Virus record (IMG/VR): IMGVR_UViG_3300047160_006104
Span: 29,865-93,864 of that record
Origin: a virus
Lineage: Duplodnaviria; Heunggongvirae; Uroviricota; Caudoviricetes
Length of the DNA stretch: 64,000 nucleotides
Reading direction: 5' to 3' (one strand)
Shown: positions 1 through 64,000 of the stretch, one piece after another
How the letters are laid out: each line of letters starts with the position of its first letter
Numbering within the stretch: position 1 is the first letter of the stretch
The notes under the pieces: generated by a model
The model's input: the letters and a program-made list of their open reading frames with translations, nothing else
The model's database searches: none
What the model was told of the DNA's origin: nothing
Position numbers and translations under genes: made by a program

Positions 1-1846
1 CACCCCTTTCATCGGGGTTACCCAGCAGGCGCTGGTCGGCACCTTCACCATCCCGCCGCCCGGCGCCCTGCCGCCGGTGGGGCCGATACCTTACGACTGG
101 ACCCCGATCGTGTGGGGGCACCTGTCGGCGGGCGCGGCCAGCGGGCAGCTGTCGCAGCAAATCGGGGTCCAAGTGCTGCTCAACGCCACCTGGACCGGCC
201 CCGGCAGCCCACCGGCACCCGGGCACGGCAGCATCGGCGGCCTGTGGAGCGGGCAACTCATCGGCCGCGGCCTGGGCAACCGCGGCGGGGAAGTCAACAT
301 CATGCCCCACTACTCCACCCCCGGAACCGCGCCGACCGCCGCGATCAGCCCGACCAACAACATGGCCGTCGTCGCGGCCAACACCCCCGCCACCCTGAGT
401 GTGTGCCTGTGGAACGACGGGCATTTAGGCAACTACGCGTTCTACCCCACCTCCAGCCCGCCGCCGCTCACCCAACTGTTCGTCAACATCGACCACGCCA
501 CCACCAACACCCTGACCAACCTGCATAACGTGACTGTCGCGCTGGGCAACATCCCCGGCGAAATCAAACAAACCCTGCAGGACGCGATGGACACCGTCGC
601 CGCGCAGCTGCACGGTCTGCACCTGCCGGCTTCGGTCACCCAAGGTGTCACCACCATCAGCGACACCATCGCTTCCGACCTGGCGGCCACCCTGACCAAC
701 TTCGAGTCACTGCTCAACAGCGTCGCCTCCGACCTGGGCCTCACCGGTGTCGCTGATCCGATCACCGCGGTCGGCGACGCCCTGTCCGCGGTCACCGCCA
801 CCGTGTCCGCCGACACCCAAACCGCGATCGACACCGTCGGAAACGCGCTGGGTTTAACCGGAACCGGTCTCACCGCCGGCCCGGTGGCCACCCTGATCAG
901 CGACACGCACACCGCGCTGCAAACCCTGGCCACCGACCTCGGGCTAACCGGGGTGACCGACCTGGTGGCCAGCGTGCAATCCGGGCTGCGCAGCCTGACC
1001 GGCACCATCGCCACCGGCGTACAAACCAGCATCGACACCGTCGCTAACCTGCTCGGCCTGCCCGGCACCGGCAACACCCCCACCGCGGTAGCCGACGTGA
1101 TCGGCGAGCTGCACACCGTACTCACCGCGGCGGCCACCGACCTCGGGCTGACCCAACTACCCAACCCGTTCACCGCGGTGGCCAACCAACTCGCAACCTG
1201 GCAAGCCGACTTCCAAGCCGGGCTGGCCACCCTGACCAGCGACATCCAACACGCGGTGGACCAGATCGCCAACGCGTTCGGCGTCGCAGGCACCGGCGTC
1301 TCAGCCGCCACAGTCACCAACGCGCTGAACACGCTGCAACCCGCGCTCGACGACCTCGCCGCTGAACTCGGCCTGCTCAGCATCAGCAACCTCGTCTCCG
1401 AACTGACAGCGTTCACCGCGCCCGTCACCACACCCATCCAAGCCGCGTTCGACGCCTTGACCACCGCGCTGAACGCCGGCGTCGGACACACCAGAAGCGA
1501 AGTCATCGGCATCCTCAACAACTTCCAATCCGCCCTCGACGGGGTCGGGGCCGCGCTGGGCATGGCCGCCGGAGCCACCGTCGACGACATCTTCACCGCC
1601 CTGGCCGACATCACCGGCTTCGTAGCCGGAACCATCGGAACACCCGTGCAGAACGCGTTGAACACATTAGGTGCGCTGCTCGGCGTGTCGGGCGCCTACG
1701 CCGGGCTGGATGCGGTACTGCTCAAACTGGAACCGCTGCTGGGCAACAGGCTGAGCAAATTCAGCACCGACGCGCAACTGTTCATCATGGTGGTTCCGAT
1801 CAGTCCGCAACCGTTGACGTTCATCGGAGTCGAAGGAGCGCCATGA
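1..1846 (+). CDS. minor tail / fibre-like repeat protein, 5'-truncated at window edge
   Basis: Frame open from nt 2 with no stop (ORF listed 77..1846). ~40-aa helical repeats 'DLGLTGV..AV..'. C-terminal ~140 aa (WTPIVWGH..GQLIGRG.GN..GEVNIMPHYS..LYNDG..DAQLFIM) paralogous to C-terminus of next gene. Stop overlaps next ATG (ATGA at 1843). Confidence 0.65.
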   Translation, partial: TPFIGVTQQALVGTFTIPPPGALPPVGPIPYDWTPIVWGHLSAGAASGQLSQQIGVQVLLNATWTGPGSPPAPGHGSIGGLWSGQLIGRGLGNRGGEVNIMPHYSTPGTAPTAAISPTNNMAVVAANTPATLSVCLWNDGHLGNYAFYPTSSPPPLTQLFVNIDHATTNTLTNLHNVTVALGNIPGEIKQTLQDAMDTVAAQLHGLHLPASVTQGVTTISDTIASDLAATLTNFESLLNSVASDLGLTGVADPITAVGDALSAVTATVSADTQTAIDTVGNALGLTGTGLTAGPVATLISDTHTALQTLATDLGLTGVTDLVASVQSGLRSLTGTIATGVQTSIDTVANLLGLPGTGNTPTAVADVIGELHTVLTAAATDLGLTQLPNPFTAVANQLATWQADFQAGLATLTSDIQHAVDQIANAFGVAGTGVSAATVTNALNTLQPALDDLAAELGLLSISNLVSELTAFTAPVTTPIQAAFDALTTALNAGVGHTRSEVIGILNNFQSALDGVGAALGMAAGATVDDIFTALADITGFVAGTIGTPVQNALNTLGALLGVSGAYAGLDAVLLKLEPLLGNRLSKFSTDAQLFIMVVPISPQPLTFIGVEGAP

Positions 1847-2967
1847 CCACCGCCATCATCGACCAACCGCAACTGGCGTCCTACCTGATCAACACCCGCG
1901 TGTACGGGTATGTGGTGCCCGCCACCGGGCAACTGCAGACCACCATGACCTACGAGGTTCAAGGCGACCAGGGCACCCTGATGATGGCCGTCGTGATCGG
2001 ACCCGAAGGCCCAGCCGGCGCGGACATGTTCCTACTCAACCTGCAAACCAGCGCGGTTGAAGACCCCGGCGACCTGCCCCAAAATTTGGGCAACACCAAA
2101 GCCGACATCGGCAAGACGTGGATGTTTGACGACATAGCCGCCAACGGCGACATCATCGGCTCGTCCGCGTACGTGTGGTACGGCACCTCGTATCGGCGGA
2201 TGATGTTCGGCGAACCAGGCCCACCCGGGCCGGTGCCCGTCATCAACCCCAGCGTGACCCTGGTCGACCCGACCACCCAAACCTCCTCGGTCACCATCCC
2301 CACCGGCACCAACCCCTACACCCCGGCGATGAACTTTTCGCTGGCGGCGCCGGCAGGTCCGCAAGGCCCGGCGATGGCGATGGCCACCTGCCCCGACGTG
2401 GACTTGGTCACCAACCCGCCCCAGGCCGGCGACGTGCTGGGCACCACCGGCCGCAAAACCCCCGACGGCAACTACACCATCTGGGAACCCGTCAACATCA
2501 ACCAACTGCTGCCTTCCCCGTTCTCCATGCCCGAATCCTCGTTTTCCTCGTTCTCAGGCATCAGCGCACGCGCAGCCATCGGCAGCTTCGCCATCGCCCA
2601 GCAACCGTGGCCGTGGACGCCGGTGGTGTGGGGTCACATCGGCGCGTTCGGTGTCGAACTGTCCGCTAACCCGCTGCTCATCGGCTGCGAAGTGCGGTTA
2701 GGTGACCCCACCACCGGGCAGCTCATCGGCCGCGGATTCGGCAACTCGCTAGGTGAGGTCAACATCATGCCTCACTATTCGGACCCTAACCAGCCCGGTA
2801 GTGCCATCACCCCAGCCAACACCATGGGCGTGGTCCCAGCTAATCATTCCAATCCGGCCGAAGGAACGATCTACGTGTCGCTTTACAACGACGGAGAGAT
2901 CGGGCTGTACATGTTCCACCCCACTGACGCCCAGCTGTTCATCATGCTGGTCCCGGTCACAACATAA
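1843..2967 (+). CDS. minor tail protein with collagen-like Gly-X-Y stretches
   Basis: 374 aa. GPEGPAGAD, GEPGPPGPVPV, APAGPQGPA motifs typical of mycobacteriophage minor tail proteins. Shares C-terminal domain with upstream gene. Translationally coupled. Confidence 0.7.
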   Translation: MTTAIIDQPQLASYLINTRVYGYVVPATGQLQTTMTYEVQGDQGTLMMAVVIGPEGPAGADMFLLNLQTSAVEDPGDLPQNLGNTKADIGKTWMFDDIAANGDIIGSSAYVWYGTSYRRMMFGEPGPPGPVPVINPSVTLVDPTTQTSSVTIPTGTNPYTPAMNFSLAAPAGPQGPAMAMATCPDVDLVTNPPQAGDVLGTTGRKTPDGNYTIWEPVNINQLLPSPFSMPESSFSSFSGISARAAIGSFAIAQQPWPWTPVVWGHIGAFGVELSANPLLIGCEVRLGDPTTGQLIGRGFGNSLGEVNIMPHYSDPNQPGSAITPANTMGVVPANHSNPAEGTIYVSLYNDGEIGLYMFHPTDAQLFIMLVPVTT

Positions 2968-3074
2968 GGGGGGACAGTCTTATCGCCGGCGCTATTGACC
3001 TGAAATCCGGTAGCCGATCGCTGACCGGAATCAACCTGTTCCAGGTCGACAAAAGCCCGTTAAACGAGCTGAAC

Positions 3075-6000
3075 ATGGGCGTCGAGGACGTCATCGGTCA
3101 GCAGGCCGTGCACGCCGCCGGCATGATCGTCGCGAATTTCGAGGCGATGGCCGCGACCATCGTCGGTGTCTCCGCTGCTGAACTGGCTGCGCTGGGCGGC
3201 GACGTCGCCACCGTTTTGGACACGTTTTTCTCCAACATCCTGGCGTTTCTGGGTAACCTCGACCCGCTGAACGAACTGTTCAAAATCGAGACCGCCGCCG
3301 AAAACTTCGTGCATTCGCGGCTACTGGGAACCCAGCATTTCTTCGACCTCCTCGGCCTGCTGGGGCACCCGCTGGGTCTGGGAACTGGCAACCCGATCCT
3401 GCCGATCGACCCGACGAAAATCCCCGTCCTGGGCCCCATCATCGGCGACGTCGAACAATCGGCGAGCAACTGGGAAACCTTGCTGACCGGGACCGGGAAA
3501 ACCATCGAGGAACTCGCCTCCGAGTTGGCGTCAGGTATCGCCTCAGGTGTGGCGGCGATCGACCAGGCGCTGCGGGACGCGGTCGCGCACGCGTTAGGGC
3601 ACTTCGGCGGTGAACCCTACAGCGACCTGGACGTCAAAGCGTTCCTCGAGGAAATCCCGATGGAGGTGATCCGGGGCATCCTGTCCACCAGCGTCACCCT
3701 CGTCGACGACGTCACCGCTTTCGCTAAAGCGTTGTGGGGCGACATCATTCCGCTGTCGAAGATCCTCAACACCGCGATCCAGAATTTCCTCACCGGCCAC
3801 ACCAGCCTCGCTGACGATTTGACCGCGCTGTCCAACGCGCTGTGGGGCGGCCCCACAGCCTTATCTAAAATCCTGTCCTCGGGTATCGCGAACATCCTCG
3901 CCGGGGGCGCTGACCTGGGCGCGGACATGGCCACCATCGCCAACGCGCTGTGGGGATCCACCACACCGTTAGGCAAAATCCTGTCCTCAGGGATCGCGAA
4001 CATTCTGGCTGGCGGCGCCGACCTGGGCGCGGACATGGCCACCATCGCCAACGCCTTATGGGGCTCCACCACACCCTTAGGCAAGATTCTGGCGGCGGGT
4101 ATCCAGAACCTGTTCGGCGGCACAGATTTAGGCAACGAGCTGCGCCAACTGCTCGGCGGCTCCTACCCGAAAACGTTCCCGTTCGTGTTCGGGTTCTCGC
4201 CAGCCGGTGCTTTAGCCGGAGCCAAAGCTGACCTGGCGAAGTTTCAGCAACTGATCGACGGCATCGCGGGCACCGTCGGCGGGGACGTCAAAGACGCCGT
4301 CAACGCATTCCACTCGGGGCTGGCTGAAGCGAAAAGTTTCATCTCCCAAGCCATCTTGGATGGCATCAACGGAACAAACTTCTTCACCGGCATCGCGCAG
4401 GCGCTGCAGAACATTCCCGCCGAAAACATCATCGGCGCCGTCCTGTCGGCGATCGACCAGGATTTGCGGGACATCATCGCCAACGCGTTAGGTCATCCCG
4501 GGTCCGGGTTCATCCTGTCGCAGGTTGAAGCGTTCCTCAAAACCATCCCGCCTCCCAACATCGTCAGCTTTCTGACCGGCAACACCACCCTGGCTGACGA
4601 CATGGCGTCGCTGTCCAACGCGTTGTGGGGGTCAAACACGCCGTTGGGCAAAATCCTGTCCTCGGGGATCGCGAACATTCTGGCTGGCGGCGCCGACCTG
4701 GGCGCGGACCTGTCCACCATCGCCAACGCGCTGTGGGGCGGCATCACGCCTTTGGCGACGATCCTCAACACAGCCATCGCGAGCTTTTTCACCGGCCACA
4801 CCACGCTGGCTGACGATTTGACCGCATTGTCCAACGCGTTGTGGGGCGGCCCGACGGTGCTGGCGAAAATTCTGGCCGGCGGCGTCTCCAACATTCTGGC
4901 CGGGGGCGCCAGCTTGGGCGCGGACATGGCCACGATCGCTAACGCGTTGTGGGGGTCGACCACCCCGTTGGGCAAGATTTTGGCGAACGGTATTCAGAAC
5001 CTTTTCGGCGGCGCCAGCCTCGGCGCGGAGCTGCGCCAACTGCTCGGCGGCTCCTTCCCGAAAACGTTCCCGTTCGTGTTCGGGCAGTCGCCGACAGGCG
5101 CGCTCGCCGGGGCCAAAGCGGATTTGGCGAAATTGCAGCAACTGATCGACGGCATCGCGGGCACCGTGGGTGGGGACGTTAAAGACGCGGTCAACGCGTT
5201 CCATTCGGGGCTGGCTGAGGCGAAAAGTGAAATCTCGCAGGCGATTTTGGATGGCATTAGTGGTTCTAATTTTTTCACCGGCATCGCGCAGGCGCTGCAG
5301 AACATTCCGGTGGAGAACATCATCGGTGCCGCGTTGGCGGCGATCGATCAAGAGCTGCGGGACGCCATCGCCAACGCGTTAGGGCATCTCGGGTCCGGGT
5401 TCATCCCTTCGCAGATCGAAGCGTTCCTCAAATCCATCCCGACCATCAATATTGTCGCCCTGCTGTCGGGGAACACCACCCTGGCCGACGACATGAGTGC
5501 ACTCGCTAACGCGTTGTGGGGGTCAACCACACCGTTAGGCAAAATCCTGTCCTCGGGGATCGCGAACATTCTCGCTGGCGGCGCCGACCTGGGCGCCGAC
5601 ATGAGCACCGTGGCCAACGCGTTGTGGGGCTCCACGACACCGTTGGGTAAAATCCTCGCCTCGGGGATCGCGAACATTCTCGCTGGCGGCGCCAACCTGG
5701 GCGCCGACATGAGCACCGTGGCCAACGCGTTGTGGGGGTCGACCACCCCGCTGGCGAAGATCCTCAACACCGCCATCTCCAACATTCTGGTTGGGGGCGC
5801 CAGCCTGGGCGCCGACATGGGCACCATCGCCAACGCGTTGTGGGGGTCGACCACCCCGCTGGCGAAGATCCTCAACACCGCGATCGGGGCCGTGTTCGGC
5901 GGCGCCAGCCTCGGCGCCGAATTCCATGCGCTGCTCGGCGGCTCCTACCCGAAAACGTTCCCATTCACGTTCGGGCAGTCACCGACGGGTGCTGTAGCGG

Positions 6001-8606
6001 TCGCCAAAGCGGATTTGGCGAAGTTTCAGCAGCTCGTCGACGGGTTCGCCGGAACGGTGGGTGGGGATGTGTCGGCCGCGGTGAAAGCGTTCCACTCGGG
6101 TTTGGCTGAGGCGAAAAACGAAATCTCCCAAGCCATCTTGGATGGCATCAACGGCACCAACGTGTTCACCGGTATCGCGCAGGCGCTGCAGAACGTGCCC
6201 TACAGCAACATCGTCAGCTTTTTAACCGGCCACGCCAACCTCGGCCAAGACATCAACGCGCTATCCAACGCCATCTGGGGCGGGCCGTCCCCGCTGTCCT
6301 ACGTGCTGAACAGCAAAGTCGCCAGCCTGCTATCCGGTAGTACCACGCTGGCTGACGACATCACCACCTTCGGGAAAGCGCTGTGGGGTTCCACCGGCCT
6401 GGTCCCGGCGTCCAAAATTCTGTCCTCAGCGGTCGCGAACCTGCTGACCGGCAACACCACCCTGGCTGATGACATGGCGTCGCTGTCCAACGCGCTGTGG
6501 GGCGGGCAAACCCCGCTGTCCTATGTGCTGAACAGCAAAATTCAGAACCTGCTATCCGGCAACACCACCCTGGCCGGTGATTTGGCGTCGCTGTCCAACG
6601 CGTTGTGGGGTGGCCAAACCCCGCTGTCCTACGTGCTGAACAGCAAAGTCGCCAGCCTGCTATCCGGTAGTACCACGCTGGCTGACGACATCACCACCTT
6701 CGGGAAAGCATTATGGGGCGGCACAGGCCTCATCCCGGCCACGAAAATCCTGTTGGCGAACATCGCCAGTTTCCTGACCGGACACACCACCCTGGCTGAC
6801 GACATCACCTCCATCGCCAACGCATTGTGGGGCGGCCCGACAGCCTTGGCCAAGATTCTGGCCTCAAGCATCGGATCTGTGCTCGGCGGCACCAGCCTCG
6901 GCGGCGATATTGCGCAGAATCTGGCTGCCAGCTTCCCGAAAACGTTCCCGTTCATCTTCGGAACCACCACCGCAACCAACCCGCTTCACTTGGTGTCCTA
7001 CAGCGACTGGCAGCAACTGCTCGACGGGATGGCCGGGAAAGCCGGCAGCACCGTCAACGCCGCAGTCAACGGGTTTCACTCGAAACTGGCCACCGTCAAA
7101 AGCGACCTCTCCCAAGACCTCATCAACGGGCTGAGCCCCACCGTCAACGCGATCACCGGGGCCGGGCAAGCGTTCGAAGGTTTCGCGAACAACCTGTTCG
7201 GCGGCGCCAACCCGCTATCGGCGCCCATCCAATACCCGGCGCTGCCTCAAATCAACGTCGGCGGCGCCGTCACCGACATCGGGTCGCATGTGCAAACCCT
7301 GGTCGACAGCGTGATCGGGTCTCTGGGTGGGGCCAGCGGCGGCAACGCGCCGTCGCTGCTGGGTCAGTGGATGGCCAAGATTCCGCACGGCAACATCATC
7401 ATCCCCGGCAGCCCGGCCATCGGCCTGGGCGGCATCACCTGGGACTCCTCGCAGACCACCTCGACCACCGGCTCCAGCTCGTCGCTGGGCACCTCCTGGC
7501 TGCACACCATCGGCTCGACCACCTACACCCCGGCGCCCCCAGCGTCCCCGGTCACCTACACCGCCAACTTCCTGACCGTCAAAATCACGTTCCAATCCGG
7601 CGCGGCCAACCCCGGCAACCTCGCATCCAACGTCACCTACGCCGGGGTGAACATGACCCTGCTGCAAGCGGTCAACCAAGGCCAGCTCTACACCCAGATA
7701 TGGGGCCTGGGCAACCCGCCGTCCGGCATCAACACCGTGTCCGCGACAGCGTGGGTCACCACCGGCCTGAACACGGTCACCATCCTGGTCTGCGAATCAG
7801 ACTCCTACTACGACGTCAGGGAAGTCGGCAGCATCATCACCAACGCCGGCACCAGCGGCTCCCCCAACATCGCCAACATGGCGTCAGGCGCCGTCGACTG
7901 GGTGGTGCAAACCATCGCCGCGCTCGGCAACTCCTCGTTGGGTACCTTCGTCGGCTACAGCAGCAGCCCCGCAGCCAACACAGGTGCACCGCGCGGCAAC
8001 ACCAACACCATCAACGGCGCATCCTCCATCACACTGCTGGCCAGCGACTCCACCGGCATCGGCGGCAGCGTCACCTTCGCTGTGACAGCCAGCGCGTTCA
8101 TCTCCGAATGGATCGCCATCGGCGTCAACCTGGTCCCGATACCTACTGGCGCTATCGGCTCAGGATTCCTCCAATACCGCAGCCTGACCGCCACCTACAA
8201 CACCTCCACCGGCGACCAGCTCCTGCCCAGCAGCTTCTTCGACATCAACCAATACAACACCCCCGACCTGTCCTACCTATCGGCGACGCACAACCAACTG
8301 ACCGTCAACAATGCCGGCTGGTACGCCATCAAAATCTCCGTCTACCTCGACGCGTCCGCCGGCGTCAATCAACTCGGGGTGATCCTCTACCAAAACGGTG
8401 CCATCACCCAACGCGGCACCCCTCACCTCGACTTCTCCGGACGCTCCTACACCGGCCCCGTCGGCGACACCTTCTTCACCTACTGCGACGTAGGTGACAC
8501 CCTGCAACCCGGAATCAGCACCAGCACCGGCTACGTCCTGTTCGGCGAATCCACCGGCACCTACTGCTACTGGTCAGTCACCCTGTGCAACCGGAGTCTG
8601 CTGTGA
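3075..8606 (+). CDS. giant internally repetitive tail fibre / minor tail protein (1843 aa)
   Basis: Three ~300-aa super-repeats, each holding arrays of 36-aa 'ALWGSTTPLGKILSSGIANILAGGADLGADMATIAN' units. Non-repetitive Ser/Thr-rich beta-type C-terminal ~550 aa. Lies between other tail genes, so not the tape measure by position. No in-frame alternative start upstream of ATG 3075. Confidence 0.75.
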   Translation: MGVEDVIGQQAVHAAGMIVANFEAMAATIVGVSAAELAALGGDVATVLDTFFSNILAFLGNLDPLNELFKIETAAENFVHSRLLGTQHFFDLLGLLGHPLGLGTGNPILPIDPTKIPVLGPIIGDVEQSASNWETLLTGTGKTIEELASELASGIASGVAAIDQALRDAVAHALGHFGGEPYSDLDVKAFLEEIPMEVIRGILSTSVTLVDDVTAFAKALWGDIIPLSKILNTAIQNFLTGHTSLADDLTALSNALWGGPTALSKILSSGIANILAGGADLGADMATIANALWGSTTPLGKILSSGIANILAGGADLGADMATIANALWGSTTPLGKILAAGIQNLFGGTDLGNELRQLLGGSYPKTFPFVFGFSPAGALAGAKADLAKFQQLIDGIAGTVGGDVKDAVNAFHSGLAEAKSFISQAILDGINGTNFFTGIAQALQNIPAENIIGAVLSAIDQDLRDIIANALGHPGSGFILSQVEAFLKTIPPPNIVSFLTGNTTLADDMASLSNALWGSNTPLGKILSSGIANILAGGADLGADLSTIANALWGGITPLATILNTAIASFFTGHTTLADDLTALSNALWGGPTVLAKILAGGVSNILAGGASLGADMATIANALWGSTTPLGKILANGIQNLFGGASLGAELRQLLGGSFPKTFPFVFGQSPTGALAGAKADLAKLQQLIDGIAGTVGGDVKDAVNAFHSGLAEAKSEISQAILDGISGSNFFTGIAQALQNIPVENIIGAALAAIDQELRDAIANALGHLGSGFIPSQIEAFLKSIPTINIVALLSGNTTLADDMSALANALWGSTTPLGKILSSGIANILAGGADLGADMSTVANALWGSTTPLGKILASGIANILAGGANLGADMSTVANALWGSTTPLAKILNTAISNILVGGASLGADMGTIANALWGSTTPLAKILNTAIGAVFGGASLGAEFHALLGGSYPKTFPFTFGQSPTGAVAVAKADLAKFQQLVDGFAGTVGGDVSAAVKAFHSGLAEAKNEISQAILDGINGTNVFTGIAQALQNVPYSNIVSFLTGHANLGQDINALSNAIWGGPSPLSYVLNSKVASLLSGSTTLADDITTFGKALWGSTGLVPASKILSSAVANLLTGNTTLADDMASLSNALWGGQTPLSYVLNSKIQNLLSGNTTLAGDLASLSNALWGGQTPLSYVLNSKVASLLSGSTTLADDITTFGKALWGGTGLIPATKILLANIASFLTGHTTLADDITSIANALWGGPTALAKILASSIGSVLGGTSLGGDIAQNLAASFPKTFPFIFGTTTATNPLHLVSYSDWQQLLDGMAGKAGSTVNAAVNGFHSKLATVKSDLSQDLINGLSPTVNAITGAGQAFEGFANNLFGGANPLSAPIQYPALPQINVGGAVTDIGSHVQTLVDSVIGSLGGASGGNAPSLLGQWMAKIPHGNIIIPGSPAIGLGGITWDSSQTTSTTGSSSSLGTSWLHTIGSTTYTPAPPASPVTYTANFLTVKITFQSGAANPGNLASNVTYAGVNMTLLQAVNQGQLYTQIWGLGNPPSGINTVSATAWVTTGLNTVTILVCESDSYYDVREVGSIITNAGTSGSPNIANMASGAVDWVVQTIAALGNSSLGTFVGYSSSPAANTGAPRGNTNTINGASSITLLASDSTGIGGSVTFAVTASAFISEWIAIGVNLVPIPTGAIGSGFLQYRSLTATYNTSTGDQLLPSSFFDINQYNTPDLSYLSATHNQLTVNNAGWYAIKISVYLDASAGVNQLGVILYQNGAITQRGTPHLDFSGRSYTGPVGDTFFTYCDVGDTLQPGISTSTGYVLFGESTGTYCYWSVTLCNRSLL

Positions 8607-8676
8607 GCGGCTCGACGTCGCACTGCTTAACCGAAGCTCCCTGTAAAAACAGTAACCACCTAAAGGAGAGATTTGA

Positions 8677-9669
8677 ATGTCCTACCCACTGACCACCGCC
8701 TGGACCACCAACTCCACCTTCGCCTACACCGACCAGAACAACATCAACGCCGCCGTCAACTACGCCTGGTTCAGCGTCGACGACGGACCGTTCCCGGTCC
8801 GGCTGGCCACCACCGGCGCAGAAACCTTCACCATCGCCTCGGGTTCGGTCACCACCATCAACGGCACCACCATCGACGGGGTCACCGTGCAGGTCGGTGA
8901 CCCGATCCTGATCAAAGACGCCCCCGCATCCACCGGCGCCGGATCGGTGAACTCGCTGCAACCCGGCAACGGCATCTACTTCGCCACCGCGGTGGCCACC
9001 AACATCAGCGTGGCGCGGGCCAATCCGCTGCTCGGCAACTACGGACCGCAGTCCATCTACAGCGGCCAATCCTCACCGGCTGATCAAGTGGCCATCATCT
9101 CCCCGGCAGGCACCCTCAACGGCGGCTCCATCTGGCAAGTGCTGGCCCCCTCCAACCTCACCACCGCCTTCACCTACGGCACCACCTCCATGCAGTGGCG
9201 CTGCCTGTACGGCGGCGCGGTGTCCATCACCAGCGGCCAGGCCACCTCATCGACCAACCAAACCCAGCTCGCGTCCTACCGGGTGCCCGCCAACGCGATG
9301 GCCGCCGGCACTAGCTACAAAGTGAAAGTGTTCGGCACCCAATCCACCACGTCAGGAACCATCGCCTACCAAATCCACTGCGGCACCGCCAACACCACCG
9401 CCGACGCGGTCATCGCCAACGGCGCATCCCCCGCCGTCGCCGCGTCGGGCACCACCTGGTTCGACGGCCTGTTCACCTGCCGCACCACCGGCTCAGCGGG
9501 AACCTGCATCGCCGGAGGTGTGGGCATCGGATCCACCACCACGGTGTCCACCACCACCGGCACCGCCACCGTCAACACCACCGTGCAGAACTTCGTCTCG
9601 GTGTCCGCGGCGGCCAGCGCCGGCACCCACACCGCGCAAAATATTTTCATCGGACCCGCCGAAGCATAA
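8677..9669 (+). CDS. minor tail / receptor-binding-like protein (Thr/Ser/Gly-rich beta protein)
   Basis: 330 aa. Strong RBS AAAGGAGAG 7 nt upstream of ATG. Composition typical of phage tail tip proteins. Confidence 0.7.
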   Translation: MSYPLTTAWTTNSTFAYTDQNNINAAVNYAWFSVDDGPFPVRLATTGAETFTIASGSVTTINGTTIDGVTVQVGDPILIKDAPASTGAGSVNSLQPGNGIYFATAVATNISVARANPLLGNYGPQSIYSGQSSPADQVAIISPAGTLNGGSIWQVLAPSNLTTAFTYGTTSMQWRCLYGGAVSITSGQATSSTNQTQLASYRVPANAMAAGTSYKVKVFGTQSTTSGTIAYQIHCGTANTTADAVIANGASPAVAASGTTWFDGLFTCRTTGSAGTCIAGGVGIGSTTTVSTTTGTATVNTTVQNFVSVSAAASAGTHTAQNIFIGPAEA

Positions 9670-10328
9670 TGCGGCTGATCGTCGGATTCCCGCTATATCA
9701 CCAGGTCCCGGTCAACTGGTTTTCCCGGTGGCTGGCGATGGAAGCGTTCAACGTCGAAGCCACCATCGTCATCAACGGCGCCTACATCACCGTCGCGATG
9801 GAGATGCTCGTCGCTAAAGCCCTGCAACGCGACAACTGGGACCGCCTCGTCATCTACGAACACGACATGGTCCCACCGGTCAACGCGCTCACCCGCATCG
9901 CCCAATATCAGCCCGAGCACGACATTGTCGGCTGCATGTACTTCAAACACGACCCGCCGCATCACGCGCTGGTGTACATCGAAGAACCCGACACCATCAC
10001 CTACAACCCGATCACCCCGATGACCGTCAAAGACTGGTGCGACGACCCCCGCCTGTATCAGGTCGACGGGGTCGGATTCGGGTTCACTTCCATCGCGCGG
10101 CACGTCCTGGAAAACTGGAACCCTGACATTCCGATGTTTCACCTCGACCACCTGTTCGGGTCGCACGACCTGTGGTTCTGCCACCAGGCCCGCCAACAGG
10201 GCTACCGGGTGTTCGTCGATTCAGGTATCCGCTGCCAACACCTCAGCCAGATACCGATCGGTTACGACGACAACCAGCAGATGGCCGACACCATCGACTA
10301 CGGTCAGGTCATCCCGTTCACACGGTAA
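9669..10328 (+). CDS. GT-A fold glycosyltransferase-like protein
   Basis: 219 aa. 'IYEHDMVPP' (DxD-like acidic motif) and 'FGSHDLWFCHQARQQGYRVFVD' resembling GT2 C-terminal region. ATGA overlap with tail gene. Confidence 0.45.
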   Translation: MRLIVGFPLYHQVPVNWFSRWLAMEAFNVEATIVINGAYITVAMEMLVAKALQRDNWDRLVIYEHDMVPPVNALTRIAQYQPEHDIVGCMYFKHDPPHHALVYIEEPDTITYNPITPMTVKDWCDDPRLYQVDGVGFGFTSIARHVLENWNPDIPMFHLDHLFGSHDLWFCHQARQQGYRVFVDSGIRCQHLSQIPIGYDDNQQMADTIDYGQVIPFTR

Positions 10329-10623
10329 GGTCACCGAACTGCGCGCCGAGCAGCTGCTCCAACTGCTGCTCCGGTAACTCCGCGCCCAGCAGCGAACGCA
10401 GCTGCTCCAACTGTTCCCGAACTTCCGGGCTGGCCAACGCTTGGCGTATCGCGGCGACTTTGAACTTGAACATCAACTCCGCGAAATACCACCGCACCTC
10501 ATCCAACTCGACCCGTAACTGCGTGACCTGCGCCTCCAACGAGGCGATCCGGCCGGGTTTGATGATCGGCGCACCGGCCTCAATCTTTTTAATGCCATCA
10601 CCCAGCATCGAGCTGTCGGTCAT
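10318..10623 (-). CDS. hypothetical protein (coiled-coil)
   Basis: 101-aa ORF, first of three overlapping minus-strand genes (ATGA junctions). Confidence 0.5.
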   Translation of the reverse strand: MTDSSMLGDGIKKIEAGAPIIKPGRIASLEAQVTQLRVELDEVRWYFAELMFKFKVAAIRQALASPEVREQLEQLRSLLGAELPEQQLEQLLGAQFGDLTV

Positions 10624-10826
10624 TTCCGCGCCGCCTCAGCGGCCCCGTTCTGGGTGGAAAAAAACGACATCACCGTATCAAGCTGCTCATGCAACGCTGA
10701 TACCTGCTTCTCGTCGAGCACCAACGTCGTTGTCGTTGTCTGCTCGTCATAGCTGGGACGCATCACCCGGCCCGGGATCTCCACACCAACCTGCTTGATC
10801 TGCACTGCCATAGCGAAGCCTTTCAC
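10620..10826 (-). CDS. hypothetical protein
   Basis: 68-aa ORF translationally coupled to neighbours. Confidence 0.45.
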   Translation of the reverse strand: MKGFAMAVQIKQVGVEIPGRVMRPSYDEQTTTTTLVLDEKQVSALHEQLDTVMSFFSTQNGAAEAARK

Positions 10827-11080
10827 GCGTTCTTTTTCTCAAGCGCCTGATCACGCAACTGAAATTTGTACTGATACACGCGTGAACCGGACAATCCCGT
10901 CGCGTCTTTGAGTGAACCGACCAGCACCCCGTCGTCGAACGCCCCGCGGATGGCTTCCCCTAGTTCCTTTTCGGTTACCTCCACGGCTTTACGCTGGCGT
11001 ATCAATTTAGCGGTGATAGGCCGCAGCTCTTTGACCCATTTCTCTGTGACCGCGGGGTCGGGTCTCTTGCGTTTCGCCAC
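10823..11080 (-). CDS. hypothetical basic protein (possible DNA-binding)
   Basis: 85 aa, Lys/Arg-rich N-terminus. Confidence 0.5.
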   Translation of the reverse strand: MAKRKRPDPAVTEKWVKELRPITAKLIRQRKAVEVTEKELGEAIRGAFDDGVLVGSLKDATGLSGSRVYQYKFQLRDQALEKKNA

Positions 11081-11155
11081 CGCACCGTCCTTAATTTATG
11101 CTGTTACTGAACCCCATCATAGCAGCGTGATGGCTTAAAAGGGGTGCGTAAGGCA

Positions 11156-11344
11156 CTAGCTCACATTAAGCCGAACCAGGCAGGGGTGCGCGGCCCGACG
11201 CCCGGTGGCCGGGTTGATGCACGCGTCGAACGGGGCGGCGCCGCAGCGCGGGCAACCGTTAGCGGCCACACCCGCGTAGGCGGCAGGCAGCCCGCGGTCA
11301 AGCGAACCGACCACATCAAGGTAAAGCTGACTAACCGCTCCCAT
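11156..11344 (-). CDS. small zinc-ribbon protein (CPRC..C)
   Basis: 62-aa ORF with CxxC motif. Weak support. Confidence 0.3.
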   Translation of the reverse strand: MGAVSQLYLDVVGSLDRGLPAAYAGVAANGCPRCGAAPFDACINPATGRRAAHPCLVRLNVS

Positions 11345-11435
11345 ACATGTAATTTTGCCAGCGCATCACAACAGTGCGCAAACGACGGCGCGTCAAACCC
11401 GTAAACACGCGGTAACGGCAGTAGCGTGCTGGCTT

Positions 11436-12002
11436 ATGCGTGAACGCGCCACCAAAATCACATTCCTGGGCCAACAAGACCTGCCGATCAGCGATCTGAA
11501 ACCTCACCCCGACAACCCCAACCGCGGATCCGTCCCGCACATCGCTGAATCATTACGGGAATTCGGTCAATACCGCGGGATTGTGGCCACCAAAGACGGC
11601 ACCATCCTGGCTGGCCATCACGTCGTGGAGGCCGCCAAAGGGGTAGGAATGGACACCATTCGCGTCGATATCATCGACACCGACGAGACCACCGCCAAGA
11701 AAATCTTATTGGCTGACAATCGGCTGGCTGACCTGGGCCTGGGACCTGACCTGGGCCTGCTGCTGCGTGACTTGGAGGAACTGGCAGGTGACCTCACTGG
11801 GACCGGCTACGACCAGGAGTACATCAAACTACTTGAGGACGCGGTCATCGGCCCCCCTGAAACGCAGAAAGACCCTCCGTCAGATAGCGGGATGCGTCAT
11901 ATCAGTTTGAATGTGGACGAGGATTTAGCGTTGCAGTGGGACGCTCACCGGAAACTGTTCACCGATGATAATTCCGCGTTGGGGTATCTGCTCGGTGGGT
12001 AA
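11436..12002 (+). CDS. ParB-like nuclease domain protein
   Basis: 'LKPHPDNPNRGSVPHIAESLREFGQYRGIVAT..GTILAGHHVVEAAKGVGMDTIRVDII' = ParB/Srx N-terminal domain. Leaderless start immediately after conserved 'GGCAGTAGCGTGCTGGCTT' promoter box (TAGCGT -10). Confidence 0.65.
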   Translation: MRERATKITFLGQQDLPISDLKPHPDNPNRGSVPHIAESLREFGQYRGIVATKDGTILAGHHVVEAAKGVGMDTIRVDIIDTDETTAKKILLADNRLADLGLGPDLGLLLRDLEELAGDLTGTGYDQEYIKLLEDAVIGPPETQKDPPSDSGMRHISLNVDEDLALQWDAHRKLFTDDNSALGYLLGG

Positions 12003-12043
12003 CGCTGCCGTCTGACCTGCCGCGACATGAACTGCATGGAGGA

Positions 12044-12778
12044 ATGATGATTGATTTCGAAGACGAGGCCGCCAAAGCCGAGCAAGCCACCATCAAAGCG
12101 CAGCGCCAATCCAACGCCGGGGTGTCTTTCATCGAGCATCAGGTCAATTCGTGGACTGAGATACGGCAGTTTTTTGACGACTCGAAAATGTTCTCCGACA
12201 ATCTGGAAACCCCGAACGGTCCCGGCTCGACGGTGGCGTTGACGCAGAACGTGCGGGAGTGGCTACCGGAGATGTTCCAGCGTTACCGCATCGAAACGAT
12301 GCTGGACGCGCCGTGCGGCGACCTCAACTGGCTGCATCTGGTCGATTTGGGTGAAATCGAATACCTCGGCTGGGATTGCGAGCCGACGCTGATCGACATG
12401 GCCCGCTCCCACGCGAAACCGAACATGTTTTTCGAGCGGGTCAACCTGCTCACCGTCCCGCACATCCCGTACTTCGACCTGATCCTGTCCAGGGATTTTC
12501 TGGCGCATCTACCTAACGAGCCGATCAGCGTCATGCTGCAAAAATTCAAAGACTCCGGCTCACGGTATCTGCTGACCTCCCACTACCCCGGCGCGGACAA
12601 CGTCTTCGACTACCAGCCGGAGACGTGGAGTTGGTTCGGCTACGCCGAACGGGCAGTCAACTTCTGCAAGCCGCCCTTCGACTTGGGCGGAAAACTCGAC
12701 AGTGTTCAGGAACAGGAAGGGCCGGCCGGCAACATCAGCGAACCCCATGAACTGGCACTGTTTCGGCTCAATGATTGA
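12044..12778 (+). CDS. class I SAM-dependent methyltransferase (paralog of 27088..27774)
   Basis: RBS GGAGGA. Motif I-like 'MLDAPCGDLNWL', motif II 'FDLILSRDFLAHL'. ~55% identical over core to minus-strand paralog. Confidence 0.55.
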   Translation: MMIDFEDEAAKAEQATIKAQRQSNAGVSFIEHQVNSWTEIRQFFDDSKMFSDNLETPNGPGSTVALTQNVREWLPEMFQRYRIETMLDAPCGDLNWLHLVDLGEIEYLGWDCEPTLIDMARSHAKPNMFFERVNLLTVPHIPYFDLILSRDFLAHLPNEPISVMLQKFKDSGSRYLLTSHYPGADNVFDYQPETWSWFGYAERAVNFCKPPFDLGGKLDSVQEQEGPAGNISEPHELALFRLND

Positions 12779-13154
12779 GCAGTCTGCATTCGTGTACCAC
12801 CCGCGGCGAAAGCGGGTCAGCGGTGTGGGCCGACATCTGCAGCACCCGTTCGGTGCGCCCGATCACCCCAGCGTTCTGCAACGCGTGCAGCATCCCTGTG
12901 CTTTCACCCCATTCGCGGACGAACACGTGCCCGGGGCGCGGTTTTTCGCCACTGTCACGTAAACACACCGTCGCTTCGCAGTCCACTCTGCCGTAGCGGT
13001 CCAGCACCGTCAGCTTCGCCGACCCGTCGCGGTAGTGTCCGACCTTCACGTCCATCGCCTTATCATCGCAAATCTGAAGGCCTTGTTCCGACAACGACAC
13101 CGCCGCCCGCGCAGCGTTTCTCTTCCGGCCCGTGCACCCAGAACCGCCAGACAC
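12768..13154 (-). CDS. hypothetical protein
   Basis: ORF only; internal start at 'MDVKV' possible. Confidence 0.35.
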   Translation of the reverse strand: MSGGSGCTGRKRNAARAAVSLSEQGLQICDDKAMDVKVGHYRDGSAKLTVLDRYGRVDCEATVCLRDSGEKPRPGHVFVREWGESTGMLHALQNAGVIGRTERVLQMSAHTADPLSPRVVHECRLLNH

Positions 13155-13229
13155 GGTTTTTGTTGTCCCAGCGCACCGGCTGCAACTTGAGGCATTTCGG
13201 GCAACGCATCTTAGGCATCAGTGAACGGC

Positions 13230-13880
13230 TCACCCATTGGCGTATCCCAGTTGTGGGCAGTACGCCTTAATGGACACGTCGACGATGGACAGCGCCTGCG
13301 CCAACGTCAGCAGCGGCTGTTGGTGGCGCAGCCTCATCCCGGTCTGTTGCGCGCTGTGTCCAGCAGCGATGTAGGCGCATTGGTCGTGGCCGGTCCTGAT
13401 CCACGCGGCTGGGTCGCGGATAGAACCAAACCCGGTTTCTTGAAGAAACAGCCGCACATACAGGTCGTCGTCGTCGGCTGCCGCCGCGGCGGGTGGCTGC
13501 GTCACAGTGTCGGGCAGCGCGGTCTGTGTCACGGTGGCCGGCGCCGGCAACACCAAAGTGTTGGTTTGTGTCACGGTGGCTATCACCGCCCGAGCGGTAT
13601 GACCCCACGGGGGTTCATGCCAGCCGGGTTGGATGATCGCGATCGCTAGAGCCCCTGCGACCACCGCCAACCCGGCCCCAGCGACTTTGAGGCCAGCGCG
13701 GGTCCACCACGGCTGCTCAACAGACACCGAAGGTGTTGACGTGGTCGGCGGGTAATCGTAGATCGGTTGCGAATCGAATTGCTGCGACCAGGCCCGGCGG
13801 TGAGTGACGGCCTGATCGGGTGAGATCACATCGGTGAGCCGCTCATCCTGTTCGTCGCTGTATCCGTCCCAATCCACCAT
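13230..13880 (-). CDS. single-pass membrane protein with DUF732-like C-terminal domain
   Basis: Leaderless ATG right after TATAAT. TM 'LKVAGAGLAVVAGALAIAII'. Thr/Pro-rich linker. Confidence 0.5.
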   Translation of the reverse strand: MVDWDGYSDEQDERLTDVISPDQAVTHRRAWSQQFDSQPIYDYPPTTSTPSVSVEQPWWTRAGLKVAGAGLAVVAGALAIAIIQPGWHEPPWGHTARAVIATVTQTNTLVLPAPATVTQTALPDTVTQPPAAAAADDDDLYVRLFLQETGFGSIRDPAAWIRTGHDQCAYIAAGHSAQQTGMRLRHQQPLLTLAQALSIVDVSIKAYCPQLGYANG

Positions 13881-13910
13881 CCCAGAATTATACACCACCG
13901 GGCTGGCATC

Positions 13911-14372
13911 CTACGATAGGCTTCGGCCCCTGGTGTGATGGTTACGCCGCGGCGGCGGCGACACATCATCAGACAACAACACCATCTGCCCCGCCTGACG
14001 CGTCAACGGGATTCTCGCCGGATCCTCCCTAGAACGCAGATACAGACCATGACGACGCGCCGTGGATAACGATGTATCCGCCGAATCGCTCACCCAGCCA
14101 TGACACGCATGACACAAATGCACAATGTTCGCCGGGGTCCAGCCGCCCCCCACCGAGCGGGGAACGCGGTGATGCATTTCGGTGGCCCGCGCTTTGCAGC
14201 AATATTCACAAACCCCGCCGGAACGGTTACTGACCGCCTCACGCACAGCCTTCTCATCCCACATGAACGCAGGCTGGCCTGACATCGGACACCACACACC
14301 TTTGTCCGCGTGATGAACCGACAACACGCCATCAACGACAGGGGCCGGCCGAGCGCATTCAGGACACAACAC
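13911..14372 (-). CDS. HNH endonuclease
   Basis: 'CEYC..HHRVPRSVGGGWTPANIVHLCHACH' HNH core. Confidence 0.6.
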   Translation of the reverse strand: MLCPECARPAPVVDGVLSVHHADKGVWCPMSGQPAFMWDEKAVREAVSNRSGGVCEYCCKARATEMHHRVPRSVGGGWTPANIVHLCHACHGWVSDSADTSLSTARRHGLYLRSREDPARIPLTRQAGQMVLLSDDVSPPPRRNHHTRGRSLS

Positions 14373-14538
14373 CGCAAACCTGTTCTGTCAGCCACTGCTG
14401 CCCGGCGCGGCGCGCGTCGGTCTTACGTGTATATAGCTTCGGCCCGTAATACATCGCGCCTCCCGGGGTCGCGTACGTCCACCGATATTTACCGCTGGCG
14501 GTTTTCTCCACATCCAACTCGCCGCCGGGAGTCATCCC
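14359..14538 (-). CDS. hypothetical small protein
   Basis: ORF 14359..14658. Most plausible start at internal Met (MTPGGELDVEK...). Confidence 0.3.
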   Translation of the reverse strand, partial: GMTPGGELDVEKTASGKYRWTYATPGGAMYYGPKLYTRKTDARRAGQQWLTEQVCGVVS

Positions 14539-14682
14539 AGATACCCCGCGAGCAGCCGACCTAGATACAACACCGCATGAGCGAACGCTAACTGTCCCGG
14601 ATCGGTGACACCGGCCAGGTTCTCCATCGCGGTGTCGTAATGCTGCGCCGGGGTCCACCGCACATCCGCGGGCCAGTCGTCG

Positions 14683-14967
14683 TCACTGGGATTGCTCATA
14701 GCGGTCCCGCTCCTTGGGGTCGAAGAACACGATCGGCCACGCTGGTTTCACTCGTTGACCGTTCCGCAGGATCGCCCACCGACACAGAATTGAGCGGGAA
14801 TGCGGCATATCCCACCGCTGCAAGACCCCGTCGTGGAAGAACGCGATCACCACGGGGCGGCGTTTCACGTCCCAGCCCACCCAACCCAAGTCGTCGTTGT
14901 CCAGCACGCGGCGCTGCGCCCCAGTCAGCCGTGCACGGGCATTGCGGGTATGCATTTCGACTGTCAC
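14683..14967 (-). CDS. hypothetical protein
   Basis: GTG start 7 nt after TATAGT -10 with TGCCAGC box upstream (leaderless). Confidence 0.45.
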   Translation of the reverse strand: MTVEMHTRNARARLTGAQRRVLDNDDLGWVGWDVKRRPVVIAFFHDGVLQRWDMPHSRSILCRWAILRNGQRVKPAWPIVFFDPKERDRYEQSQ

Positions 14968-15047
14968 ACACCAGACTATAAAGCATCATGCTGGCATCTC
15001 GGCGTGTCTGACAGGACGTGTCGGTGCCCGGCAGTAGCGTCTGGCTT

Positions 15048-15923
15048 ATGAGTTGGATTGCGCGAGGACAAATAGGTTTCATCGAACCAGGCAGTCCCGA
15101 CCATGCTTTGTATATAAGCCCCAGCAAGGTCGCCTCCATCTGTGGGGTGTCGCGCTGGGAATCACCGTTCGCGCTGTGGAACCGGATGAAGCACCTGATC
15201 GCGCCCAAACCCCATCAGCCGTCGTTCGATGTCGGGTTGGCGATGGAGTTGGCGATGGCGCAACTGTGGAAGATTCAGCATCCCGGCTGGCGGCTCTCCC
15301 CGGGTGAGGTGCAGTACCACACCGACGAGTTCGGTTTTCCGGCGTTGGCGACCCTCGACCGCCGCGCCACCAGGGGCTCTAAACAGCGCATCCTCGAGAT
15401 GAAGATCGCCCGCGATCTGGGCGAGCTTGAGGCGTGGGGCGACCCGAGTCTGTCTGGGGACGCGCCCACCGACTATGTACTGCAGTGCATCGCCCAGCAG
15501 TTACTGACCGGACTGCAGGAACCTCTGGATTTGATGGTGTTAGGCCCGTATTACAAGGAACGGATTTACACGATCGAGTTCGACGAGACCATCGCCGGCT
15601 GGATGGTCAACCAGTGCCGTGACTTCTACGAGTCGCTGGCCGGTGATCAACCCCCGCCGCTGGATGACAGCGTGTCCTGCTACGACGCGGTGCGTGAACT
15701 GCATCCCGACATCGACGGCTCAATCGTGGAAGTCCCGATAGAGCTCGCTGAGCAGATCACCGACCTGCGTGGCGAGATCGGACCGCTGGAGGCGAAATTA
15801 CGGGGCCACAAATCTGAGCTGCTGAGCTTGATGGGCCGCGCTCAAACCGCTACCGCTAACGGGGTGCCGGTGGCGCGGCGCCAACCACACGCCCGCGGCG
15901 GCGTCGCCTTAGTGGTGCTGTGA
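15048..15923 (+). CDS. YqaJ-like (lambda-exonuclease family) recombination exonuclease
   Basis: 'SKVASICGVSRWESPFALW' YqaJ N-terminal signature. Leaderless ATG after conserved 'GGCAGTAGCGTCTGGCTT' box. Confidence 0.65.
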   Translation: MSWIARGQIGFIEPGSPDHALYISPSKVASICGVSRWESPFALWNRMKHLIAPKPHQPSFDVGLAMELAMAQLWKIQHPGWRLSPGEVQYHTDEFGFPALATLDRRATRGSKQRILEMKIARDLGELEAWGDPSLSGDAPTDYVLQCIAQQLLTGLQEPLDLMVLGPYYKERIYTIEFDETIAGWMVNQCRDFYESLAGDQPPPLDDSVSCYDAVRELHPDIDGSIVEVPIELAEQITDLRGEIGPLEAKLRGHKSELLSLMGRAQTATANGVPVARRQPHARGGVALVVL

Positions 15924-16576
15924 TGCATAACATTTCTGGCATGGAACCCCAGGCCTTTCAGCTGGCTATCGACGACGGCATCGTCACCCCAGAAACACCA
16001 CGCAGAGAACCGGCGCTGGTTATCCCTGACGGTCGGTTTTCTACGTTTGTGGCTGACCCTCCTTGGCAGTACGGCAACACGTCGACTCGTGGTTCTGCTG
16101 AAGACCATTACCGCACCATGACTATCGAGCAGTTATGTGTTTATGACTGCGAGGGTGCCGGTTTGGTGCGTGACCTGGCGGCGCCGCAGGCGCATCTATA
16201 TCTGTGGACGACCGCCGGGCATCTGCCGCAGGCGTTTGAGGTGATGGAGGCGTGGGGTTTCGACTACAAGACGTATCTGGTGTGGTGCAAGCCGCAGATG
16301 GGTATGGGTAACTACTTTCGGGTGTCCACCGAGCTGGTGCTGTTCGGGGTGCGCGGCGGCATGCGTACCCGCGCCCTGGACATGATGAACTGGTTTGAGG
16401 CCCGCAGGGGCCAGCACAGCGCCAAGCCGCTGTGCTTCTACGACCTGGTGCGCAAGGCCAGCCCCGGCCCGTACGCGGAGTGCTTCAGCCGCTGTGTGGC
16501 CGCCGACACGCTGGACGGCACCTGCACCTGCTCCAAATGCAGGCTCGGCTGGACGACCTTCGGGGACCAGTCGTGA
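15920..16576 (+). CDS. MT-A70 family DNA N6-adenine methyltransferase
   Basis: 'FVADPPWQYGN' DPPW catalytic motif. 'HLYLWTT', 'HSAKP'. Overlaps exonuclease stop. Confidence 0.75.
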   Translation: MMHNISGMEPQAFQLAIDDGIVTPETPRREPALVIPDGRFSTFVADPPWQYGNTSTRGSAEDHYRTMTIEQLCVYDCEGAGLVRDLAAPQAHLYLWTTAGHLPQAFEVMEAWGFDYKTYLVWCKPQMGMGNYFRVSTELVLFGVRGGMRTRALDMMNWFEARRGQHSAKPLCFYDLVRKASPGPYAECFSRCVAADTLDGTCTCSKCRLGWTTFGDQS

Positions 16577-17007
16577 CTGGTTATAGATGTGGCGACTTGC
16601 GTTGGAAGTGCAACTTGAAAGGGTGTTACATCGAGCAACTTCCAAATTGGGACGACATCATCGCCGTGCTGCCCCGCGGTATCCGACCAACTGACATTGA
16701 TGGTGGATGGGAAATGAATGGGCACTTCATCTTCATCGAAGAAAAGTCCGCCGGCAAGTCACTAGAAAATGGGCAACGGCGGTTCTTGATGGGACTCAGT
16801 CGGCAACCAAACACGACTATCGCTGTCATCAGGCCGATCATCGGCGAACCCATCGGTATGCAGGTTCTGTGGATGCCTGAGCCCAACGGGTTTCAGAACA
16901 CGACCAGACAAGAGTTCCTTGATGCAGTACGAGACTGGGGAACCTATGCCGACACGCATGAACCTCGGGAGTGGCGTTATACCGATTGCAGCGCGTTGAT
17001 ACTTTAG
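16573..17007 (+). CDS. VRR-NUC (PD-(D/E)xK) nuclease domain protein
   Basis: GTGA overlap with methylase stop. 'PTDIDGGWEMNGHFIFIEEKSAGKSLENGQRRFL' matches VRR-NUC D..ExK..Q pattern. Lower GC than surroundings. Confidence 0.55.
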   Translation: MTGYRCGDLRWKCNLKGCYIEQLPNWDDIIAVLPRGIRPTDIDGGWEMNGHFIFIEEKSAGKSLENGQRRFLMGLSRQPNTTIAVIRPIIGEPIGMQVLWMPEPNGFQNTTRQEFLDAVRDWGTYADTHEPREWRYTDCSALIL

Positions 17008-17111
17008 CGAACCTGCTTCTGTTTTATATAACCCGGTGTACGTGCCAGCCGAAACCGAAATACCGTTGCTTACGTTATCGCAGGGGTGTGACAAAAACGG
17101 TGTGCGGAAAA

Positions 17112-17330
17112 TTATTCTGTGACACAATGCGGACCCTTTTTCCTATTGCATGAGCGGTGCGCCAAATGCAGATTAGAGAAGTCTTCAAGATCGCCAGTGC
17201 CGCCTGCACAACGTGGCTTGAAGTGTTCGATTTCAAATGGGTCGTCTTGCTCTTCAGGGTCGTTGCATAAATAGCAGTTAGGGCCATCACGCAGTGCGAT
17301 GGCTGCGACCAGAGTTAATGAGTCGCGCAT
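17112..17330 (-). CDS. small HNH endonuclease
   Basis: 'CYLC..EIEHFKP..GG..NLHLAHRSCNRKKG'. Sits in low-GC patch. Confidence 0.55.
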   Translation of the reverse strand: MRDSLTLVAAIALRDGPNCYLCNDPEEQDDPFEIEHFKPRCAGGTGDLEDFSNLHLAHRSCNRKKGPHCVTE

Positions 17331-17809
17331 CAGTCAACCTTCCGAGGAAAGTTGACCTCAAGTTCGGCACCGGTCCAGTCATCCGTGGCACCCAGCTCAC
17401 GCACTCTAACCATGGTTGCTTCCCAGCCCGACACAACGCGGTCTTGAACGGCGACGCTCCGTCGCTGCTTGCGGATCTCTGTGTCGATCTGCGGCAAAGT
17501 AGCTAATGAAGTAGGAACGGCGAACTCTTCACCCGTCTCCAGATCCTTGGGCCAGACCATTCGGGGCAACGACGCGTATTCCATTCCGGGCAGCGAGATC
17601 TGCAGCGAAAGTCCCTGCCGCTGTGCATCTCTGAAATTCTTCTTGACCGCTTCCTGGTCGCGCAGCAACGCCGCTCGTGCTGCCTGCTCGATGTAGTGTT
17701 CAATATCGCCCGAGGCTTCGATTATCGCGGCCGGGATGCTAACCGTTTCATCGTGGCTTAGCTTCTCGGCCACTCGTACGATGGCGCGGCGGGTAATTAG
17801 GTTACTCAT
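17330..17809 (-). CDS. hypothetical protein
   Basis: 159-aa ORF overlapping neighbours by 1-8 nt. Confidence 0.5.
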   Translation of the reverse strand: MSNLITRRAIVRVAEKLSHDETVSIPAAIIEASGDIEHYIEQAARAALLRDQEAVKKNFRDAQRQGLSLQISLPGMEYASLPRMVWPKDLETGEEFAVPTSLATLPQIDTEIRKQRRSVAVQDRVVSGWEATMVRVRELGATDDWTGAELEVNFPRKVD

Positions 17810-18662
17810 TTGTTGTGTCCTCCTTAAGGTAGACGCGAATCCGGGTTGCTGCCGCAGTGAAGTGCTTAGCGGTTTTCTCTAACTGTTTGCGGTATTCTTT
17901 TTTGAGCGGCGCATCCACGGTCGGCAATTCGGCTGCGGCTTCTTCCGCCTCGATGGCTAACTGTTCGAGTTCACCAGCGGCTTGGGTGAACGGCAGCCAC
18001 AGCGCCATCTCAGCCATGGCTGCCTTCTGTTCAAAGTCCTGCGCGATGCGGTGCGCTGCGTCCAGAGTGAGATCGCCTGAGATGACCTTCTGGGGCTGCT
18101 CAATGAACACGGCGAACTCTGGGCCGAGAGAGTCGGCGCGCTCGGCAACATCAAGGACCGCGCCAGCCTTGGCCATGACGTTGCGCCAGTTGTCGCTATT
18201 CACGGAATCATGAATATCGACGCTTGTGCGCTTCCAGCGCCCGTTTTCGCGGCGTCCGGCTGCTTGTAGCACTACTGCTGTTACCATTGCCCGCTGACCG
18301 GTCGTCATGTTGCGCCGTGCGACATTGGCAGCGATCACGTACTCGGCGATGTCCTCGCCTTCATATATTTCGGTGGTGGCCTGGACCCGAGCACGATTGC
18401 ACGCTTCTAACCGGTTACGTCCGTCAATGATCAACCCATCTTGTGTGATCACAATGGGGTGAAGTAGTCCGATCGTGCGGATGGATTCGGCGAGTTCATC
18501 AAGTTCGGAATCTGGCAATAATGGGAAATTTTCGGCGTACGGATGCACACCAACGATCTCCGCCGTCATTGGTTGGCACCCAGCGGATCGCGATACTCTT
18601 CGCAGGTTAGAGAACTGTCGGCAGGCAAGGCGAAACCTTTCGGTCTCGGCTGGCACATACAC
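17802..18662 (-). CDS. ParB-like N-terminal domain protein
   Basis: 'LLPDSELDELAESIRTIGLLHPIVI..GLIIDGRNRLEA' ParB/Srx fold. C-terminal helical domain. Confidence 0.6.
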   Translation of the reverse strand: MYVPAETERFRLACRQFSNLRRVSRSAGCQPMTAEIVGVHPYAENFPLLPDSELDELAESIRTIGLLHPIVITQDGLIIDGRNRLEACNRARVQATTEIYEGEDIAEYVIAANVARRNMTTGQRAMVTAVVLQAAGRRENGRWKRTSVDIHDSVNSDNWRNVMAKAGAVLDVAERADSLGPEFAVFIEQPQKVISGDLTLDAAHRIAQDFEQKAAMAEMALWLPFTQAAGELEQLAIEAEEAAAELPTVDAPLKKEYRKQLEKTAKHFTAAATRIRVYLKEDTTNE

Positions 18663-18861
18663 CGTGTGTTTTACGCCAGTCCCGCAGGGAGTGCCACTGG
18701 CGAAATCTTTAAAAAGCTAGCTTGTTCCGGACTGTTCCGGCGGGCATCCGCTATTTGACGCCCGGACCCTGCGGTTCGTCGAGCATCGTAACGCCGCGCG
18801 CCACGCGCGCGGCGTTACGACACGCCGCTTTGGCATCGAACGGGTCAGTACGGAACGTGCA

Positions 18862-19056
18862 ATGCTCGTTGTTATGTCTGAGTGTGGCACCGATCTGATC
18901 GGATCGACGGAAGCCTGCCGCCTCCTCGACATCGACAAGAGGACGTTGGTGCGCTGGATCTCCGCAGGCCGCGTAATCCCGGCGTACAGGCTTCCTGGTA
19001 AGAACGGTGCTTACCTGTTTCGCCGCGCGGACATCGAAGCGCTTGTAGTGGGGTAA
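18862..19056 (+). CDS. excisionase/MerR-like HTH DNA-binding protein
   Basis: 'EACRLLDIDKRTLVRWISAGRVIPAYRLPGKNGAYLFRRADIEAL' matches Xis/MerR winged-helix pattern. Confidence 0.5.
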   Translation: MLVVMSECGTDLIGSTEACRLLDIDKRTLVRWISAGRVIPAYRLPGKNGAYLFRRADIEALVVG

Positions 19057-19086
19057 GGACCACTGGAGCAGCGGGGTTACGATCCG

Positions 19087-19130
19087 TGCAGGTCAGCTTA
19101 TGCGCGCCGCTGACCTGCATCGCGCGTTTC
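19087..19130 (+). terminator. rho-independent terminator-like hairpin
   Basis: Perfect 11-bp inverted repeat tgcaggtcagc/gctgacctgca followed by T-containing tail, just after HTH gene. Confidence 0.45.
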
Positions 19131-19159
19131 GCAGAACTCTCCTAGCAGCGCGCTGCTAT

Positions 19160-19219
19160 GTTAGCGAACTTCACGCTAGTTCACGCTAGTTCACACCACT
19201 TCACGTCAATTCGCGCTAG
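19160..19219. repeat. tandem array of 10-bp iteron-like repeats (TTCACGCTAG x2, TTCACACCAC, TTCACGTCAA, TTCGCGCTAG)
   Basis: Five to six head-to-tail copies with exact 10-bp periodicity, read directly from the sequence. Confidence 0.7.
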
Positions 19220-19455
19220 CTCCGCAGGTAGCACCAGCCGACACCCTATAAAGTGACGGCGTTGTCAGATGCCAGCCTAGTGGTATGTTTGTCATATATC
19301 GCAAACGAGAGGATTCCGCTTTTGACACCTGAAGAAGCCGGTCGCGCGGCCGCCGACAAGGCGCTCGAAGAAACCGGCGCAGAACAAATCGTCGCCGACG
19401 CCGCCCGCCGGCGACAAACCCAGCTCGAAAACCTCGAAGAAAAGGAGCACACCAA

Positions 19456-20187
19456 ATGACACTTCCAGCCAGAGTGGTCGAACGTGACCACACCCTCGCT
19501 AAGTCGGCCGACGAGCTGATGAAGCTGCGTTGGCATTGGACCCTCGACGAGTCCAACGCCAAGCGTGTCGGATTCAGCGAGTACGCCCGGTCTGTCGGAC
19601 GCGATGAAGCTCAGATCCGGCGTGACGCCAAAGCGTGGGACGCTTATCAGCAAATGCGCAATTCGGAGCCATCCGGCCGAAACGCGAGGGCAGGAGCTGC
19701 GCAAACGCCGAGTGATTTCCGTGAGTTGTCTCGGCTCAGCGAACAGAAACAGCAGGCAGCCAAGGCGGTCGCGCGGACTACCGGCCACACGGTCGGCACG
19801 GTCGCGAAACACAAGCGCGCCGAGGTCAGCGAAGTTGTCGCTGTCGCTCAGGAACGTGCTTCTCAGCGCGGCACCACCGTGGAGTCCGAGATCGAGGAGG
19901 TCGCCGAGCGGCGCGAGAAGGCCCGCAAAACGTCGGCCAAACTCAAAGACGAGCACAAGGAACGCCACACCGCGAAATACATCCAGATGGAAGGCGATCT
20001 CGGGGTAGCGATGCAGCGCATCCGCAAGGTCCTTAACGACGCCCAGGGTGTGAAGTTCAGCGACGAGGAGCGCGAGCTGCTCACCGAAGCCCTCGCGAAG
20101 CTGCGGGCGCTACTCAACCTGGTGGACCTGCGGATCACCGGTGAGACAGATATCGACTGGGACGCCGAACTGGAAAGGATTAGCTGA
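19456..20187 (+). CDS. hypothetical protein (charged, helical)
   Basis: 243-aa ORF downstream of TGCCAGC-type promoter at ~19270. Confidence 0.5.
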   Translation: MTLPARVVERDHTLAKSADELMKLRWHWTLDESNAKRVGFSEYARSVGRDEAQIRRDAKAWDAYQQMRNSEPSGRNARAGAAQTPSDFRELSRLSEQKQQAAKAVARTTGHTVGTVAKHKRAEVSEVVAVAQERASQRGTTVESEIEEVAERREKARKTSAKLKDEHKERHTAKYIQMEGDLGVAMQRIRKVLNDAQGVKFSDEERELLTEALAKLRALLNLVDLRITGETDIDWDAELERIS

Positions 20188-20654
20188 TGACCGTACGAGA
20201 ACCCACGCCCGGCCAGATACAAGCGGCCACAGATCTGTTTGAACTGCTGGTTGAGGGAGACCAAACCTACGTAACACTGAATGCGCGAATGGGCTGGACC
20301 CGGAACCAGATTCTGAAATATGTGCAGGTTCTGCGGGATGTGCTTGCCACAGACGCCGACACGATCTCGGTGACCTGTGACCCCGACCCCGATGATCCGC
20401 TCGGACCGTGGGTCTACACATTGCGGGCCGGCACCGGCATCGTCGACCCAGAAAATACCCGGTGGTTGGTTAACCGGCTAGGCGACGCTGAGCGTCGCTT
20501 AGTCACGATCCGTCATGTGGTGGATATCGCAGCCCAAACTCTGGATGGGCGCAGCAACGACGGCAAGAAAGCGCGCATCTACGCGCTGCACCTTAAACGT
20601 GCTGAGGAAGAAGTCGCCATGTTGACCAGTGACGGCCAGGCTCCTGGGCTTTAG
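20187..20654 (+). CDS. hypothetical protein
   Basis: ATGA coupling to upstream gene. Confidence 0.5.
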   Translation: MTVREPTPGQIQAATDLFELLVEGDQTYVTLNARMGWTRNQILKYVQVLRDVLATDADTISVTCDPDPDDPLGPWVYTLRAGTGIVDPENTRWLVNRLGDAERRLVTIRHVVDIAAQTLDGRSNDGKKARIYALHLKRAEEEVAMLTSDGQAPGL

Positions 20655-20706
20655 GGACCGGGCTAACGCAACTAGCCCGGTTCCATCAAACGAATAGATT
20701 TAAGCC

Positions 20707-20736
20707 AGGAGGCCAGGGTTCAACCCCTGGCCTCCT
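20707..20736. terminator. bidirectional terminator hairpin between convergent genes
   Basis: 12-bp perfect inverted repeat AGGAGGCCAGGG-ttcaa-CCCTGGCCTCCT. Confidence 0.6.
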
Positions 20737-20739
20737 AGC

Positions 20740-21216
20740 TTATGTCAAGCCGTACAAGCGTGTCATCACCGTCACGTCGTGGAATCGGCGGGCACCGCCG
20801 GATTGCGCGGCGCACACCGCCTGATCGGCCAGCGGCAGTTCGTCGGAGCACCAGTAGCTGACGACTCTGGCTGCCGCGGTGCGCAGGCCGACGTCGCCGA
20901 TGAAGGTGATGCCCTCCGCGGCGATCACCGCGACGATGCCGCAGGCGTGCTGCGCGTATTGGCGGTACAACGCCGCCAGCGTCAACGTGCCATACACCCC
21001 GCAATGACAGCCCGCCGCCGGCGCCGCATGCACACCCTCACCGTCTGTGCCGGGTTTGTATTTCACGCACACCGCCTCACACACCCCGTCTTTCCAGTGG
21101 CTGCCGTTCTGGATGATCGACGCCAACTGGCCGTCGACGATTTTGAAGGTCCGCAGCGCGTACCGGCCGACTTCAATGTTGACGGGTTCGGTGTTGTCGA
21201 TTCCGTAATCACTCAC
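20740..21216 (-). CDS. Cys-rich hypothetical protein
   Basis: GTG start overlapping stop of upstream ATPase gene. 'GCHCGVYG', several Cys/His. Confidence 0.45.
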   Translation of the reverse strand: MSDYGIDNTEPVNIEVGRYALRTFKIVDGQLASIIQNGSHWKDGVCEAVCVKYKPGTDGEGVHAAPAAGCHCGVYGTLTLAALYRQYAQHACGIVAVIAAEGITFIGDVGLRTAAARVVSYWCSDELPLADQAVCAAQSGGARRFHDVTVMTRLYGLT

Positions 21217-22399
21217 CGTCGACCTCGGGTGTAACGGGTGCAACGGGTGTAACGGGCACGTAGCGTTGCCAGGCGTCGGTGAAGTAGCCGCGCCGATACC
21301 CGCGGGCGACCCGGCCGGAACGTCCACCCATGCGCTGCAGCCGGGGTTCGACACCGTAACCGGACAGCAGTTTGGCCATCGCCGCAGCTGTCAGCCCAGC
21401 CCACGGGGATTCCTCCAACCCTTTGAGTTCGGTGACGAGCCGTTCGGTGAACAGCATGTCCACACCCAGACTGTCGAACACCTCTTTGGTGTCGGCCAGC
21501 AGCTGCATCCCGCGTGACGCGACAGCCTGCACACCGCAAACCGTTACACGTGTTACACCCGTTACACGCGCCGTTTCGGGCCAGTGGCCACCCGCCAAAT
21601 CCGCGACCGACAGCAGCGGCTCCCACACGTCGGCGTCACGGTCGGAAATCTCGTCAGGCATTTCCGGCAGGTAATTCAGCGCGTGTTCGTGGACGAACTC
21701 AGCCCAAAACTGCAGCAGATCACGAAGCTGTTCAGCTTCGGCGGGGCTGGTGCGCCGGTTCCACCGCTCCACGGTTTCCCCGGGCGCGCGGCGCTGCATC
21801 CGTATCACCACCGACCGGGTCCGGATGGTCGCCGGAACATCGGAGACGTCCATCATCCCGGCCATCGCCATCGCGCAGTACACGGAGTAGCGGATGATCC
21901 CACCTTTTTTGCCGCCGAGGTAGCGGTTGACGGTGGCGTCGCGGGCGTGACCGGAATCCAAGATACGGCGCATCCGCTCGTAGCGTCCCCCGCCGCCGAA
22001 CACCGTGTCCAACTCGTCGTAAAGCATGGTCGGGCGACCGCCGTTGATTTTGCGTTGCTCCTCGTTGACGTGATACAGGTACGCCGGTGTCAAATCGGTG
22101 GTGAAGTCAGGGTTAGGTACCAGATGCTGGGTGACCGTTAATGCCCTGGTTTTGCCGCTGCCGGCTTCGGGTGACACGAACAGCAGCCGCGGTGTGGTGT
22201 ACCAGGCGTCCATGAACCAGGTGTGCGCGATCCACAGCACATGCGCTCGGCGGGCGTCGTCGTCGGGGTAGGCGACGTAGCGCGCTAAAAACGCGTCGAT
22301 CTGATCGAGGATTTCGCAGCCTAAATCGGGTGCGAATTCGTATGGTGCGCCCTGGCGGAGCAGGTATTCGAGTTGGTCCTGCAGGTCAGGCTGGGACAT
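21209..22399 (-). CDS. DUF3631-like P-loop NTPase (putative replication/primase-associated ATPase)
   Basis: Walker A 'SPEAGSGKTR'. 396 aa. Architecture common in actinophage replication modules. Confidence 0.55.
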   Translation of the reverse strand: MSQPDLQDQLEYLLRQGAPYEFAPDLGCEILDQIDAFLARYVAYPDDDARRAHVLWIAHTWFMDAWYTTPRLLFVSPEAGSGKTRALTVTQHLVPNPDFTTDLTPAYLYHVNEEQRKINGGRPTMLYDELDTVFGGGGRYERMRRILDSGHARDATVNRYLGGKKGGIIRYSVYCAMAMAGMMDVSDVPATIRTRSVVIRMQRRAPGETVERWNRRTSPAEAEQLRDLLQFWAEFVHEHALNYLPEMPDEISDRDADVWEPLLSVADLAGGHWPETARVTGVTRVTVCGVQAVASRGMQLLADTKEVFDSLGVDMLFTERLVTELKGLEESPWAGLTAAAMAKLLSGYGVEPRLQRMGGRSGRVARGYRRGYFTDAWQRYVPVTPVAPVTPEVDGE

Positions 22400-22520
22400 G
22401 CGTGGGCTCCTTAGCGGGTGCTTTAGCGGGTGCCGGTGCGGGTTCGGGTGCGGGTTGGCGCACGGGTGGTGTTACGGGGATGATTTCGATTTTGCGGGGG
22501 TTGTCGCCGATCTCGCCCAT
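22386..22520 (-). CDS. small Pro/Ala-rich protein
   Basis: 44-aa ORF with RBS GGAAGGAAACC. Its stop overlaps ATG of ATPase gene. Not in supplied ORF track (<60 aa). Confidence 0.3.
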   Translation of the reverse strand: MGEIGDNPRKIEIIPVTPPVRQPAPEPAPAPAKAPAKEPTHVPA

Positions 22521-22724
22521 GATGGTTTCCTTCCATGGCTTTAGCAGGCCTTACCCACGATTATACGCCAGTCGGGTGGCATAACGGAAGGGGGGGTAAA
22601 TGACAGCGGTGTGGTCTGTCGGTGCACCGGGCTAACATGACCCGAAGAACGACAATCCCCCGAGCCACGCAGACACCCGGGGGATCATCACAGCGATACC
22701 AACGCCAGAAGAAAGGCTACCAAA

Positions 22725-23729
22725 ATGACCGACAATCCCAGCACAGAACTCGCCGCGATGACCCATGAAATCGAACCCGGTCAAGACTTCATGCTGGTAC
22801 CCACCACCAAAGCGGTGCAGCGCCTCGAGATGCACCAGCGGGCCATGGAACACGCACACGCCATCGCCAAGGTGTATTCGTGGTCCGACGCGGTACCCGA
22901 CGCGTACTGCCGGTTCACCAAAGACAAGGACGGCAACGAGCTCGGCGACCGCGCCACCTACAACGCCACCATCGCCATCCTGCACGGCGTGTCCCTGGGG
23001 CTGTCGCCGGACGCGGCCTTGGAGAACATTTTCATGATCAAAGGCAAACCGGCCACCTACGCAAGGCTGATGGTGGCGTTGGTGAACCGCTGGATCGACG
23101 AACGCGTCGCGGCCGGCCGCACCACCGCCGACCCCGACCACGGCGACCGGATCTGGGAGATCGAGGCCTCGCCAACCAAATGCACCTGGGGCGCGCGGCG
23201 CGACGGCATCACCAAGTACTCGGACTGGACCTATGCGCGCGCCCAGACCGCCGGCTACACCACCAACAAGCTGTATCAGTCCATCCCGCAGGAGATGCTG
23301 ACCGCCAAGGCGCAAGCCGAGGTGTGCCGCATCGTGTTCCCCGATGTGATCCTGGGCCTGTCCCACTCGATCGAGGAACTACGGATGGAGGACGGCATCA
23401 GCGTGCAGCGGATGCCGAGCCGCCGCGGGCCGCGTGGTGTCGAGGCGCTGCGCGAGCTCGCCGAGAAGCAAACGCAAACCGGACCCGGCGACGCCGATCC
23501 CGCGGCGGCCACCGCGGTTTCCGAGGTGCCCGCCGATGTGGCCAGCACTGAACAACTCGAAGCGATCAAAAAACTAGCCCGACAACGCAAACTCGCCGGC
23601 CAGGCGATGCTCGATGACATCGCAGCGTTCCTGCAGCGCCAGCAACCGCTGGGTGAACTGCGCGATCTTAGCCACGAGGAGGCCCAGGCCTACCTCGACG
23701 GGCTGCCTGAGACTGCTGAGCAGCCGTAG
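22725..23729 (+). CDS. RecT-like single-strand annealing protein
   Basis: 'TIAILHGVSLGLSPDAALENIFMIKGKPATYARLMVALV' resembles RecT core. Acidic C-terminus. Confidence 0.55.
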   Translation: MTDNPSTELAAMTHEIEPGQDFMLVPTTKAVQRLEMHQRAMEHAHAIAKVYSWSDAVPDAYCRFTKDKDGNELGDRATYNATIAILHGVSLGLSPDAALENIFMIKGKPATYARLMVALVNRWIDERVAAGRTTADPDHGDRIWEIEASPTKCTWGARRDGITKYSDWTYARAQTAGYTTNKLYQSIPQEMLTAKAQAEVCRIVFPDVILGLSHSIEELRMEDGISVQRMPSRRGPRGVEALRELAEKQTQTGPGDADPAAATAVSEVPADVASTEQLEAIKKLARQRKLAGQAMLDDIAAFLQRQQPLGELRDLSHEEAQAYLDGLPETAEQP

Positions 23730-23809
23730 GAAAATTTCAGTGATGTAGTTCAAAGTGACCGGTGTGTCGCGGTTCCGTAACGGCGAGGTGAGGACTAGCC
23801 TTCCACAAG

Positions 23810-23850
23810 TTGAACCCCGGCCCTGAGAGGTTAGGTGGGGCCGGGGTTCA
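23810..23850 (+). terminator. rho-independent terminator-like hairpin
   Basis: 14-bp inverted repeat TTGAACCCCGGCCC ... GGGCCGGGGTTCAA after RecT-like gene. Confidence 0.55.
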
Positions 23851-23925
23851 AAACGGTAAGTGATCTAGCCTTCGGAAGGGCTTGTACCGTGTGGATGAGG
23901 ATACCACAATATATGGGCCACGCGA

Positions 23926-24717
23926 ATGGTTGACGCGCGTTATCCCGATCGTTGGTTATCCGATCGACGCATTCAACGGCTGACCGACCGGGGGCACCGG
24001 GCTTTTGTCAGCGCGCTCACATGGTCGGTGTCGAATCGCACTGATGGTTATTTGGAACCGGAGGATCTCTCGCTTATTCCTGGCTTTGCTTTAGGTTGCG
24101 AGGACGAGTTGGTTGCTTCCACGCTATTGGGTGAGTGTGGACGGGGATGGCTCCTTGAGCCATTCGCCTCAACGCAGACCAGTCGTGCCGAGCTGGAGAG
24201 CCTAGAGATGGCGCGAGCCAAGGACCGAGAGCGCAAAGCAAAATCTCGTGCCGGACCGTCCACTGGACTGTCCGCCGGACAGTCCAGTGGACAAGTGGAC
24301 GGACTACACAGGCAGGCCCGCCAGGCTTCGCCTGCCGGGCACCCTACGGATGCCCAAGGTGAGACTCACACCCAGACAGAACCCCAAGTCGTCACCCAGC
24401 CGGGAACGGCACTAGAGCCGGTGGGTTCTAAGCGACGATCCTCGCCGCGAACCCAGATCCCTGATGGTTGGCGCCCACCGCGGGAGGTCGCGCTGCGCAT
24501 GATGGAGAAATATCCACATCTGAATTTAGCCGCAGAAGTCGAAGCGTTCATCAACCATCACCAGGCACATGGCAACGGGATGGTCGACTGGACGAAAGCG
24601 TTCTGGACCTGGTTAGGAAATACCCGCAAATTCGGCGCTAATGGTGGCAACGGCCATGAGTTAAGCACTGTCGATCAAAAGGCTGCCGGCTGGCAGGCTA
24701 GAAAGGAACACGCATGA
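23926..24717 (+). CDS. hypothetical protein (possible replication-associated wHTH protein)
   Basis: 263-aa ORF. Ser/Gly/Gln-rich linker. Start uncertain. Confidence 0.4.
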   Translation: MVDARYPDRWLSDRRIQRLTDRGHRAFVSALTWSVSNRTDGYLEPEDLSLIPGFALGCEDELVASTLLGECGRGWLLEPFASTQTSRAELESLEMARAKDRERKAKSRAGPSTGLSAGQSSGQVDGLHRQARQASPAGHPTDAQGETHTQTEPQVVTQPGTALEPVGSKRRSSPRTQIPDGWRPPREVALRMMEKYPHLNLAAEVEAFINHHQAHGNGMVDWTKAFWTWLGNTRKFGANGGNGHELSTVDQKAAGWQARKEHA

Positions 24718-24971
24718 CGCACGCTGTAAACGAGCCGCAGCACTTTCCTTGGTTCTTACGGAAATCGTGCGGTGTTCTATGTGAACACTGCAGCGAACCG
24801 GTGGATAACGGTTATCTAACTTTCCGACCCATTAACGCCGAACACACCGCGCCGAACGGGGACGTATTCCCGTGTGAACATTGGCTGTGTCTCACCTGTT
24901 GTTCGAGGATCACGACGAAATGGACCCGTGATTCAGGGGTTGTTTACAAGCCGAACGGAGAATACCGGTGA
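24714..24971 (+). CDS. Cys-rich zinc-binding small protein
   Basis: CEHC...CEHWLCLTCC. ATGA coupling. Confidence 0.45.
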   Translation: MTHAVNEPQHFPWFLRKSCGVLCEHCSEPVDNGYLTFRPINAEHTAPNGDVFPCEHWLCLTCCSRITTKWTRDSGVVYKPNGEYR

Positions 24972-25339
24972 TCAGCCGCAACGATATTCTCGATGCCATC
25001 ACCAAGTGTGTGGGTTACGACCCGGTCCACGCCCCTAAACAGTCGGAAATTATTGAGAATGCCTGGGTCGAACATTTCGAGGCGTATCCCAGCATGAACC
25101 GCGACCAGTTGCTCACGGCCATCGCTGAGTACTACCGCACTCCACATCGGCCGTTCCCTCAGCCAGCCGATCTGAGCGTTATTGTGCGGATACGCCGCGA
25201 GGATGACTGGCAGCGCCGGTCATCTCCTGAACTTCAACCGCGGCCCGCAAGCGCCGAGCATCGCGCCAAATGTATGGCCGAGATCAGAGCGATTATCAAC
25301 AAGCAAGCGAACCGCTGGTCAATACCTGAGGCGTTATGA
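24968..25339 (+). CDS. hypothetical protein
   Basis: 123 aa, coupled. Confidence 0.45.
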   Translation: MISRNDILDAITKCVGYDPVHAPKQSEIIENAWVEHFEAYPSMNRDQLLTAIAEYYRTPHRPFPQPADLSVIVRIRREDDWQRRSSPELQPRPASAEHRAKCMAEIRAIINKQANRWSIPEAL

Positions 25340-25572
25340 GCAACTGGGCAAATCGCGAGGCCGACTTCGACGGGCCTGTCGATGAATGGGGCAGGCCAGC
25401 GACCGGTGATGAAGCCTTAGATATTGAGGTTCGTTTCCGGGTCAATGATTCGACTTTGTATCGCTTCACCTTCGAAAGTCCCACTCAGCAGGCCTATTGT
25501 GGCTCATGGCGCGAATCGCGCGAACAGGCCTACCGGGAAGGCCAGCAGTGGATGCGGGAGGGTCGACTGTGA
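25336..25572 (+). CDS. hypothetical protein
   Basis: 78 aa, coupled. Confidence 0.4.
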   Translation: MSNWANREADFDGPVDEWGRPATGDEALDIEVRFRVNDSTLYRFTFESPTQQAYCGSWRESREQAYREGQQWMREGRL

Positions 25573-25880
25573 CGACCCATCCGCAGTCGGTCCGCTGCCC
25601 GTGGTGTGCAGCGGCTCCCACGGAGCCGTGCACCGTGCCGGCAGGCCCGGGCGCACGCAAGAAACTCTTCCGCCAGGAGCCGCTGAAACTCACCTCGTGG
25701 CACCCGTCGCGGGTGGCCGCTGCGATGACCCTTGACGGCGTTGGCGAGGGTGAGATCGAGCGGCGCACCACTGCGGTGTTACAGGCCGCGACGGCGCGCT
25801 ACCGTGAGCAGCCTGGCTGCGCAGCCGAAACGGTGGTGGTGGCGCCTCAGCCGGCTGGAAAGGCTTCAGATGACCGATGA
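25569..25880 (+). CDS. hypothetical zinc-finger protein
   Basis: GTGA overlap start. 'RCPWCAAAPTEPC'. Confidence 0.4.
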   Translation: MTTHPQSVRCPWCAAAPTEPCTVPAGPGARKKLFRQEPLKLTSWHPSRVAAAMTLDGVGEGEIERRTTAVLQAATARYREQPGCAAETVVVAPQPAGKASDDR

Positions 25881-26157
25881 CACCAGACTGGGCCTGTTCG
25901 AGCTTCCTCGCGCGCCCCGTCCGGCGGCGATGGTGGTTCCTGAATGGGTTACCTGTGGGCGTTGCGGCGCGCGGTGGACTGGACTGGCTGTGTGTCACTG
26001 CTCAGGCTGCCATAAAACCTTCACCGCGATCAGCGCGTTCCAGATGCACCGCGTCGGTAGTCAGTGCGTTGATCCGGCTCGCGCGGGCCTGGTGGCGGTC
26101 CGTAGACAGTATTGGGCTGGCTGGCGGTACCCAGGTGAACGACCCGCTATTTCGTAA
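25870..26157 (+). CDS. hypothetical zinc-ribbon protein
   Basis: 'CGRCGARW...CHCSGCHK'. Confidence 0.4.
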   Translation: MTDDTRLGLFELPRAPRPAAMVVPEWVTCGRCGARWTGLAVCHCSGCHKTFTAISAFQMHRVGSQCVDPARAGLVAVRRQYWAGWRYPGERPAIS

Positions 26158-26380
26158 TACGGGAAACCAGGCGCAGACTGTGCGGCACGGGGGGAGCGTC
26201 GAGAGGCAGGCGCAGGTATGTGTGCGGTGTGTGGGTCCAAAGCAGCGATCGAAGGGCTGGATGTGTGTATCTGGTGTTTGGCGTGCATCAGCCCCAATAT
26301 GGTTGCTGGCTGCGAGTTGGGTCATCAGCGAGCAAACACTGTTGAGGTGGTTCACGTAAGACAACCGGCGGGCGTATAAA

Positions 26381-26878
26381 GTGCCCCAACACGTCAACCC
26401 TGAAACGGCTGTGATCGACGCGATCGGCGCGTTGGTGGCCGAGTCGCTGCTCGCGCAGCGGATGGATGACTACAACCGGCCGTGGACGGAGCGCTGCGAG
26501 CACTGCCACCACCAGTGGCACGGCCTGCGGTGCAGCACACCGGGAACCTTCGCAGGGTGTCTGTGTCCGGGAGCGTTCGCCACCGACGAAGAAATCCGGG
26601 CCTTCAAAAACCCCCCCTTACCAGATGACATTCAGGTACAGCGTTTAAGGGATGGGTTGGCTGACGCGCGGCGGTGGCGGGAGATGAATCGTCAGGAAAT
26701 CGCCGCGATTTACGGCATTCCTGCGCATCTTGTTGGCGCTCCGGAGTCGGCGGCGGAGTCGCCGGCGGGGTCAGCTGACCCTGAGGGAATGGGCTGGGTG
26801 GCTGTCTGTGTCGAGATCACTGCTGAACGGATGTCGCAGGGGCTAGGCAATCCTGGGTGTCTCGGACACGCGCGGTGA
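26381..26878 (+). CDS. hypothetical protein
   Basis: 165 aa. CEHCHHQWHGLRC motif. Confidence 0.45.
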   Translation: MPQHVNPETAVIDAIGALVAESLLAQRMDDYNRPWTERCEHCHHQWHGLRCSTPGTFAGCLCPGAFATDEEIRAFKNPPLPDDIQVQRLRDGLADARRWREMNRQEIAAIYGIPAHLVGAPESAAESPAGSADPEGMGWVAVCVEITAERMSQGLGNPGCLGHAR

Positions 26879-27087
26879 GGTGAGCATCGGCGGCTGCGGT
26901 CATACGGCGCGCGAGTTGGAGTAACTCGAATTCGTGGCCGTTGGGCATTTCGTAAGCCAGCGCATGTAGTTCGAGCGCGAACGCGCGTAACTCACGGTCA
27001 AAAGGTACGGGGGGCATCCGTACGACCTTAGTCAGCGCCGAAAACCGGTGCCAGCAACCACGCTGCTGTAATTATGTTAGGTTCGTC

Positions 27088-27774
27088 TCACCCGTGCAGC
27101 TCAAACAACGCCAGTTCGTGAGGCTGCGCGATGACACCGCCCGGTGGGCTCATCTCGTCAATCCCGTCGACGCGTTTCAGGTGAAACGGTGCCGCGGTCA
27201 AGTCATGCGGACGTTCCATATAACCCGCCCACGGCACATCAGGATTAGCCGACAGATACGCGGCGTAGTCGAACGTGTTGTCGGCTCCCGGGTAATTCGA
27301 CGCCAGCAGATACCGGCTGCCGCTATCTTCGAATTTGTTGACCATCCCCATGATTTGTTCGGTGGGCAGGTGCGCTAAAAAATCCCGGCATAGGATTGCA
27401 TGCACTTTCGGGAACCGTTTACGTGTCAACAGGTTCGCGCAAATAAATGTCATCGCTTTGTAGTGGCCTAGTTCGCGGCGGTTAGCGTCGATGATGGGCT
27501 GGTTCACGTCGATACCGATGTAGCTGTCCAAGCAACTCAGGTCGGTGTTCTTCAGCCAGCCGCAGTCACCGCACGGCGCGTCCAGCAGCATCGTAATGTC
27601 GTAGTGGCGCAGCAGACCCGGCAGCGCCGCACGTAGACCTCGGGTGTATTCCAGCGACGAGCCGGGACCATTAACGCTGCCGCCGTTGATGACCATGAAC
27701 ATCGGGTCTTTATGCATATCTGCCACGATTTGACCCCAGGCCGAAGCCTGCTGTGTGACAAAGTCGTCGGTCAT
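27088..27774 (-). CDS. class I SAM-dependent methyltransferase (paralog of 12044..12778)
   Basis: 'MLLDAPCGDCGWL', 'RDFLAHLPTEQIMGMVNKFEDSGSRYLLASNYPGADNTFDY' colinear with paralog. Confidence 0.55.
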   Translation of the reverse strand: MTDDFVTQQASAWGQIVADMHKDPMFMVINGGSVNGPGSSLEYTRGLRAALPGLLRHYDITMLLDAPCGDCGWLKNTDLSCLDSYIGIDVNQPIIDANRRELGHYKAMTFICANLLTRKRFPKVHAILCRDFLAHLPTEQIMGMVNKFEDSGSRYLLASNYPGADNTFDYAAYLSANPDVPWAGYMERPHDLTAAPFHLKRVDGIDEMSPPGGVIAQPHELALFELHG

Positions 27775-28172
27775 CGCCGGTAGTTGAGCAGCGACATGAC
27801 GCCACTGTAGGTGTTACGTAGCCGTTTGTCTGGCGACCAGGCCAGGTTCGGTAGGGCGTTGTTGGTGAGGTCACCGTCGGTGTTGATGGCATCGAAGCCG
27901 CGGGGCCGGGGCTGGTCGAACGCTTCCAACACGAGTCGGCGCACCGGGATTTGCCGGTATTGGCCGTCGCGCCACAAGTTGACCACCATCACCCCGTCGG
28001 CGGCGCGGATACGCGGTGTCAACATTTTCCCTTTGAGGTGCCGGGTGGAGCGTTCCCGCCCGCCGACGTCACGTTCGACTGACCGGACCCCGCCGTGGTC
28101 GCTGACTTCGTAGAGGCCGACCCAGCCGCGCGCCGGGAGCCACTGTTCTGTCATGGCGTTCAGCGTAGGCAC
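27771..28172 (-). CDS. HNH homing-type endonuclease (NUMOD4-like N-terminus)
   Basis: 'WLPARGWVGLYEVSDHGGVRSVER' NUMOD4 plus HNH-like tail. Similar N-terminus to HNH at 51398. Confidence 0.55.
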   Translation of the reverse strand: MPTLNAMTEQWLPARGWVGLYEVSDHGGVRSVERDVGGRERSTRHLKGKMLTPRIRAADGVMVVNLWRDGQYRQIPVRRLVLEAFDQPRPRGFDAINTDGDLTNNALPNLAWSPDKRLRNTYSGVMSLLNYRR

Positions 28173-28247
28173 CGCCGGTTGGCTGCCGGTGAACCGCGCC
28201 GCGGCGTGTCGCGCTTGACGCAGGTGCTAAGGGAGGATTCTTGGTTC

Positions 28248-28415
28248 ATGGTCACCATGATCTGCCGCGCGGTCCGGGCGGTCTACCGGTGGTTGTGGCG
28301 GGGACCGCTGCCTATCCCAGACGACTATCTGGAGGTGCCCAACACTGCGGCGTGTCACGCCTGTACGTGTGAGCGGCATTACGCCGACGACTACGACGAC
28401 GACCCCGCGTCATGA
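28248..28415 (+). CDS. small hypothetical protein
   Basis: RBS AAGGGAGGA. 55 aa. Confidence 0.35.
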   Translation: MVTMICRAVRAVYRWLWRGPLPIPDDYLEVPNTAACHACTCERHYADDYDDDPAS

Positions 28416-28522
28416 CTGACTGGCTAGCGCACCTCTCCGAGACGGCGGTCACCTGGATCATGCTGACCGCGTGCCTGATCGCGCTGACGGCCGGCCTGTT
28501 CGTCGCCGTCCTGCTGGGTTAA
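28412..28522 (+). CDS. 36-aa single-TM membrane peptide
   Basis: ATGA-coupled. 'VTWIMLTACLIALTAGLFVAVLL'. Confidence 0.3.
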   Translation: MTDWLAHLSETAVTWIMLTACLIALTAGLFVAVLLG

Positions 28523-28625
28523 GACGGCACCGCGCTGAATTGGCGGCGCACACTAGGCTCGAACTGCACCGTGTTGGTCAGCCCGTTGCCGAGTTGGCTG
28601 TAGTAGCCGAACTGGTGCGATGACT
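28522..28625 (-). pseudogene. orphan C-terminal fragment of a lectin/lyase-like gene (paralog of 28929..29729 C-terminus)
   Basis: Minus-strand translation gives QFGYYSQLGNGLTNTVQFEPSVRRQFSAVPS*, vs intact gene QFGYYSQLGAGLTNQVQFGPSVRRQFTTVPS*. Confidence 0.4.
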
Positions 28626-28647
28626 GCTGGCGCGCAAGGATCACACC

Positions 28648-28977
28648 ATGACCACCGTGGATGATTGCCCGCATTGCGGCCACGGGTGGGCGCTCCATTT
28701 GGAACGAACGAATTGTCTTGACTGCGGTTGCATGTGGACACTTCCGAAGCCGCCACCAGCGCCGCTCACCGAACGCGAGCTATTCGTGAGGCGTATTGCT
28801 GGCCTAATCCGTGAATCCGTGCGCGACCACTGCGATGGATACACCGACGAGTACGGGGTAGTGGACGGTGATGTCGATTTTATGAAGGTGGCTGAATCGC
28901 TCATCGACAAGTTCGGCCTTTCGCCTGCTCAACTGGGCACTGTCGTGAACTGGCGTCGCACCGACGGGCCGAACTGA
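28648..28977 (+). CDS. zinc-ribbon protein (CPHCGH...CLDCGC)
   Basis: 109-aa ORF flanked by the two copies of the duplicated ~100-bp segment. Confidence 0.4.
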   Translation: MTTVDDCPHCGHGWALHLERTNCLDCGCMWTLPKPPPAPLTERELFVRRIAGLIRESVRDHCDGYTDEYGVVDGDVDFMKVAESLIDKFGLSPAQLGTVVNWRRTDGPN

Positions 28978-29729
28978 ACCTGATTCGTCAACCCGGCGCC
29001 GAGCTGACTGTAATAGCCGAACTGCAAATAAGGTTTCCCGAAACTGCTCCAGTACGTTTGGCCTGAGTAGTTGGCGTAGCAGACGCCGTCGACGAACCAC
29101 TGCATGAACCCGGTGGTGTCGGCGGCCCATTTGGCTTGCATCACCACCTGATGCCACGCGCCCAGCGCGAGCGGCCCAGCGCTGTAATAGGTCTTCACGT
29201 TGGAACCACCGGAGTCGTACTGCACGTAGAATTTCCACCACGGCGCGGCGGGGGTGCCTTTCTGGCTGGTGTCGATCTGAATCGAATGGGCTTGGTTGGC
29301 TTGGGTGTGGAACTCCCAGAGCAGGCCGCAGAAAAACGGCGGCGGGAAACTCTGCGCAGGCAGATAGATCCAGGTGCTCCACTGGGCGATGGTGCCCAGC
29401 GCATCAGGGCTCGACCCGGCCTGGGTGCCTTGACACAGGATCGTTTTGTCCTGGCTTGACCAGACCGCGACGTCGGTGTCGGTGCAGGTCATCGAGAATC
29501 CCGGCCCGTTGGGAGTGGTGATCTGGGACAGGTGCGCGTTGCCGACGACGGGGGTTTGCCACGCCGGGACGAACGCGGCGGGGGTGTCTTTGAACGTTTG
29601 AACAGTGTTGGTGACGGTGCCGCCGGTCCAGATGTGCGGACCCGTCGTGGCGGCGCTCACTACTGGGTCGGTCAACGTCACTGTCGAGGTGGCGCCGTCG
29701 GCGGCGACCAGCGGAACGATGACGCTCAT
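28929..29729 (-). CDS. ConA-like lectin/glucanase-fold protein (polysaccharide lyase/hydrolase-like)
   Basis: 266 aa, beta-rich. 'WHQVVMQAKW', 'KPYLQFGYYSQ'. Confidence 0.4.
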   Translation of the reverse strand: MSVIVPLVAADGATSTVTLTDPVVSAATTGPHIWTGGTVTNTVQTFKDTPAAFVPAWQTPVVGNAHLSQITTPNGPGFSMTCTDTDVAVWSSQDKTILCQGTQAGSSPDALGTIAQWSTWIYLPAQSFPPPFFCGLLWEFHTQANQAHSIQIDTSQKGTPAAPWWKFYVQYDSGGSNVKTYYSAGPLALGAWHQVVMQAKWAADTTGFMQWFVDGVCYANYSGQTYWSSFGKPYLQFGYYSQLGAGLTNQVQFGPSVRRQFTTVPS

Positions 29730-30055
29730 GCGGTGGCCGTAATGCTGAGTTTGTTGGCGGACACGGTCCAGGTGCGCGGGGTGGGTCCGTTGTCCACGAT
29801 CGCCTTGGTGGTGTCGATAGTGACGGATTCTGGTGTGGTGGTGGTGGTCGTGATGGTCACCGGCACGGCCGGGAAATTCGCGGTCGTGGTGGCCCCGTCG
29901 GCGGCCACCAAAGGGACCGACACCGGACCGGCCTGCCCCGTCGTGGTGGTGGTGGTGGTCAGCACATCACTGCCGGCGATGGTGCCGGTGATCGTCTGAC
30001 CCGACGTGTAGGAGGTTTTGTCCCAGGACGCGGTGACGTTGAAGGTGTCAGGCAT
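29726..30055 (-). CDS. Thr-rich small structural-like protein
   Basis: Poly-Thr tracts. Shares 'VPLVAADGAT' with downstream gene. ATGA coupled. Confidence 0.45.
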   Translation of the reverse strand: MPDTFNVTASWDKTSYTSGQTITGTIAGSDVLTTTTTTTGQAGPVSVPLVAADGATTTANFPAVPVTITTTTTTPESVTIDTTKAIVDNGPTPRTWTVSANKLSITATA

Positions 30056-30309
30056 GAGCTTCCTTCCGCAGAGGGGGCGGGTTGAATGTCTTCAACGATG
30101 ACCCGCCGCAGCCCTTAAACCGGAGGCGACACGCCGAAGACGAACTACTCGGCAGGCTTCCCTTCGCGAAGAGGTTCCTATGGTGAGGCGTGGTCGATCT
30201 TGTTCGATCAGTGGGCGCCGCCGGGACAGCAGGAACTGCCGGGCCGCAAAGCCCTAGAAAAAGGCCATGACTCTGGCATATAATCGGCGCAGCGACCGAA
30301 GGAGAAAAA

Positions 30310-30342
30310 ATGCTCAGAGCCCTGGACATTCAGGCCCGCTGA
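30310..30342 (+). CDS. 9-codon leader peptide (uORF)
   Basis: Perfect RBS GAAGGAG, MLRALDIQAR*. Stop overlaps ATG of next gene (TGATG). Confidence 0.3.
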   Translation: MLRALDIQAR

Positions 30343-30770
30343 TGGGACTGGACATGAGCCACAACGCGTGGCACGGCGGCTACGCGTCGTTCGACAGGTT
30401 CCGCACCACCCTCACCGCGGTCGCAGGACTACCGCTGACCGACGGCGACCTGCCCAATACGAAATGGATCGACATCAATTGGGATGCAGTGACCACACTG
30501 AACCTGATGGGCGAATGGGGTGAAAAACTACCCACCTTACGCGACGGAACATTCGACCCGCTGATGCTGCTGATCGTCCACAGCGACTGCGACGGGGTCC
30601 TGCACCCCTATCACGCCAAATTGATCGCCGACCGGGTCGAAGAACTCATCCCGCTGCTGCCAGTTGAAGCTGAGGGACGCCACCGCGGCTACTACGCCGA
30701 GAAAGCGCAACAACTGGTCGACGGCTTCAGACGGGCACACGCGGCCGGGGAGGAAGTAGTGTTCGCGTAA
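30342..30770 (+). CDS. hypothetical protein
   Basis: 142 aa. Coupled to uORF. Confidence 0.45.
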   Translation: MGLDMSHNAWHGGYASFDRFRTTLTAVAGLPLTDGDLPNTKWIDINWDAVTTLNLMGEWGEKLPTLRDGTFDPLMLLIVHSDCDGVLHPYHAKLIADRVEELIPLLPVEAEGRHRGYYAEKAQQLVDGFRRAHAAGEEVVFA

Positions 30771-30973
30771 TGCCCACCGCTGCGGTCATCATCCCGTACA
30801 GGGACCGGGGTGTAGACCCGTTACGGCGGGCCAACCTGGAACGGATCCTCACCCACTATGAGGGCCACTTCGATACCCTCGTGGTCGGTGATGGCCGCAG
30901 CGGCGACGCCCAGTTCAACCGCCACGCCGCCTACAACCGCGGCGGGGGTGACGGCGTTTATCCCCATTATTGA
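30770..30973 (+). pseudogene. 5' fragment of glycosyltransferase gene (paralog of 33099..33839 N-terminus)
   Basis: Encodes 'MPTAAVIIPYRDRGVDPLRRANLERILTHYEGHF..GDGRSGDAQFNRHAAYNRG' then a stop. ~50-nt block is identical to the intact gene. Confidence 0.5.
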
Positions 30974-31025
30974 CGAGTAATGCACAAGGTTTTTCCACAG
31001 TTGTGAATCTGGCACGCATCATTTC

Positions 31026-31271
31026 GTGATGGCGCTAGGGTATCGGCCCTATCAGCATCAGATGGGCGTGGATCTCGGTACTCACACTTTCGGGAGGAAA
31101 GGGCAGTTGGCGATCACGCCGACGATCACCATCACCTTCGACAACGACGTGACCGTGCGGCGACCGTTCAAAGAGCTGTCGGGGCCGGAAGCTGTCAAGG
31201 AGTTACCGGCCGCGCCGAAGAAGCTGACCGGGCTGCGCAGGATGGGCCCGATGATGTTGTACAACCAGTAG
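31026..31271 (+). CDS. hypothetical protein upstream of flotillin
   Basis: 81-aa ORF. Start ambiguous. Confidence 0.35.
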   Translation: MMALGYRPYQHQMGVDLGTHTFGRKGQLAITPTITITFDNDVTVRRPFKELSGPEAVKELPAAPKKLTGLRRMGPMMLYNQ

Positions 31272-31283
31272 ATAGGAGAATCA

Positions 31284-32732
31284 ATGTTCGGGTATCGGGT
31301 TCCGCGGCCGGATCAGGCGATGCTGATCAGCGGCGGTAAGCAGAAAACCGAGGGCGCGACGTTCCGGGTGGTGATCGGCCACGGGGCGTGGGTGATGCCA
31401 GGTTTCCGCAAGGTCGGCTTCTTGGGTTTGGACCTGCACACTGTGGAGATCGCGGAGTCGTGCCGCTCCACCGAAGGCATCCTGCTCAACCTCAAAGCGG
31501 TGGTGGCGTTCAAGGTTCAGTCCGACATCGCGGCCGTCAACGCCGCCGCCCAGCGGTTCCTCGGCGACCAGAAAAAAGGGCAGATGGAGGACATGACGAA
31601 TCGGATCTTCGCTGGGCATCTGCGCTCCATCGTCGGGTCGATGGCGGTGGTCAACATTCACCGCAACCGCGACGAGTTGGCGCAGAACATTCTGCATCAT
31701 TCGCAGTCGGAGATGTCCACGCTCGGGTTGACGGTGGACTCGTTCCAGATTGAGCACCTTGATGACAACAACCTGGGGTATCTGGATGATCTTGCCGCGG
31801 AGGAGGTTGCGCAGCAGAAGAAGAAAGCCGGTATCGCGCGCGCCATCGCCGCCCAGGAGCAGGCGCAGGCTGAGCAGGAATCGACCCGTAAGCAGAACGA
31901 GCAGATTCGTGAGACGCAGGTGAAGGCTGCGGTGATCAAGTCGGAGATCGACAAGGCCAACGCCGAAGCGGAAGCCGCCGGCCAGCTCGCCGCCGCGGAT
32001 GTGCAGCAGCGGGTGTTAAAGCAGCAGCAGTTGGTCGCCGACACCAACGCCGAGTTGATCGAACGCAAACTGGCCGGTGAGCAGATCAAACCGGCCGAGG
32101 CCGACGCGAAAGCTAAGCGGATCGCCGCGGACGCCGACACCAGCGTCGCTGAGGCTGCCGGTAAGCGCGCCGAGTTCGAAGCGGTCGCCGCCAAGACCCG
32201 GCAGATCAAAGCCGCGGAAGCCAACGCCCTACAGGCCACCGTGACCGCCGAAGCTGCAGCCAAAGCGGCGGAATTCAACGCGAACGCAGTGCGTTCCCAG
32301 GCCCAGGCCGACGCTGACGCCGCCGAAGCCCGGGGTGTCTCGGCAGCCAAAGCACGTAAAGCGCAAGGCCTCGCCGAAGCCGAGGCGACCGAGGCGCAAG
32401 GTCTGGCCGAGGCCAAAGCCGAACTCGCCAAATCCAACGCCCTAGCCGCGAACAACAACGCGCGGCTGGATCTGGAGCGGGTGCGGATGATGCCCGAAAT
32501 CGCCCGCAACGTCGCCGAAGGCGTCAACCTGGGTGGCGCGAACCTTTACGTCGCCAACGGTGCCGAGGGGATCAGCCAACTCGCCGCCCTGGCGATCCCG
32601 GTCATGCAGCAAGTCATGGCCGCGATGGGCACCATGTTCTCCCGCAACGAAACCGAGGCGATGTCCAACGATAACGGCCAGCAGGCGGCAGCCTACGGGC
32701 CGAATACGCCGATGGACATCTCCACCCGCTGA
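31284..32732 (+). CDS. flotillin-like SPFH/band-7 domain protein
   Basis: N-terminal SPFH domain (FRVVIGHGAWVMPGFRKVGFLGLDLHTVEI..). ~250-aa Ala/Glu/Gln-rich flotillin-type coiled-coil. C-terminal tail. Confidence 0.7.
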   Translation: MFGYRVPRPDQAMLISGGKQKTEGATFRVVIGHGAWVMPGFRKVGFLGLDLHTVEIAESCRSTEGILLNLKAVVAFKVQSDIAAVNAAAQRFLGDQKKGQMEDMTNRIFAGHLRSIVGSMAVVNIHRNRDELAQNILHHSQSEMSTLGLTVDSFQIEHLDDNNLGYLDDLAAEEVAQQKKKAGIARAIAAQEQAQAEQESTRKQNEQIRETQVKAAVIKSEIDKANAEAEAAGQLAAADVQQRVLKQQQLVADTNAELIERKLAGEQIKPAEADAKAKRIAADADTSVAEAAGKRAEFEAVAAKTRQIKAAEANALQATVTAEAAAKAAEFNANAVRSQAQADADAAEARGVSAAKARKAQGLAEAEATEAQGLAEAKAELAKSNALAANNNARLDLERVRMMPEIARNVAEGVNLGGANLYVANGAEGISQLAALAIPVMQQVMAAMGTMFSRNETEAMSNDNGQQAAAYGPNTPMDISTR

Positions 32733-32733
32733 C

Positions 32734-33102
32734 ATGACCGAGGAACCAGGACTGTTCGCCGAGCCCGAGCATTCCGGTGCGATCAGACTGCCTGCGCTCA
32801 CCTCGGGTGAGCGCAGGCAGTCTCTGGTGGCCACCCGCATCGCCAACGGCGAACACCCACTAGGCCGGCCCGTCCTGCTGCACCACTCAGCCAGCCGCAC
32901 CATCCTCGAAGCCGGACATGAGACCACCCTGCCCACCTGCGGCGACTGCAAGTTTCGGGTGCTGCTGAAGCACAACACCCGCACATACCCCAAGTGCTGG
33001 TATCCCGACCTGCACCGTTACCCGCATCCCCGCGACACCGGCTGCGAGTCCAGTGATATCCGCGCGTGGTGGCCAGCGTGCCGAGAGTTCGAGCGCAAAT
33101 GA
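32734..33102 (+). CDS. hypothetical Cys-containing protein
   Basis: 122 aa. Stop overlaps next ATG. Confidence 0.4.
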   Translation: MTEEPGLFAEPEHSGAIRLPALTSGERRQSLVATRIANGEHPLGRPVLLHHSASRTILEAGHETTLPTCGDCKFRVLLKHNTRTYPKCWYPDLHRYPHPRDTGCESSDIRAWWPACREFERK

Positions 33103-33839
33103 CCGCTGCGATCATCGTCGGCTTCCGGGACAGGGGTGTGGACCCGCTCCGGCAGGCCAATCTGGAACGGGTCCTCACCCACTACGGTGGCCACTTCCCC
33201 GTCTTGGTCATCGGCGACGGCCGCAGCGGCGACGCCCAGTTCAACCGCCACGCCGCCTATAACCGCGGTGCCGCGCAAACAGACGCCGACGTTCTGGTCT
33301 ATATCGAGGCCGACATCCTCATCGATCCGGCCCAGATACGGCACGGCATCGACTTCGCGGCGCACCGGGCCGGGCAGATCATCCCGTTCTCCTTCCAGCA
33401 CAAACTGTCCGAAGTCGATTCGAGGCTGGTCCGCGGATACCTCAAGGATCCCGCCGACTGTGTGCCGGAGCTCACCCATCACACGGCCGAGACGTTCTGG
33501 AATCATGGCTGCGCCACGATCATCAACCGCACCACCCTTGAGATGGTCGGAGGCTGGGATGAGAAGTTCGAGGGCCACGGCCATGACGACACGGCGATGC
33601 TGATCGCGTTCGACCGCGTCACCGGCTACCCACCGGCCTGTATTGATGGGCCGGCGTATCACCTGTATCACCTCGACTTCGACCCGACGTTGACCCGAGG
33701 GGCGCACATCACTGCGGCCGACGTCGACGCCCAGCAGCGCAACCTGGACCGGCTCAACCTGTATCGGCGCACCACCAATCCGCATCAAATCCGGCAACTC
33801 ACCGCCGGAGGTGGCGGCGACTGGCGACACCGGGCGTAA
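33099..33839 (+). CDS. glycosyltransferase (GT-A-like)
   Basis: 'AIIVGFRDRGVDPLRQANLERVL' N-terminal motif. 'VLVYIEADILI' acidic motif. Confidence 0.5.
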   Translation: MTAAIIVGFRDRGVDPLRQANLERVLTHYGGHFPVLVIGDGRSGDAQFNRHAAYNRGAAQTDADVLVYIEADILIDPAQIRHGIDFAAHRAGQIIPFSFQHKLSEVDSRLVRGYLKDPADCVPELTHHTAETFWNHGCATIINRTTLEMVGGWDEKFEGHGHDDTAMLIAFDRVTGYPPACIDGPAYHLYHLDFDPTLTRGAHITAADVDAQQRNLDRLNLYRRTTNPHQIRQLTAGGGGDWRHRA

Positions 33840-33850
33840 TACTGCCCTTT

Positions 33851-34771
33851 GTGGACTTTCTGGTCACCGGCGGCGCGGGTTTCATCGGACGGCATACGGT
33901 CAGAGCGCTCAAGGCCGCGTATTCCGACGCCGAAATCGTCTGTTTGGACAACTTATCGCTGAGTAAGCCACCAGGACGGGATTTCGGCGCGGAGTTTGTC
34001 TATGGCGATGTCCGCGACACCCTGCTGGTCACCCAGATGGTCGAAAGATGCCGTCGCGGCATCATCCACCTGGCCGCCGATTCGCGGGTGCTGCCGTCGC
34101 TGGCCGACCCGGCTTTAGTGTGCGATTCGGCGCGCTCGAATGTGATCGGGACCGCTAACGTGTTGGCCGCGATGGCGAAATCCCCGCGCGATCTGCGGCT
34201 GGTGTACGCGGGTTCGTCCACGGCATACGGCAACCGGCCCGGTCCACCGAACCGGGAGAGGGATCTGCCGGCGGTGCAGAGCCCGTATTCGGCGACCAAA
34301 CTGGCCGGCGAACTGCTGGTGCGGTCGTTCGTGGTGACCTTCGGGATCAAAGCCACGGTGCTGCGCTACTTCCAGGTGTACGGGCCGGGACAACCCACAA
34401 CAGGCGCGTATGCGATGGTGACCGGGGTGTTTCTGCGTCAAGCTGCGGCCGGGGAACCGTTGACGATTGAGGGCAACGGGTCGCAGACCCGCGACTTCGT
34501 GCACGTCACCGACGTAGCCAGAGCCAACGTCGCCGCCTTGGACAGCGTCGGCGCTGTCGGGTTGCCGATCAACATCGGCTCCGGGGAGAGTCATTCCATT
34601 CAGGAACTGGCGGATCTGATCTCGGCGAACCAAACGTATTTGCCGCCGCGGAAAGTGGATTTGAAGGCCACCCAAGCCGACATCAGCCAGGCAGCGAATT
34701 ACCTGGGCTGGAAGCCGCTGATCAGCTTCCGCGACGGGATGGCTGAAATGATGGCATTGGCCAGTCTATGA
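33851..34771 (+). CDS. NAD-dependent sugar epimerase/dehydratase (extended SDR)
   Basis: 'VTGGAGFIGRH' Rossmann. 'YSATK' YxxxK catalytic. 306 aa. Confidence 0.75.
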   Translation: MDFLVTGGAGFIGRHTVRALKAAYSDAEIVCLDNLSLSKPPGRDFGAEFVYGDVRDTLLVTQMVERCRRGIIHLAADSRVLPSLADPALVCDSARSNVIGTANVLAAMAKSPRDLRLVYAGSSTAYGNRPGPPNRERDLPAVQSPYSATKLAGELLVRSFVVTFGIKATVLRYFQVYGPGQPTTGAYAMVTGVFLRQAAAGEPLTIEGNGSQTRDFVHVTDVARANVAALDSVGAVGLPINIGSGESHSIQELADLISANQTYLPPRKVDLKATQADISQAANYLGWKPLISFRDGMAEMMALASL

Positions 34772-35352
34772 GCCAGGATTATTCGCCCGGCCCGTTTTTT
34801 CCCGGCGGCCACTATCCGCTGTTGCGGCACATCTGCGGGGAGCTGAAACCCGCCGGGACCGCGCTGGAGTTCGGTGTCTCCAACGGGTCGAGTTTGCGGA
34901 TCATCGCCGAGCACATGCCGGCGGTGGGGTTCGACAGTTTCGCCGGTCTGCCGGAGGCGGGGTGGCGCGGCTACCCGCTGGGCATGTTCGCGCACAAACC
35001 CCCGGTCATCGCTAACACCCGGCTGGTGATCGGCATGTTCGACCAGACCCTGCCACGCTTCGCCTTCGACACCGTCGACCCGATCGGTTTGGTGCATCTG
35101 GACTGTGACCTGTACTCCTCGACCGGCACTGTCCTGCACTATCTGCAACCCCACCTTAAGTCGGGCTGCTACATCGTCCTCGACGATTATTGGGAGATCG
35201 CGGTCGCTGAAACTGCGGGCGCACAAGAGTTCGACGGCGAGCGGGCGCAGGATGAGGTGTCGCATGCGTGGCGCGAGTTCACCGAACACAGCGACATTGA
35301 GTGGAAAGTGATCGGCTGCACCGGCGGGGCGTGGGCCATCCAGCTCGTCTGA
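34768..35352 (+). CDS. TylF/MycF-family sugar O-methyltransferase
   Basis: 'LVHLDCDLYSSTGTVLHYLQPHLKSGCYIVLDDY' signature of macrocin-O-methyltransferase family. ATGA coupling. Confidence 0.65.
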   Translation: MSQDYSPGPFFPGGHYPLLRHICGELKPAGTALEFGVSNGSSLRIIAEHMPAVGFDSFAGLPEAGWRGYPLGMFAHKPPVIANTRLVIGMFDQTLPRFAFDTVDPIGLVHLDCDLYSSTGTVLHYLQPHLKSGCYIVLDDYWEIAVAETAGAQEFDGERAQDEVSHAWREFTEHSDIEWKVIGCTGGAWAIQLV

Positions 35353-35370
35353 GCGTGTAAGACTTGCGCC

Positions 35371-36396
35371 GTGACACAGGTCATCATCTTCGTTTTTGCT
35401 GGCCGCCGCCCGAACTTGGAGCTGCAGTTGCCGATGGTCCGCAGGATTCTCGATGAGAACCCCAACACGCGTTTTGATATATGGAACTTCGCGCGCAACG
35501 AGTCCGACCGGGAGTTCATCAAAACCATCACCGGTGAGCGGATCATGGTGTGGAACGGCACCAGCGAGGGGTTCGCCTCGCCGGTCCCGACGCTGGGTGA
35601 GGGCAAGCAGTTCGGCGCCGGGGAACATAACGCCGCGTACGAGCACTACAGCCAGCCGCAGTTCAAAGACACCGTGTTCGTCAAGGTGGACGACGACATC
35701 GTGTTCCTCGAGACGGCCCGGTTTGCCACGTTCATCAAAGCGATCCGGGCCTATCCGCACGCCGCTTTGGTGGCCAACATCATCAACAACGGGGCTTGCA
35801 CCCCGGTCACGCCGGGTATTTGGGACGGGTTCCGCAAGCTGGGCATGTCGCTTTTAGATATCCACCGCTACGGCAGTTTCGCCGAGATGGCGCACAGCTA
35901 TTTCTTCACCCACTACGGCGACATGTTGTCCGATGAGGTCGAGCTGATCCCGACCACCGACTGGCTCTCCATCAACGCTGTCGGCTACACGTGGCCGGTG
36001 CTGCAGCGGGTGATCACCACGATCGGCACCCCTCACCCTGCGTATTTGGCTGGCCGTAACATGGTCGGCTGGGGCCGCGTGTTCGGCGACGAGGGCGTGT
36101 TCCAGTTGTTGCCGCGGATCATCGTGAAGGGCTTCACCTGCGCGCATTTGACCTACGGGCCACAAGAGTCGGGTGATTCTCTAGATCGGTGGCGGGAGAA
36201 TTACCGTCTGATCGGCCAAAGCTATCTGGATTCGTTCCCGCCACCCGATCACGTCGACCTGCCGGGCCTGTCGGCGGTGTCGTCGGGGCAGACGGCGCAC
36301 ATTGACCGGGAGGCGTTGATCGCCCAGTGGGGGCCGAACAACTGGCGGGTCCGGGCGTTGGAGAACGACCCGTGCGTGGGACGGTTCACTCCGTAG
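35371..36396 (+). CDS. putative nucleotide-sugar glycosyltransferase (GT-A-like, VDDD motif)
   Basis: 341 aa. 'VFVKVDDDIVFLE' acidic motif. Confidence 0.4.
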   Translation: MTQVIIFVFAGRRPNLELQLPMVRRILDENPNTRFDIWNFARNESDREFIKTITGERIMVWNGTSEGFASPVPTLGEGKQFGAGEHNAAYEHYSQPQFKDTVFVKVDDDIVFLETARFATFIKAIRAYPHAALVANIINNGACTPVTPGIWDGFRKLGMSLLDIHRYGSFAEMAHSYFFTHYGDMLSDEVELIPTTDWLSINAVGYTWPVLQRVITTIGTPHPAYLAGRNMVGWGRVFGDEGVFQLLPRIIVKGFTCAHLTYGPQESGDSLDRWRENYRLIGQSYLDSFPPPDHVDLPGLSAVSSGQTAHIDREALIAQWGPNNWRVRALENDPCVGRFTP

Positions 36397-36706
36397 GTTT
36401 GTCCTGCGAGTTCTGTGCGCGCATCTGCTCGCGCCACGCCGCCACCTTGGCGATGGAGGCCTCGCGGCCTTTGAGGTAGAGCGCGATCGCCGAGATCCAG
36501 GCCATCGCCGCATTGATCCACTCGGACACCGCCGCGCTGGGCAGGTTGGGGAAGATCACGGTGTTGACGAACACGGTGATGCCGGTGAGTAGGGCCACGA
36601 TCAGTGACCAGTGCTCGACCAGCCAGTAGGGCTTCGGCCCGCGCAACGCGACCCAGTCCGGCAGCCAGTGCTTGCCGCCGCCGCCCTGCGTGTCGGGCTC
36701 GGTCAT
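36386..36706 (-). CDS. two-TM membrane protein
   Basis: 'WSLIVALLTGITVFVNTVIF', 'AAMAWISAIALYL'. Confidence 0.45.
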   Translation of the reverse strand: MTEPDTQGGGGKHWLPDWVALRGPKPYWLVEHWSLIVALLTGITVFVNTVIFPNLPSAAVSEWINAAMAWISAIALYLKGREASIAKVAAWREQMRAQNSQDKPTE

Positions 36707-36797
36707 AGATGAATTGTCGACCCTGCCAGACGGTTCTCAGGATGACCGGCCAGGCGTGTCGCCCAGTGTTTGGCCGCTGTGGTCGGATACTGCCGGT

Positions 36798-37481
36798 GTG
36801 AAGACCGCAGCGATGGTTCTGCTGATCTTGCCGCTTTTCCTGCAGAATCCAGCGGCCAATGCCGACCCGGTTCCGGTCCCGGTGCCCGTCCCGGTTCCTA
36901 ACCCGCCGGGCTTCATCGGCGGCATCGGCGGCATCGGTGGGGGTGGCGGTTTCGGTTCGGCGTCACCGGGTATCGGCGGTGAACCGGGTATCGGTTTCGT
37001 CGCCCCTTCCTTGGCCCCGCCGACAGGGGGGATTTTTCTGTGCCCCGGCGTGGGTGCGGCCGGCGCGTCTATCGGTGCCGGCGGAGGATACTGCGATTTT
37101 GATTTCCGCGAAGTCATCGGGGGGCACGGCAACATGCACACGCACTGTGAATGGGGCGGCTTCTCGCCCATCGTTCAAATGTGGAACTGCTGGCGGGTGT
37201 TCCCCGGCCAGCCGGATCATCCTAAATTGCCGGATCCGGACATCATCCCTGATGGCATGGGTGTGCCTTGGGCGATCGCCGGGCCGACCCCGGACAACCA
37301 GTGGCCGCCGCCGGGTCTGGCTCCGTGGCAGGATCTACAGCCACCGACACCCGAAGGCCCGCCGCCAGGGCCGCCGCCGCCACCTGCACCTTCCCCGCCG
37401 CCGGGACCGCTGGGTCCACCGCCGGGGCCATTACAGGGGCAGCTTGGCCCCGCCGAAGGACCCATAGGGCTGCTGCCATGA
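36798..37481 (+). CDS. secreted Gly/Pro-rich Cys-containing protein (paralog A)
   Basis: Signal peptide VKTAAMVLLILPLFLQNPAANA. (PV)n, GIGG repeats. 'GGGYCDFDFREVIGGHGNMHTHCEWGGF'. Pro-rich tail. Confidence 0.5.
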   Translation: MKTAAMVLLILPLFLQNPAANADPVPVPVPVPVPNPPGFIGGIGGIGGGGGFGSASPGIGGEPGIGFVAPSLAPPTGGIFLCPGVGAAGASIGAGGGYCDFDFREVIGGHGNMHTHCEWGGFSPIVQMWNCWRVFPGQPDHPKLPDPDIIPDGMGVPWAIAGPTPDNQWPPPGLAPWQDLQPPTPEGPPPGPPPPPAPSPPPGPLGPPPGPLQGQLGPAEGPIGLLP

Positions 37482-38065
37482 AACGGCTGGCATTGCTGGC
37501 ATGTGTGCTCACGCTGCCGATCTCATGGCGGGCACCGACGGCGCACGCCGACACCCAATGTCCCTACCCCGGCGTCGGCGTTCTCGATGTGAACATCGTC
37601 GGCGTCGGCGGCGGGTTCTGCGACTTCCCCACCGAGATCAACGGGTCGCACTGGCATTGCCAGGCCGGTGGAATCAACCTGGGCGGCGTGTTCGGCGGCG
37701 CGAACGGCGGCCTGAGCGTGGGCGGCAACCCCGCCGGCATCGGCGGGGTGAGTTGTAACTGGCGCTGCCCCGACGGCGCCGACGCGCCGGCGCCGAATCC
37801 TCCCGGCGCGTGGGTGCGTTACCTGGTGCCGATGAACACCACGAACTTCTGCAAAGACCACATGACCCCTAATGGCCTGTGGACCAATCCTGTGTTGCCG
37901 ACAGAAGGACTTCCCCCGGCGGGACAGCAGCCGCCGCCGCCTCCTCAGCCGGTCCCGGCCCCGGTGCCGTGGCTTAGCCCACCGGGTCCACCTGCGTCTG
38001 CGCCTGCGGAGGAGCCGTCACCGATAGAACCCGGACCGCTACCGGGACTCATACCGCCCCCGTGA
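37478..38065 (+). CDS. secreted Gly/Pro-rich Cys-containing protein (paralog B)
   Basis: Signal peptide MKRLALLACVLTLPISWRAPTAHA. 'GGGFCDFPTEINGSHWHCQAGGI' paralogous core. ATGA-coupled. Confidence 0.55.
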   Translation: MKRLALLACVLTLPISWRAPTAHADTQCPYPGVGVLDVNIVGVGGGFCDFPTEINGSHWHCQAGGINLGGVFGGANGGLSVGGNPAGIGGVSCNWRCPDGADAPAPNPPGAWVRYLVPMNTTNFCKDHMTPNGLWTNPVLPTEGLPPAGQQPPPPPQPVPAPVPWLSPPGPPASAPAEEPSPIEPGPLPGLIPPP

Positions 38066-38081
38066 CCGACTGGCCCACCAT

Positions 38082-38465
38082 CTAATCCGGCCACTGCGCC
38101 CACCACGCATTCCTTTGCAGGTCGAAAACACCGATCTGATACACGATGCGCCCGCTGGTCGTGTCGAAGATCAGCAGCGCCCCGTAGTAGCAGTTGTTGC
38201 CCCGCAGCGCGATGAATCCCGCCTGCTGGCAGCACCCGGCGGCCGGGCACGGTTTGAACGGCTGCCATTTCACCGTCACGCCGGGATGAACCAGCTCAGG
38301 ATGGCGGATGATCCGGTTGAGCGCCTCGCTGGTGACCAGAATCCGCTGGTCGGGGCCGGTGACGATGTACAGTTCGCCGGGCCACTTTGTGGTGGTCACG
38401 TCGATGCCGACCTCGAAAGCCCCCGCCACCGCGCTAAACGCGCCTTGGTCACGCATCCTCGACAC
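38082..38465 (-). CDS. hypothetical protein
   Basis: 127-aa ORF, last gene of minus-strand block. Confidence 0.4.
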   Translation of the reverse strand: MSRMRDQGAFSAVAGAFEVGIDVTTTKWPGELYIVTGPDQRILVTSEALNRIIRHPELVHPGVTVKWQPFKPCPAAGCCQQAGFIALRGNNCYYGALLIFDTTSGRIVYQIGVFDLQRNAWWAQWPD

Positions 38466-38471
38466 CCGGGA

Positions 38472-38831
38472 TTAGGGCTTTGATGGGAACACGCCACGGG
38501 GCGCGGGGCAGCCATGGCCGTAATCGACCAGCCACATGGCCAGAGACAACGTGCCCAGCACGCAGCCCAGCGCGACCAACGCCCACAGCGCAAAGACGAA
38601 GCGTTTGCGCCACTTCAACATTTCAGAGTCGGTTAACTTAATGTCGCCGTCAATGTCAGGCTGGGCAGAAATCTGGTCGGTGTGGTCCATGCCTTTGAAC
38701 ATGGGGGTGAAGTGGTGGTTGACCTTGTCTACCTGCTGCTGGGGCAGTTGGGTGGAGTCCATCGGCTTTTCCACCAGCGGGATCACGTCGACGGTGGTGG
38801 TGTCGTCGTGAATTTTGGAGTGTCTGCCCAT
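38472..38831 (-). CDS. membrane protein (C-terminal TM)
   Basis: 'FVFALWALVALGCVLGTLSLAMWLV'. Start overlaps upstream stop. Confidence 0.45.
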   Translation of the reverse strand: MGRHSKIHDDTTTVDVIPLVEKPMDSTQLPQQQVDKVNHHFTPMFKGMDHTDQISAQPDIDGDIKLTDSEMLKWRKRFVFALWALVALGCVLGTLSLAMWLVDYGHGCPAPRGVFPSKP

Positions 38832-39139
38832 CAGGCCGCAGCCGCCAATTCCTCTTTCCACTTGGCGATCTCAGCGGTCACCTCGTCTTTGCGGTCGCGG
38901 GCCGCGTCCAATTCCGCGATTGCCTCATCCAACACTTCCTGACCACCGCGGACGGCGTCGGCGGCTTGGGCTTGCAGGTCCGGCATGTTATCCACGGTGG
39001 TTTTCAGTTCGAGCGCGGCGCGGAAAATTTTGCGGGTGTTGATGCGGAAAATGTCGAGGTCTTCGTCGAGGATCAGTTGTTGCTGCGCGTCAGCAGTGAG
39101 AGCAATTTCGCGGCGGATATGCTGTGTGTGTCTGTCCAT
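38831..39139 (-). CDS. hypothetical helical protein (MDRHTQH...)
   Basis: Leaderless ATG 6 nt after TATAGT with TGCCAGC box. Confidence 0.45.
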   Translation of the reverse strand: MDRHTQHIRREIALTADAQQQLILDEDLDIFRINTRKIFRAALELKTTVDNMPDLQAQAADAVRGGQEVLDEAIAELDAARDRKDEVTAEIAKWKEELAAAA

Positions 39140-39168
39140 CCCCCCACTATATAACACCCGGCTGGCAT

Positions 39169-47830: not shown

Positions 47831-48054
47831 AACGGCGCCCCACCACGACGCCGGTTCATTCCGTAAAACTCGCCCAAATCGAACTTGTCGCTGGACACCA
47901 ACTCCAGATGGTCCCCGCAGCACGCGTAGCCGTTAGACACCGTGGTCGCCGGAATCATCCGGCCCTGGCTGAAGCAGACACAACAGTGGATCGTGACTTC
48001 AGGGATTTGCCGGAACTGGACTTGCTTGAACTTCACCAGGTCATTCTCACTCAT
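47827..48054 (-). CDS. Cys-rich small protein
   Basis: 'HCCVCFSQ...YACCGDH'. Confidence 0.35.
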   Translation of the reverse strand: MSENDLVKFKQVQFRQIPEVTIHCCVCFSQGRMIPATTVSNGYACCGDHLELVSSDKFDLGEFYGMNRRRGGAPL

Positions 48055-48137
48055 CACCGCGGCCACGTCACCGTCCGACACGCACCACACAGGGCCATCA
48101 TGGATATACGCCACCGAAATGTCATCTGACAATCGGC

Positions 48138-48944
48138 GTGGCGTTCCCAGAAATGACCTACTCGCGGCGTTATCGTGCGCGCATGGCATACAAACTGGGC
48201 TTAAAAGCGCCTGTGCCCGGCGCGATCCCGCTGCGGCTGGCCACCTACATGGACTTCCACCAACTGCCCACCCCACCCGCCGTGTTCGGCCACTACCAGT
48301 TGATCAGCGACTGGGGGATGCTGGCCAACGACCAGCTCGGCGATTGCGCCATCGCCGGCGCCTGCCACCAAACGATGCTGTGGACACTGGAAGGCTCCGG
48401 GGTCGCCGCCTCCTTTGATGACACCGCCGCCATCACCAACTACTCCGCGATCACCGGCTACAACCCCGACGACCCGTCCACCGACGAGGGCACCGCGCTC
48501 GGCCAGCTCGCCGCTTACTGGCGCACTTACGGCATCGTTGACGCCGCCGGCAAACGCCACAAGGTCGCCGCCGTCGTCGATATCAACCCCGGCGACCTAC
48601 GCGAACTGTGGGTGTCCTCGTGGCTGTTCCAAGCCGTCGGCCTCGGGTATCTGATGCCGCAGTCGGCGATGGATCAAACCGCGGCCGGGAAACCCTGGAA
48701 CCCGGTGCGCGGCTCCCCCATCGAAGGAGGTCATTACGTACCACTAATGGGCCGCAACCCCGCCGGCAACGGCGTCATCATCACCTGGGGACAAACCCAA
48801 GAAGTCACCCCCGCCTTCCACAAGAAGTACAACGACCAGGGCATCGCCGCGTTGTCTGAGGAGATGCTGGATAAAGCCGCCAGCGTTGACGGGTTCAACG
48901 AGACGCTACTCAAACAAGACCTGGCCACGATCGGGCTTCCGTGA
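48138..48944 (+). CDS. putative NlpC/P60-like cysteine peptidase (lysis-associated)
   Basis: 'NDQLGDCAIAGACHQTMLW' Cys/His pair. First gene of lysis-side plus-strand block. Start uncertain. Confidence 0.35.
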   Translation: MAFPEMTYSRRYRARMAYKLGLKAPVPGAIPLRLATYMDFHQLPTPPAVFGHYQLISDWGMLANDQLGDCAIAGACHQTMLWTLEGSGVAASFDDTAAITNYSAITGYNPDDPSTDEGTALGQLAAYWRTYGIVDAAGKRHKVAAVVDINPGDLRELWVSSWLFQAVGLGYLMPQSAMDQTAAGKPWNPVRGSPIEGGHYVPLMGRNPAGNGVIITWGQTQEVTPAFHKKYNDQGIAALSEEMLDKAASVDGFNETLLKQDLATIGLP

Positions 48945-49573
48945 CCTGGTGGCACCGCTTGGGCGAGAACAAGCCGATCACGGATCTGCTCGAGCGGGTC
49001 GGCCCACCGTCCATCGACGCCGCCACCGAGCATCCGCTCAGCGACCTGTCGGTGCTCAACCAGTTCAAAGCCGCACCTTTCCCCCCTGGTTATCCCGCCT
49101 ACACACCCACGTTCTACAGCCCGGTCGACGACATTCCATCGGTGTTGCAGACGCTGTTCAGCGGGGCGCAGAAGTCGCTGGTGATCTGCTTTTACGGGTT
49201 CGATGACGAGAAGCTGGCCGACATCATCAAAGAGAAAGCCGAAGATCCTGGTGTCGCGGTACAGATCAGCCTGGATTCCACGCAGGCCGGCGGCGTCCAC
49301 GAGAAAGCCTTGCTGGCCAAGGAAGCGTATCCGTCCTCGTCGGTCGCCGTCGGGCAAAGCGAGAAACACGCCATCATGCACATGAAGCTGGCGATCATCG
49401 ACGGCGTGTACGTGGTGACGGGCAGCACCAACCTGTCGGTGCGCGCCGAAACCGCCCAGGACAACCAACTCACCGTGGTCGGCGATGCTTACGTCGCGGC
49501 CGAGGCGCGGGCACGCTGCGACGCGATCCACTTCAACATGCTCAACCAAATGCACGCCAAGGGGTTGCGCTAA
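48941..49573 (+). CDS. phospholipase D / Nuc-family single-HKD protein
   Basis: 'HMKLAIIDGVYVVTGSTNLS' = HxK(x)4D(x)6GSxN motif, single copy. 210 aa. ATGA coupled. Confidence 0.65.
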   Translation: MTWWHRLGENKPITDLLERVGPPSIDAATEHPLSDLSVLNQFKAAPFPPGYPAYTPTFYSPVDDIPSVLQTLFSGAQKSLVICFYGFDDEKLADIIKEKAEDPGVAVQISLDSTQAGGVHEKALLAKEAYPSSSVAVGQSEKHAIMHMKLAIIDGVYVVTGSTNLSVRAETAQDNQLTVVGDAYVAAEARARCDAIHFNMLNQMHAKGLR

Positions 49574-51024
49574 TGCTGCTCAGGTCCAACGTCGAATTTT
49601 CTAAACGGGTTTTTCTCGACCGTTTAACGTGTGACAATGGCCAGCCGCTAGTACAACCCGCAGACATTGACGCTGGCCCCGGCGACCTTTATGAATATGG
49701 CGGCTGCTTCGATGCGTTCAATTTTGGTACTGGTGCGGATTGCTCCGGCTGCGTAGGAATTGTCACTGCGGCGGCGCTGAACGGCACGGCGATGCAATGG
49801 CAACGCTATTTCTCGACCGAAACCTTCCCCAACGGTTTCCATAATTTTCAGCAGGTGTCCCAGCAGGCGTGCATCAACTCGAAGTCGCCGATCAAGGTGA
49901 TGATCATGCACGGGGGTGGCGGCCCCAACAGCCATATGGCGTGTCAGATCGACGGCTGGGACATGGAGTCCAACGGTGATTTCGGCGTGTGCACCGACCC
50001 GCCGGAGATCACCGGCCTGACCAGCGACTACTGGAATGACTGGTGGATCTCGACGGACACCATCTCCGAGGACACCACCTACCGGACGCCGAGAACCTAC
50101 CCGCTCGGGCTGGACTATGCGGGCGGGCGCATCGCCGGCGCCGACCTCAAGGCGGCCGGGGTCGCGTTCGTGTGCCGCTACCTGTCCGACGGCGGCACCA
50201 GCTTGCCGAACAAGCAGTTGCAGCCGGCCGAGGCTGCGGACCTGATGGCTAACGGCATCGAGATCGTCTCCAACTGGGAAACGAACGCGCAGATGATGCT
50301 CGGCGGCTATCAGCAGGGCATCACCGACGCGAACGCGGCCCGCGCCCAGCAGGTGGCCTGCGGCGGCCCACCCGGCGCGACGGTGTATTTCAGCGCCGAC
50401 TTCGACGCGGCACCCACCCAGCAGACCGCGATCAACCAGTATTTGCAGGGCTGCTGCGACGCCCTCGGCGGTCCCGGTCACGTCGGGATTTACGGCTCCT
50501 ACTACGTGGGTATGCGCGCACTGAACGCCGGGGTGTGCTCGTACTTCTGGCAGACCGAAGCCTGGAGCGGGGGCAGCGTCGACTCAAGGGTAGCGATCAT
50601 TCAACGCAACCAGGTCGGCTATAAGACCGTGTCCGGTGTGCAGTGCGACATCAACGAGGCACACGCCGACGACATCGGCCAATGGCATAACTATGTGATC
50701 ACCCCGCCGGCCCCGTCGCCGGTTCCTGATCCGGGTGGCCCGCCCGACTATGCCGTCCTGGCGTATGAGCAGTTAGCCGGGCCGCGTGGCCTTAATGGAT
50801 ACGGCGTAGGGTGGTCTCAGCTCAACGGGCACACCTTGGTGGATGCGATCGCTGAGATCGGTCAGCATCTGGGTTTGGCGGGTTATGCGCCGCCGGTTCC
50901 GCCTGCCACGCCACCACCCGCACCGCCGGCTCCCCCAAGCCCGGCGGTGTCCACCCGGCGTGGCAGGCCCCCAGCCAAAAAAACCCCGGCCAAAAAGACC
51001 GCGGCGAGAGGTACACGGAAATGA
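49573..51024 (+). CDS. lysA: endolysin Lysin A (NlpC/P60-like peptidase + DUF1906/GH25-like glycoside hydrolase + Pro-rich basic tail)
   Basis: 'GADCSGCVGIV' peptidase motif. Central 'LDYAGGRIAGADLKAAGVAFVCRYLSDGG...YFWQTEAWSGG' Rv2525c-like glycosidase domain. Position next to lysB. Confidence 0.75.
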   Translation: MLLRSNVEFSKRVFLDRLTCDNGQPLVQPADIDAGPGDLYEYGGCFDAFNFGTGADCSGCVGIVTAAALNGTAMQWQRYFSTETFPNGFHNFQQVSQQACINSKSPIKVMIMHGGGGPNSHMACQIDGWDMESNGDFGVCTDPPEITGLTSDYWNDWWISTDTISEDTTYRTPRTYPLGLDYAGGRIAGADLKAAGVAFVCRYLSDGGTSLPNKQLQPAEAADLMANGIEIVSNWETNAQMMLGGYQQGITDANAARAQQVACGGPPGATVYFSADFDAAPTQQTAINQYLQGCCDALGGPGHVGIYGSYYVGMRALNAGVCSYFWQTEAWSGGSVDSRVAIIQRNQVGYKTVSGVQCDINEAHADDIGQWHNYVITPPAPSPVPDPGGPPDYAVLAYEQLAGPRGLNGYGVGWSQLNGHTLVDAIAEIGQHLGLAGYAPPVPPATPPPAPPAPPSPAVSTRRGRPPAKKTPAKKTAARGTRK

Positions 51025-51404
51025 CCACACCCGATGACATCCAGGCCGACATCTCCGGCGTCGCACCACCTGAAGCACCTAATGCCGGCGACCCGCAGCC
51101 GTGGCGGTTAGTGAAAGCCCGATGGCCGCGCAACATCGGCGACATCGTCAACGACCCCAACCGCGGCCCATGGACCAGCAACCACAACGGCAAACCGTAC
51201 CAAGGAACCTTCGACGCTTACGAGCAGCAGGTCTGCGTCGCCGAACAGCTCGCCTGGACACACAAATTCTCCGACGGCATCGTCCGCGACCCCGGCGACA
51301 TCCTCATCGAACTCATGGAATTCGTGATCGCGTGGAGGGCTACCCAGGCGCCGCCGCCAGTGAAAGCACCAGCACCCGACGCTGGGCGGAAGCGAAGATG
51401 GTGA
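51021..51404 (+). CDS. hypothetical protein
   Basis: 127 aa, ATGA-coupled to lysA. Confidence 0.45.
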   Translation: MTTPDDIQADISGVAPPEAPNAGDPQPWRLVKARWPRNIGDIVNDPNRGPWTSNHNGKPYQGTFDAYEQQVCVAEQLAWTHKFSDGIVRDPGDILIELMEFVIAWRATQAPPPVKAPAPDAGRKRRW

Positions 51405-51892
51405 CCGAACGCTGGCTGCCCATCGCTGGATACCGAGGTTTCTACGAGGTCTCGGACCATGGCCGCGTGCGCTCAATAGACCGAACGGTGATCACCAAGC
51501 GTGGACCGTGGCGATATCGCGGACGGCCGCTAAAACCATGGAAGCGAGACGACGACCACTTCACGGTTCGTATGGATCATCAGCACGTCCGCATTCACAG
51601 ACTCGTCCTAGAAGCCTTTGTCGGTCCATGCCCAGACGGGATGGAAGCCTGCCACAACGATGGGAACCCGGCGAACAATCACCTGAGCAACTTGCGGTGG
51701 GATACACGCCGGGAAAACATCCTTGATGCGATCAAGCACGGATCACACCATTGGGCCAAGAAGAGTCATTGCCCGCTGGGGCATCCATACAGTACAGATA
51801 ACACTTATGTGACCGTCCGGCGCAGCGGATATGTAACACGACGTTGTAAAACATGCCATAAGGCAGAAGCTCGGCGCCGGAGGGCAGCATGA
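51398..51892 (+). CDS. HNH homing endonuclease (NUMOD4 N-terminus) between lysA and lysB
   Basis: 'WLPIAGYRGFYEVSDHGRVRSIDR'. 'CHNDGNPANNHLSNLRWDTRRENI' HNH. Confidence 0.65.
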   Translation: MVTERWLPIAGYRGFYEVSDHGRVRSIDRTVITKRGPWRYRGRPLKPWKRDDDHFTVRMDHQHVRIHRLVLEAFVGPCPDGMEACHNDGNPANNHLSNLRWDTRRENILDAIKHGSHHWAKKSHCPLGHPYSTDNTYVTVRRSGYVTRRCKTCHKAEARRRRAA

Positions 51893-52707
51893 CGCCGCAA
51901 CCGGTACTGTTCACTGTCACGGGCACGGGCGTGCCGGACGGTTTTGGCCCAGGGTTCAGCGCTGATGTAGGCCGGGCGTTCGCCTATGATCCTTGGGCCG
52001 CGCTCGCCGCGAACACCGCTGGGGTCATCTACAGCACACCTGTGTATTGGCAGCCCTGTTCCTACCCGGCGGCTGTGTATCCGATGCAACCATCGGTGCA
52101 AGCGGGCCGCGCGGAAGTCTGCCGCCAGATAGGATTACGCCCGCAGGGAACTCCCATATTTCTCTCAGGATACTCACAGGGCGCTATGGTGACCAACGCC
52201 GTCTGGGTATCCGACATCCTTTCACCCAATGGCAGCCTCCACGATCGGCTGACCGATGTGAAAGGCATCATCCAATTCGGTGACCCCAACCGCTGCCCAG
52301 GTGTGGCGCACGGCAACGAAGTAGCGGGCCTGGCATTACCCACTACGAAGGACGGTGTGGTGACAGGTGGGATCGCTGGTCCTGGCGATCTGCGGCCCAG
52401 CCAGACGCCGCCATTTCTGCTCTCCGCAGCGAACGATGGTGACCTGTACGCGGCTTGTCCGGTGGGAGCCAATCCGTGGTCGTCGGAATCGCCGGCCGGG
52501 AAAACGGAGACGGGGATTTTCAACATTGTGCAGGCCGCGACGTTTTTCGATGTGGTCGCGGTGGCGGAGGATTTGGGTCGGCCGGTGGGTACGATTGAGG
52601 CGTTGTGGAATGGGATGGTGTTCGCCAGCGAAGGAACAAACGCTCCTCACTGGAGGTACTCACCCTTTGTGCCGGCGATGGTCGACTGGATCAACAAGCA
52701 GATATGA
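51889..52707 (+). CDS. lysB: Lysin B mycolylarabinogalactan esterase (cutinase-like)
   Basis: 'FLSGYSQGAMV' G-Y-S-Q-G serine esterase motif. Overall LysB-like. Confidence 0.75.
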   Translation: MTPQPVLFTVTGTGVPDGFGPGFSADVGRAFAYDPWAALAANTAGVIYSTPVYWQPCSYPAAVYPMQPSVQAGRAEVCRQIGLRPQGTPIFLSGYSQGAMVTNAVWVSDILSPNGSLHDRLTDVKGIIQFGDPNRCPGVAHGNEVAGLALPTTKDGVVTGGIAGPGDLRPSQTPPFLLSAANDGDLYAACPVGANPWSSESPAGKTETGIFNIVQAATFFDVVAVAEDLGRPVGTIEALWNGMVFASEGTNAPHWRYSPFVPAMVDWINKQI

Positions 52708-52717
52708 GCGGGGCCGC

Positions 52718-53062
52718 ATGACTATTTGGGATGACATTGGTGCTGTGATCCGGCAGTACCTTTCGCCGTTGCCGTCGGCCAGCACTGACCGGCTGCAGCG
52801 CGCCTTGAGTGATCTTGAGGCGCTTGTTCCCACCGCAGAAAAGGAAGAAGGAAAGATGACAACACCTAACCCCGTTCAGATCGACCAAGGCGATTTGGAC
52901 AGTTTCGCGGCCTCGTTTGAGGCGGTGAAGACTTCGTTGGCGGGTTACATCGCGACGCTGCAGGCCAATCAGGCTGCGCCGCTGTCGGCGGCTGACGAGA
53001 CCGGCCTGAATCAGGCTCTGTCTGACCTGCAAGGCCTTGAGCCGCCCGCGCCATCGGCATGA
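52718..53062 (+). CDS. small coiled-coil protein (paralog 1)
   Basis: 'IDQGDLDSFAASFEAVKTSLAG' shared with next gene. Confidence 0.45.
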   Translation: MTIWDDIGAVIRQYLSPLPSASTDRLQRALSDLEALVPTAEKEEGKMTTPNPVQIDQGDLDSFAASFEAVKTSLAGYIATLQANQAAPLSAADETGLNQALSDLQGLEPPAPSA

Positions 53063-53364
53063 CCGTCCCCATCGCCATCGCGGACCTGCTCGGTGAGCCG
53101 CAATGGGCCAAGGACTGGGCCACTGTGTTAACGCAGGGCCAGGCACAACTCGCGCAGGGGCAGGCGCAGATTGTGCAGCAATTGAACACCATCTCACAGA
53201 AAGTTGATGAACTCATGGCAGCAGTACAGATTGATCAGGCTGATCTCGACAGCATCGCGGCGTCGGTGGAAGCCGTAGCGACGGCGGTGTCGAGTCTCAC
53301 GGAGCCGTTGCAGAACGCGTTGAACACTGCGCAGGGCAACGTCACCCCGCCTCCCGCGCCCTAG
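53059..53364 (+). CDS. small coiled-coil protein (paralog 2)
   Basis: 'IDQADLDSIAASVEAVATAVSS'. ATGA-coupled. Confidence 0.45.
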   Translation: MTVPIAIADLLGEPQWAKDWATVLTQGQAQLAQGQAQIVQQLNTISQKVDELMAAVQIDQADLDSIAASVEAVATAVSSLTEPLQNALNTAQGNVTPPPAP

Positions 53365-53381
53365 AAAGGGGGAGTACAGAG

Positions 53382-53600
53382 ATGACAGAGTCTGAGTTGG
53401 CGGTGGCGGCGCCGGAGGAACTCGCGTTGAGTTTGTCGGGGTTGGATGTGTCGGGTTTGATCGGTAACGCTGAGAGCGTGATCGGTTTGTTGTCGACGGT
53501 GCTGGGTTTGGTGGCGAAGGTGCCGGGTCCGCAGCAGGCGGCGGCGGCGGATGCGGTCAAAGTGTTGCAGGGGTTGGAGACGATCCTGGGCAAGCTATAA
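53382..53600 (+). CDS. small protein with one weak hydrophobic segment (holin candidate, weak)
   Basis: 'VIGLLSTVLGLVAKV'. Last gene before terminator. Confidence 0.35.
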   Translation: MTESELAVAAPEELALSLSGLDVSGLIGNAESVIGLLSTVLGLVAKVPGPQQAAAADAVKVLQGLETILGKL

Positions 53601-53614
53601 GCGCCGCAAGAAAG

Positions 53615-53677
53615 CGCCTCGGCCCGGGAGGATTGGAACAGACAAGAACCAGACTCACCGGGCCGAGGCGGTTTTTA
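53615..53677. terminator. bidirectional rho-independent terminator (loop contains GGATTGGAACAGACA motif)
   Basis: GCCTCGGCCCGG ... CCGGGCCGAGGC stem followed by GTTTTT. Confidence 0.6.
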
Positions 53678-53691
53678 AGTTTAACGTATTT

Positions 53692-54060
53692 TTAGTCTCT
53701 GAACAGGTGGGCGAGGCGTAGGTGTGACATGAGGTGTTCGGCGTGGCGGAAGGTGTGGGCTAGGCGTGCTGAGCGGACGGCTTGTACGAGTAGCAGGTTG
53801 CCGGTGGCCGGGATCAGCGCGACCGCGATCACTAGCACATCGAAGATGAGCCATTTGTCGGCCAGGATGGTGCGTGGGTTCCAGCCGTGTCGGTGCATTT
53901 GGATGCCTGCGGTGGTGCCGAAGAACAGCAGGAAGCAGTAGTGGGCGTATTCGAATGCTTCGGGTTCGTCGCAGGCCCAGCCGGTGAGGGTGATGATGAA
54001 GCTGATGATGGTGGCGGCTAGGACGATGGTTTCGAATCGGCTGCGCCGGTGGGTGATCAT
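53692..54060 (-). CDS. three-TM membrane protein
   Basis: 'IVLAATIISFIITLTGW', 'YCFLLFFGTTAGI', 'LIFDVLVIAVALIPATGNLLLV'. Confidence 0.45.
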   Translation of the reverse strand: MITHRRSRFETIVLAATIISFIITLTGWACDEPEAFEYAHYCFLLFFGTTAGIQMHRHGWNPRTILADKWLIFDVLVIAVALIPATGNLLLVQAVRSARLAHTFRHAEHLMSHLRLAHLFRD

Positions 54061-54545
54061 GTGATCCACCGTTCTATGCGTTGGTATCCGGCGGTGCTGT
54101 GGGTCCAGTGGTAGACCCAAGCGGCGACGCCGTTGATGGTTTGGGTGGGGATGCGTTCGAACAGGTACGGGTGTCCTTCGATGTCGTCGAGGATGGGAAG
54201 TACGATGTCGACGGTTTCGGGTTTGAGGGTGACGGTGTATCCGGGGATGTGGGGGTAGGAGAATGTGGTGATGACGGCTGCGGGCCAGCCGTAGCCGGTG
54301 TCGTAGAGTTCGCCGTTGATGGCGTCGGCGGTGTGGTTGTCGCAGTAGGGTTCTAGTGTGGTCCAGCGGTGTTGGCCTGGGGCGAGTGTTCCGTAGATAA
54401 ACACCTTCGTCATATAACGCCCGAGTAGCTCCTCATCCTCGGGGGTTAGAACTCTTGGCTCCCTTACCTTTTCGATGTAGCGCCTACCCAGGTCTACGAG
54501 CGGCTGGGCGTCCTCGTACGTGATCGCGCTGCGCTTTTCACCCAT
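54057..54545 (-). CDS. gamma-glutamyl cyclotransferase / AIG2-like protein
   Basis: 'KVFIYGTLAPGQ' GGCT-fold signature. Confidence 0.5.
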   Translation of the reverse strand: MGEKRSAITYEDAQPLVDLGRRYIEKVREPRVLTPEDEELLGRYMTKVFIYGTLAPGQHRWTTLEPYCDNHTADAINGELYDTGYGWPAAVITTFSYPHIPGYTVTLKPETVDIVLPILDDIEGHPYLFERIPTQTINGVAAWVYHWTHSTAGYQRIERWIT

Positions 54546-54864
54546 CCTCATCCTCATCGTCATCGTCGTCGTTCAACGGTTCCCCGCAACCCACACAATG
54601 CTCAGCGTGTTCTTCCGCGCGACCGGCCGCATAAATCAACAACCCGGCCAAATCACGCGCCTCCCGCGGAGTCATTTGCAACAAGAACGGATAAACAGCA
54701 TGATCCTCATCGACGGCATCGTCAGGCGGATAAATCGGGCACTCCACCCGCCCTTGATGGATATAGACGCCCATCACCTCGTCGGTGAGCATTTCGAAAA
54801 TCCCGATCCGCGTCGGTTTCTCGTCGAACTGCCGCTCAAACGGCAACATCTTCTCATCACTCAT
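54538..54864 (-). CDS. acidic hypothetical protein (Asp/Glu tail, CVGCGE)
   Basis: ORF 54538..54927 with probable internal start MSDEK. Confidence 0.4.
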   Translation of the reverse strand: MSDEKMLPFERQFDEKPTRIGIFEMLTDEVMGVYIHQGRVECPIYPPDDAVDEDHAVYPFLLQMTPREARDLAGLLIYAAGRAEEHAEHCVGCGEPLNDDDDDEDEDG

Positions 54865-55537
54865 CGCTGTCCGCCTAAACCCATTCCTCGTCATCGCCCA
54901 GCAGTTCCTCAAGGTTGTCGCCCTCACTAGCTGGGCTCATCGTGATTTGTCCGATGATCGACATCAGACACGACGAAGTCGAGGAAGGCTGTCCCGGTCT
55001 CCCCATCAGCCAGAAGGTCGGAAACCAGTCCTTCCCAATCACTTTCGTCTTTGACTTTCACATCGCTTCCCAGACATCAGCCAAGTCATTGGCGCACTTC
55101 TCTATCACGGCGGCATCACGACGCAGACTGTCGCGGCGTTTCAGCAAATCATCGATCACCACTTGCAGGCTGTCGGCCTGACAGTCCAACATCTTGGCAG
55201 TCAATCGCAGCCGTGCCTCAGTGGCTGACAGTGTGCCGGTCATCTCATCCTTTTTCATCACTTCATCCGATTCATCCCGAGTATCCAGCGGTAAATCCCG
55301 TAGCAGATGACGCAGAGCCCCGCGAGAGCCAGCAGCAGAGTAATCATGTGACGTAAAGCTCTCTAGACAGGAAGATGAGAGCACTGACCACCCCACCCAA
55401 ACCCAGCGTGACTGTCTTGCCTGAGTTGTCGTACACAATTGTCGGCCGGTCCATGAGTCGGTGAATACCCGTTCCTCGGCGCCACCGCAGGCGCCGCAGG
55501 TTTTCGGTAACGGTCGCGAAAGGTTGGCCATACACCC

Positions 55538-55732
55538 TTACATCTCATCCTCGTCGACGTCGGCTTCGCGGGCAGCGCGAGCGCAGCACGCGGCCACCAC
55601 ATCAGCATCCATGTCGGCCGCTAACTCCTCGGACCGCTCAACAGCAGCCGCCAAGTCGTCATCGTTATCAGCCCTGATGATCCTCACCAGCACTTCAACA
55701 AATTCCCTCTCCGCAGCGGTTAACTTCACCAT
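55538..55732 (-). CDS. small acidic protein
   Basis: 64-aa ORF. Confidence 0.35.
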   Translation of the reverse strand: MVKLTAAEREFVEVLVRIIRADNDDDLAAAVERSEELAADMDADVVAACCARAAREADVDEDEM

Positions 55733-55778
55733 TTCTCTACTCCTAACTTTTCAAAAATTTTTCGAGCAACCGACTTTT

Positions 55779-56102
55779 TTAGGCCAGCAGGCCCGCGGTT
55801 TTCAGGTGGTTGGTTCCCATTACCCGCAGGGTGGCCCGGTCATCCACACTCAGCCGTCCCAGCCCCGGCAGCACATACCCTTGGGGATAGGTGTAGAAGC
55901 TGCGCACGATATAACCGTTCGCGGACAGCACCTGGGTACGCAGCGTGCCGCACTCATGCAGACACGCGAACACCCGATGAATCTCTCTGTCTTTACGGCT
56001 GATCCGCACATCGTGAGCACGCCACGCATGCCCATAGTCGCGGCACTGCAAAAACATGTCGGCTATGTCGTCGATCGTGTGATGCGGCTTCTCTTTAGCC
56101 AT
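55779..56102 (-). CDS. hypothetical protein
   Basis: Start MAKEK. RBS GAGAGGAACACAGG. Confidence 0.4.
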   Translation of the reverse strand: MAKEKPHHTIDDIADMFLQCRDYGHAWRAHDVRISRKDREIHRVFACLHECGTLRTQVLSANGYIVRSFYTYPQGYVLPGLGRLSVDDRATLRVMGTNHLKTAGLLA

Positions 56103-56722
56103 TAACCTGTGTTCCTCTCGTGTGCTGCGTTGTAGGCGGCGAGAACTTCGCCCTTGATCTGGCCGGTGGCTGCTTGGTCGAGGTCTGGCCGGTGCCGAAT
56201 CGCCCAACGCCGAACCTTGCTCCGCTCGGTCTTAGACAGCCCCAAACGGTCCTGATCGCCAATCAGAGCGCTCAGCGGAACTTCACCGTTATACCGGCCG
56301 GCCGCTTCACGGACCTGCTGCGCGGTGACCGACTCAATATCCTGGGTGACCCAACCCGTCCCCTCCAGAATCGGATCCTCAGGATGAACCTGCGCGTAAG
56401 CGTCGATGAGGTTTTGCTTCGGCAATCCCTTCATCCCCACCTCGAAACCCTGCTGTCTGCCCCAGGCTTTGATGCGGTCGCGTTGCGCTTTCTCCGCGCG
56501 GCCCTCGACCGACTTACGCGTGCTGCGCCGCAGCACCGGAGCGGCACGCGGCACTATCCGCGCCGCTGCGATCCAGCGCGCCACGTCGGCGTCGAACTCG
56601 CTTTCATGGGCACTGGTCAGGTCGATCTCGTAGTCGACACCTTTGACGCTGAACAGCACGGTGGCGTCGGCCAGCGACTCCTGATCCAGGTCGTCGCGGA
56701 TACGGATAACGACTTCACGCAT
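56102..56722 (-). CDS. Lsr2-like nucleoid-associated protein with duplicated C-terminal DNA-binding domain
   Basis: N-term 'VVIRIRDDLDQESLADATVLFSVKGVDYEIDL' = Lsr2 dimerisation domain. 'RIKAWGRQQGFEVGMKGLPKQNLIDAYAQV' and 'VRRWAIRHRPDLDQAATGQIKGEVLAAYNAAH' = two Lsr2-type DBDs. Confidence 0.65.
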   Translation of the reverse strand: MREVVIRIRDDLDQESLADATVLFSVKGVDYEIDLTSAHESEFDADVARWIAAARIVPRAAPVLRRSTRKSVEGRAEKAQRDRIKAWGRQQGFEVGMKGLPKQNLIDAYAQVHPEDPILEGTGWVTQDIESVTAQQVREAAGRYNGEVPLSALIGDQDRLGLSKTERSKVRRWAIRHRPDLDQAATGQIKGEVLAAYNAAHERNTG

Positions 56723-57014
56723 CGTTAGGGGCTGCTTTCTTCTCTAGGCGTTTTTTCTGCCGGTATTCGGCTGCGGCTTTGCGACACAGGTCGCACGCGC
56801 ATTTGTAATTCACGTAACCGACTAGCGAGCCATGGAGGTGCTCAGGGCATTCGTTGTCGGGGTCTTCGCGCCAGGCGTTGATGACTTTGTTGCGGTGTTT
56901 GCGGCGGCAGTCCTCGGAGCAGGTGATTGGCACTCCGCCGGGACGTGGTGGCACCACGTAGGGTTTTCCGCATTCGATGCAGATCATGTGGCGGGGGCCA
57001 GAGCGTTTGGGCAT
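56715..57014 (-). CDS. Cys-rich zinc-finger protein
   Basis: 'CIECG..CSEDC..C..C..C'. Confidence 0.45.
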   Translation of the reverse strand: MPKRSGPRHMICIECGKPYVVPPRPGGVPITCSEDCRRKHRNKVINAWREDPDNECPEHLHGSLVGYVNYKCACDLCRKAAAEYRQKKRLEKKAAPNDA

Positions 57015-57102
57015 TGGTTTCCTTCCGGTCCATTAGATTATACCTTCCCACTAACATGTCTAGCCACGCCCACATTCCCAGCGGTACACCGCGACCGCAG
57101 CA

Positions 57103-57504
57103 TCAGCCGCCACCGCCAACCGCGACCTTGTCGCCTTTGAGTGGTTTCATGATGCGAAGCTGCTCCTTTCGGGGTAAATACCTTCTCCATGTTTGAGCTG
57201 CCAGTCGGCGACGGTGCCGCCGATGTTCTGCAGCGAGTAGCCGGGATAGGGCACCGCCTGGTGGCGTTCGTAAGGTGTCATCGCCGCCAACTCCGCAAGG
57301 TGCATCAGGCCACGACACCACAAAGCACGTGCCCCACTCTTCGGACTGCTCGGTGTCCACGATGATGCCCACCGTTTCCAGCGGGTTGGACACATGCCGG
57401 CAACGCTTGCCGTCGATGTCGCGGAAATATTCAGTCCTGCCAGCATTAGGCAGGTAGTGAACGCGATCCCCAATCTGAAACATCACCATGTCACCTTTCG
57501 CCAT
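57103..57504 (-). pseudogene. apparently frameshifted small gene (two consecutive protein-like frames)
   Basis: Frame A good for MAKGDMVMFQIGDRVHYL...CFVVSWPD, then degenerates. Frame B good from ~57281 (MTPYERHQAVPYPGYSLQNIGGTVADWQLKHGEGIY). Confidence 0.3.
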
Positions 57505-57583
57505 AAAAATATTTTTGGGTGTGCGCCAGGAACGGACCCTTACCTCGTTCCCGGCGCACACCGTTCTCATCCCCGCGAAGGGC

Positions 57584-58690
57584 CTAGTTGACGGCGAGGA
57601 GTTCGCTGGCCTTGAAGTCGCTGGTCAGCGTGCGCCACGCAGCATTCTTCAAACCCACCTTGGACGACTGCGCCTGAGTGATGGTGCGAACCGCACGCGC
57701 ACCTGCCTCATCGCCGCCAGCACCGCGCACACCCTGGTAGTGGTCGACGAACTCGGTCACCGCATTGAAGAACCCGTACCGCGTCCCACCGAAAGAATCC
57801 TTGATCGTCGGGGATTCGACGAACAGTTTCAGGATGCCGTTGGCGGTGTTTTGCCGCATGGTCCGCGACCGGCCCTCACGCTGAGCCGCTGACAACTCGA
57901 CCAAATCCTCCGCGACCGCTTTGGCCTCATCGACGCTCATCGAGGTTTGGTAGAGCCGCTGGCACTCAGCCTCGAACTGGGCCTCGTATGTGAACGCGAT
58001 TCCCATGACGCGGCGCGCTTCCTCAAGCTGGTCACGCCAGTTCGCGGTGTGCCGAATCTTGAAGCTGGACACCGCTGAACCGATCGCTGCGGCCTGCGTG
58101 TTGGCGCACACGATCCGCACCGGAGTCACCAGGCCGGTCAACGCGGTCGACCCGTCGTGAGAGTTCAGCAGGGCCAGGTAGTAGTTTGTGGTGTCCACAA
58201 CCCCGTCGTGGCCGGTCAACTCCATCGTCTGCGGCAGCAGCATGGTCATAAAGACCTGGGTGTAGCCGCGCAGCGAGCCTACGGTTTGCCAGTTGCGTGC
58301 GCCGATTTCGTCGACGAACGCCTCACCGAATTGAGCCAGGGCCTCGTTTTGGGCGTGTTCGTAGCGTTCACCCACGGTTGCCGGCATGGTTTGCACGCGC
58401 CCGTTGACGGGGTTGTCGAACACGACGCCGTAGCGGTTTGAGACGGGGACGGCGGCGACGCGTCGGGTGGCGTCGTCGAACTCGTTGTCTTCGGGGCAGA
58501 TGTCGGCCCACAACCCGACTTTGCGGACGTTCCAGTTGGCGAGGTGTCCGGCTTCGAGGGCTTCTTGGGCGGTCATTTCGTGGCCGACGGGGGTTCCGAG
58601 GCGGTGCCAGGCGTCGACTCGGCCGTCTGCGGTGATGCGGGAGTCGGCGAATGCGGCGATGCCGTCGGTGATGGATAGTTCAGCGGGCAT
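57584..58690 (-). CDS. DUF932-like phage/plasmid protein
   Basis: 368 aa. Overall resemblance to DUF932 family. RBS GGAGGG. Preceded by conserved 42-bp promoter. Confidence 0.45.
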   Translation of the reverse strand: MPAELSITDGIAAFADSRITADGRVDAWHRLGTPVGHEMTAQEALEAGHLANWNVRKVGLWADICPEDNEFDDATRRVAAVPVSNRYGVVFDNPVNGRVQTMPATVGERYEHAQNEALAQFGEAFVDEIGARNWQTVGSLRGYTQVFMTMLLPQTMELTGHDGVVDTTNYYLALLNSHDGSTALTGLVTPVRIVCANTQAAAIGSAVSSFKIRHTANWRDQLEEARRVMGIAFTYEAQFEAECQRLYQTSMSVDEAKAVAEDLVELSAAQREGRSRTMRQNTANGILKLFVESPTIKDSFGGTRYGFFNAVTEFVDHYQGVRGAGGDEAGARAVRTITQAQSSKVGLKNAAWRTLTSDFKASELLAVN

Positions 58691-58716
58691 GGTTGCCCTC
58701 CTGTTCTGCGTTGGTA

Positions 58717-58758
58717 TCTATACCACAATCCTATAACATGTGTTGCCAACAAGTCAAG
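58717..58758 (-). promoter_or_regulatory. conserved sigmaA-type promoter (TTGACT-N18-TAGGAT), copy 1
   Basis: 42-bp block ~85% identical to 61370..61411, in same position relative to downstream gene start. Confidence 0.55.
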
Positions 58759-58761
58759 CCC

Positions 58762-59031
58762 TCATGTGAGGTCATCATTCGTGTCCACAATCAGAGAATC
58801 TCGTAACCTGACGTTGACGTGATCGAGTACCAGCAGGCAATACCGGGCGATGTCTTCTGCCTCGCCCTCAAGCACCAGACCGTCACCGGCTTCGTTGCCT
58901 AAAAACAACACACACGGACCCTCAAGCCCCTCATCGGGACACAACACCGCTTGGGCGCTGTCCAAGTCGTTTTCGCCCCACACGGCGTAGAGCGCACCGT
59001 TGGCGCTGCCCCATTCGTAGTGACTGCTCAT
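58762..59031 (-). CDS. hypothetical acidic protein
   Basis: 89 aa. Confidence 0.4.
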   Translation of the reverse strand: MSSHYEWGSANGALYAVWGENDLDSAQAVLCPDEGLEGPCVLFLGNEAGDGLVLEGEAEDIARYCLLVLDHVNVRLRDSLIVDTNDDLT

Positions 59032-59399
59032 TTATTCGAGCCTCCCATCTTGACCCATTGATGAAGCTGCGCATCCCAGCGGTACCCACTGACCTTGGTG
59101 TTGGTAACCCAAGGGGTCGCTTTCTTGGCGACCGACTTTTTAGGCGCAACCGCCTTTTTCACCGCTGGGCGCTCGTGGCGGCGCACCACATTCGTAATCA
59201 ACGCGGGCACATCAGCCAGTTCCTCGATGTAGGCCAGAAAACTGAACCCGGCGTGCCGCCCGGTCTGCACGGTCACCTCAAAGCTGCGGTAGCCCCATTC
59301 GGTCGGTTGGCGTTCCTGGTCGACTTTGACTTGTTCCCCGACCAAGCCGAGCATGTCCAACTCCCACTCGGTGTTATGCAACGTGAGACTGGTGATCAT
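59028..59399 (-). CDS. hypothetical protein with basic AKK-rich tail
   Basis: 123 aa. Confidence 0.45.
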   Translation of the reverse strand: MITSLTLHNTEWELDMLGLVGEQVKVDQERQPTEWGYRSFEVTVQTGRHAGFSFLAYIEELADVPALITNVVRRHERPAVKKAVAPKKSVAKKATPWVTNTKVSGYRWDAQLHQWVKMGGSNK

Positions 59400-59569
59400 C
59401 GCGCACCCGTTTCAGCCACGTCGGCTTCGCAGCAGTCGGACACATCGCACAACTGCACGTCGAATCCGGGTGCGCCCCAATACTCGTAGGTGCCGATACC
59501 GTAATCCACCGTTGTTACGCGGCACGGCTGACCGCACGCTTCACAGATCACCACTGCCGGCCTTTCCAT
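59396..59569 (-). CDS. 57-aa Cys-rich zinc-binding peptide
   Basis: 'CEACGQPC ... CDVSDCC'. Start inside 3' end of upstream gene. Not in ORF track. Confidence 0.3.
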   Translation of the reverse strand: MERPAVVICEACGQPCRVTTVDYGIGTYEYWGAPGFDVQLCDVSDCCEADVAETGAR

Positions 59570-59853
59570 CGCTCCATGTCGCCGCCAGCGGGTTCCTCGT
59601 CAGCCCACGGGTCGTCGAAGAACTCGCCGTCATTACCCAGCCACAGCAACTCGTCGACCACCGCGTCCGGGGCGACGGGCTCAACAACGCGCCCGGTCTC
59701 TAACCCGACCGCGTTACCCTCATCGGTTTCCCGCAGCACCTCCCACAAATTCGGGTTGAGCGGTTCATCAGAGCGGTGCAGCACGGTGAACGTGATCACC
59801 GTCTTAGACACGTTTTCCACCAACTTGACCTTCGCCTTAGCTTTCTTCACCAT
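59548..59853 (-). CDS. hypothetical protein
   Basis: 101 aa. Confidence 0.4.
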   Translation of the reverse strand: MVKKAKAKVKLVENVSKTVITFTVLHRSDEPLNPNLWEVLRETDEGNAVGLETGRVVEPVAPDAVVDELLWLGNDGEFFDDPWADEEPAGGDMERWKGRQW

Positions 59854-59873
59854 GTCGTCGTTCTCCCTTTGTC

Positions 59874-60206
59874 TCAGAAGTAGTCTGGGCAGAAGTGGAA
59901 TTCAGCCCCGTGTACGGCTAGCCGCACGATGCGGGTGTCTAAGCCGGTGGATGCGCCGATGTTGACGGCCTGACCTTCCGACATGCCTTTGCGCATGTCG
60001 TTGCACACCGTGCGGCCGAAGTCGGTGGCTTCGGCGACGCCGAACGGGGCACCGAGTTCATTGAGCATGTTCCAGTAGTTGTAGCCATCCTGGTCGCCCA
60101 TGTATCCACCGCCGTAGGGGTTAGCGTTGCCCGGGTACGCGTGGGCCGGCGCGGCGCTCAACGCGACCGCGAACGCCGCCACCACCGCTGCTTTCAGGTA
60201 TTTCAT
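59874..60206 (-). CDS. secreted small protein (signal peptide, two Cys)
   Basis: 'MKYLKAAVVAAFAVALSAAPAHA'. Start preceded by GGATTGGAACAGAC. Confidence 0.5.
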   Translation of the reverse strand: MKYLKAAVVAAFAVALSAAPAHAYPGNANPYGGGYMGDQDGYNYWNMLNELGAPFGVAEATDFGRTVCNDMRKGMSEGQAVNIGASTGLDTRIVRLAVHGAEFHFCPDYF

Positions 60207-60508
60207 GTCTGTTCCAATCCTTGCGGCGATAAATTATTTTTCTCGGGTGCGCCAAGTGGGGGCCGCAGTAGAAAACAGCCTCCGAGGCTTGGCTAGCACC
60301 CGTCCATCCTCTCTTCGGTCGGCGACAAGCAGGCTTTGGACACCCGCCCGCCGCTAGCGGATACCGACCCTTGTGGCATGGTCACGTAGATGCTTTTCGC
60401 CGGCGCGTCTGGCGGAACGATTGCTCGCGTAGCCGCCGCTGTTGATCGGCCCGCATATCTCGCAGATCACGCGCCAACCGACTTGCCCGTCACACACAAT
60501 GTCAACTC

Positions 60509-61354
60509 TCATGCCGACTTCGCCTTGGCAGCCTTGGCTTTGCCCTTGGCTTTACCGGCAGGGTGACGCGCAATCGAGGCCTCAAGTGCGGCCATCAGAT
60601 CGGCCACGTCTTCGACGGTTTCGGCTTCTTGGCGCACCGGCATGGGTGCACCGGCCTGTTTCGCGTCGAGCAACTCGTTGACCTTGGCCGCGTACTCATC
60701 GACCATCGACTCATCGACCTCGGAGAAATCAGCCACCATCTGTTCCATGAACTGTGTGGCCAGCTTTTTCACCTTCGGGTCAAGTTCGACCGGCTTTTTC
60801 AATGATGCGAAGTCAGCTTCACGTAGCTCGTCGCGCCACAGCACGTTTTGCATGACGATCACGTCACCGACAGGGCGCAGGATGGCCTGGTGGGTGCGCC
60901 CGCGCATGGTGTAGCGGACGACCGCGACTCGGCGGGATTCTTCCATGATGGTGCGGATCAGCGCATACCCTTCGGGCGCGTTCTTGTTGACTTTCACGTC
61001 GGGTTCCAGGTAGTACGGGGTTTCCAGTCGCAGCGGGTTGATTTCATCGAAGTTGACGAACGCTTCCACGTCGAAGTCTTTGCCGCTGTCGGTTTCGCAT
61101 TCGGCGAGTTCCTCGGCGGTGACCAGGATCGCGGTGTCGCCGCGCATCTGGCCGCGTACGAGGTCGTTGCGGTTGGGGATGGTTTCGCCGCAGTCGTTGC
61201 ACACGCACGGCATGGACACGCGCGAAGCGGAGCCGTCGTCGTGGACGTGGAACATGTTGAAGCTGATGGCGTGGGATTCGGTGGCCGCGTATTGGCGTAC
61301 GGGGACGCTGATGAAGGGTCCGAAGCTGATGTTGGTGTTGCTCATTGATCGCAT
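60509..61354 (-). CDS. ku: Ku (non-homologous end-joining DNA end-binding protein)
   Basis: 'ISFGPFISVPVRQYAA', 'YYLEPDVK', 'VVRYTMRGRTHQAILRP' colinear with bacterial Ku. Lys/Ala-rich tail. Confidence 0.75.
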   Translation of the reverse strand: MRSMSNTNISFGPFISVPVRQYAATESHAISFNMFHVHDDGSASRVSMPCVCNDCGETIPNRNDLVRGQMRGDTAILVTAEELAECETDSGKDFDVEAFVNFDEINPLRLETPYYLEPDVKVNKNAPEGYALIRTIMEESRRVAVVRYTMRGRTHQAILRPVGDVIVMQNVLWRDELREADFASLKKPVELDPKVKKLATQFMEQMVADFSEVDESMVDEYAAKVNELLDAKQAGAPMPVRQEAETVEDVADLMAALEASIARHPAGKAKGKAKAAKAKSA

Positions 61355-61369
61355 GGTGTCTGTTCCAAT

Positions 61370-61411
61370 CTCTATACCACAATCATACGGCATGTCACGC
61401 CAACAAGTCAA
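61370..61411 (-). promoter_or_regulatory. conserved sigmaA-type promoter (TTGACT-N18-TATGAT), copy 2, driving ku
   Basis: Paralogous to 58717..58758. Confidence 0.55.
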
Positions 61412-61604
61412 GTGCTAGCGCTGGGTTGCCTTTCGGGGGCCTACGTTTTCGCCGGGTATGAGCCAGCCCTTTGGTGGCGACGTATATAGCGTTGGGTTTC
61501 CATTGCGGATTTTTGCCGCTGGTGCGTCCTGAGATTTTGGGTGTCTGTTCCATACCTGCATCCTATCACATTTGTGTTGGCTTGACAACATAGGGTGGTG
61601 GGAT

Positions 61605-61630
61605 GTGTAACGGTGTAACGGGTGTAACGG
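61605..61630 (+). repeat. GTGTAACGG x3 tandem motif overlapping -10 region of TTGACA promoter (61583)
   Basis: Direct reading. Same triplet at 21229, 21539 (inverted), 44913. Confidence 0.6.
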
Positions 61631-61800
61631 TACGTCCGCATAGGGGATAGCCCGTGCGTCCTGCGTGGGAGGGTTCGATACGGAGAGGCATGCTTGGCCG
61701 TGCGTCCTACCCGGAAGCATAGCATAATCGGCGAGGCTTGACAAAGCATTGGAATGGGAGTAACATCGAGGACAGGACCCACCAGATCGGAAACAGACAC

Positions 61801-62031
61801 ATGCCACGCAAGACCATCGCCATCAGCGACATCACCACACGAATCAACGCCATGATCGAAGCCTCACCCGAAGACCACATACAAGGCCGGCAAGCACTAG
61901 CCGTGCTGCTCGAAACCATGCTGATGGAAACCGGCAACTACCGAGGCTTCCACTACCTTGCCAGCGCCACCCGCGACGCCGATGGCATTCGCGCCATCGA
62001 CGACTCGCGCCGCTGCTACTTCCAGAACTGA
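61801..62031 (+). CDS. hypothetical protein
   Basis: Start preceded by GGAAACAGACAC. Confidence 0.4.
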   Translation: MPRKTIAISDITTRINAMIEASPEDHIQGRQALAVLLETMLMETGNYRGFHYLASATRDADGIRAIDDSRRCYFQN

Positions 62032-62038
62032 GACCACC

Positions 62039-62275
62039 ATGAGCAACGACGAGCAAATCATCACGATCCGGCTCTCAGCGCCGCGCCTGGCCGCGCTGCG
62101 CAACGTCATCGACCAGATGCACGCATTCGGCTCATCCTGCGACGACGAGACGAACAAGGGCCATTGGCAGCACTACGACGAGGGCATGACGGATTGGCGT
62201 GAGGATGTGGCGTTCGCGGCTGAGTCGCTGATCGACACCATTCAACCGTCACGTGACGAAACGGAGGCACAGTAA
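62039..62275 (+). CDS. hypothetical acidic protein
   Basis: 78 aa. Confidence 0.4.
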   Translation: MSNDEQIITIRLSAPRLAALRNVIDQMHAFGSSCDDETNKGHWQHYDEGMTDWREDVAFAAESLIDTIQPSRDETEAQ

Positions 62276-62502
62276 TGACCACCATCAACACGAGCGCTTT
62301 TGCGCGCTGGTACATGAACGCCAGCGAGGGCCTGATGGACGCCATCGCTTCGCCGAGCGCGGTGGGGTTCCAGGCGGCGCTTGGGTGTTCTACGCCTGGC
62401 GCGACGGGTGCTGGCAGGTGTTTCCCGTCGATCCCCGCCACTCCCCGGGGGTGACCAACCATCACCGCGCCCCCCATCAGACCCCAAGAATGGAGTACGC
62501 AC

Positions 62503-62649
62503 ATGGACGACGATCTGACACCAGGTGTAAAACAGAATGTCGAAAAGCTGCGAGAAGCGGCTAGTTACCTCAGTAACGACCATTACGAGCTGGCTCTCTG
62601 GCTTGACGAGTACGCCGACACCCTTGAATACCACAACGTGGAGAAATGA
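62503..62649 (+). CDS. small protein (MDDDLTPGVKQNVEKLREAASY...)
   Basis: 48 aa. Region 62276..62500 has ambiguous framing. Confidence 0.3.
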   Translation: MDDDLTPGVKQNVEKLREAASYLSNDHYELALWLDEYADTLEYHNVEK

Positions 62650-62825
62650 CAGAAAACCGGCAAGCCACCTAAACAGGCCCCCAGTTCGTTCCAGACTGGC
62701 GTGACACCAGCATTGAGTGGAACCTTGGGCAGGGATTGGCTCGGGATATCCGCGCGGCAGCCGACGCGAATGGGTTTGTGATCGACAACGCGGTCGCGAC
62801 CATGTAGCGGATTTGGTTGGGGAAA

Positions 62826-62900
62826 GGGGTCTGACCACCCCTTTTCCGTCTTTTCACCATTTTTGGGTGCTGACCACCCCTTTTCCGTCTTTTCCGTCTT
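62826..62900. repeat. 24-bp direct repeat GACCACCCCTTTTCCGTCTTTTC x2 (plus partial third)
   Basis: Direct reading, in AT-rich non-coding region. Confidence 0.6.
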
Positions 62901-63336
62901 TTGGGAAATTGCCTGGTCGCGCGCCCGGCTCGCCGGCGCGTTTGATCTTGATTTGTGGCGCGTTTTTCGCAGGTCACCGCGCGTTATTACCTTGGCTAAT
63001 TACCGCGCGGAATTCTTGTTGTTAGCGACGCTAATTGTGCATTAGCAGTGCCGCCGATAATTCGCGCGTAGCCACCGGCAATACTTGCCCACTGCAATGG
63101 TGCGCGGGCTGCCTGCGAGAATCGCGTAGACCTGCCGGAATAGACCATTGGCAGGCCGGATTAGTTAGCCTGTCTGCCAATCGATTTAGACGGTCGTCTA
63201 CTACCTACGATAGTACCACGTGGTCGGGCGTGTCGGCAAGCATCTGCGCAGCTCAGGGCATGTGACGCGCCTCACACCGTAAGTATTTGACCGAAAGGCT
63301 TGACACGTTAGCTTGACATGGCTCAGTATCGCAGGT

Positions 63337-63400
63337 GTGCGTTCCTCTTACTTCTCCGAAGGGCCCTGGCAATCCGAATTGCCGGGCCGTAGGAACGCAC
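63337..63400 (+). ncRNA. structured 5' leader (nested hairpins) upstream of tandem paralog array
   Basis: GTGCGTTCCT ... AGGAACGCAC outer stem enclosing GGGCCCTGGCAAT/ATTGCCGGGCC inner stem. Preceded by two TTGACA boxes. Confidence 0.35.
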
Positions 63401-63424
63401 GCCCATTAAATGAAAGGAAATACC

Positions 63425-63649
63425 GTGGGAATTAACGAACGCATCGCTGCTGAGGAAAAAGAGATATGGGATAACCCATTCGATTCTTTTACTCGCAGGC
63501 TTAATGCGATAACGGACCGCGACGAATACGAACGCGAGAACGTCGATTACGCAGCACAGGTTCGGGCATTTTCGGATACCTACACGCCAAGAATGCCTAA
63601 CCGCGTAACGCGGAATGACATTGCCCACGCCAATCGCGTCAACAATTGA
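63425..63649 (+). CDS. small protein, paralog array member 1
   Basis: 'ERIAAEEKEIWDNPFDSFTRRLNAITDRDEYE' module. Low GC. Confidence 0.4.
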   Translation: MGINERIAAEEKEIWDNPFDSFTRRLNAITDRDEYERENVDYAAQVRAFSDTYTPRMPNRVTRNDIAHANRVNN

Positions 63650-63660
63650 GAGGAATTGAC

Positions 63661-63942
63661 ATGCCTGCTTACGAATACACGCAATTCTGCGCAGCGTGCG
63701 ACTGCCGTATGCGGTATGAGAATGAAAACGGTCTAACGTGGGGCCGGTATTGTAACGAATGCGGTGAAACGTGGTTGTGTGAAAACGAGCGTATCGCGGC
63801 CGAAGAAAAAGAAATATGGGATAACGCTTTCGATAAGTTCACTGCCCGGCTTAACGCTATCGTCGATCGTGATGAATACGAACAGGTCGCAATGCGTTAC
63901 GGCGACCAACTCCACATTATCCGTGCTAGCGGGAACATTTGA
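63661..63942 (+). CDS. zinc-ribbon + ERIAAEEKEIWDN module protein, paralog array member 2
   Basis: RBS GAGAGGAATTGAC. 'CAACDC..CNECGE'. Module repeated. Confidence 0.45.
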   Translation: MPAYEYTQFCAACDCRMRYENENGLTWGRYCNECGETWLCENERIAAEEKEIWDNAFDKFTARLNAIVDRDEYEQVAMRYGDQLHIIRASGNI

Positions 63943-63956
63943 GAGGAAGTACTGAC

Positions 63957-64000
63957 ATGCCCGAATACAGCGAATACGACCAATACTGCCAGGACTGCGG
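63957..64000 (+). CDS. paralog array member 3, truncated by window end
   Basis: RBS GAGAGGAAGTACTGAC. MPEYSEYDQYCQDCG. Confidence 0.3.
   Translation, partial: MPEYSEYDQYCQDC

Follow-up and report, generated by a model that had tools for sequence, protein, structure and literature searches.

The DNA analysed here, referred to as the window, is a 64-kb stretch of a roughly 114-kb mycobacteriophage-like genome. On its minus strand, a gene at 21209..22399 encodes a 396-aa P-loop protein of the DUF3631/PF12307 family, with a Pfam match over residues 200-380 (3e-50, 171.3 bits vs a cut-off of 24). PF12307/DUF3631 corresponds to RepAM, which initiates replication of the actinomycete element pMEA300 (PMC3218068); the gene is named repAM here, and its product is predicted to be an iteron-binding replication initiator. 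The repAM stop is overlapped by the GTG start of a downstream gene, orfX (20740..21216, minus strand, 158 aa), for which no Pfam match was obtained. A second replication-initiator-like protein is encoded at 23926-24717 (PHROG E about 1e-10), which counts against the RepAM reading developed below.

Triplet repeats had been noted at four loci, and the motif scan of the 64-kb window bore this out: exactly four triplet clusters were returned, each made of 9-bp units, and 11/11 exact copies of the heptamer GTGTAAC fall within them. Site 1 (21229-21255, plus strand) reads GTGTAACGG GTGCAACGG GTGTAACGG, the middle unit carrying one change, and site 2 (21541-21567, minus strand) reads GTGTAACGG GTGTAACAC GTGTAACGG. 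Site 3 (44914-44940, plus strand) consists of GTGTAACAG GTGTAACGC GTGTAACGG, and site 4 (61605-61630, plus strand) of GTGTAACG GTGTAACGG GTGTAACGG, with a spacing of 8 and then 9. Similarity among the four sites is confined to the 27-bp cores, the flanks being unrelated, and mismatch-tolerant scans of the window gave no further doublets or triplets. The pattern was reproduced by none of the shuffled-sequence controls: the 11 exact GTGTAAC compare with 4.3 ± 2.1 in shuffles, a count of 11 being reached in 0/100, and 7-mer triplets with 8-10-bp spacing at two or more loci appeared in 0/300 dinucleotide shuffles. One-mismatch matches to the unit are only modestly enriched overall (24 in the window vs 14.3 expected), and because of this a single near-iteron, GTGTTACGG (22469..22477, plus strand; 70 nt upstream of the start codon of repAM), is uncertain and may be either an autoregulatory site or a chance match.

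The original prediction placed site 2 inside an ATPase gene, with VTP/VTG-type coding. Site 2 does lie within repAM, where it encodes RVTGVTRVT in helix 273-290 of the protein, but site 1 is also inside the gene and is also coding. On the gene strand, site 1 reads CCGTTACAC CCGTTGCAC CCGTTACAC at the 3' end of repAM and encodes the C-terminal tail VPVTPVAPVTP, which is disordered in the model (pLDDT <50); the site ends about 3 nt ahead of the downstream gene's ribosome-binding site, GAGG. Relative to each other, sites 1 and 2 are inverted; they are 285 bp apart, and the spacer between them (21256..21540) codes for the winged-helix-like domain at the C-terminus, with its hairpin of residues 353-369. 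The two sites translate to VTG/VTP-type repeats, and elsewhere GTGTAAC repeats with a 9-bp unit frequently code for collagen-like G-V-T stretches, so that a by-product of V-T-x peptide coding, or chance, has to be considered as their source. The probability of this is negligible. Sites 3 and 4 are situated between genes, the same DNA core recurs in sites 1 and 2 although translation there reads opposite strands of the motif, and in homologues the DNA unit stays in place although the peptide that it encodes differs (V-A, V-T and others). The shuffles, together with this positional conservation in RepAM loci, effectively refute it.

The conservation was measured at loci of RepAM homologues, 3173 of which were retrieved at E<=1e-10. 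With a tolerant search, 9-bp-period triplets were found at positions homologous to site 2, roughly 310 nt ahead of the gene end, and/or site 1 in 78/87 RepAM loci; in the window, sites 2 and 1 lie at -316 and -5 nt relative to the family alignment end. The internal position (-400..-230) carried a triplet in 45/87 loci, always TGTxyCG on the gene strand, and the 3' position (-80..+300 of the gene end) carried one in the inverted orientation in 69/82. Over 82 homologous loci (513 kb), 69/107 triplet clusters were located within -400..+200 nt of the gene end. The family units share the core TGTxyCG(G), in which the dinucleotide xy varies between loci: the closest homologues, with the layout of the window, have three copies of TGTAACGGC (L204) or of TGTAGCGGC (L207-209), and a 14-kb Streptomyces AICE-type plasmid presents CCGCTACC repeats at the end of its RepAM gene. 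RepAM is the sole gene constantly linked to the triplets, the other neighbours varying among loci. As orfX is present in just 4/86 RepAM loci by tblastn, being a conserved partner in the closest homologues only, it is unlikely to encode the iteron binder.

The iteron dinucleotide xy covaries with RepAM residues 354, 364 and 365 (z about 10-11), and these residues are encoded outside the iteron DNA. The nearest sequence neighbour was of the same iteron class in only 32/64 cases, and a contrast of pairs with similar overall identity again ranked columns 354, 364 and 365 at the top. In the AlphaFold2 model of RepAM (pLDDT 87.8), the three residues sit on a β-hairpin (E353-356/E364-369) of the C-terminal winged-helix-like domain. 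Foldseek matched the model to the ATPases of MCM, ORC/Cdc6, RuvB and the NrS-1 and ASFV primase-helicases, and some RepAM homologues are fused to a Toprim domain. The prediction for RepAM is an ATPase of the AAA+ type, initiator/helicase-like, that ends in a winged-helix-like domain, and this predicted fold argues against the rolling-circle mechanism that has been discussed for pMEA300.

These data bear directly on the nature of the binder, for which a regulator with multiple targets had been proposed, either the XRE repressor (45313-45648) or Lsr2 (56102-56722), acting on operators or on a stoperator-like network. The proposal of a sequence-specific binder with several sites stands; the choice of XRE or Lsr2 does not. 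Site 3 is 370 bp from the XRE gene, site 4 is in a promoter-rich region and Lsr2 is encoded in the window, and all three facts would suit such a regulator or another HTH protein. Against this, the motif follows repAM genes whatever their neighbours and covaries with RepAM residues, and the window's XRE protein has no relationship to those encoded beside the closest homologues of RepAM. Lsr2, for its part, prefers AT-rich DNA and has no defined motif. The analogy with stoperators also fails on layout. In cluster A mycobacteriophages, the immunity repressor binds stoperators, which are single sites of 13-14 bp, present in tens of copies, mostly intergenic and oriented with transcription. Here, too, a short asymmetric motif recurs at scattered places in a mycobacteriophage genome, with one phage protein as its predicted binder, but the window holds four clusters of triple direct 9-bp repeats, not tens of sites, and two of these clusters are coding, in opposite orientations within one gene. 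We consider an operator role for an XRE, Lsr2 or other HTH protein very improbable.

[quoted passage not shown] The motif, its positional conservation, the covariation and the fold were computed in this work, while the binding of repeats by RepAM is taken from the literature. We regard it as probable that the GTGTAACGG triplets are iterons and that they are the binding sites of the RepAM protein encoded at 21209-22399. Most likely, they represent a further instance of a system that is already known, though little studied, and not a repressor-operator network.

A partition or packaging function was also weighed, in which the triplets would be parS-like sites of a ParB-like protein (17802-18662) or recognition sites of the small terminase. 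The gene of a ParB_N-like protein does lie 2.5 kb away from sites 1 and 2, and in one 60%-identical homologue (L121) the gene is devoid of triplets, whose TGTAAC counterparts lie as a triplet pair 3.6 kb off, directly upstream of the small terminase gene. The ParB_N match is, however, under the Pfam cut-off (18.8 vs 26.3 bits), the motif is a direct triplet and not a palindrome as in parS, and relatives of the L121 terminase are without TGTAAC triplets. Moreover, most triplet-bearing RepAM loci are small integrative elements that have neither ParB nor terminase. Either function appears highly unlikely, even more so than that of an operator. Since the L121 pair lies 3.6 kb from the gene, location of the triplets in the gene is not obligatory for RepAM iterons.

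Sites 2 and 1, inverted in the 3' part of repAM, would then form the conserved origin-like module of the family, and the 285-bp spacer between them is the presumed core of the origin. The β-hairpin of residues 353-369 may read the variable middle of TGTxyCG(G), each triplet, with its units 9 bp apart, would recruit three RepAM protomers, and RepAM could assemble at sites 1 and 2 to open the DNA or load a helicase. We infer the origin function in the phage, the stoichiometry and any role of sites 3 and 4. The phage and pMEA300 have in common the PF12307/DUF3631 protein family and identical short repeats, direct and inverted, in the 3' part of the initiator gene and just downstream. They differ in that the pMEA300-type system resides on integrative conjugative elements of 13-23 kb, whereas in the phage genome integrase, xis and tra genes are not adjacent to repAM. 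The repeats of pMEA300 are proposed to form a compact hairpin; no such hairpin is found in the phage, where the 9-bp-spaced units of the two triplets pair solely across the 285-nt loop (fold z = -1.67). The pC194-like nick motif CTTGAT, proposed but not established for pMEA elements, is absent within 2 kb of any of the four sites. Finally, the phage possesses two extra orphan triplets, 23 and 40 kb away.

Iterons within or immediately 3' of the gene of their binder are also known from λ O/ori-λ, from the repA-internal origin of N15 and from the Rep-ori of SaPIs, although the proteins belong to other families. Because the iterons lie within or beside the initiator gene, initiator and origin are inherited as one cassette and their specificity co-evolves. 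The origins of λ, N15 and SaPIs contain an adjacent AT-rich unwinding region, whereas no AT-rich stretch is evident around or between sites 1 and 2, where the GC content of 60-bp segments is 0.57-0.75 (window mean 0.62, 5th percentile 0.50). The missing AT-rich region, hairpin and CTTGAT motif count against the RepAM reading.

Site 3 had been placed immediately 3' of a tRNA-like gene, and this was confirmed: it starts 5 nt past a tRNA-Arg(CCG) gene (44831..44908, plus strand; end at 44908/9), detected by ARAGORN and by Rfam RF00005 (50.9 bits), which has an enlarged anticodon loop with a 9-nt stretch vs 4 in the Rfam model. The site lies within a 236-bp gap ahead of a leftward small ORF and the XRE gene, and the scan found no promoter- or terminator-like site near it. 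Site 4 is located in a promoter-rich intergenic region of about 550 bp between the Ku gene and rightward genes. It was said to overlap the -10 position of a TTGACA promoter. The TTGACA is present (61582-61587, plus strand), but the -10 is not: the hexamer 17-18 nt past it (GTGTAA/TGTAAC) is without the A2 and T6 of a -10 box, and the promoter scan called no promoter at this TTGACA. What the scan called is a leftward promoter-like site, TTGTCA-17-TAGGAT (61560..61588, minus strand), with a TG before the -10 and 17 nt between its -35 and site 4; a possible leaderless 45-aa ORF (61415-61553) opens with the ATG at 61553, 6 nt past this -10. We infer that this promoter-like site is linked to site 4.

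In the simplest reading, sites 3 and 4 would be additional RepAM targets, as they share with sites 1 and 2 the identical GTGTAAC core and the 9-bp triplet format. Within ±10 kb of the other RepAM loci no orphan triplets were seen, so that the comparison lends no support to a function of the two sites. Two other metagenome contigs of this phage also contain the sequence of site 4 but, being 100% identical, are uninformative on constraint, and a search for diverged relatives of the phage in which the conservation of sites 3 and 4 could be followed returned none. It is conceivable, if rather unlikely, that the in-gene pair alone is functional and that sites 3 and 4 are relics, such as recombination scars or earlier positions of the module. 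Apart from the lack of orphans in the flanks of other loci, mismatch-tolerant scans of the window found no inverted partner for either of them, and the displaced pair of L121 indicates that a set of iterons can change place. Relics, however, should show decay, and both orphans keep three units, perfect GTGTAAC cores and the correct spacing; they are also intergenic, not randomly placed, and are without flanking homology to repAM.

Functionally, sites 3 and 4 as RepAM targets are best compared with those of satellite phage P4. Its α protein is reportedly a primase/helicase-type initiator whose C-terminal domain binds short iterons, TGTTCACC, present at ori and also in crr, a remote second cluster required in cis. 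The α protein differs in carrying its own primase domain, and ori and crr are about 4.5 kb apart vs 23-40 kb here. Sites 3 and 4 might act as distant cis-acting replication elements or as handcuffing partners, as P4 crr and P1 incA do, or, for site 4, in promoter modulation; a regulatory role is conceivable for these two sites only. We put forward tentatively, as something that may well not hold, that they are functional remote targets, in crr- or handcuffing-like replication control or in transcription, both at the hub of promoters near the Ku gene and at the tRNA/XRE junction, and that residues 354, 364 and 365 constitute a swappable hairpin code. If true, RepAM would be more than an origin binder in this large actinophage, and the hairpin code would let RepAM replicons diversify their incompatibility specificities.

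A comparable layout occurs outside the DUF3631 family. In uncharacterised DUF927 helicase/Prim-Pol modules (L084, L237 and L204; PF06048 and PF09250), inverted 9-10-bp triplets about 200-340 bp apart lie directly 3' of a helicase/primase-type gene, and those of L084 and L237 have GTGTAAC/TGTAACGGC cores.

The repeat was read out as four dispersed triplets of 9-bp units with a GTGTAAC core: site 1 at 21229-21255 (+; GTGTAACGG GTGCAACGG GTGTAACGG), site 2 at 21541-21567 (-; GTGTAACGG GTGTAACAC GTGTAACGG), site 3 at 44914-44940 (+; GTGTAACAG GTGTAACGC GTGTAACGG) and site 4 at 61605-61630 (+; GTGTAACG GTGTAACGG GTGTAACGG), which agrees to 1-2 nt with the positions in the original prediction. All 11 exact GTGTAAC heptamers of the 64-kb window lie within these four clusters. 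Shuffled sequences contained a mean of 4.3 heptamers and none of 100 shuffles reached 11 or more, while triplets of one 7-mer at two loci or more were obtained in 0 of 300 dinucleotide shuffles. Mismatch-tolerant scans of the window yielded no further doublets or triplets, and the similarity between the sites is confined to the 27-bp cores, the flanking DNA being unalignable. Pattern scans for GTGTAAC triplets were dominated by collagen-like G-V-T coding repeats in viral sequences and by repeats of Microcoleus and other cyanobacteria in genomes, with few informative high-GC matches.

Sites 1 and 2 are both located inside a single minus-strand gene (21209-22399) for a 396-aa protein, in which a DUF3631/PF12307 domain (E = 3e-50) and the Walker A motif SPEAGSGKT were recognized. 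PF12307 corresponds to RepAM, which initiates the replication of pMEA300, an integrative and conjugative element of actinomycetes (PMC3218068). The binding of RepAM to repeats inside its own gene is already known, having been described for pMEA300 in 2006 (te Poele et al. 2006, as cited in PMC2440964). The citing article calls the repeat region at the repAM 3′ end a putative origin and mentions related proteins in Mycobacterium prophages, e.g. phiRv2. The DUF3631 family, with more than 3000 homologues, some of them fused to a Toprim domain, is still annotated as of "unknown function". Among isolated phages RepAM is rare, with a tblastn match in 1 of 50,697 phage records.

A RepAM profile gave no match by sequence search against PDB sequences. 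The AlphaFold2 model (pLDDT 87.8, pTM 0.81) was compared with the PDB using Foldseek, which retrieved MCM subunits, ORC/Cdc6, RuvB, the helicase region of the NrS-1 primase-polymerase and ASFV PrimPol. On the basis of these structural matches, the modelled RepAM is an AAA+ initiator/helicase-like ATPase, to which a helical and beta-hairpin domain is joined C-terminally. Site 2 encodes RVTGVTRVT, inside helix 273-290 of the model, site 1 encodes VPVTPVAPVTP in a disordered tail (pLDDT < 50), and the 285 bp between them code for the predicted DNA-reading domain.

Using 86 other RepAM loci (87 with the window), we determined where such triplets occur. An unbiased search of 82 of these loci (L121-L202) for any 6-mer present three times at 7-13-bp spacing gave 107 clusters in 513 kb, 69 of which fall between -400 and +200 nt of the gene end. 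When one mismatch was allowed, an inverted triplet at the gene end or just 3′ of it was found in 69 of 82 loci, an internal triplet some 310 nt short of the gene end in 45/87, and a triplet at the internal and/or 3′ position in 78/87. On the family alignment, site 2 of the window is at -316 and site 1 at -5. Sites 1 and 2 are the conserved inverted triplet pair of the RepAM family. The family unit is TGTxyCG(G), with xy being AA, AG, GA, TA, TT, TG, TC or AC according to the locus. The closest homologues (61-64% identity), found in small int-XRE-xis-RepAM islands, present pairs of TGTAACGGC x3 or TGTAGCGGC x3 at the same positions as in the window, and CCGCTACC repeats are located at the RepAM gene end of an AICE-type plasmid of Streptomyces (14 kb).

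The gene repAM is the only one constantly linked with the triplets. The original prediction had proposed operator- or stoperator-like sites bound by the XRE repressor (45313-45648) or by Lsr2. Its central idea, a DNA-binding protein with several targets, holds, with RepAM as the predicted binder. The stoperator analogy is not supported, the four sites being unlike stoperators in number, format, location and orientation, and neither are XRE and Lsr2 as binders: across the loci the motif tracks RepAM and not XRE genes. We also rejected orfX (20740-21216), the overlapping downstream neighbor of repAM, as binder, since no more than 4 of the 86 loci contain it.

The pair can also be found away from repAM. 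In L121, a phage contig encoding a RepAM of 60% identity, repAM itself lacks the triplets and an inverted TGTAAC triplet pair (5682-6200 and 6296-6459) is intergenic, between the small terminase gene and a methyltransferase gene, which indicates that iteron sets, i.e. candidate initiator-binding repeats, can relocate within phage genomes. Relatives of the L121 terminase, in contigs L214 and L221, do not have the TGTAAC pair and present other triplets.

Two further arrangements were observed. In L204, an 800-aa Prim-Pol gene of a RepAM island is followed by an inverted pair, GGCGAGTCAG x3 and TGACTCGCC x3 (16259-16291 and 16495-16526), which suggests that this element has a second putative iteron origin, also in that format. 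In two unrelated elements, L084 (4297-4521) and L237 (1181-1566), DUF927 (PF06048) helicase-type genes are followed by inverted GGTGTAACC x3 or TGTAACGGC x3 pairs. The TGTAAC triplet format seems to be common to a wider class of helicase-type initiators.

We then calculated the mutual information between alignment columns and iteron class for the 64 RepAM homologues with an unambiguous class. The highest columns correspond to residues 283 and 286, a trivial signal, as the in-gene iteron encodes both. The next ones are residues 354, 364 and 365 (z = 11.2, 11.0 and 9.9), followed by 366, 356 and 360, all of which are situated in the predicted hairpin E353-356/E364-369 and are not iteron-encoded. 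These correspondences resemble a code. At position 364, T is found with T or G as the fourth base and V, I or P with A; at position 354, TGTTCC goes with K and TGTTTC with Q; and at position 365, TGTTGC goes with P. The window RepAM, with L354, V364 and A365, is consistent with the TGTAAC class. The iteron class is identical to that of the nearest sequence neighbor in only 32 of the 64 homologues, and the same columns rank first when class-discordant and class-concordant pairs of similar overall identity are compared. Therefore, the covariation is not simply phylogenetic. These data provide computational evidence that RepAM itself recognizes the units, which agrees with the biochemistry of pMEA300.

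Considering the sequence data, replication of the phage probably starts at sites 1 and 2, recognized by RepAM. Each triplet would be bound by three RepAM protomers, and the two oppositely oriented assemblies would define the origin, where the RepAM ATPase may open the DNA or load a helicase; with initiator gene and origin linked, their specificity would co-evolve. The predicted fold argues for such a helicase/initiator mechanism over the rolling-circle one discussed for pMEA300, the proposed features of which are absent here, as there is neither a CTTGAT near sites 1-4 nor a compact hairpin. No AT-rich unwinding element was found at sites 1 and 2, which weakens the classical iteron-origin picture.

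This assignment replaces the repressor-operator speculation by a concrete candidate origin and initiator in an uncultured phage. A few elements of Amycolatopsis and Saccharopolyspora were already described as having the in-gene iteron pair; the comparison shows it to be a hallmark of the DUF3631 family, from which sequence-based prediction of origins and incompatibility types in actinobacterial prophages, AICEs and plasmids would follow, and the hairpin-iteron covariation is a starting point for orthogonal mycobacterial replicons. Several results appear to go beyond the literature read: the conservation of triplet position across the family, the specificity classes of the TGTxyCG(G) unit, the covariation at the hairpin, the AAA+ initiator-like predicted fold, and the occurrence in a phage of about 114 kb of a RepAM replicon together with two orphan triplets (sites 3 and 4, outside repAM).

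The orphan triplets have the core and format of sites 1 and 2, and the simplest reading is that they are also bound by RepAM. They could then serve as a crr-like cis element, in handcuffing or in promoter modulation and, if functional, would be an example of a phage initiator with remote targets. No inverted partner of either site was found, no orphan triplets occur within +/-10 kb of the other RepAM loci, and IMG/VR holds no relatives of Ku or of the tRNA-adjacent genes in which conservation could be followed, the other contigs with the Ku region being 100% identical. That sites 3 and 4 are relics appears rather unlikely.

Site 3 starts 5 nt after an unusual tRNA-Arg(CCG) (44831-44908; 79 nt by ARAGORN) with an enlarged anticodon loop, for which Rfam aligns 9 nt against 4 in the model; it could be a frameshift-suppressor-type or other non-canonical phage tRNA. 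Neither promoter- nor terminator-like signals were found in the gap holding site 3. Between the tRNA and the XRE operon, 13 nt beyond site 3, GGTGATGATCGG is repeated in perfect tandem (x2; 44953-44975), without further exact copies in the window, and is a candidate operator of a different protein. The arrangement of tRNA, site 3 and XRE was considered as a remnant of an int-XRE-xis-RepAM island and rejected, as the XRE proteins are unrelated and the islands have no tRNAs.

Site 4 is located in a promoter-rich region of about 550 bp. The TTGACA promoter originally placed there (61582-61587, +) has no acceptable -10 and was not called by the promoter scan. A leftward promoter-like site, TTGTCA-17-TAGGAT (61588->61560), has its -35 at 17 nt from site 4, and an ATG 6 nt beyond this promoter-like site may open a leaderless 45-aa ORF upstream of Ku. 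Around site 4, (C/G)GTGCGTCCT occurs three times (61521-61530, 61653-61662 and 61699-61708), with no other exact copies in the window, and is a second local motif of the Ku-upstream regulatory region. Two copies of GGCTTGACAA (61579-61588 and 61735-61744) each coincide with divergent promoter-like sites.

The window belongs to a large, mycobacteriophage-like genome of about 114 kb (JGI metagenome contig, 113,757 bp). Within the window are encoded minor tail proteins, glycosyltransferases, methyltransferases, RecE, RecT and an endolysin, together with host-like mycobacterial genes for a PPE-family protein (41315-42697), Lsr2 (56102-56722), DUF732 (59874-60206) and Ku (60509-61354). When 53 kb of the window were compared by megablast with 50,697 phage records, no near-identical relative was found, and the best protein matches, about 49% identical, are from phages of Mycobacterium and prophages of M. 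abscessus. Genes of the same phage are also present on short contigs of three other metagenome samples (L203, L342 and L343; ENA ERZ27257286, ENA ERZ27257246 and JGI 3300031912), and the phage thus recurs across samples; the Ku/site-4 region is covered by L342 and L343, with 100% identity, and L203 covers the DUF732 gene only.

An 1843-aa ORF (3075-8606) with nested 108-nt and 891-nt repeats and almost no PHROG match is an unusually repetitive tail or fiber-like protein. The two halves of PHROG 21315, a ParB-like N-terminal part and a methyltransferase part, are on opposite strands about 1.2 kb apart (15920-16576, +; 17802-18662, -), an arrangement that an inversion or the splitting of a gene may explain; a 30-nt inverted repeat (90%; 17031-17060 / 18638-18667) is found nearby. 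Finally, the arms of a 54-nt inverted repeat (25831-25884 and 43525-43578; 98% complementary), 17.6 kb apart, bracket the glycosyltransferase/PPE region and may be the boundary of an invertible or duplicated module, both arms spanning a ribosome-binding site and ATG start (…GGAAAGGCTTCAGATGACCGATGACACC).

Follow-up and report, generated by a model that had tools for sequence, protein, structure and literature searches.

The locus raises two questions: on what do the sugar-modifying enzymes encoded between positions 33099 and 36396 act, and does the flotillin-like protein encoded upstream of them act with them? The window, by which we mean the whole stretch of 64 kb that was analysed, encodes minor tail proteins, RecE/RecT, lysin A, a cutinase-like LysB and a PPE protein, and by these marks its source is an uncultivated Mycobacterium phage, the host of which has mycolic acids. 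Judged by homology, 33099–36396 is fairly probably a cassette for protein O-glycosylation such as mycobacteriophages carry, with the flotillin gene as its passenger.

The ORFs of an earlier sequence-only reading were all found in place with a coding-type GC3 (0.78–0.85), and profile searches upheld its family names: SPFH/flotillin, glycosyltransferases, epimerase and TylF O-methyltransferase (Table 1). The translationally coupled plus-strand operon which it described is borne out by tight packing and two ATGA overlaps. Its operon start at 31026 had to be moved to 30267, which adds the phrog_11026 gene and a glycosyltransferase remnant. The phrog_11026 gene directly follows a divergent intergenic region (30056–30266). 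In phages of clusters J and F its homologues are found far away from the glycosyltransferase loci, and it has no tie to glycosylation genes in other phages. The stop at 31271 is followed by a 12-nt gap containing AGGAGA and by the flotillin ATG, and the flotillin stop at 32732 is separated by a single nucleotide from the ATG (32734) of a 122-residue ORF, which the earlier gene list did not contain. This ORF overlaps the phrog_1721 glycosyltransferase gene (ATGA, 33099–33102), as does the epimerase gene the methyltransferase gene (ATGA, 34768–34771). The gaps in between are 11 nt (glycosyltransferase to epimerase) and 18 nt (methyltransferase to last glycosyltransferase).

Table 1. Features of the operon and related genes in the window (GT, glycosyltransferase).
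Feature	Position	Strand	Match or property
GT, after minor tail genes	9669..10328	+	phrog_12406, 8.6e-61
Class-I SAM methyltransferase-like protein	12044..12778	+	phrog_3382, 2e-38
Class-I SAM methyltransferase-like protein	27088..27774	-	phrog_3382, 2.6e-34
167-aa protein, first gene of block	30267..30770	+	phrog_11026, 3.2e-23
GT remnant, 67 aa	30770..30973	+	phrog_1721, 8e-21 (profile positions 3-59 of 232)
Direct repeat D1, 167 nt, brackets inserted block	30776..30942 and 33102..33268		copies 83% identical
Orphan ORF, 81 aa, 5' of flotillin gene	31026..31271	+	GC3 0.83
Flotillin-like SPFH protein, 482 aa	31284..32732	+	SPFH/Band_7 PF01145, 9.8e-20
Cysteine-rich protein, 122 aa (CxxC and two more Cys)	32734..33102	+	conserved small phage protein
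Inverted repeat I6, perfect 18 bp, 3-nt loop	32785..32823		inside 122-aa ORF
GT (GT2-like by Pfam)	33099..33839	+	phrog_1721, 7e-66; PF10111, 3.1e-09
Extended-SDR nucleotide-sugar C4-epimerase-like enzyme	33851..34771	+	PF01370 Epimerase, 2.9e-52
TylF/Methyltransf_24-type O-methyltransferase	34768..35352	+	PF05711, 2.1e-10; PF13578, 5.7e-09; phrog_6608, 2.8e-55
GT, GT-A fold	35371..36396	+	phrog_4447, 9e-94

The methyltransferase and both glycosyltransferases of the operon are 42–53% identical to the proteins of cassettes in Che8, Corndog-type, cluster I and cluster J phages and an M. abscessus prophage. Glycosyltransferases of this kind, encoded by phages, are reported to attach O-glycans to capsid and tail-tube proteins (PMC11600133 and PMC12363180, both citing Freeman et al. 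2023). On this homology and the published role, the cassette belongs to an already known kind of system. The phrog_1721 enzyme (37 bits against Glyco_tranf_2_2, gathering score 27.3) is of the orthologue type of Che8 gp109, Optimus gp17 and Krili gp34 (45–47% identity). The methyltransferase corresponds to the C-terminal half of Che8 gp108 (46%), to Krili gp32 (45%) and to Babsiella gp75 (52%), all of orthologue type, within a range of 45–53% across phage proteins; its weak matches in the PDB are the sugar O-methyltransferases NovP, CalS11 and MycF. The phrog_4447 enzyme, of the orthologue type of Krili gp33, Optimus gp16 and phiGD22-1 gp110 (42–43%), has no Pfam match. Its model (pLDDT 88.6) retrieves GT-A structures with a Foldseek probability of 1.0 and TM-scores of 0.36–0.45, and a DDD motif (D107-D108-D109) is invariant, so that we assign the GT-A fold to the model with confidence. 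It differs from its homologues in cultured phages, which cover only residues 1 to approximately 290, by a C-terminal extension of about 50 residues. The identities to the studied enzymes, at just 42–53%, were counted against virion glycosylation.

Glycopeptidolipid Gtf enzymes belong to GT1 and have the GT-B fold. The likeness to mycobacterial glycopeptidolipid tailoring, which the sequence-only reading had seen, is not supported: the nearest relatives of both transferases are phage proteins, and one is modelled as GT-A with a DXD motif.

The three genes tend to occur together. Among 81 loci with a relative of the phrog_4447 gene, phrog_1721 is present in 73 and the methyltransferase in 65. 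Compared with the canonical order (methyltransferase, phrog_4447, phrog_1721) the order is permuted here, and two features set the locus apart from known cassettes, an extra epimerase and the flotillin block.

The SDR enzyme is predicted to be C4-epimerase-like. It has the motifs GSSTAYG and YSATK, and its best solved relatives (6wjb/6wj9, 1.5e-39, and the Thermotoga UDP-glucose 4-epimerase 4zrm) are C4-epimerases of UDP-hexoses or UDP-HexNAc; all matches to NCBIfam equivalogs stay below their cut-offs. A 4,6-dehydratase was considered and rejected because the acidic pair (S-T-D-E-V-Y-G) is missing, which leaves the deoxyhexose product that had been suggested without support. No close mycobacteriophage homologue is found among the best-matching phage records. 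Of approximately 82 viral or prophage cassettes in the survey, only eight contain the gene, and these are all close relatives. It adjoins glycosyltransferases in nine other loci, with copies of 65–74% identity in L011–L016, L082 and L092 (L015 and L016 are near-identical). One of the nine is a prophage of M. gordonae DSM 44160, where the gene adjoins terminase. The epimerase is the addition which defines this variant of the cassette.

Further genes of this kind lie outside the operon, as the sequence-only reading had noticed. The two phrog_3382 methyltransferases are paralogues (44% identity) with Pfam methyltransferase matches below the gathering scores (26.2 bits against Methyltransf_25 for that at 12044, gathering score 27). 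The tail-adjacent transferase is 46% identical to Optimus gp12, a capsid-adjacent cluster J protein which itself belongs to phrog_12406. The methyltransferase at 27088, which is on the minus strand, resembles Ariel gp17 (39%) from within the capsid-adjacent glycosyltransferase locus of cluster J. In L011 and L014 (58–59%), as in L015 (38%), a homologue of it is found 2–4 kb upstream of the cassette. Based on these cluster J relatives and the synteny, the three proteins plausibly belong to the same glycosylation theme.

The flotillin gene lies in a block (30944–33098, 2.15 kb) that, from its sequence architecture, is a mosaic insertion between the glycosyltransferase remnant and the intact gene. 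Homology of the remnant is confined to its first ~58 residues, which are 79% identical to residues 13–70 of the intact enzyme and 57–66% to Che8 gp109, Optimus gp17 and Krili gp34; over 65 nt the remnant matches genes of cluster I phages at 91%. Repeat D1, a duplication of the 5' ends of the glycosyltransferase gene, flanks the block, and in its DNA alignment similarity extends from the ATG to about 30943, the last stretch being identical at nearly every position. Further, likeness to another phage-borne flotillin copy starts no earlier than the ribosome-binding site, and the nearest flotillin relatives are chromosomal. Recombination inside the 5' end of the glycosyltransferase gene, which is conserved, would have brought in the flotillin-like gene together with the orphan ORF and the Cys4 protein, and the block would be co-transcribed with the enzymes merely through position.

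The orphan ORF has no match in Pfam, PHROG, NCBIfam or PADLOC, does not resemble NfeD, and is unrelated to the small ORFs 5' of flotillin in L001, L005 and L008. The cysteine-rich protein has 43 homologues of ~120 residues in which C69, C72, C88 and C116 are invariant; its model (pLDDT 78) gave no significant fold match. The homologous genes in L118 and L120 lie among early/replication genes with no glycosyltransferase close by, and that in L011 adjoins a glycosyltransferase but is inverted. Repeat I6 is predicted to form an RNA hairpin (−38.7 kcal/mol) with no U-tract 3' of it, missing from these three homologous genes; it may serve in transcript processing or attenuation between the flotillin and enzyme genes.

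By its sequence, the flotillin is of the type carried on host chromosomes: its identity to a chromosomal actinobacterial flotillin (L001) is 63% along the full length and ~84% within the SPFH domain. It scores 151 bits against the NCBIfam FloT model, far under the 700-bit equivalog cut-off, and no actinophage match was found among 50,697 phage records. A functional partnership, as the sequence-only reading assumed, would mean that the flotillin builds a membrane microdomain to which the soluble transferases, or virions under assembly, are drawn, so that the membrane becomes the site of glycosylation. The gene is co-directional with the enzymes and linked to them by the 1-nt gap and ATGA overlap described above; the related contig L011 (175.7 kb) has a flotillin of 53% identity at 2 kb from its cassette, and L012 has a different Band_7 protein, membrane-anchored, at 6 kb from its own. 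In total, three of the eight epimerase-type cassettes have an SPFH gene within 10 kb, as against 0 of 74 other viral loci (Fisher p = 6e-4), a bias not obviously expected if the flotillin were there purely by accident. However, the three SPFH-bearing phages are related and L011 shares several more genes in the same order, so these counts are not independent. Position and strand of the SPFH gene vary among the three cases, the other five epimerase-type loci have none within reach, and no flotillin lies near the cassettes of the inspected Che8, Corndog-type, cluster I and cluster J loci. Apart from that in L011, relatives of the flotillin are found without the cassette, those in L005, L008 and L122–L130 having no glycosyltransferase close by, and most cassettes have no flotillin at all. 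As the tightly packed gene also lies within the insertion, we regard a partnership as improbable and the flotillin as probably an unrelated passenger.

Other substrates were weighed against the virion. The enzymes could modify envelope glycoconjugates of the host (glycopeptidolipids, lipooligosaccharides, arabinogalactan-linked glycans) for receptor masking or superinfection exclusion, as in serotype-converting phages. Sugars on small-molecule glycosides are substrates of TylF-family methyltransferases, and the same operon holds a membrane scaffold gene. Moreover, the phrog_4447 and phrog_1721 pair also forms a low-GC3 island among ordinary chromosomal genes in many Mycobacterium MAGs; as this island is without phage genes, the substrate there should be a non-virion one, and the enzymes are not confined to virion targets. 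We nevertheless consider such envelope modification unlikely. The operon encodes no predicted membrane-spanning glycosyltransferase, flippase or lipid-carrier enzyme, and none of its proteins, the flotillin and the orphan ORF included, has a predicted transmembrane segment, which fits protein modification in the cytoplasm. Head and tail genes surround the cassette in relatives from clusters J and O, and the substrates reported for homologous cassettes are those cited above. Neither integrase nor repressor was found among the scanned ORFs of the window; hence expression in a lysogen is unproven. Of the two targets that the sequence-only reading had offered, virion and host glycolipid, it is the virion that agrees with the reported role.

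In actinobacteria, linkers rich in threonine are classic sites of O-glycosylation, which brings secreted or accessory phage proteins, or host proteins, into consideration. A divergently transcribed gene (29726–30055, minus strand) encodes runs of six or seven threonines (TTTTTTT, TTTTTT) and adjoins that of a Polysacc_lyase/ConA-like protein (28929–29729; PF14099, 7.5e-10), a homologue of which is found in L014 at 6 kb from the cassette. The two are merely putative substrates, and their adjacency to the cassette is kept in only this one other locus. As linker glycosylation in actinobacteria normally proceeds by the membrane-bound Pmt pathway and not by soluble GT-A enzymes, we hold such targets to be quite doubtful.

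We therefore retain O-glycosylation of virion proteins as the preferred function. Capsid and tail-tube genes are absent from the window, and since the virion targets thus lie outside it we infer this function from the relatives; the identity of the sugar and the role of the flotillin are likewise inferred. A protein of the Che8 gp110/Corndog gp38 type (phrog_854), called essential in PMC12363180, also has no homologue in the 64 kb; it may be encoded elsewhere on the 113.8-kb source contig, or the tail-adjacent transferase may stand in for it. The epimerase would convert an abundant host donor (e.g. UDP-Glc or UDP-GlcNAc) to its 4-epimer, which would then be the donor for one of the two soluble transferases. 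Together with the TylF-type sugar O-methyltransferase, these would act in the host cytoplasm during infection and build a short glycan, O-methylated in part, on structural proteins of the phage, by analogy with studied relatives the capsid and tail-tube subunits. The flotillin most likely works at the host membrane, apart from glycosylation.

Profile searches agreed with every family assignment that the sequence-only reading had made for the operon (SPFH, glycosyltransferase, SDR of the NAD epimerase/dehydratase family, TylF; see table). The operon genes are tightly packed; neighbours either overlap (ATGA) or are 1–18 nt apart. That reading had placed the operon at 31026–36396; its genes do lie at those positions, but the co-directional block already opens at 30267. 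The gap between the flotillin gene and the first glycosyltransferase gene is occupied by an overlooked ORF for a cysteine-rich protein of 122 residues (Cys4 protein), and a 67-codon ORF upstream encodes a truncated N-terminus of the same phrog_1721 glycosyltransferase. A phrog_11026 gene was considered as part of the cassette and rejected, because its homologues in phages of clusters J and F are found at other places of the genome. A scan for consensus promoters and terminators revealed nothing above shuffled expectation. No transmembrane segment is predicted in any of the operon proteins, which fits a modification of cytoplasmic virion proteins. None of seven operon proteins matched an anti-phage defence model (PADLOC, E<=0.01), and a defence function of the operon was rejected on these grounds.

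Features of the window (positions in nucleotides of the window)
Feature	Position	Strand	Remarks
Minor tail proteins	77–2967		
phrog_12406 gene	9669–10328		
phrog_3382 methyltransferase	12044–12778		
DUF732 protein	13230–13898	-	
Palindrome	18786–18820		stem 16 bp
DUF3631 protein	21209–22399	-	
Palindrome	24258–24292		stem 16 bp
phrog_3382 methyltransferase	27088–27774		
Poly-threonine protein (109 aa), then Polysacc_lyase/ConA-like protein (266 aa)	28929–30055	-	lyase-like protein: PF14099, 7.5e-10
phrog_1721 glycosyltransferase remnant (67 aa)	30770–30973		
Direct repeat, first copy	30776–30942		
81-aa ORF	31026–31271		
SPFH/Band_7 protein (flotillin)	31284–32732	+	PF01145, 9.8e-20; 71.8 bits, gathering score 23.6
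Cys4 protein (122 aa)	32734–33102		
Palindrome within Cys4 ORF	32785–32823		18 bp, perfect; -38.7 kcal/mol as RNA
GT2-like glycosyltransferase	33099–33839	+	PF10111 above gathering score; phrog_1721, 7e-66
Direct repeat, second copy	33102–33268		
NAD-dependent epimerase/dehydratase-family SDR	33851–34771	+	2.9e-52
TylF/Methyltransf_24 methyltransferase	34768–35352	+	PF05711 and PF13578, each above gathering cut-off
phrog_4447 glycosyltransferase	35371–36396	+	phrog_4447, 9e-94; no Pfam match
Pro/Gly-rich ORF	36672–37481	+	no Pfam or PHROG match
Pro/Gly-rich ORF	37268–38065	+	no Pfam or PHROG match
Palindrome	40188–40225		stem 14 bp
PPE-family protein (460 aa)	41315–42697	-	PF00823, 1.6e-51; flanked by function-unassigned genes
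tRNA-Arg, single	44831–44909	+	anticodon CCG
PLD-like domain protein	48941–49573	+	directly upstream of lysin A
Endolysin (lysin A)	49573–51024		
Cutinase-like LysB	51889–52707		

The methyltransferase and both glycosyltransferases have homologues in the cassettes of annotated phages (tblastn, 42–53% identity), namely in cluster F (Che8 gp108 and gp109), cluster O (Krili gp32–34), cluster I (Babsiella gp75–77), cluster J (Optimus gp16 and gp17), cluster S, and M. abscessus prophages (phiGD22-1 gp109–111). On such phage cassettes, PMC11600133 and PMC12363180 cite Freeman et al. (2023; Cell Host & Microbe 31:1216). The expected mark of virion glycosylation of the Che8/Corndog type would be O-glycans on the C-termini of capsid and tail-tube subunits; the capsid and tail-tube genes of the present phage are outside the 64 kb, the source being a JGI contig of 113,757 bp, as indicated by protein clusters identical to three products of the window. 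We surveyed 81 loci with a phrog_4447 relative (79 of them in IMG/VR, the other two retrieved by exact-protein look-up). A phrog_1721 gene is present in 73 of the 81, the methyltransferase in 65 and a glycosyltransferase of the Che8 gp110 type in 55. On account of this co-occurrence, the three window genes are the conserved core of an already known and experimentally characterised kind of system.

The methyltransferase is 45–53% identical, over its full length, to the C-terminal half of Che8 gp108 (46%) and to the Corndog-type methyltransferase, and the phrog_1721 protein is 45% identical to Che8 gp109; only the epimerase gene lies between the two. As in the window, the Che8 cassette is a tight co-directional gene cluster for soluble proteins throughout. 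However, the methyltransferase of Che8 carries a glycosyltransferase domain fused to its N-terminus. Che8 also encodes gp110 (phrog_854), which the window lacks, and it is without phrog_4447, epimerase and flotillin; its cassette is located at the right genome end. All three window families recur in cluster O (Krili gp32–35) and cluster I (Babsiella gp75–77), at identities of 45–52% for the methyltransferase, 34–42% for phrog_4447 and 46% for phrog_1721. The canonical order there is methyltransferase, phrog_4447 and phrog_1721, to which cluster O adds phrog_854, whereas the window has phrog_1721, epimerase, methyltransferase and phrog_4447. The cultured phages of these two clusters are devoid of the epimerase, and the phrog_4447 protein of the window has a C-terminal extension of about 50 residues that their homologues lack.

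Cluster J (Omegavirus: Optimus, Ariel, Courthouse), with a similar genome size of about 110 kb, shares further genes. Besides Optimus gp16 (43% to the phrog_4447 protein, the Corndog-type gp33 being in the same range of 42–43%) and gp17 (47%), it has a phrog_12406 protein, Optimus gp12, which is 46% identical to that of the window and is encoded directly after the major head gene. The two phrog_3382 class-I methyltransferase paralogues of the window are unrelated to the TylF enzyme. The copy at 27088 has a counterpart of 39% identity in Ariel gp17, a phrog_3382-type methyltransferase from a capsid-adjacent locus of glycosyltransferase, kinase and methyltransferase genes; the 27088 copy is also syntenic with the cassette in three related loci (L011, L014 and L015). 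The earlier proposal that these three genes serve the same glycan programme is plausible. The arrangement is different, as the cluster J genes are located between head and connector genes, together with a kinase and further glycosyltransferases, while their window counterparts are scattered at 9.7, 12, 27 and 33–36 kb. Nucleotide-level similarity between the window and cluster J was not found.

The sequence-only reading had likened the operon to the mycobacterial glycopeptidolipid tailoring set and had proposed an O-methylated deoxyhexose, by analogy with rhamnose. Both sets have a TylF-family sugar O-methyltransferase and an SDR beside glycosyltransferases. However, glycopeptidolipid Gtf enzymes are of the GT1/GT-B type, and neither such a transferase nor a dTDP-deoxyhexose supply enzyme was recognised in the cassette. 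The phrog_1721 protein matches GT2-type Pfam models, and the phrog_4447 protein is a GT-A enzyme with a DXD motif. Its Asp-Asp-Asp motif is invariant in 40 homologues, and its structural model (pLDDT 88.6) matched GT-A enzymes such as ColGalT1, chondroitin polymerase, GtrB and hyaluronan synthase with a Foldseek probability of 1.0 at modest TM-scores of 0.36–0.45. The nearest relatives of all cassette enzymes except the epimerase are phage proteins.

The SDR contains both features looked for in a C4-epimerase (like GalE, WbpP or PelX), a GxxGxxG NAD-binding site (GGAGFIG at residues 7–13) and a Ser/Thr...YxxxK triad (GSSTAYG and YSATK), aligned to the catalytic positions of 6wjb and 4zrm. In 4,6-dehydratases (RmlB, Gmd), an Asp-Glu pair follows the catalytic Ser/Thr within the motif S-T-D-E-V-Y-G. 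This pair was not found in the SDR, which has Ser-Thr at the equivalent positions of GSSTAYG, as epimerases do, and the dTDP-glucose dehydratase model scored 134 bits against a cut-off of 365. The SDR is therefore not of the dehydratase type, which removes the basis of the deoxyhexose and rhamnose analogy. Among solved structures, it is best matched by 6wjb and 6wj9 (PelX, a UDP-GlcNAc C4-epimerase), as well as by Thermotoga UDP-glucose 4-epimerase, WbgU and MoeE5. All NCBIfam equivalog models scored below their cut-offs; candidate substrates are UDP-Glc, UDP-GlcNAc, UDP-GlcA or a dTDP-sugar, and formally the SDR could still be a dTDP-deoxyhexose 4-epimerase. In the simplest reading, it would make a 4-epimer donor for one of the cassette transferases. 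As judged from sequence, the cassette is of the mycobacteriophage protein-glycosylation type with a putative built-in nucleotide-sugar C4-epimerase, and virion proteins would be its targets.

The best phage matches of the SDR are cyanophage nucleotide-sugar epimerases (about 40% identity), and no close mycobacteriophage homologue was among the best-matching phage records. An epimerase with 65–74% identity is encoded beside glycosyltransferases in the comparison loci L011–L016, L082 and L092. L011 is a 175.7-kb contig of NCBI assembly GCA_040384205.1, L015 and L016 are near-identical to each other, and L092 is a prophage of M. gordonae DSM 44160, in which the cassette adjoins the terminase gene. 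Precisely these loci encode the phrog_4447 proteins closest to that of the window (45–62% identity), and the epimerase thus defines a cassette sub-clade. They have the same adjacent families and are the nearest relatives of the window; gene order and strand are variable. The methyltransferase was found by tblastn in three of them; in two others it was recognised as a Methyltransf_24 gene. In contrast to the window, most have a second phrog_4447 paralogue, and a flotillin gene is present only in L011, at another place in the locus. L012, L013, L014 and L015 encode one paralogue of about 350 and one of about 320 residues, the window only the long form; the shorter paralogue is 38–45% identical to the window protein. 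Carriers of the epimerase-bearing variant are the M. gordonae prophage and a small clade of Mycobacterium phages that are large and for the most part uncultivated.

The phrog_854 glycosyltransferase (Che8 gp110, Corndog gp38) is reported to be essential in Che8 and Corndog (PMC12363180). A tblastn search of the 64-kb window with Che8 gp110, Krili gp35 and phiGD22-1 gp117 gave no match at E<=0.01, nor was phrog_854 found in any epimerase-type locus. Cluster I cassettes likewise do without it. Either another transferase starts the glycan, for which the phrog_12406 protein is a candidate, or phrog_854 is encoded in the remaining 50 kb of the contig.

An activity on the host envelope, including the masking of receptors as first proposed, may still be considered for the cassette, as its two glycosyltransferases also occur apart from phages. 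In contigs of Mycobacterium and Actinomycetota MAGs (L094–L107), phrog_4447 and phrog_1721 form a chromosomal two-gene island without methyltransferase or epimerase and without phage genes nearby, which has a GC3 of 0.72–0.77 compared with about 0.87–0.91 in the flanking genes. In the three islands that were mapped (L094, L096 and L099), the pair is located between RibA-like and ABC-transporter-like genes and is plainly chromosomal. Glycosylation of the virion is favoured over envelope modification by the published virion function of the homologous phage cassettes, by the fact that in cluster J and O phages the cassette is surrounded by structural genes, and by the fact that no membrane transferase or flippase is predicted among the encoded proteins. 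The neighbouring poly-threonine and polysaccharide-lyase-like proteins could possibly be glycosylated as well, adjacency being the one observation that suggests it. They have a VPLVAADGAT motif in common, and both genes are divergent from the operon. L014 has a homologue of the lyase-like gene at a distance of 6 kb from its cassette.

The flotillin gene is part of an insertion. A direct repeat of 167 nt (83% identity), both copies of which correspond to the 5' end of the glycosyltransferase gene, flanks the 81-aa orphan ORF, the flotillin gene and the Cys4 ORF. The repeat similarity opens at the ATG and ends at about 30943, right after a stretch with hardly any mismatches; part of this stretch is 91% identical to cluster I phage genes. 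This architecture is characteristic of a crossover within a short conserved sequence, the partners being two phages with different alleles. Such junctions are the usual origin of mycobacteriophage mosaics.

The three inserted genes have separate histories. The flotillin shares 63% of its residues with a chromosomal counterpart of actinobacterial origin (L001) from an ordinary metabolic neighbourhood, a value that rises to about 84% for the SPFH domain; nine other chromosomal metagenome loci are equally close, none of them with a glycosyltransferase. Scans of viral contigs revealed no relatives, and none was found in actinophages among 50,697 phage records. Flotillin genes with unrelated neighbours are also present in two phage-like contigs (L005 and L008), and similarity of the window to L005 begins only at the ribosome-binding site of the flotillin gene. 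Like bacterial flotillins (FloT/YuaG of B. subtilis and those of actinobacteria), the protein consists of an SPFH domain and an Ala/Glu-rich coiled-coil tail, and it shares the N-terminus MFGYRVP... with the chromosomal ones. It differs from FloT (NF058507, 151 bits versus an equivalog cut-off of 700) and belongs to the actinobacterial flotillin clade. No N-terminal anchor is predicted, no 19-residue window having a Kyte-Doolittle mean above 1.6; a peripheral or lipid-mediated attachment to the membrane would be compatible with this. The flotillin did not match any defence-system model.

In contrast to bacterial flotillin genes, that of the window is phage-encoded and has no NfeD partner gene. 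The upstream 81-aa ORF has no family match, no predicted transmembrane segment and no relatives in any library searched. An NfeD-like partner was rejected, the small ORFs 5' of the flotillin genes in the window, L001, L005 and L008 being mutually unrelated. The Cys4 protein has no Pfam, PHROG, PADLOC or fold match; the family to which it belongs comprises 43 proteins with a length of about 120 residues. A specific role in glycosylation was rejected, since homologues are found among early or replication genes in two other loci (L118 and L120). The palindrome within its ORF encodes the conserved GERR motif in its right arm, while the left arm replaces a poorly conserved segment. The palindrome is lacking in the homologues and thus looks like a local inverted duplication. 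We conclude that the flotillin is probably an accessory gene of host-chromosomal type, which would have entered the operon by an accident of recombination.

The distribution of SPFH genes was considered as evidence of a functional link. L011 shares with the window the order 27088-type methyltransferase, NUMOD4 gene, Cys4 gene and cassette, and its flotillin, 53% identical to that of the window, is encoded 2 kb beyond the cassette on the opposite strand. L012 has a different, membrane-anchored Band_7 protein, encoded 6 kb upstream of the cassette. An SPFH gene within 10 kb of the cassette is found in three of eight epimerase-type loci, compared with zero among the 74 remaining cassettes of viral origin (Fisher p=6e-4), but this test is not clean because the loci are phylogenetically related; moreover, the positions of the SPFH genes differ and five epimerase-type loci have none. 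A flotillin gene beside the glycosyltransferase pair in L094 was discarded, as its neighbourhood is chromosomal and the sibling loci L096 and L099 have no flotillin there. Since the SPFH gene of L012 was apparently acquired independently, a functional link may still be considered, at low probability. We regard it as improbable that SPFH scaffolds were repeatedly acquired by this phage clade because a phage-built microdomain organises glycosylation, assembly or the export of envelope proteins. For such export, the PPE protein encoded in the window itself may be relevant. If true, a flotillin raft encoded by a phage would here have a defined client.

The window (about 62% G+C) clearly belongs to a phage of a mycolic-acid-containing host, as indicated by minor tail proteins, a ParB-like protein, RecE, RecT, endolysin, an HNH endonuclease, LysB and the PPE protein. 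PPE proteins are mycobacterial ESX secretion substrates, so that the PPE gene is a host marker as well as an unusual accessory gene. A PE-like partner was not detected among the small ORFs adjoining it. DUF732 proteins are a mycobacterial secreted-protein family. At the nucleotide level, a megablast comparison of 56.6 kb of the window with the 50,697 phage records gave a single match, a stretch of 65–69 nt in the glycosyltransferase remnant. Directly 3' of the operon, there is a pair of Pro/Gly-rich ORFs in overlapping frames with hydrophobic N-terminal stretches. In addition to the palindrome in the Cys4 ORF, a scan of the whole window revealed three more long perfect palindromes (see table), which may be terminators or operator sites.

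Virion glycosylation has been reported to shield mycobacteriophages from antibodies and is therefore relevant to phage therapy. The present findings do not alter the accepted view of the way in which such cassettes function. One clade of large, mostly uncultivated Mycobacterium phages adds its own nucleotide-sugar epimerase to a known cassette, which implies a glycan with a sugar that the host pool possibly does not supply. In addition, the insertion is a cleanly bounded case of a flotillin, nearly identical in type to those of host chromosomes, inside a phage operon. The function of flotillins in mycobacteria is poorly understood. In M. chelonae with two prophages, the top induced gene (about 99-fold) is annotated as flotillin (PMC8191103). 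Flotillin expression in mycobacteria thus responds to prophage carriage, and the phage copy could serve as a handle on flotillin biology.

Follow-up and report, generated by a model that had tools for sequence, protein, structure and literature searches.

A single-HKD phospholipase D-family gene in an actinophage lysis cassette: a tentative candidate for an envelope-directed lysis component

The present account of lysis in mycobacteria and other Actinobacteria rests on LysA, LysB and holins. In the phospholipase D (PLD) superfamily, bacterial enzymes that attack membranes do exist, such as Tle5/PldA-PldB of the T6SS, where the Tle5 enzymes carry two HKD motifs and are secreted effectors, and the rickettsial single-HKD Pld of about 200 aa. 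Nuc-type enzymes act outside the cytoplasm, Nuc itself being periplasmic, and Zucchini/mitoPLD has been described both as a cardiolipin hydrolase, which is also its PDB name, and as a nuclease. Our search of the full-text literature turned up no account of a PLD-family gene in the lysis cassette of an actinophage; only a paper on Wolbachia phage WO refers to a PLD-family endonuclease, located close to a putative lytic cassette. Here, we describe such a gene within a 64-kb stretch of phage DNA, the whole of which was analysed and is referred to as the window. The relevant features are the following.

48138 to 48944, plus strand: papain-fold (C1/C39-like) cysteine peptidase by predicted structure, 268 aa, stand-alone (phrog_19005, E 7e-33), partner of the PLD gene
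48941 to 48944, plus strand: GTGA start/stop overlap, with the GTG start of the PLD gene over the TGA stop of the peptidase gene
48941 to 49573, plus strand: single-HKD PLD-superfamily gene, 210 aa, possibly 204 aa if the TTG at 48959 is the start
49379 to 49432, plus strand: catalytic HKD motif HMKLAIIDGVYVVTGSTN, with H147, K149, D154, G161-S162 and N164, followed by the conserved E170
49571 to 49575, plus strand: TAATG stop/start overlap, with the TAA stop of the PLD gene over the ATG of the LysA gene
49573 to 51024, plus strand: lysin A, 483 aa, N-terminal peptidase-like region and Rv2525c-like glycoside hydrolase (GH) domain
51021 to 51404, plus strand: 127-aa cassette protein of unknown function (phrog_2424, itself of unknown function, E 3.5e-33)
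51401 to 51892, plus strand: HNH homing-type endonuclease between lysA and lysB (phrog_1492, E 3e-69)
51889 to 52707, plus strand: lysin B of the cutinase-like mycolylarabinogalactan esterase family (phrog_102, E 7.6e-43; Pfam Cutinase, E 4.5e-5, just below the cut-off)
53382 to 53600, plus strand: 72-aa ORF with one hydrophobic segment in a hydropathy scan, a weak candidate holin

The PLD gene lies within the lysis genes, co-oriented with them and coupled on both sides, with LysA at +1; LysB is at +3 if the HNH gene is counted, or at +4 in our own gene calls. Its predicted position between a putative peptidase and LysA was confirmed by the families of its neighbours and by the papain fold encoded upstream, and the predicted translational coupling holds at the sequence level through the GTGA and TAATG overlaps. 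LysA matches Pfam PF08924 (E 6e-27) and the endolysin PHROGs 13480, 6707 and 317, and its GH domain is 60% identical to lysin A of the M. abscessus prophage prophi91-3. The HNH endonuclease is probably a mobile insertion that stands outside the mechanism. No confident holin was identified.

Residues 147-164 of the PLD protein match HxK(x4)D(x6)GSxN, the single match to this pattern in the six frames of the window, and HxK(x4)D occurs once within the ORF. The match is not a chance one, because Pfam PLDc_2 recognises the protein with an E value of 2.1e-15 and 57 bits, above its gathering score (cut-off 27). Across 121 homologues, there is no variation at K149, D154, G161, S162 and N164, and at least 90% conservation at H147 and E170. 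The start codon is uncertain, the TTG at 48959 being the alternative; the majority of homologues start near residue 30 of the 210-aa protein, and the first 30 residues of the structural model have a pLDDT of 59-77.

The AF2 model has a pLDDT of 87.2 and a confident PLD fold. Comparison with the PDB by Foldseek gave 140 matches at E<=1e-3, the best 50 of the 140 all being of the PLD fold, and the fold predicted for the protein came nearest to those of NucT and Nuc, both single-HKD nucleases (target-normalised TM about 0.76-0.78). Among solved structures, the only relatives detectable by sequence profile were Nuc (E 3.8e-11), NucT (2e-10) and Zucchini/mitoPLD, which are also the top fold matches; no two-HKD phospholipase, cardiolipin synthase or PS synthase matched by sequence at E<=0.01, and two-HKD enzymes match by fold only, each via one of their two domains. 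With one HKD motif per chain, a corresponding size, and Nuc and NucT as its nearest relatives by both sequence and structure, the protein falls into the Nuc-like single-HKD subfamily, and its single motif separates it from the classical two-HKD phospholipase D, cardiolipin synthase and PS synthase. In line with the original prediction, it is thus a Nuc-like protein with one canonical motif, as borne out by the six-frame scan, the PLDc_2 match and the profile and fold comparisons. At the family level, NCBIfam and PADLOC gave weak matches to DrmC and NucT, DrmC being the best, with 41.8 bits for the DrmC profile (cut-off 133) and 25-38 bits for PRK13912, which represents NucT/Nuc equivalogs (cut-offs 211-351).

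Such relatives raise the possibility, which we consider real but rather doubtful, that the gene encodes a Nuc/NucT-like, metal-independent nuclease that is made with the lysis proteins and acts as the cell opens. It would then degrade host chromosomal or extracellular DNA or RNA, lower viscosity and free virions from a matrix rich in DNA, or else destroy host nucleic acid late in infection, as the original prediction had proposed for its alternative of a DNA endonuclease. Apart from Nuc and NucT being the nearest characterised homologues by profile and the nearest folds, the region after the HKD motif (AET..N) closely matches Nuc, the weak DrmC and NucT family matches point the same way, and the action of Nuc-type enzymes outside the cytoplasm fits release at lysis. 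The scores, however, lie far under the NucT and DrmC cut-offs. Moreover, a hydropathy scan found no hydrophobic segment, whether signal peptide or transmembrane, in the 210 aa, and the N-termini of homologues are polar, so that the protein lacks the N-terminal signal peptide and periplasmic location of a secreted nuclease of the Nuc (pKM101) type; a nuclease without specificity would then be in the same compartment, the cytoplasm, as phage DNA undergoing replication and packaging. The catalytic segment is also acidic, with a pI of 4.65 against 9.0-9.7 for the segments aligned with it in Nuc, NucT and mouse Zucchini. This contrast is real but a weak discriminator, the argument from charge being weakened because gp53 of Arthrobacter phage Galaxy, an annotated nuclease, is acidic too. 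For its part, this 'NucT-like nuclease' adjoins SSB and dCMP deaminase genes rather than lysis genes and cannot be aligned with the PLD protein, which again argues against a nuclease.

The best explanation, which we advance tentatively and which falls a little short of being probable, is that the PLD protein is a holin-released accessory phosphodiesterase acting on the cell envelope, and a conserved component of actinophage lysis cassettes. Judging by its intact motif, it would be a catalytically competent Nuc-like phosphodiesterase, presumably a homodimer in which, by analogy with Nuc, two HKD motifs form one active site. It would be a late product of the translationally coupled message that also encodes the papain-like peptidase and LysA. 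Lacking both a signal peptide and a transmembrane segment, it would accumulate in the cytoplasm. As with LysA and LysB, it might reach its substrate only once the holin has permeabilised the membrane, and could then cut an envelope phosphodiester common to Actinobacteria. The likeliest target would be phospholipid head groups (cardiolipin, PI/PIMs, PE), another candidate being the phosphodiester that anchors wall glycopolymers to peptidoglycan; we found no lipid-binding insertion or wall-binding domain in the protein. Such cleavage would help peptidoglycan hydrolases and lipases to finish lysis. In broader terms, since relatives are encoded at the same place in many uncultured actinobacterial phages, the family is probably an undescribed lysis helper, with membrane lipid, a wall linkage or DNA as its possible substrate.

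We compared 100 related loci, dereplicated at 90% identity, with an expectation drawn from random genes of the same loci in 2000 simulations. A cell-wall-hydrolase-like gene lies within -3 to +4 genes of the PLD gene in 53 of the 100 loci against 24.3 expected, a count that none of the 2000 simulations reached, and where a GH-type lysin is present it lies within this range in 40 of 48 loci against 15.3 expected (again 0/2000); these loci share ancestry, and the counts are not independent events. The adjoining lysins are of the GH25, Rv2525c-like, Amidase_2, NlpC/P60, Peptidase_C1 and C92 types. They are not orthologous, and the linkage of the PLD gene to lysis has therefore survived module exchange. 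By our own crude gene calls, the median gap to a downstream gene on the same strand is -4 nt in related loci. Beside the PLD gene, small membrane proteins encoded on its strand are enriched about twofold, DUF1003 stands at +1 in six loci, LysB-like genes at +3 to +5 in nine, and Tle1-like phospholipase, GDSL lipase and PE-PPE genes at -1 in two loci each; Tle1-type phospholipase genes lie directly upstream in L099, L102 and L103. In about 47% of the loci no recognised lysin was found nearby, and in at least one (L002) the PLD gene lies among replication and nucleotide-metabolism genes, both of which weigh against a lysis role. Across the related loci, DNA-metabolism genes are not enriched beside the PLD gene, which argues against a nuclease, as do the lipase and holin neighbours.

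In many of these loci, the PLD gene follows large tail, tape-measure or minor-tail genes, and beta-helix, depolymerase-like tail proteins are found at -1 in three. This could suggest an enzyme carried on the tail of the virion that opens the membrane or wall at the start of infection. Proximity to tail genes is expected, however, since the lysis cassettes of actinophage siphoviruses normally follow them; the cassette of the window forms an operon of its own, running rightward, with some 40 kb between it and the tail genes (77-10328), in L167 and L168 the cassette is placed before the terminase, and the PLD gene is more tightly linked to lysins and holin-like genes than it is to those of the tail. 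We therefore consider a role in entry very improbable.

The peptidase encoded immediately upstream is, from its predicted structure, a papain-fold cysteine peptidase: its AF2 model (pLDDT 92.1) matches Der f 1, xylellain and procathepsins in Foldseek, and N64, C70, H199 and W217 are invariant in 55 homologues. It is a candidate, not an established, lysin, and a papain/C39-like domain is a recognised LysA module (PMC3314691). It is 34% identical (E 5e-37) to the N-terminal half of P0135, one of three proteins (with P0271 and P0272) in which a papain-like peptidase and a PLD domain are joined by a Pro-rich linker. These fusions, diverged metagenomic proteins of 457-468 aa and 75-80% mutual identity, come from three samples. 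P0271 and P0272 adjoin Transglycosylase+NlpC/P60 lysins just upstream of the terminase, one of them also with a GDSL lipase. A papain-like fusion in lysis cassettes is not what a nuclease would lead one to expect. Together with the linkage to lysins, holin-like proteins and lipases over about 100 diverged loci, this recurrent fusion lends real support to the original prediction of a lysis accessory enzyme, as far as the general role is concerned.

Other apparent fusions were rejected. Long PLD ORFs in related loci were all start-extension artefacts in GC-rich DNA, and the Tle1-like-PLD fusion of L103 reflects a frameshift, the two genes in L099 and L102 being adjacent and in different frames. 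An r1t-holin domain adjoins PLD once (P0146), on a 1975-bp contig; this singleton had no second case among the 120 best matches listed, and we take it as adjacency only.

The family itself is tight, its proteins being about 180 aa long, and its members number in the hundreds; they come from phage and prophage contigs of Actinomycetota, to which the family core is confined. For most members the phage or prophage is one of Streptomyces, Kitasatospora, Amycolatopsis, Solirubrobacterales or other hosts, and the majority of the loci of these members show no LysB. A target specific to the mycobacterial envelope, or a role complementing LysB, as had been proposed, is therefore unlikely. Megablast and tblastn found no close relative in 50,697 deposited phage genomes; the only weak matches there were to Wolbachia WO and the Ralstonia jumbo phage RsoM2USA, and a NucT fragment used as query for PLD genes of cultured phages gave no match among phages.

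Many members reside in prophages near the prophage end, beside host genes, as would be expected of a cargo gene ('moron'), toxin or defence gene that is merely near the lysis genes, such as a DrmC-like defence nuclease or a lipase or nuclease toxin with a releasing peptidase, aiding the lysogen or excluding competitors. DrmC of DISARM is indeed the best NCBIfam/PADLOC match, in polymorphic toxins the releasing peptidase can be papain-like, and in Streptococcus pyogenes DNases encoded by prophages adjoin lysis genes. We nonetheless judge this reading improbable. In the window, the PLD gene overlaps both of its neighbours and has a similar GC3 (0.84 against 0.78-0.81), and from the start of the peptidase gene to the end of lysB a consensus scan on its strand, limited to sigma-70-type promoters and terminator-like sites, found neither to separate them. 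There is no evident immunity-like partner gene, and the members of the family, conserved at 45-70% identity, keep to a fixed position and are not scattered. DISARM membership is ruled out by the DrmC score and by context, with no drmA, drmB or methylase gene present. Outside phages, the surroundings of distant homologues from Proteobacteria and Acidobacteria (34-43% identity) are those of ordinary chromosomal genes and not of defence islands; these homologues are uninformative as a guide to the actinophage clade.

If an envelope phosphodiesterase is indeed at work, paired or fused with a papain-like peptidase, it would point to an extra envelope bond that phages must break and provide a new enzyme class that could be tested as an anti-mycobacterial or anti-actinomycete lytic agent. 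A further extension, possible but on balance unlikely, is that beside LysA (peptidoglycan) and LysB (mycolyl ester) there is a third enzymatic class of actinophage lysin, a holin-delivered PLD phosphodiesterase that works with, and is sometimes fused to, a papain-like peptidase and cuts the phosphodiester anchor of arabinogalactan or teichoic-type polymers on peptidoglycan, or the head groups of cardiolipin, PI or PIMs; lysis of Actinobacteria would then include a step so far unrecognised. Were the protein a nuclease, it would clearly exemplify how the lysis programme can incorporate such an enzyme, which is relevant to phage release from DNA-rich biofilms. Common as it is in metagenomes and prophages, the family is missing from the more than 50,000 phage genomes on deposit, the large collection of cultured actinophages among them; isolate collections therefore miss a widespread lysis-cassette layout.

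Compared with known systems, the PLD protein shares with Nuc of pKM101 (PDB 1byr) and NucT of Helicobacter pylori (6ehi) a single HKD motif, a core of about 150 aa, the fold (Foldseek E 1e-11 to 5e-10 at the TM values given above) and the conserved Glu after the motif. It differs in having only 22-27% identity to them, in being acidic rather than basic and devoid of a signal peptide, in its conserved N-terminal extension (K-x-x-PFPPGYP) and long C-terminal helix outside the Nuc-aligned part and in being encoded inside a phage lysis cassette. Zucchini/mitoPLD (PLD6; 4ggj, 4ggk), a dimer, is likewise a single-HKD protein of about the same length whose sequence and fold show a detectable resemblance, but it is eukaryotic, membrane-anchored and basic, with E values of only 1e-5 to 1e-4. 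Its ambiguity between lipid and nuclease activity is the same as that of the PLD protein. DrmC is also a short PLD-family protein, from which the present one is set apart by its phage lysis context in addition to its score and missing partner genes. Galaxy gp53 shares an actinophage PLD fold (Foldseek against BFVD, E 5e-6) but has a degenerate motif, is not alignable by BLASTP and is encoded among SSB, dCMP deaminase and recombination genes. The 'phospholipase D' gwv_1105 of Wolbachia WO is flanked by a patatin-like phospholipase on one side and a holin-like gene on the other, beside the tail module and in a putative patatin lytic cassette; it is, however, 29% identical (E 2e-3), lies on the opposite strand to its neighbours, has a lipoprotein-type signal and a pI of 8.9, and is found in only a few WO variants, with a putative function. 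With LysB and the modular LysA, finally, the PLD protein has in common the cassette, a presumed holin-dependent delivery, a putative non-peptidoglycan envelope bond as target and domain fusion with a papain-like peptidase. It differs from them in fold, in its predicted chemistry (a phosphodiester rather than a carboxyl ester or a glycosidic or peptide bond) and in not being restricted to mycolic-acid hosts, and a PLD domain is not listed among the LysA and LysB domains (PMC3314691).

The gene predicted at 48941-49573 (+) is present as claimed and encodes 210 amino acids, with the canonical HKD motif in single copy (HMKLAIIDGVYVVTGSTN, residues 147-164). Scanned in all six frames, the window contains no other match to HxK(x4)D(x6)G[ST]xN, and the protein matches Pfam PLDc_2 above the gathering score (E 2.1e-15). 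At the sequence level the proposed translational coupling is likewise borne out: the gene's GTG start codon shares bases with the TGA that ends the 268-aa ORF upstream (GTGA), and its own TAA shares bases with the ATG that opens the 483-aa ORF downstream (TAATG). The start itself is uncertain, because TTG at 48959 is a possible alternative, most homologues begin near residue 30 of the window protein, and residues 1-30 form a low-confidence part of the AlphaFold model.

Among solved structures, only Nuc (pKM101), NucT (H. pylori) and Zucchini/mitoPLD match the PLD protein in sequence, at E 5e-5 to 1e-3 by single-sequence search and 4e-11 to 2e-5 with a 121-sequence profile. From the same 121-sequence alignment AlphaFold gave a confident model (pLDDT 87.2, pTM 0.81); in the PDB its fold is closest to NucT and Nuc (TM 0.76-0.78 on target), followed at lower rank by Zucchini, FAM83 and PLD3, while two-HKD phospholipases each match through one of their two domains. 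Given that K149, D154, G161, S162 and N164 are invariant across the 121 homologues, and H147 and the following E170 at least 90% conserved, the protein is predicted to be a PLD-superfamily enzyme with a single HKD motif, a competent catalytic site and a Nuc-like fold. In one family member, P0002, the catalytic His is replaced by Arg, which may reflect loss of activity or an error in sequencing. This homology points to nucleases, and a nuclease released at lysis is the main rival reading, possible though less likely. The single-HKD clade is, however, not uniform: the PDB itself names mitoPLD 'cardiolipin hydrolase', and membrane-active single-HKD PLDs exist. The acidic catalytic domain (pI 4.65 vs 9.0-9.7 for Nuc, NucT and Zucchini) leans weakly toward an envelope target. 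NCBIfam and PADLOC yielded nothing beyond sub-threshold DrmC and NucT matches. We consider a moron, toxin or defence gene improbable.

Homologues number 767 at E<=1e-3 in a 90%-clustered collection, the best of them with 60-70% identity and a length of about 180 aa; after 50% clustering, 71 representatives match at E<=1e-30. Together they form a tight family, found in phage-like contigs from metagenomes and in prophage regions and restricted to Actinomycetota, the hosts including Mycolicibacterium, Mycobacterium, Streptomyces, Kitasatospora, Streptacidiphilus, Amycolatopsis, Catenulispora, Cellulomonadaceae and Solirubrobacterales. Proteobacteria and Acidobacteria have more remote homologues (34-43% identity), whose chromosomal surroundings are ordinary. 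A search of 50,697 phage genomes on deposit detected no member at E<=1e-5; relaxing the threshold to E<=5 brought up only Wolbachia phage WO and a single jumbo phage of Ralstonia.

The 483-aa gene downstream encodes a LysA that matches endolysin PHROGs and carries a glycoside hydrolase domain of Rv2525c-like type; after it come a 127-aa ORF, an HNH endonuclease and LysB. The endonuclease, inserted between lysA/127-aa ORF and lysB, splits the cassette. No confident holin candidate was found there. The 4.6-kb cassette stretch searched had no nucleotide-level match to deposited phages. These and other genes of the window are as follows.

Further features of the window
3075-8606 (+), 1843-aa ORF directly after two minor-tail genes
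17802-18662 (-), ParB-like protein
22725-23729 (+), RecT-like annealing protein
33851-36396 (+), nucleotide-sugar epimerase and glycosyltransferase in tandem (phrog_540, phrog_4447)
44831-44909 (+), tRNA-Arg(CCG), adjoining a 380-aa minus-strand ORF matching phrog_14065
51401-51892 (+), HNH homing-type endonuclease (phrog_1492, E 3e-69)
53382-53600 (+), 72-aa ORF with one hydrophobic segment, weak holin candidate
53692-54120 (-), multi-TM protein on the strand opposite to the cassette, other holin candidate
56102-56722 (-), Lsr2-like nucleoid protein
60509-61411 (-), Ku-like DNA end-binding protein

The 1843-aa ORF has no PHROG match at E<=1e-5 and could represent a novel type of very large protein for the tail or for host recognition; the epimerase/glycosyltransferase pair may glycosylate the virion or host surface. 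The Ku-like and Lsr2-like genes are reminiscent of large temperate or cluster J/O-type mycobacteriophages.

To place the gene among its relatives, 160 loci were fetched and dereplicated at 90% PLD-protein identity to 100 core loci, including the window. Genes were called by a simple GC-frame method, crude enough to miss the window's HNH gene (which suggests that this gene's composition is atypical), and neighbours were labelled with small profile families seeded by the window's LysA, LysB and peptidase and by annotated cluster representatives. A wall-hydrolase-like gene lay within -3..+4 genes of the PLD gene in 53/100 loci (24.3 expected), most often at -1 to +3, and a glycoside-hydrolase-type lysin in 40 of the 48 loci with one anywhere in their 20 kb (15.3 expected). 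Neither count was reached in any of 2000 simulations with random genes of the same loci, which share ancestry and are thus non-independent. Independent Pfam tallies place GH25, Rv2525c-like, Amidase_2, NlpC/P60, Peptidase_C1, C92 and DUF1003 at +1/+2. Small membrane proteins encoded on the same strand occur at -2..+1 and +4 about twice as often as elsewhere. The recurring order is large tail genes, (peptidase), PLD, (small membrane protein), lysin, small membrane protein and, in mycolata-type phages, (LysB). Because the adjoining lysins belong to unrelated families, the linkage has outlasted module exchange. Peptidase_C1, GDSL lipases, PE-PPE hydrolases and Tle1-like phospholipases occur at -1, as do beta-helix tail proteins and a holin. 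That the protein is a virion entry enzyme seems very improbable.

In one exception, L002 (ENA contig k127_259159, 103 kb, phage-like), the PLD gene lies away from lysins among DNA polymerase and nucleotide-metabolism genes. The contig carries a family A DNA polymerase, a dCTP deaminase/dUTPase and an adenylosuccinate-synthetase-like gene (PurZ-like?), a set that may indicate a 2-aminoadenine (Z) genome. A DUF1003 membrane protein, which may be an unrecognised holin-like partner, sits at +1 and mostly overlaps the PLD gene in 6/99 loci (L001, L012, L024, L088, L091, L105); VIT1-like membrane proteins directly follow it in three further loci. In three related Actinomycetota contigs (L099, L102, L103) a Tle1-like gene is immediately upstream; its apparent fusion to PLD in L103 was produced by a frameshift.

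Features of individual relatives' loci
L002, 5079-6248 and 8794-9249, adenylosuccinate-synthetase-like gene with dCTP deaminase/dUTPase and family A DNA polymerase
L099, 8827-10002, T6SS Tle1-like (DUF2235) phospholipase
L102, 8842-10173, the same
L103, 8828-9700, the same

The upstream 268-aa protein retains N64, C70, H199 and a TWG motif, invariant in 55 homologues; its model (pLDDT 92.1) matches papain-family proteases, and UniRef names its relatives 'Peptidase C39-like domain-containing protein'. The recognised modules of LysA include a papain/C39-like domain, N5 (PMC3314691). In 23/100 loci a member of this peptidase family is found no more than three genes away from PLD. Exhaustive searching of representatives recovered P0135 (461 aa), in which peptidase (34% identity to that of the window, E 5e-37), proline-rich linker and PLD domain form one protein with both catalytic motifs intact. 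A sequencing artefact is unlikely, since two further fusions from other samples, P0271 and P0272, show 80% and 75% identity to it along their full length. Context could be read in these two of three cases, P0135's contig being too short: the fusion and an adjoining Transglycosylase+NlpC/P60(+LysM) lysin closely precede terminase, and one contig also carries a GDSL lipase. The fusion argues that peptidase and PLD protein work jointly, sharing both site and timing of action.

Fusion to a lysin-type peptidase and restriction to Actinomycetota both point to the envelope, as does a neighbourhood of lysins, lipases and holin-like proteins; DNA-metabolism genes are not enriched among neighbours across the loci. 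We therefore tentatively favour an envelope-directed lysis accessory. No hydrophobic segment of the 210-aa protein fits a signal peptide or membrane anchor, so envelope access would depend on the holin, as with LysA and LysB. The original prediction of a LysB complement for mycobacterial lipids is too narrow, because the loci of most family phages show no LysB; its accessory-lysis part is plausible, if short of even odds.

For the gene's position, the closest precedent comes from some Wolbachia WO phages, whose putative patatin lytic cassette includes a PLD-family gene (PMC9203015). The WO 'phospholipase D' gwv_1105 (L163 4935-5456) is 29% identical to the window protein and encoded on the strand opposite to its neighbours; it is basic (pI 8.9) and, unlike the window protein, has an N-terminal lipoprotein-type signal (…LLSGC), so it would be exported independently of lysis. 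Galaxy gp53, the 'NucT-like nuclease' of a cultured actinophage, is unrelated in sequence and encoded in the replication arm. We found no description in the literature of a PLD-family component in actinophage lysis cassettes. The superfamily and fold are already known; what appears new is the absence from cultured phages, the conserved lysis-cassette clade, and the pairing and fusion with a papain-like peptidase.
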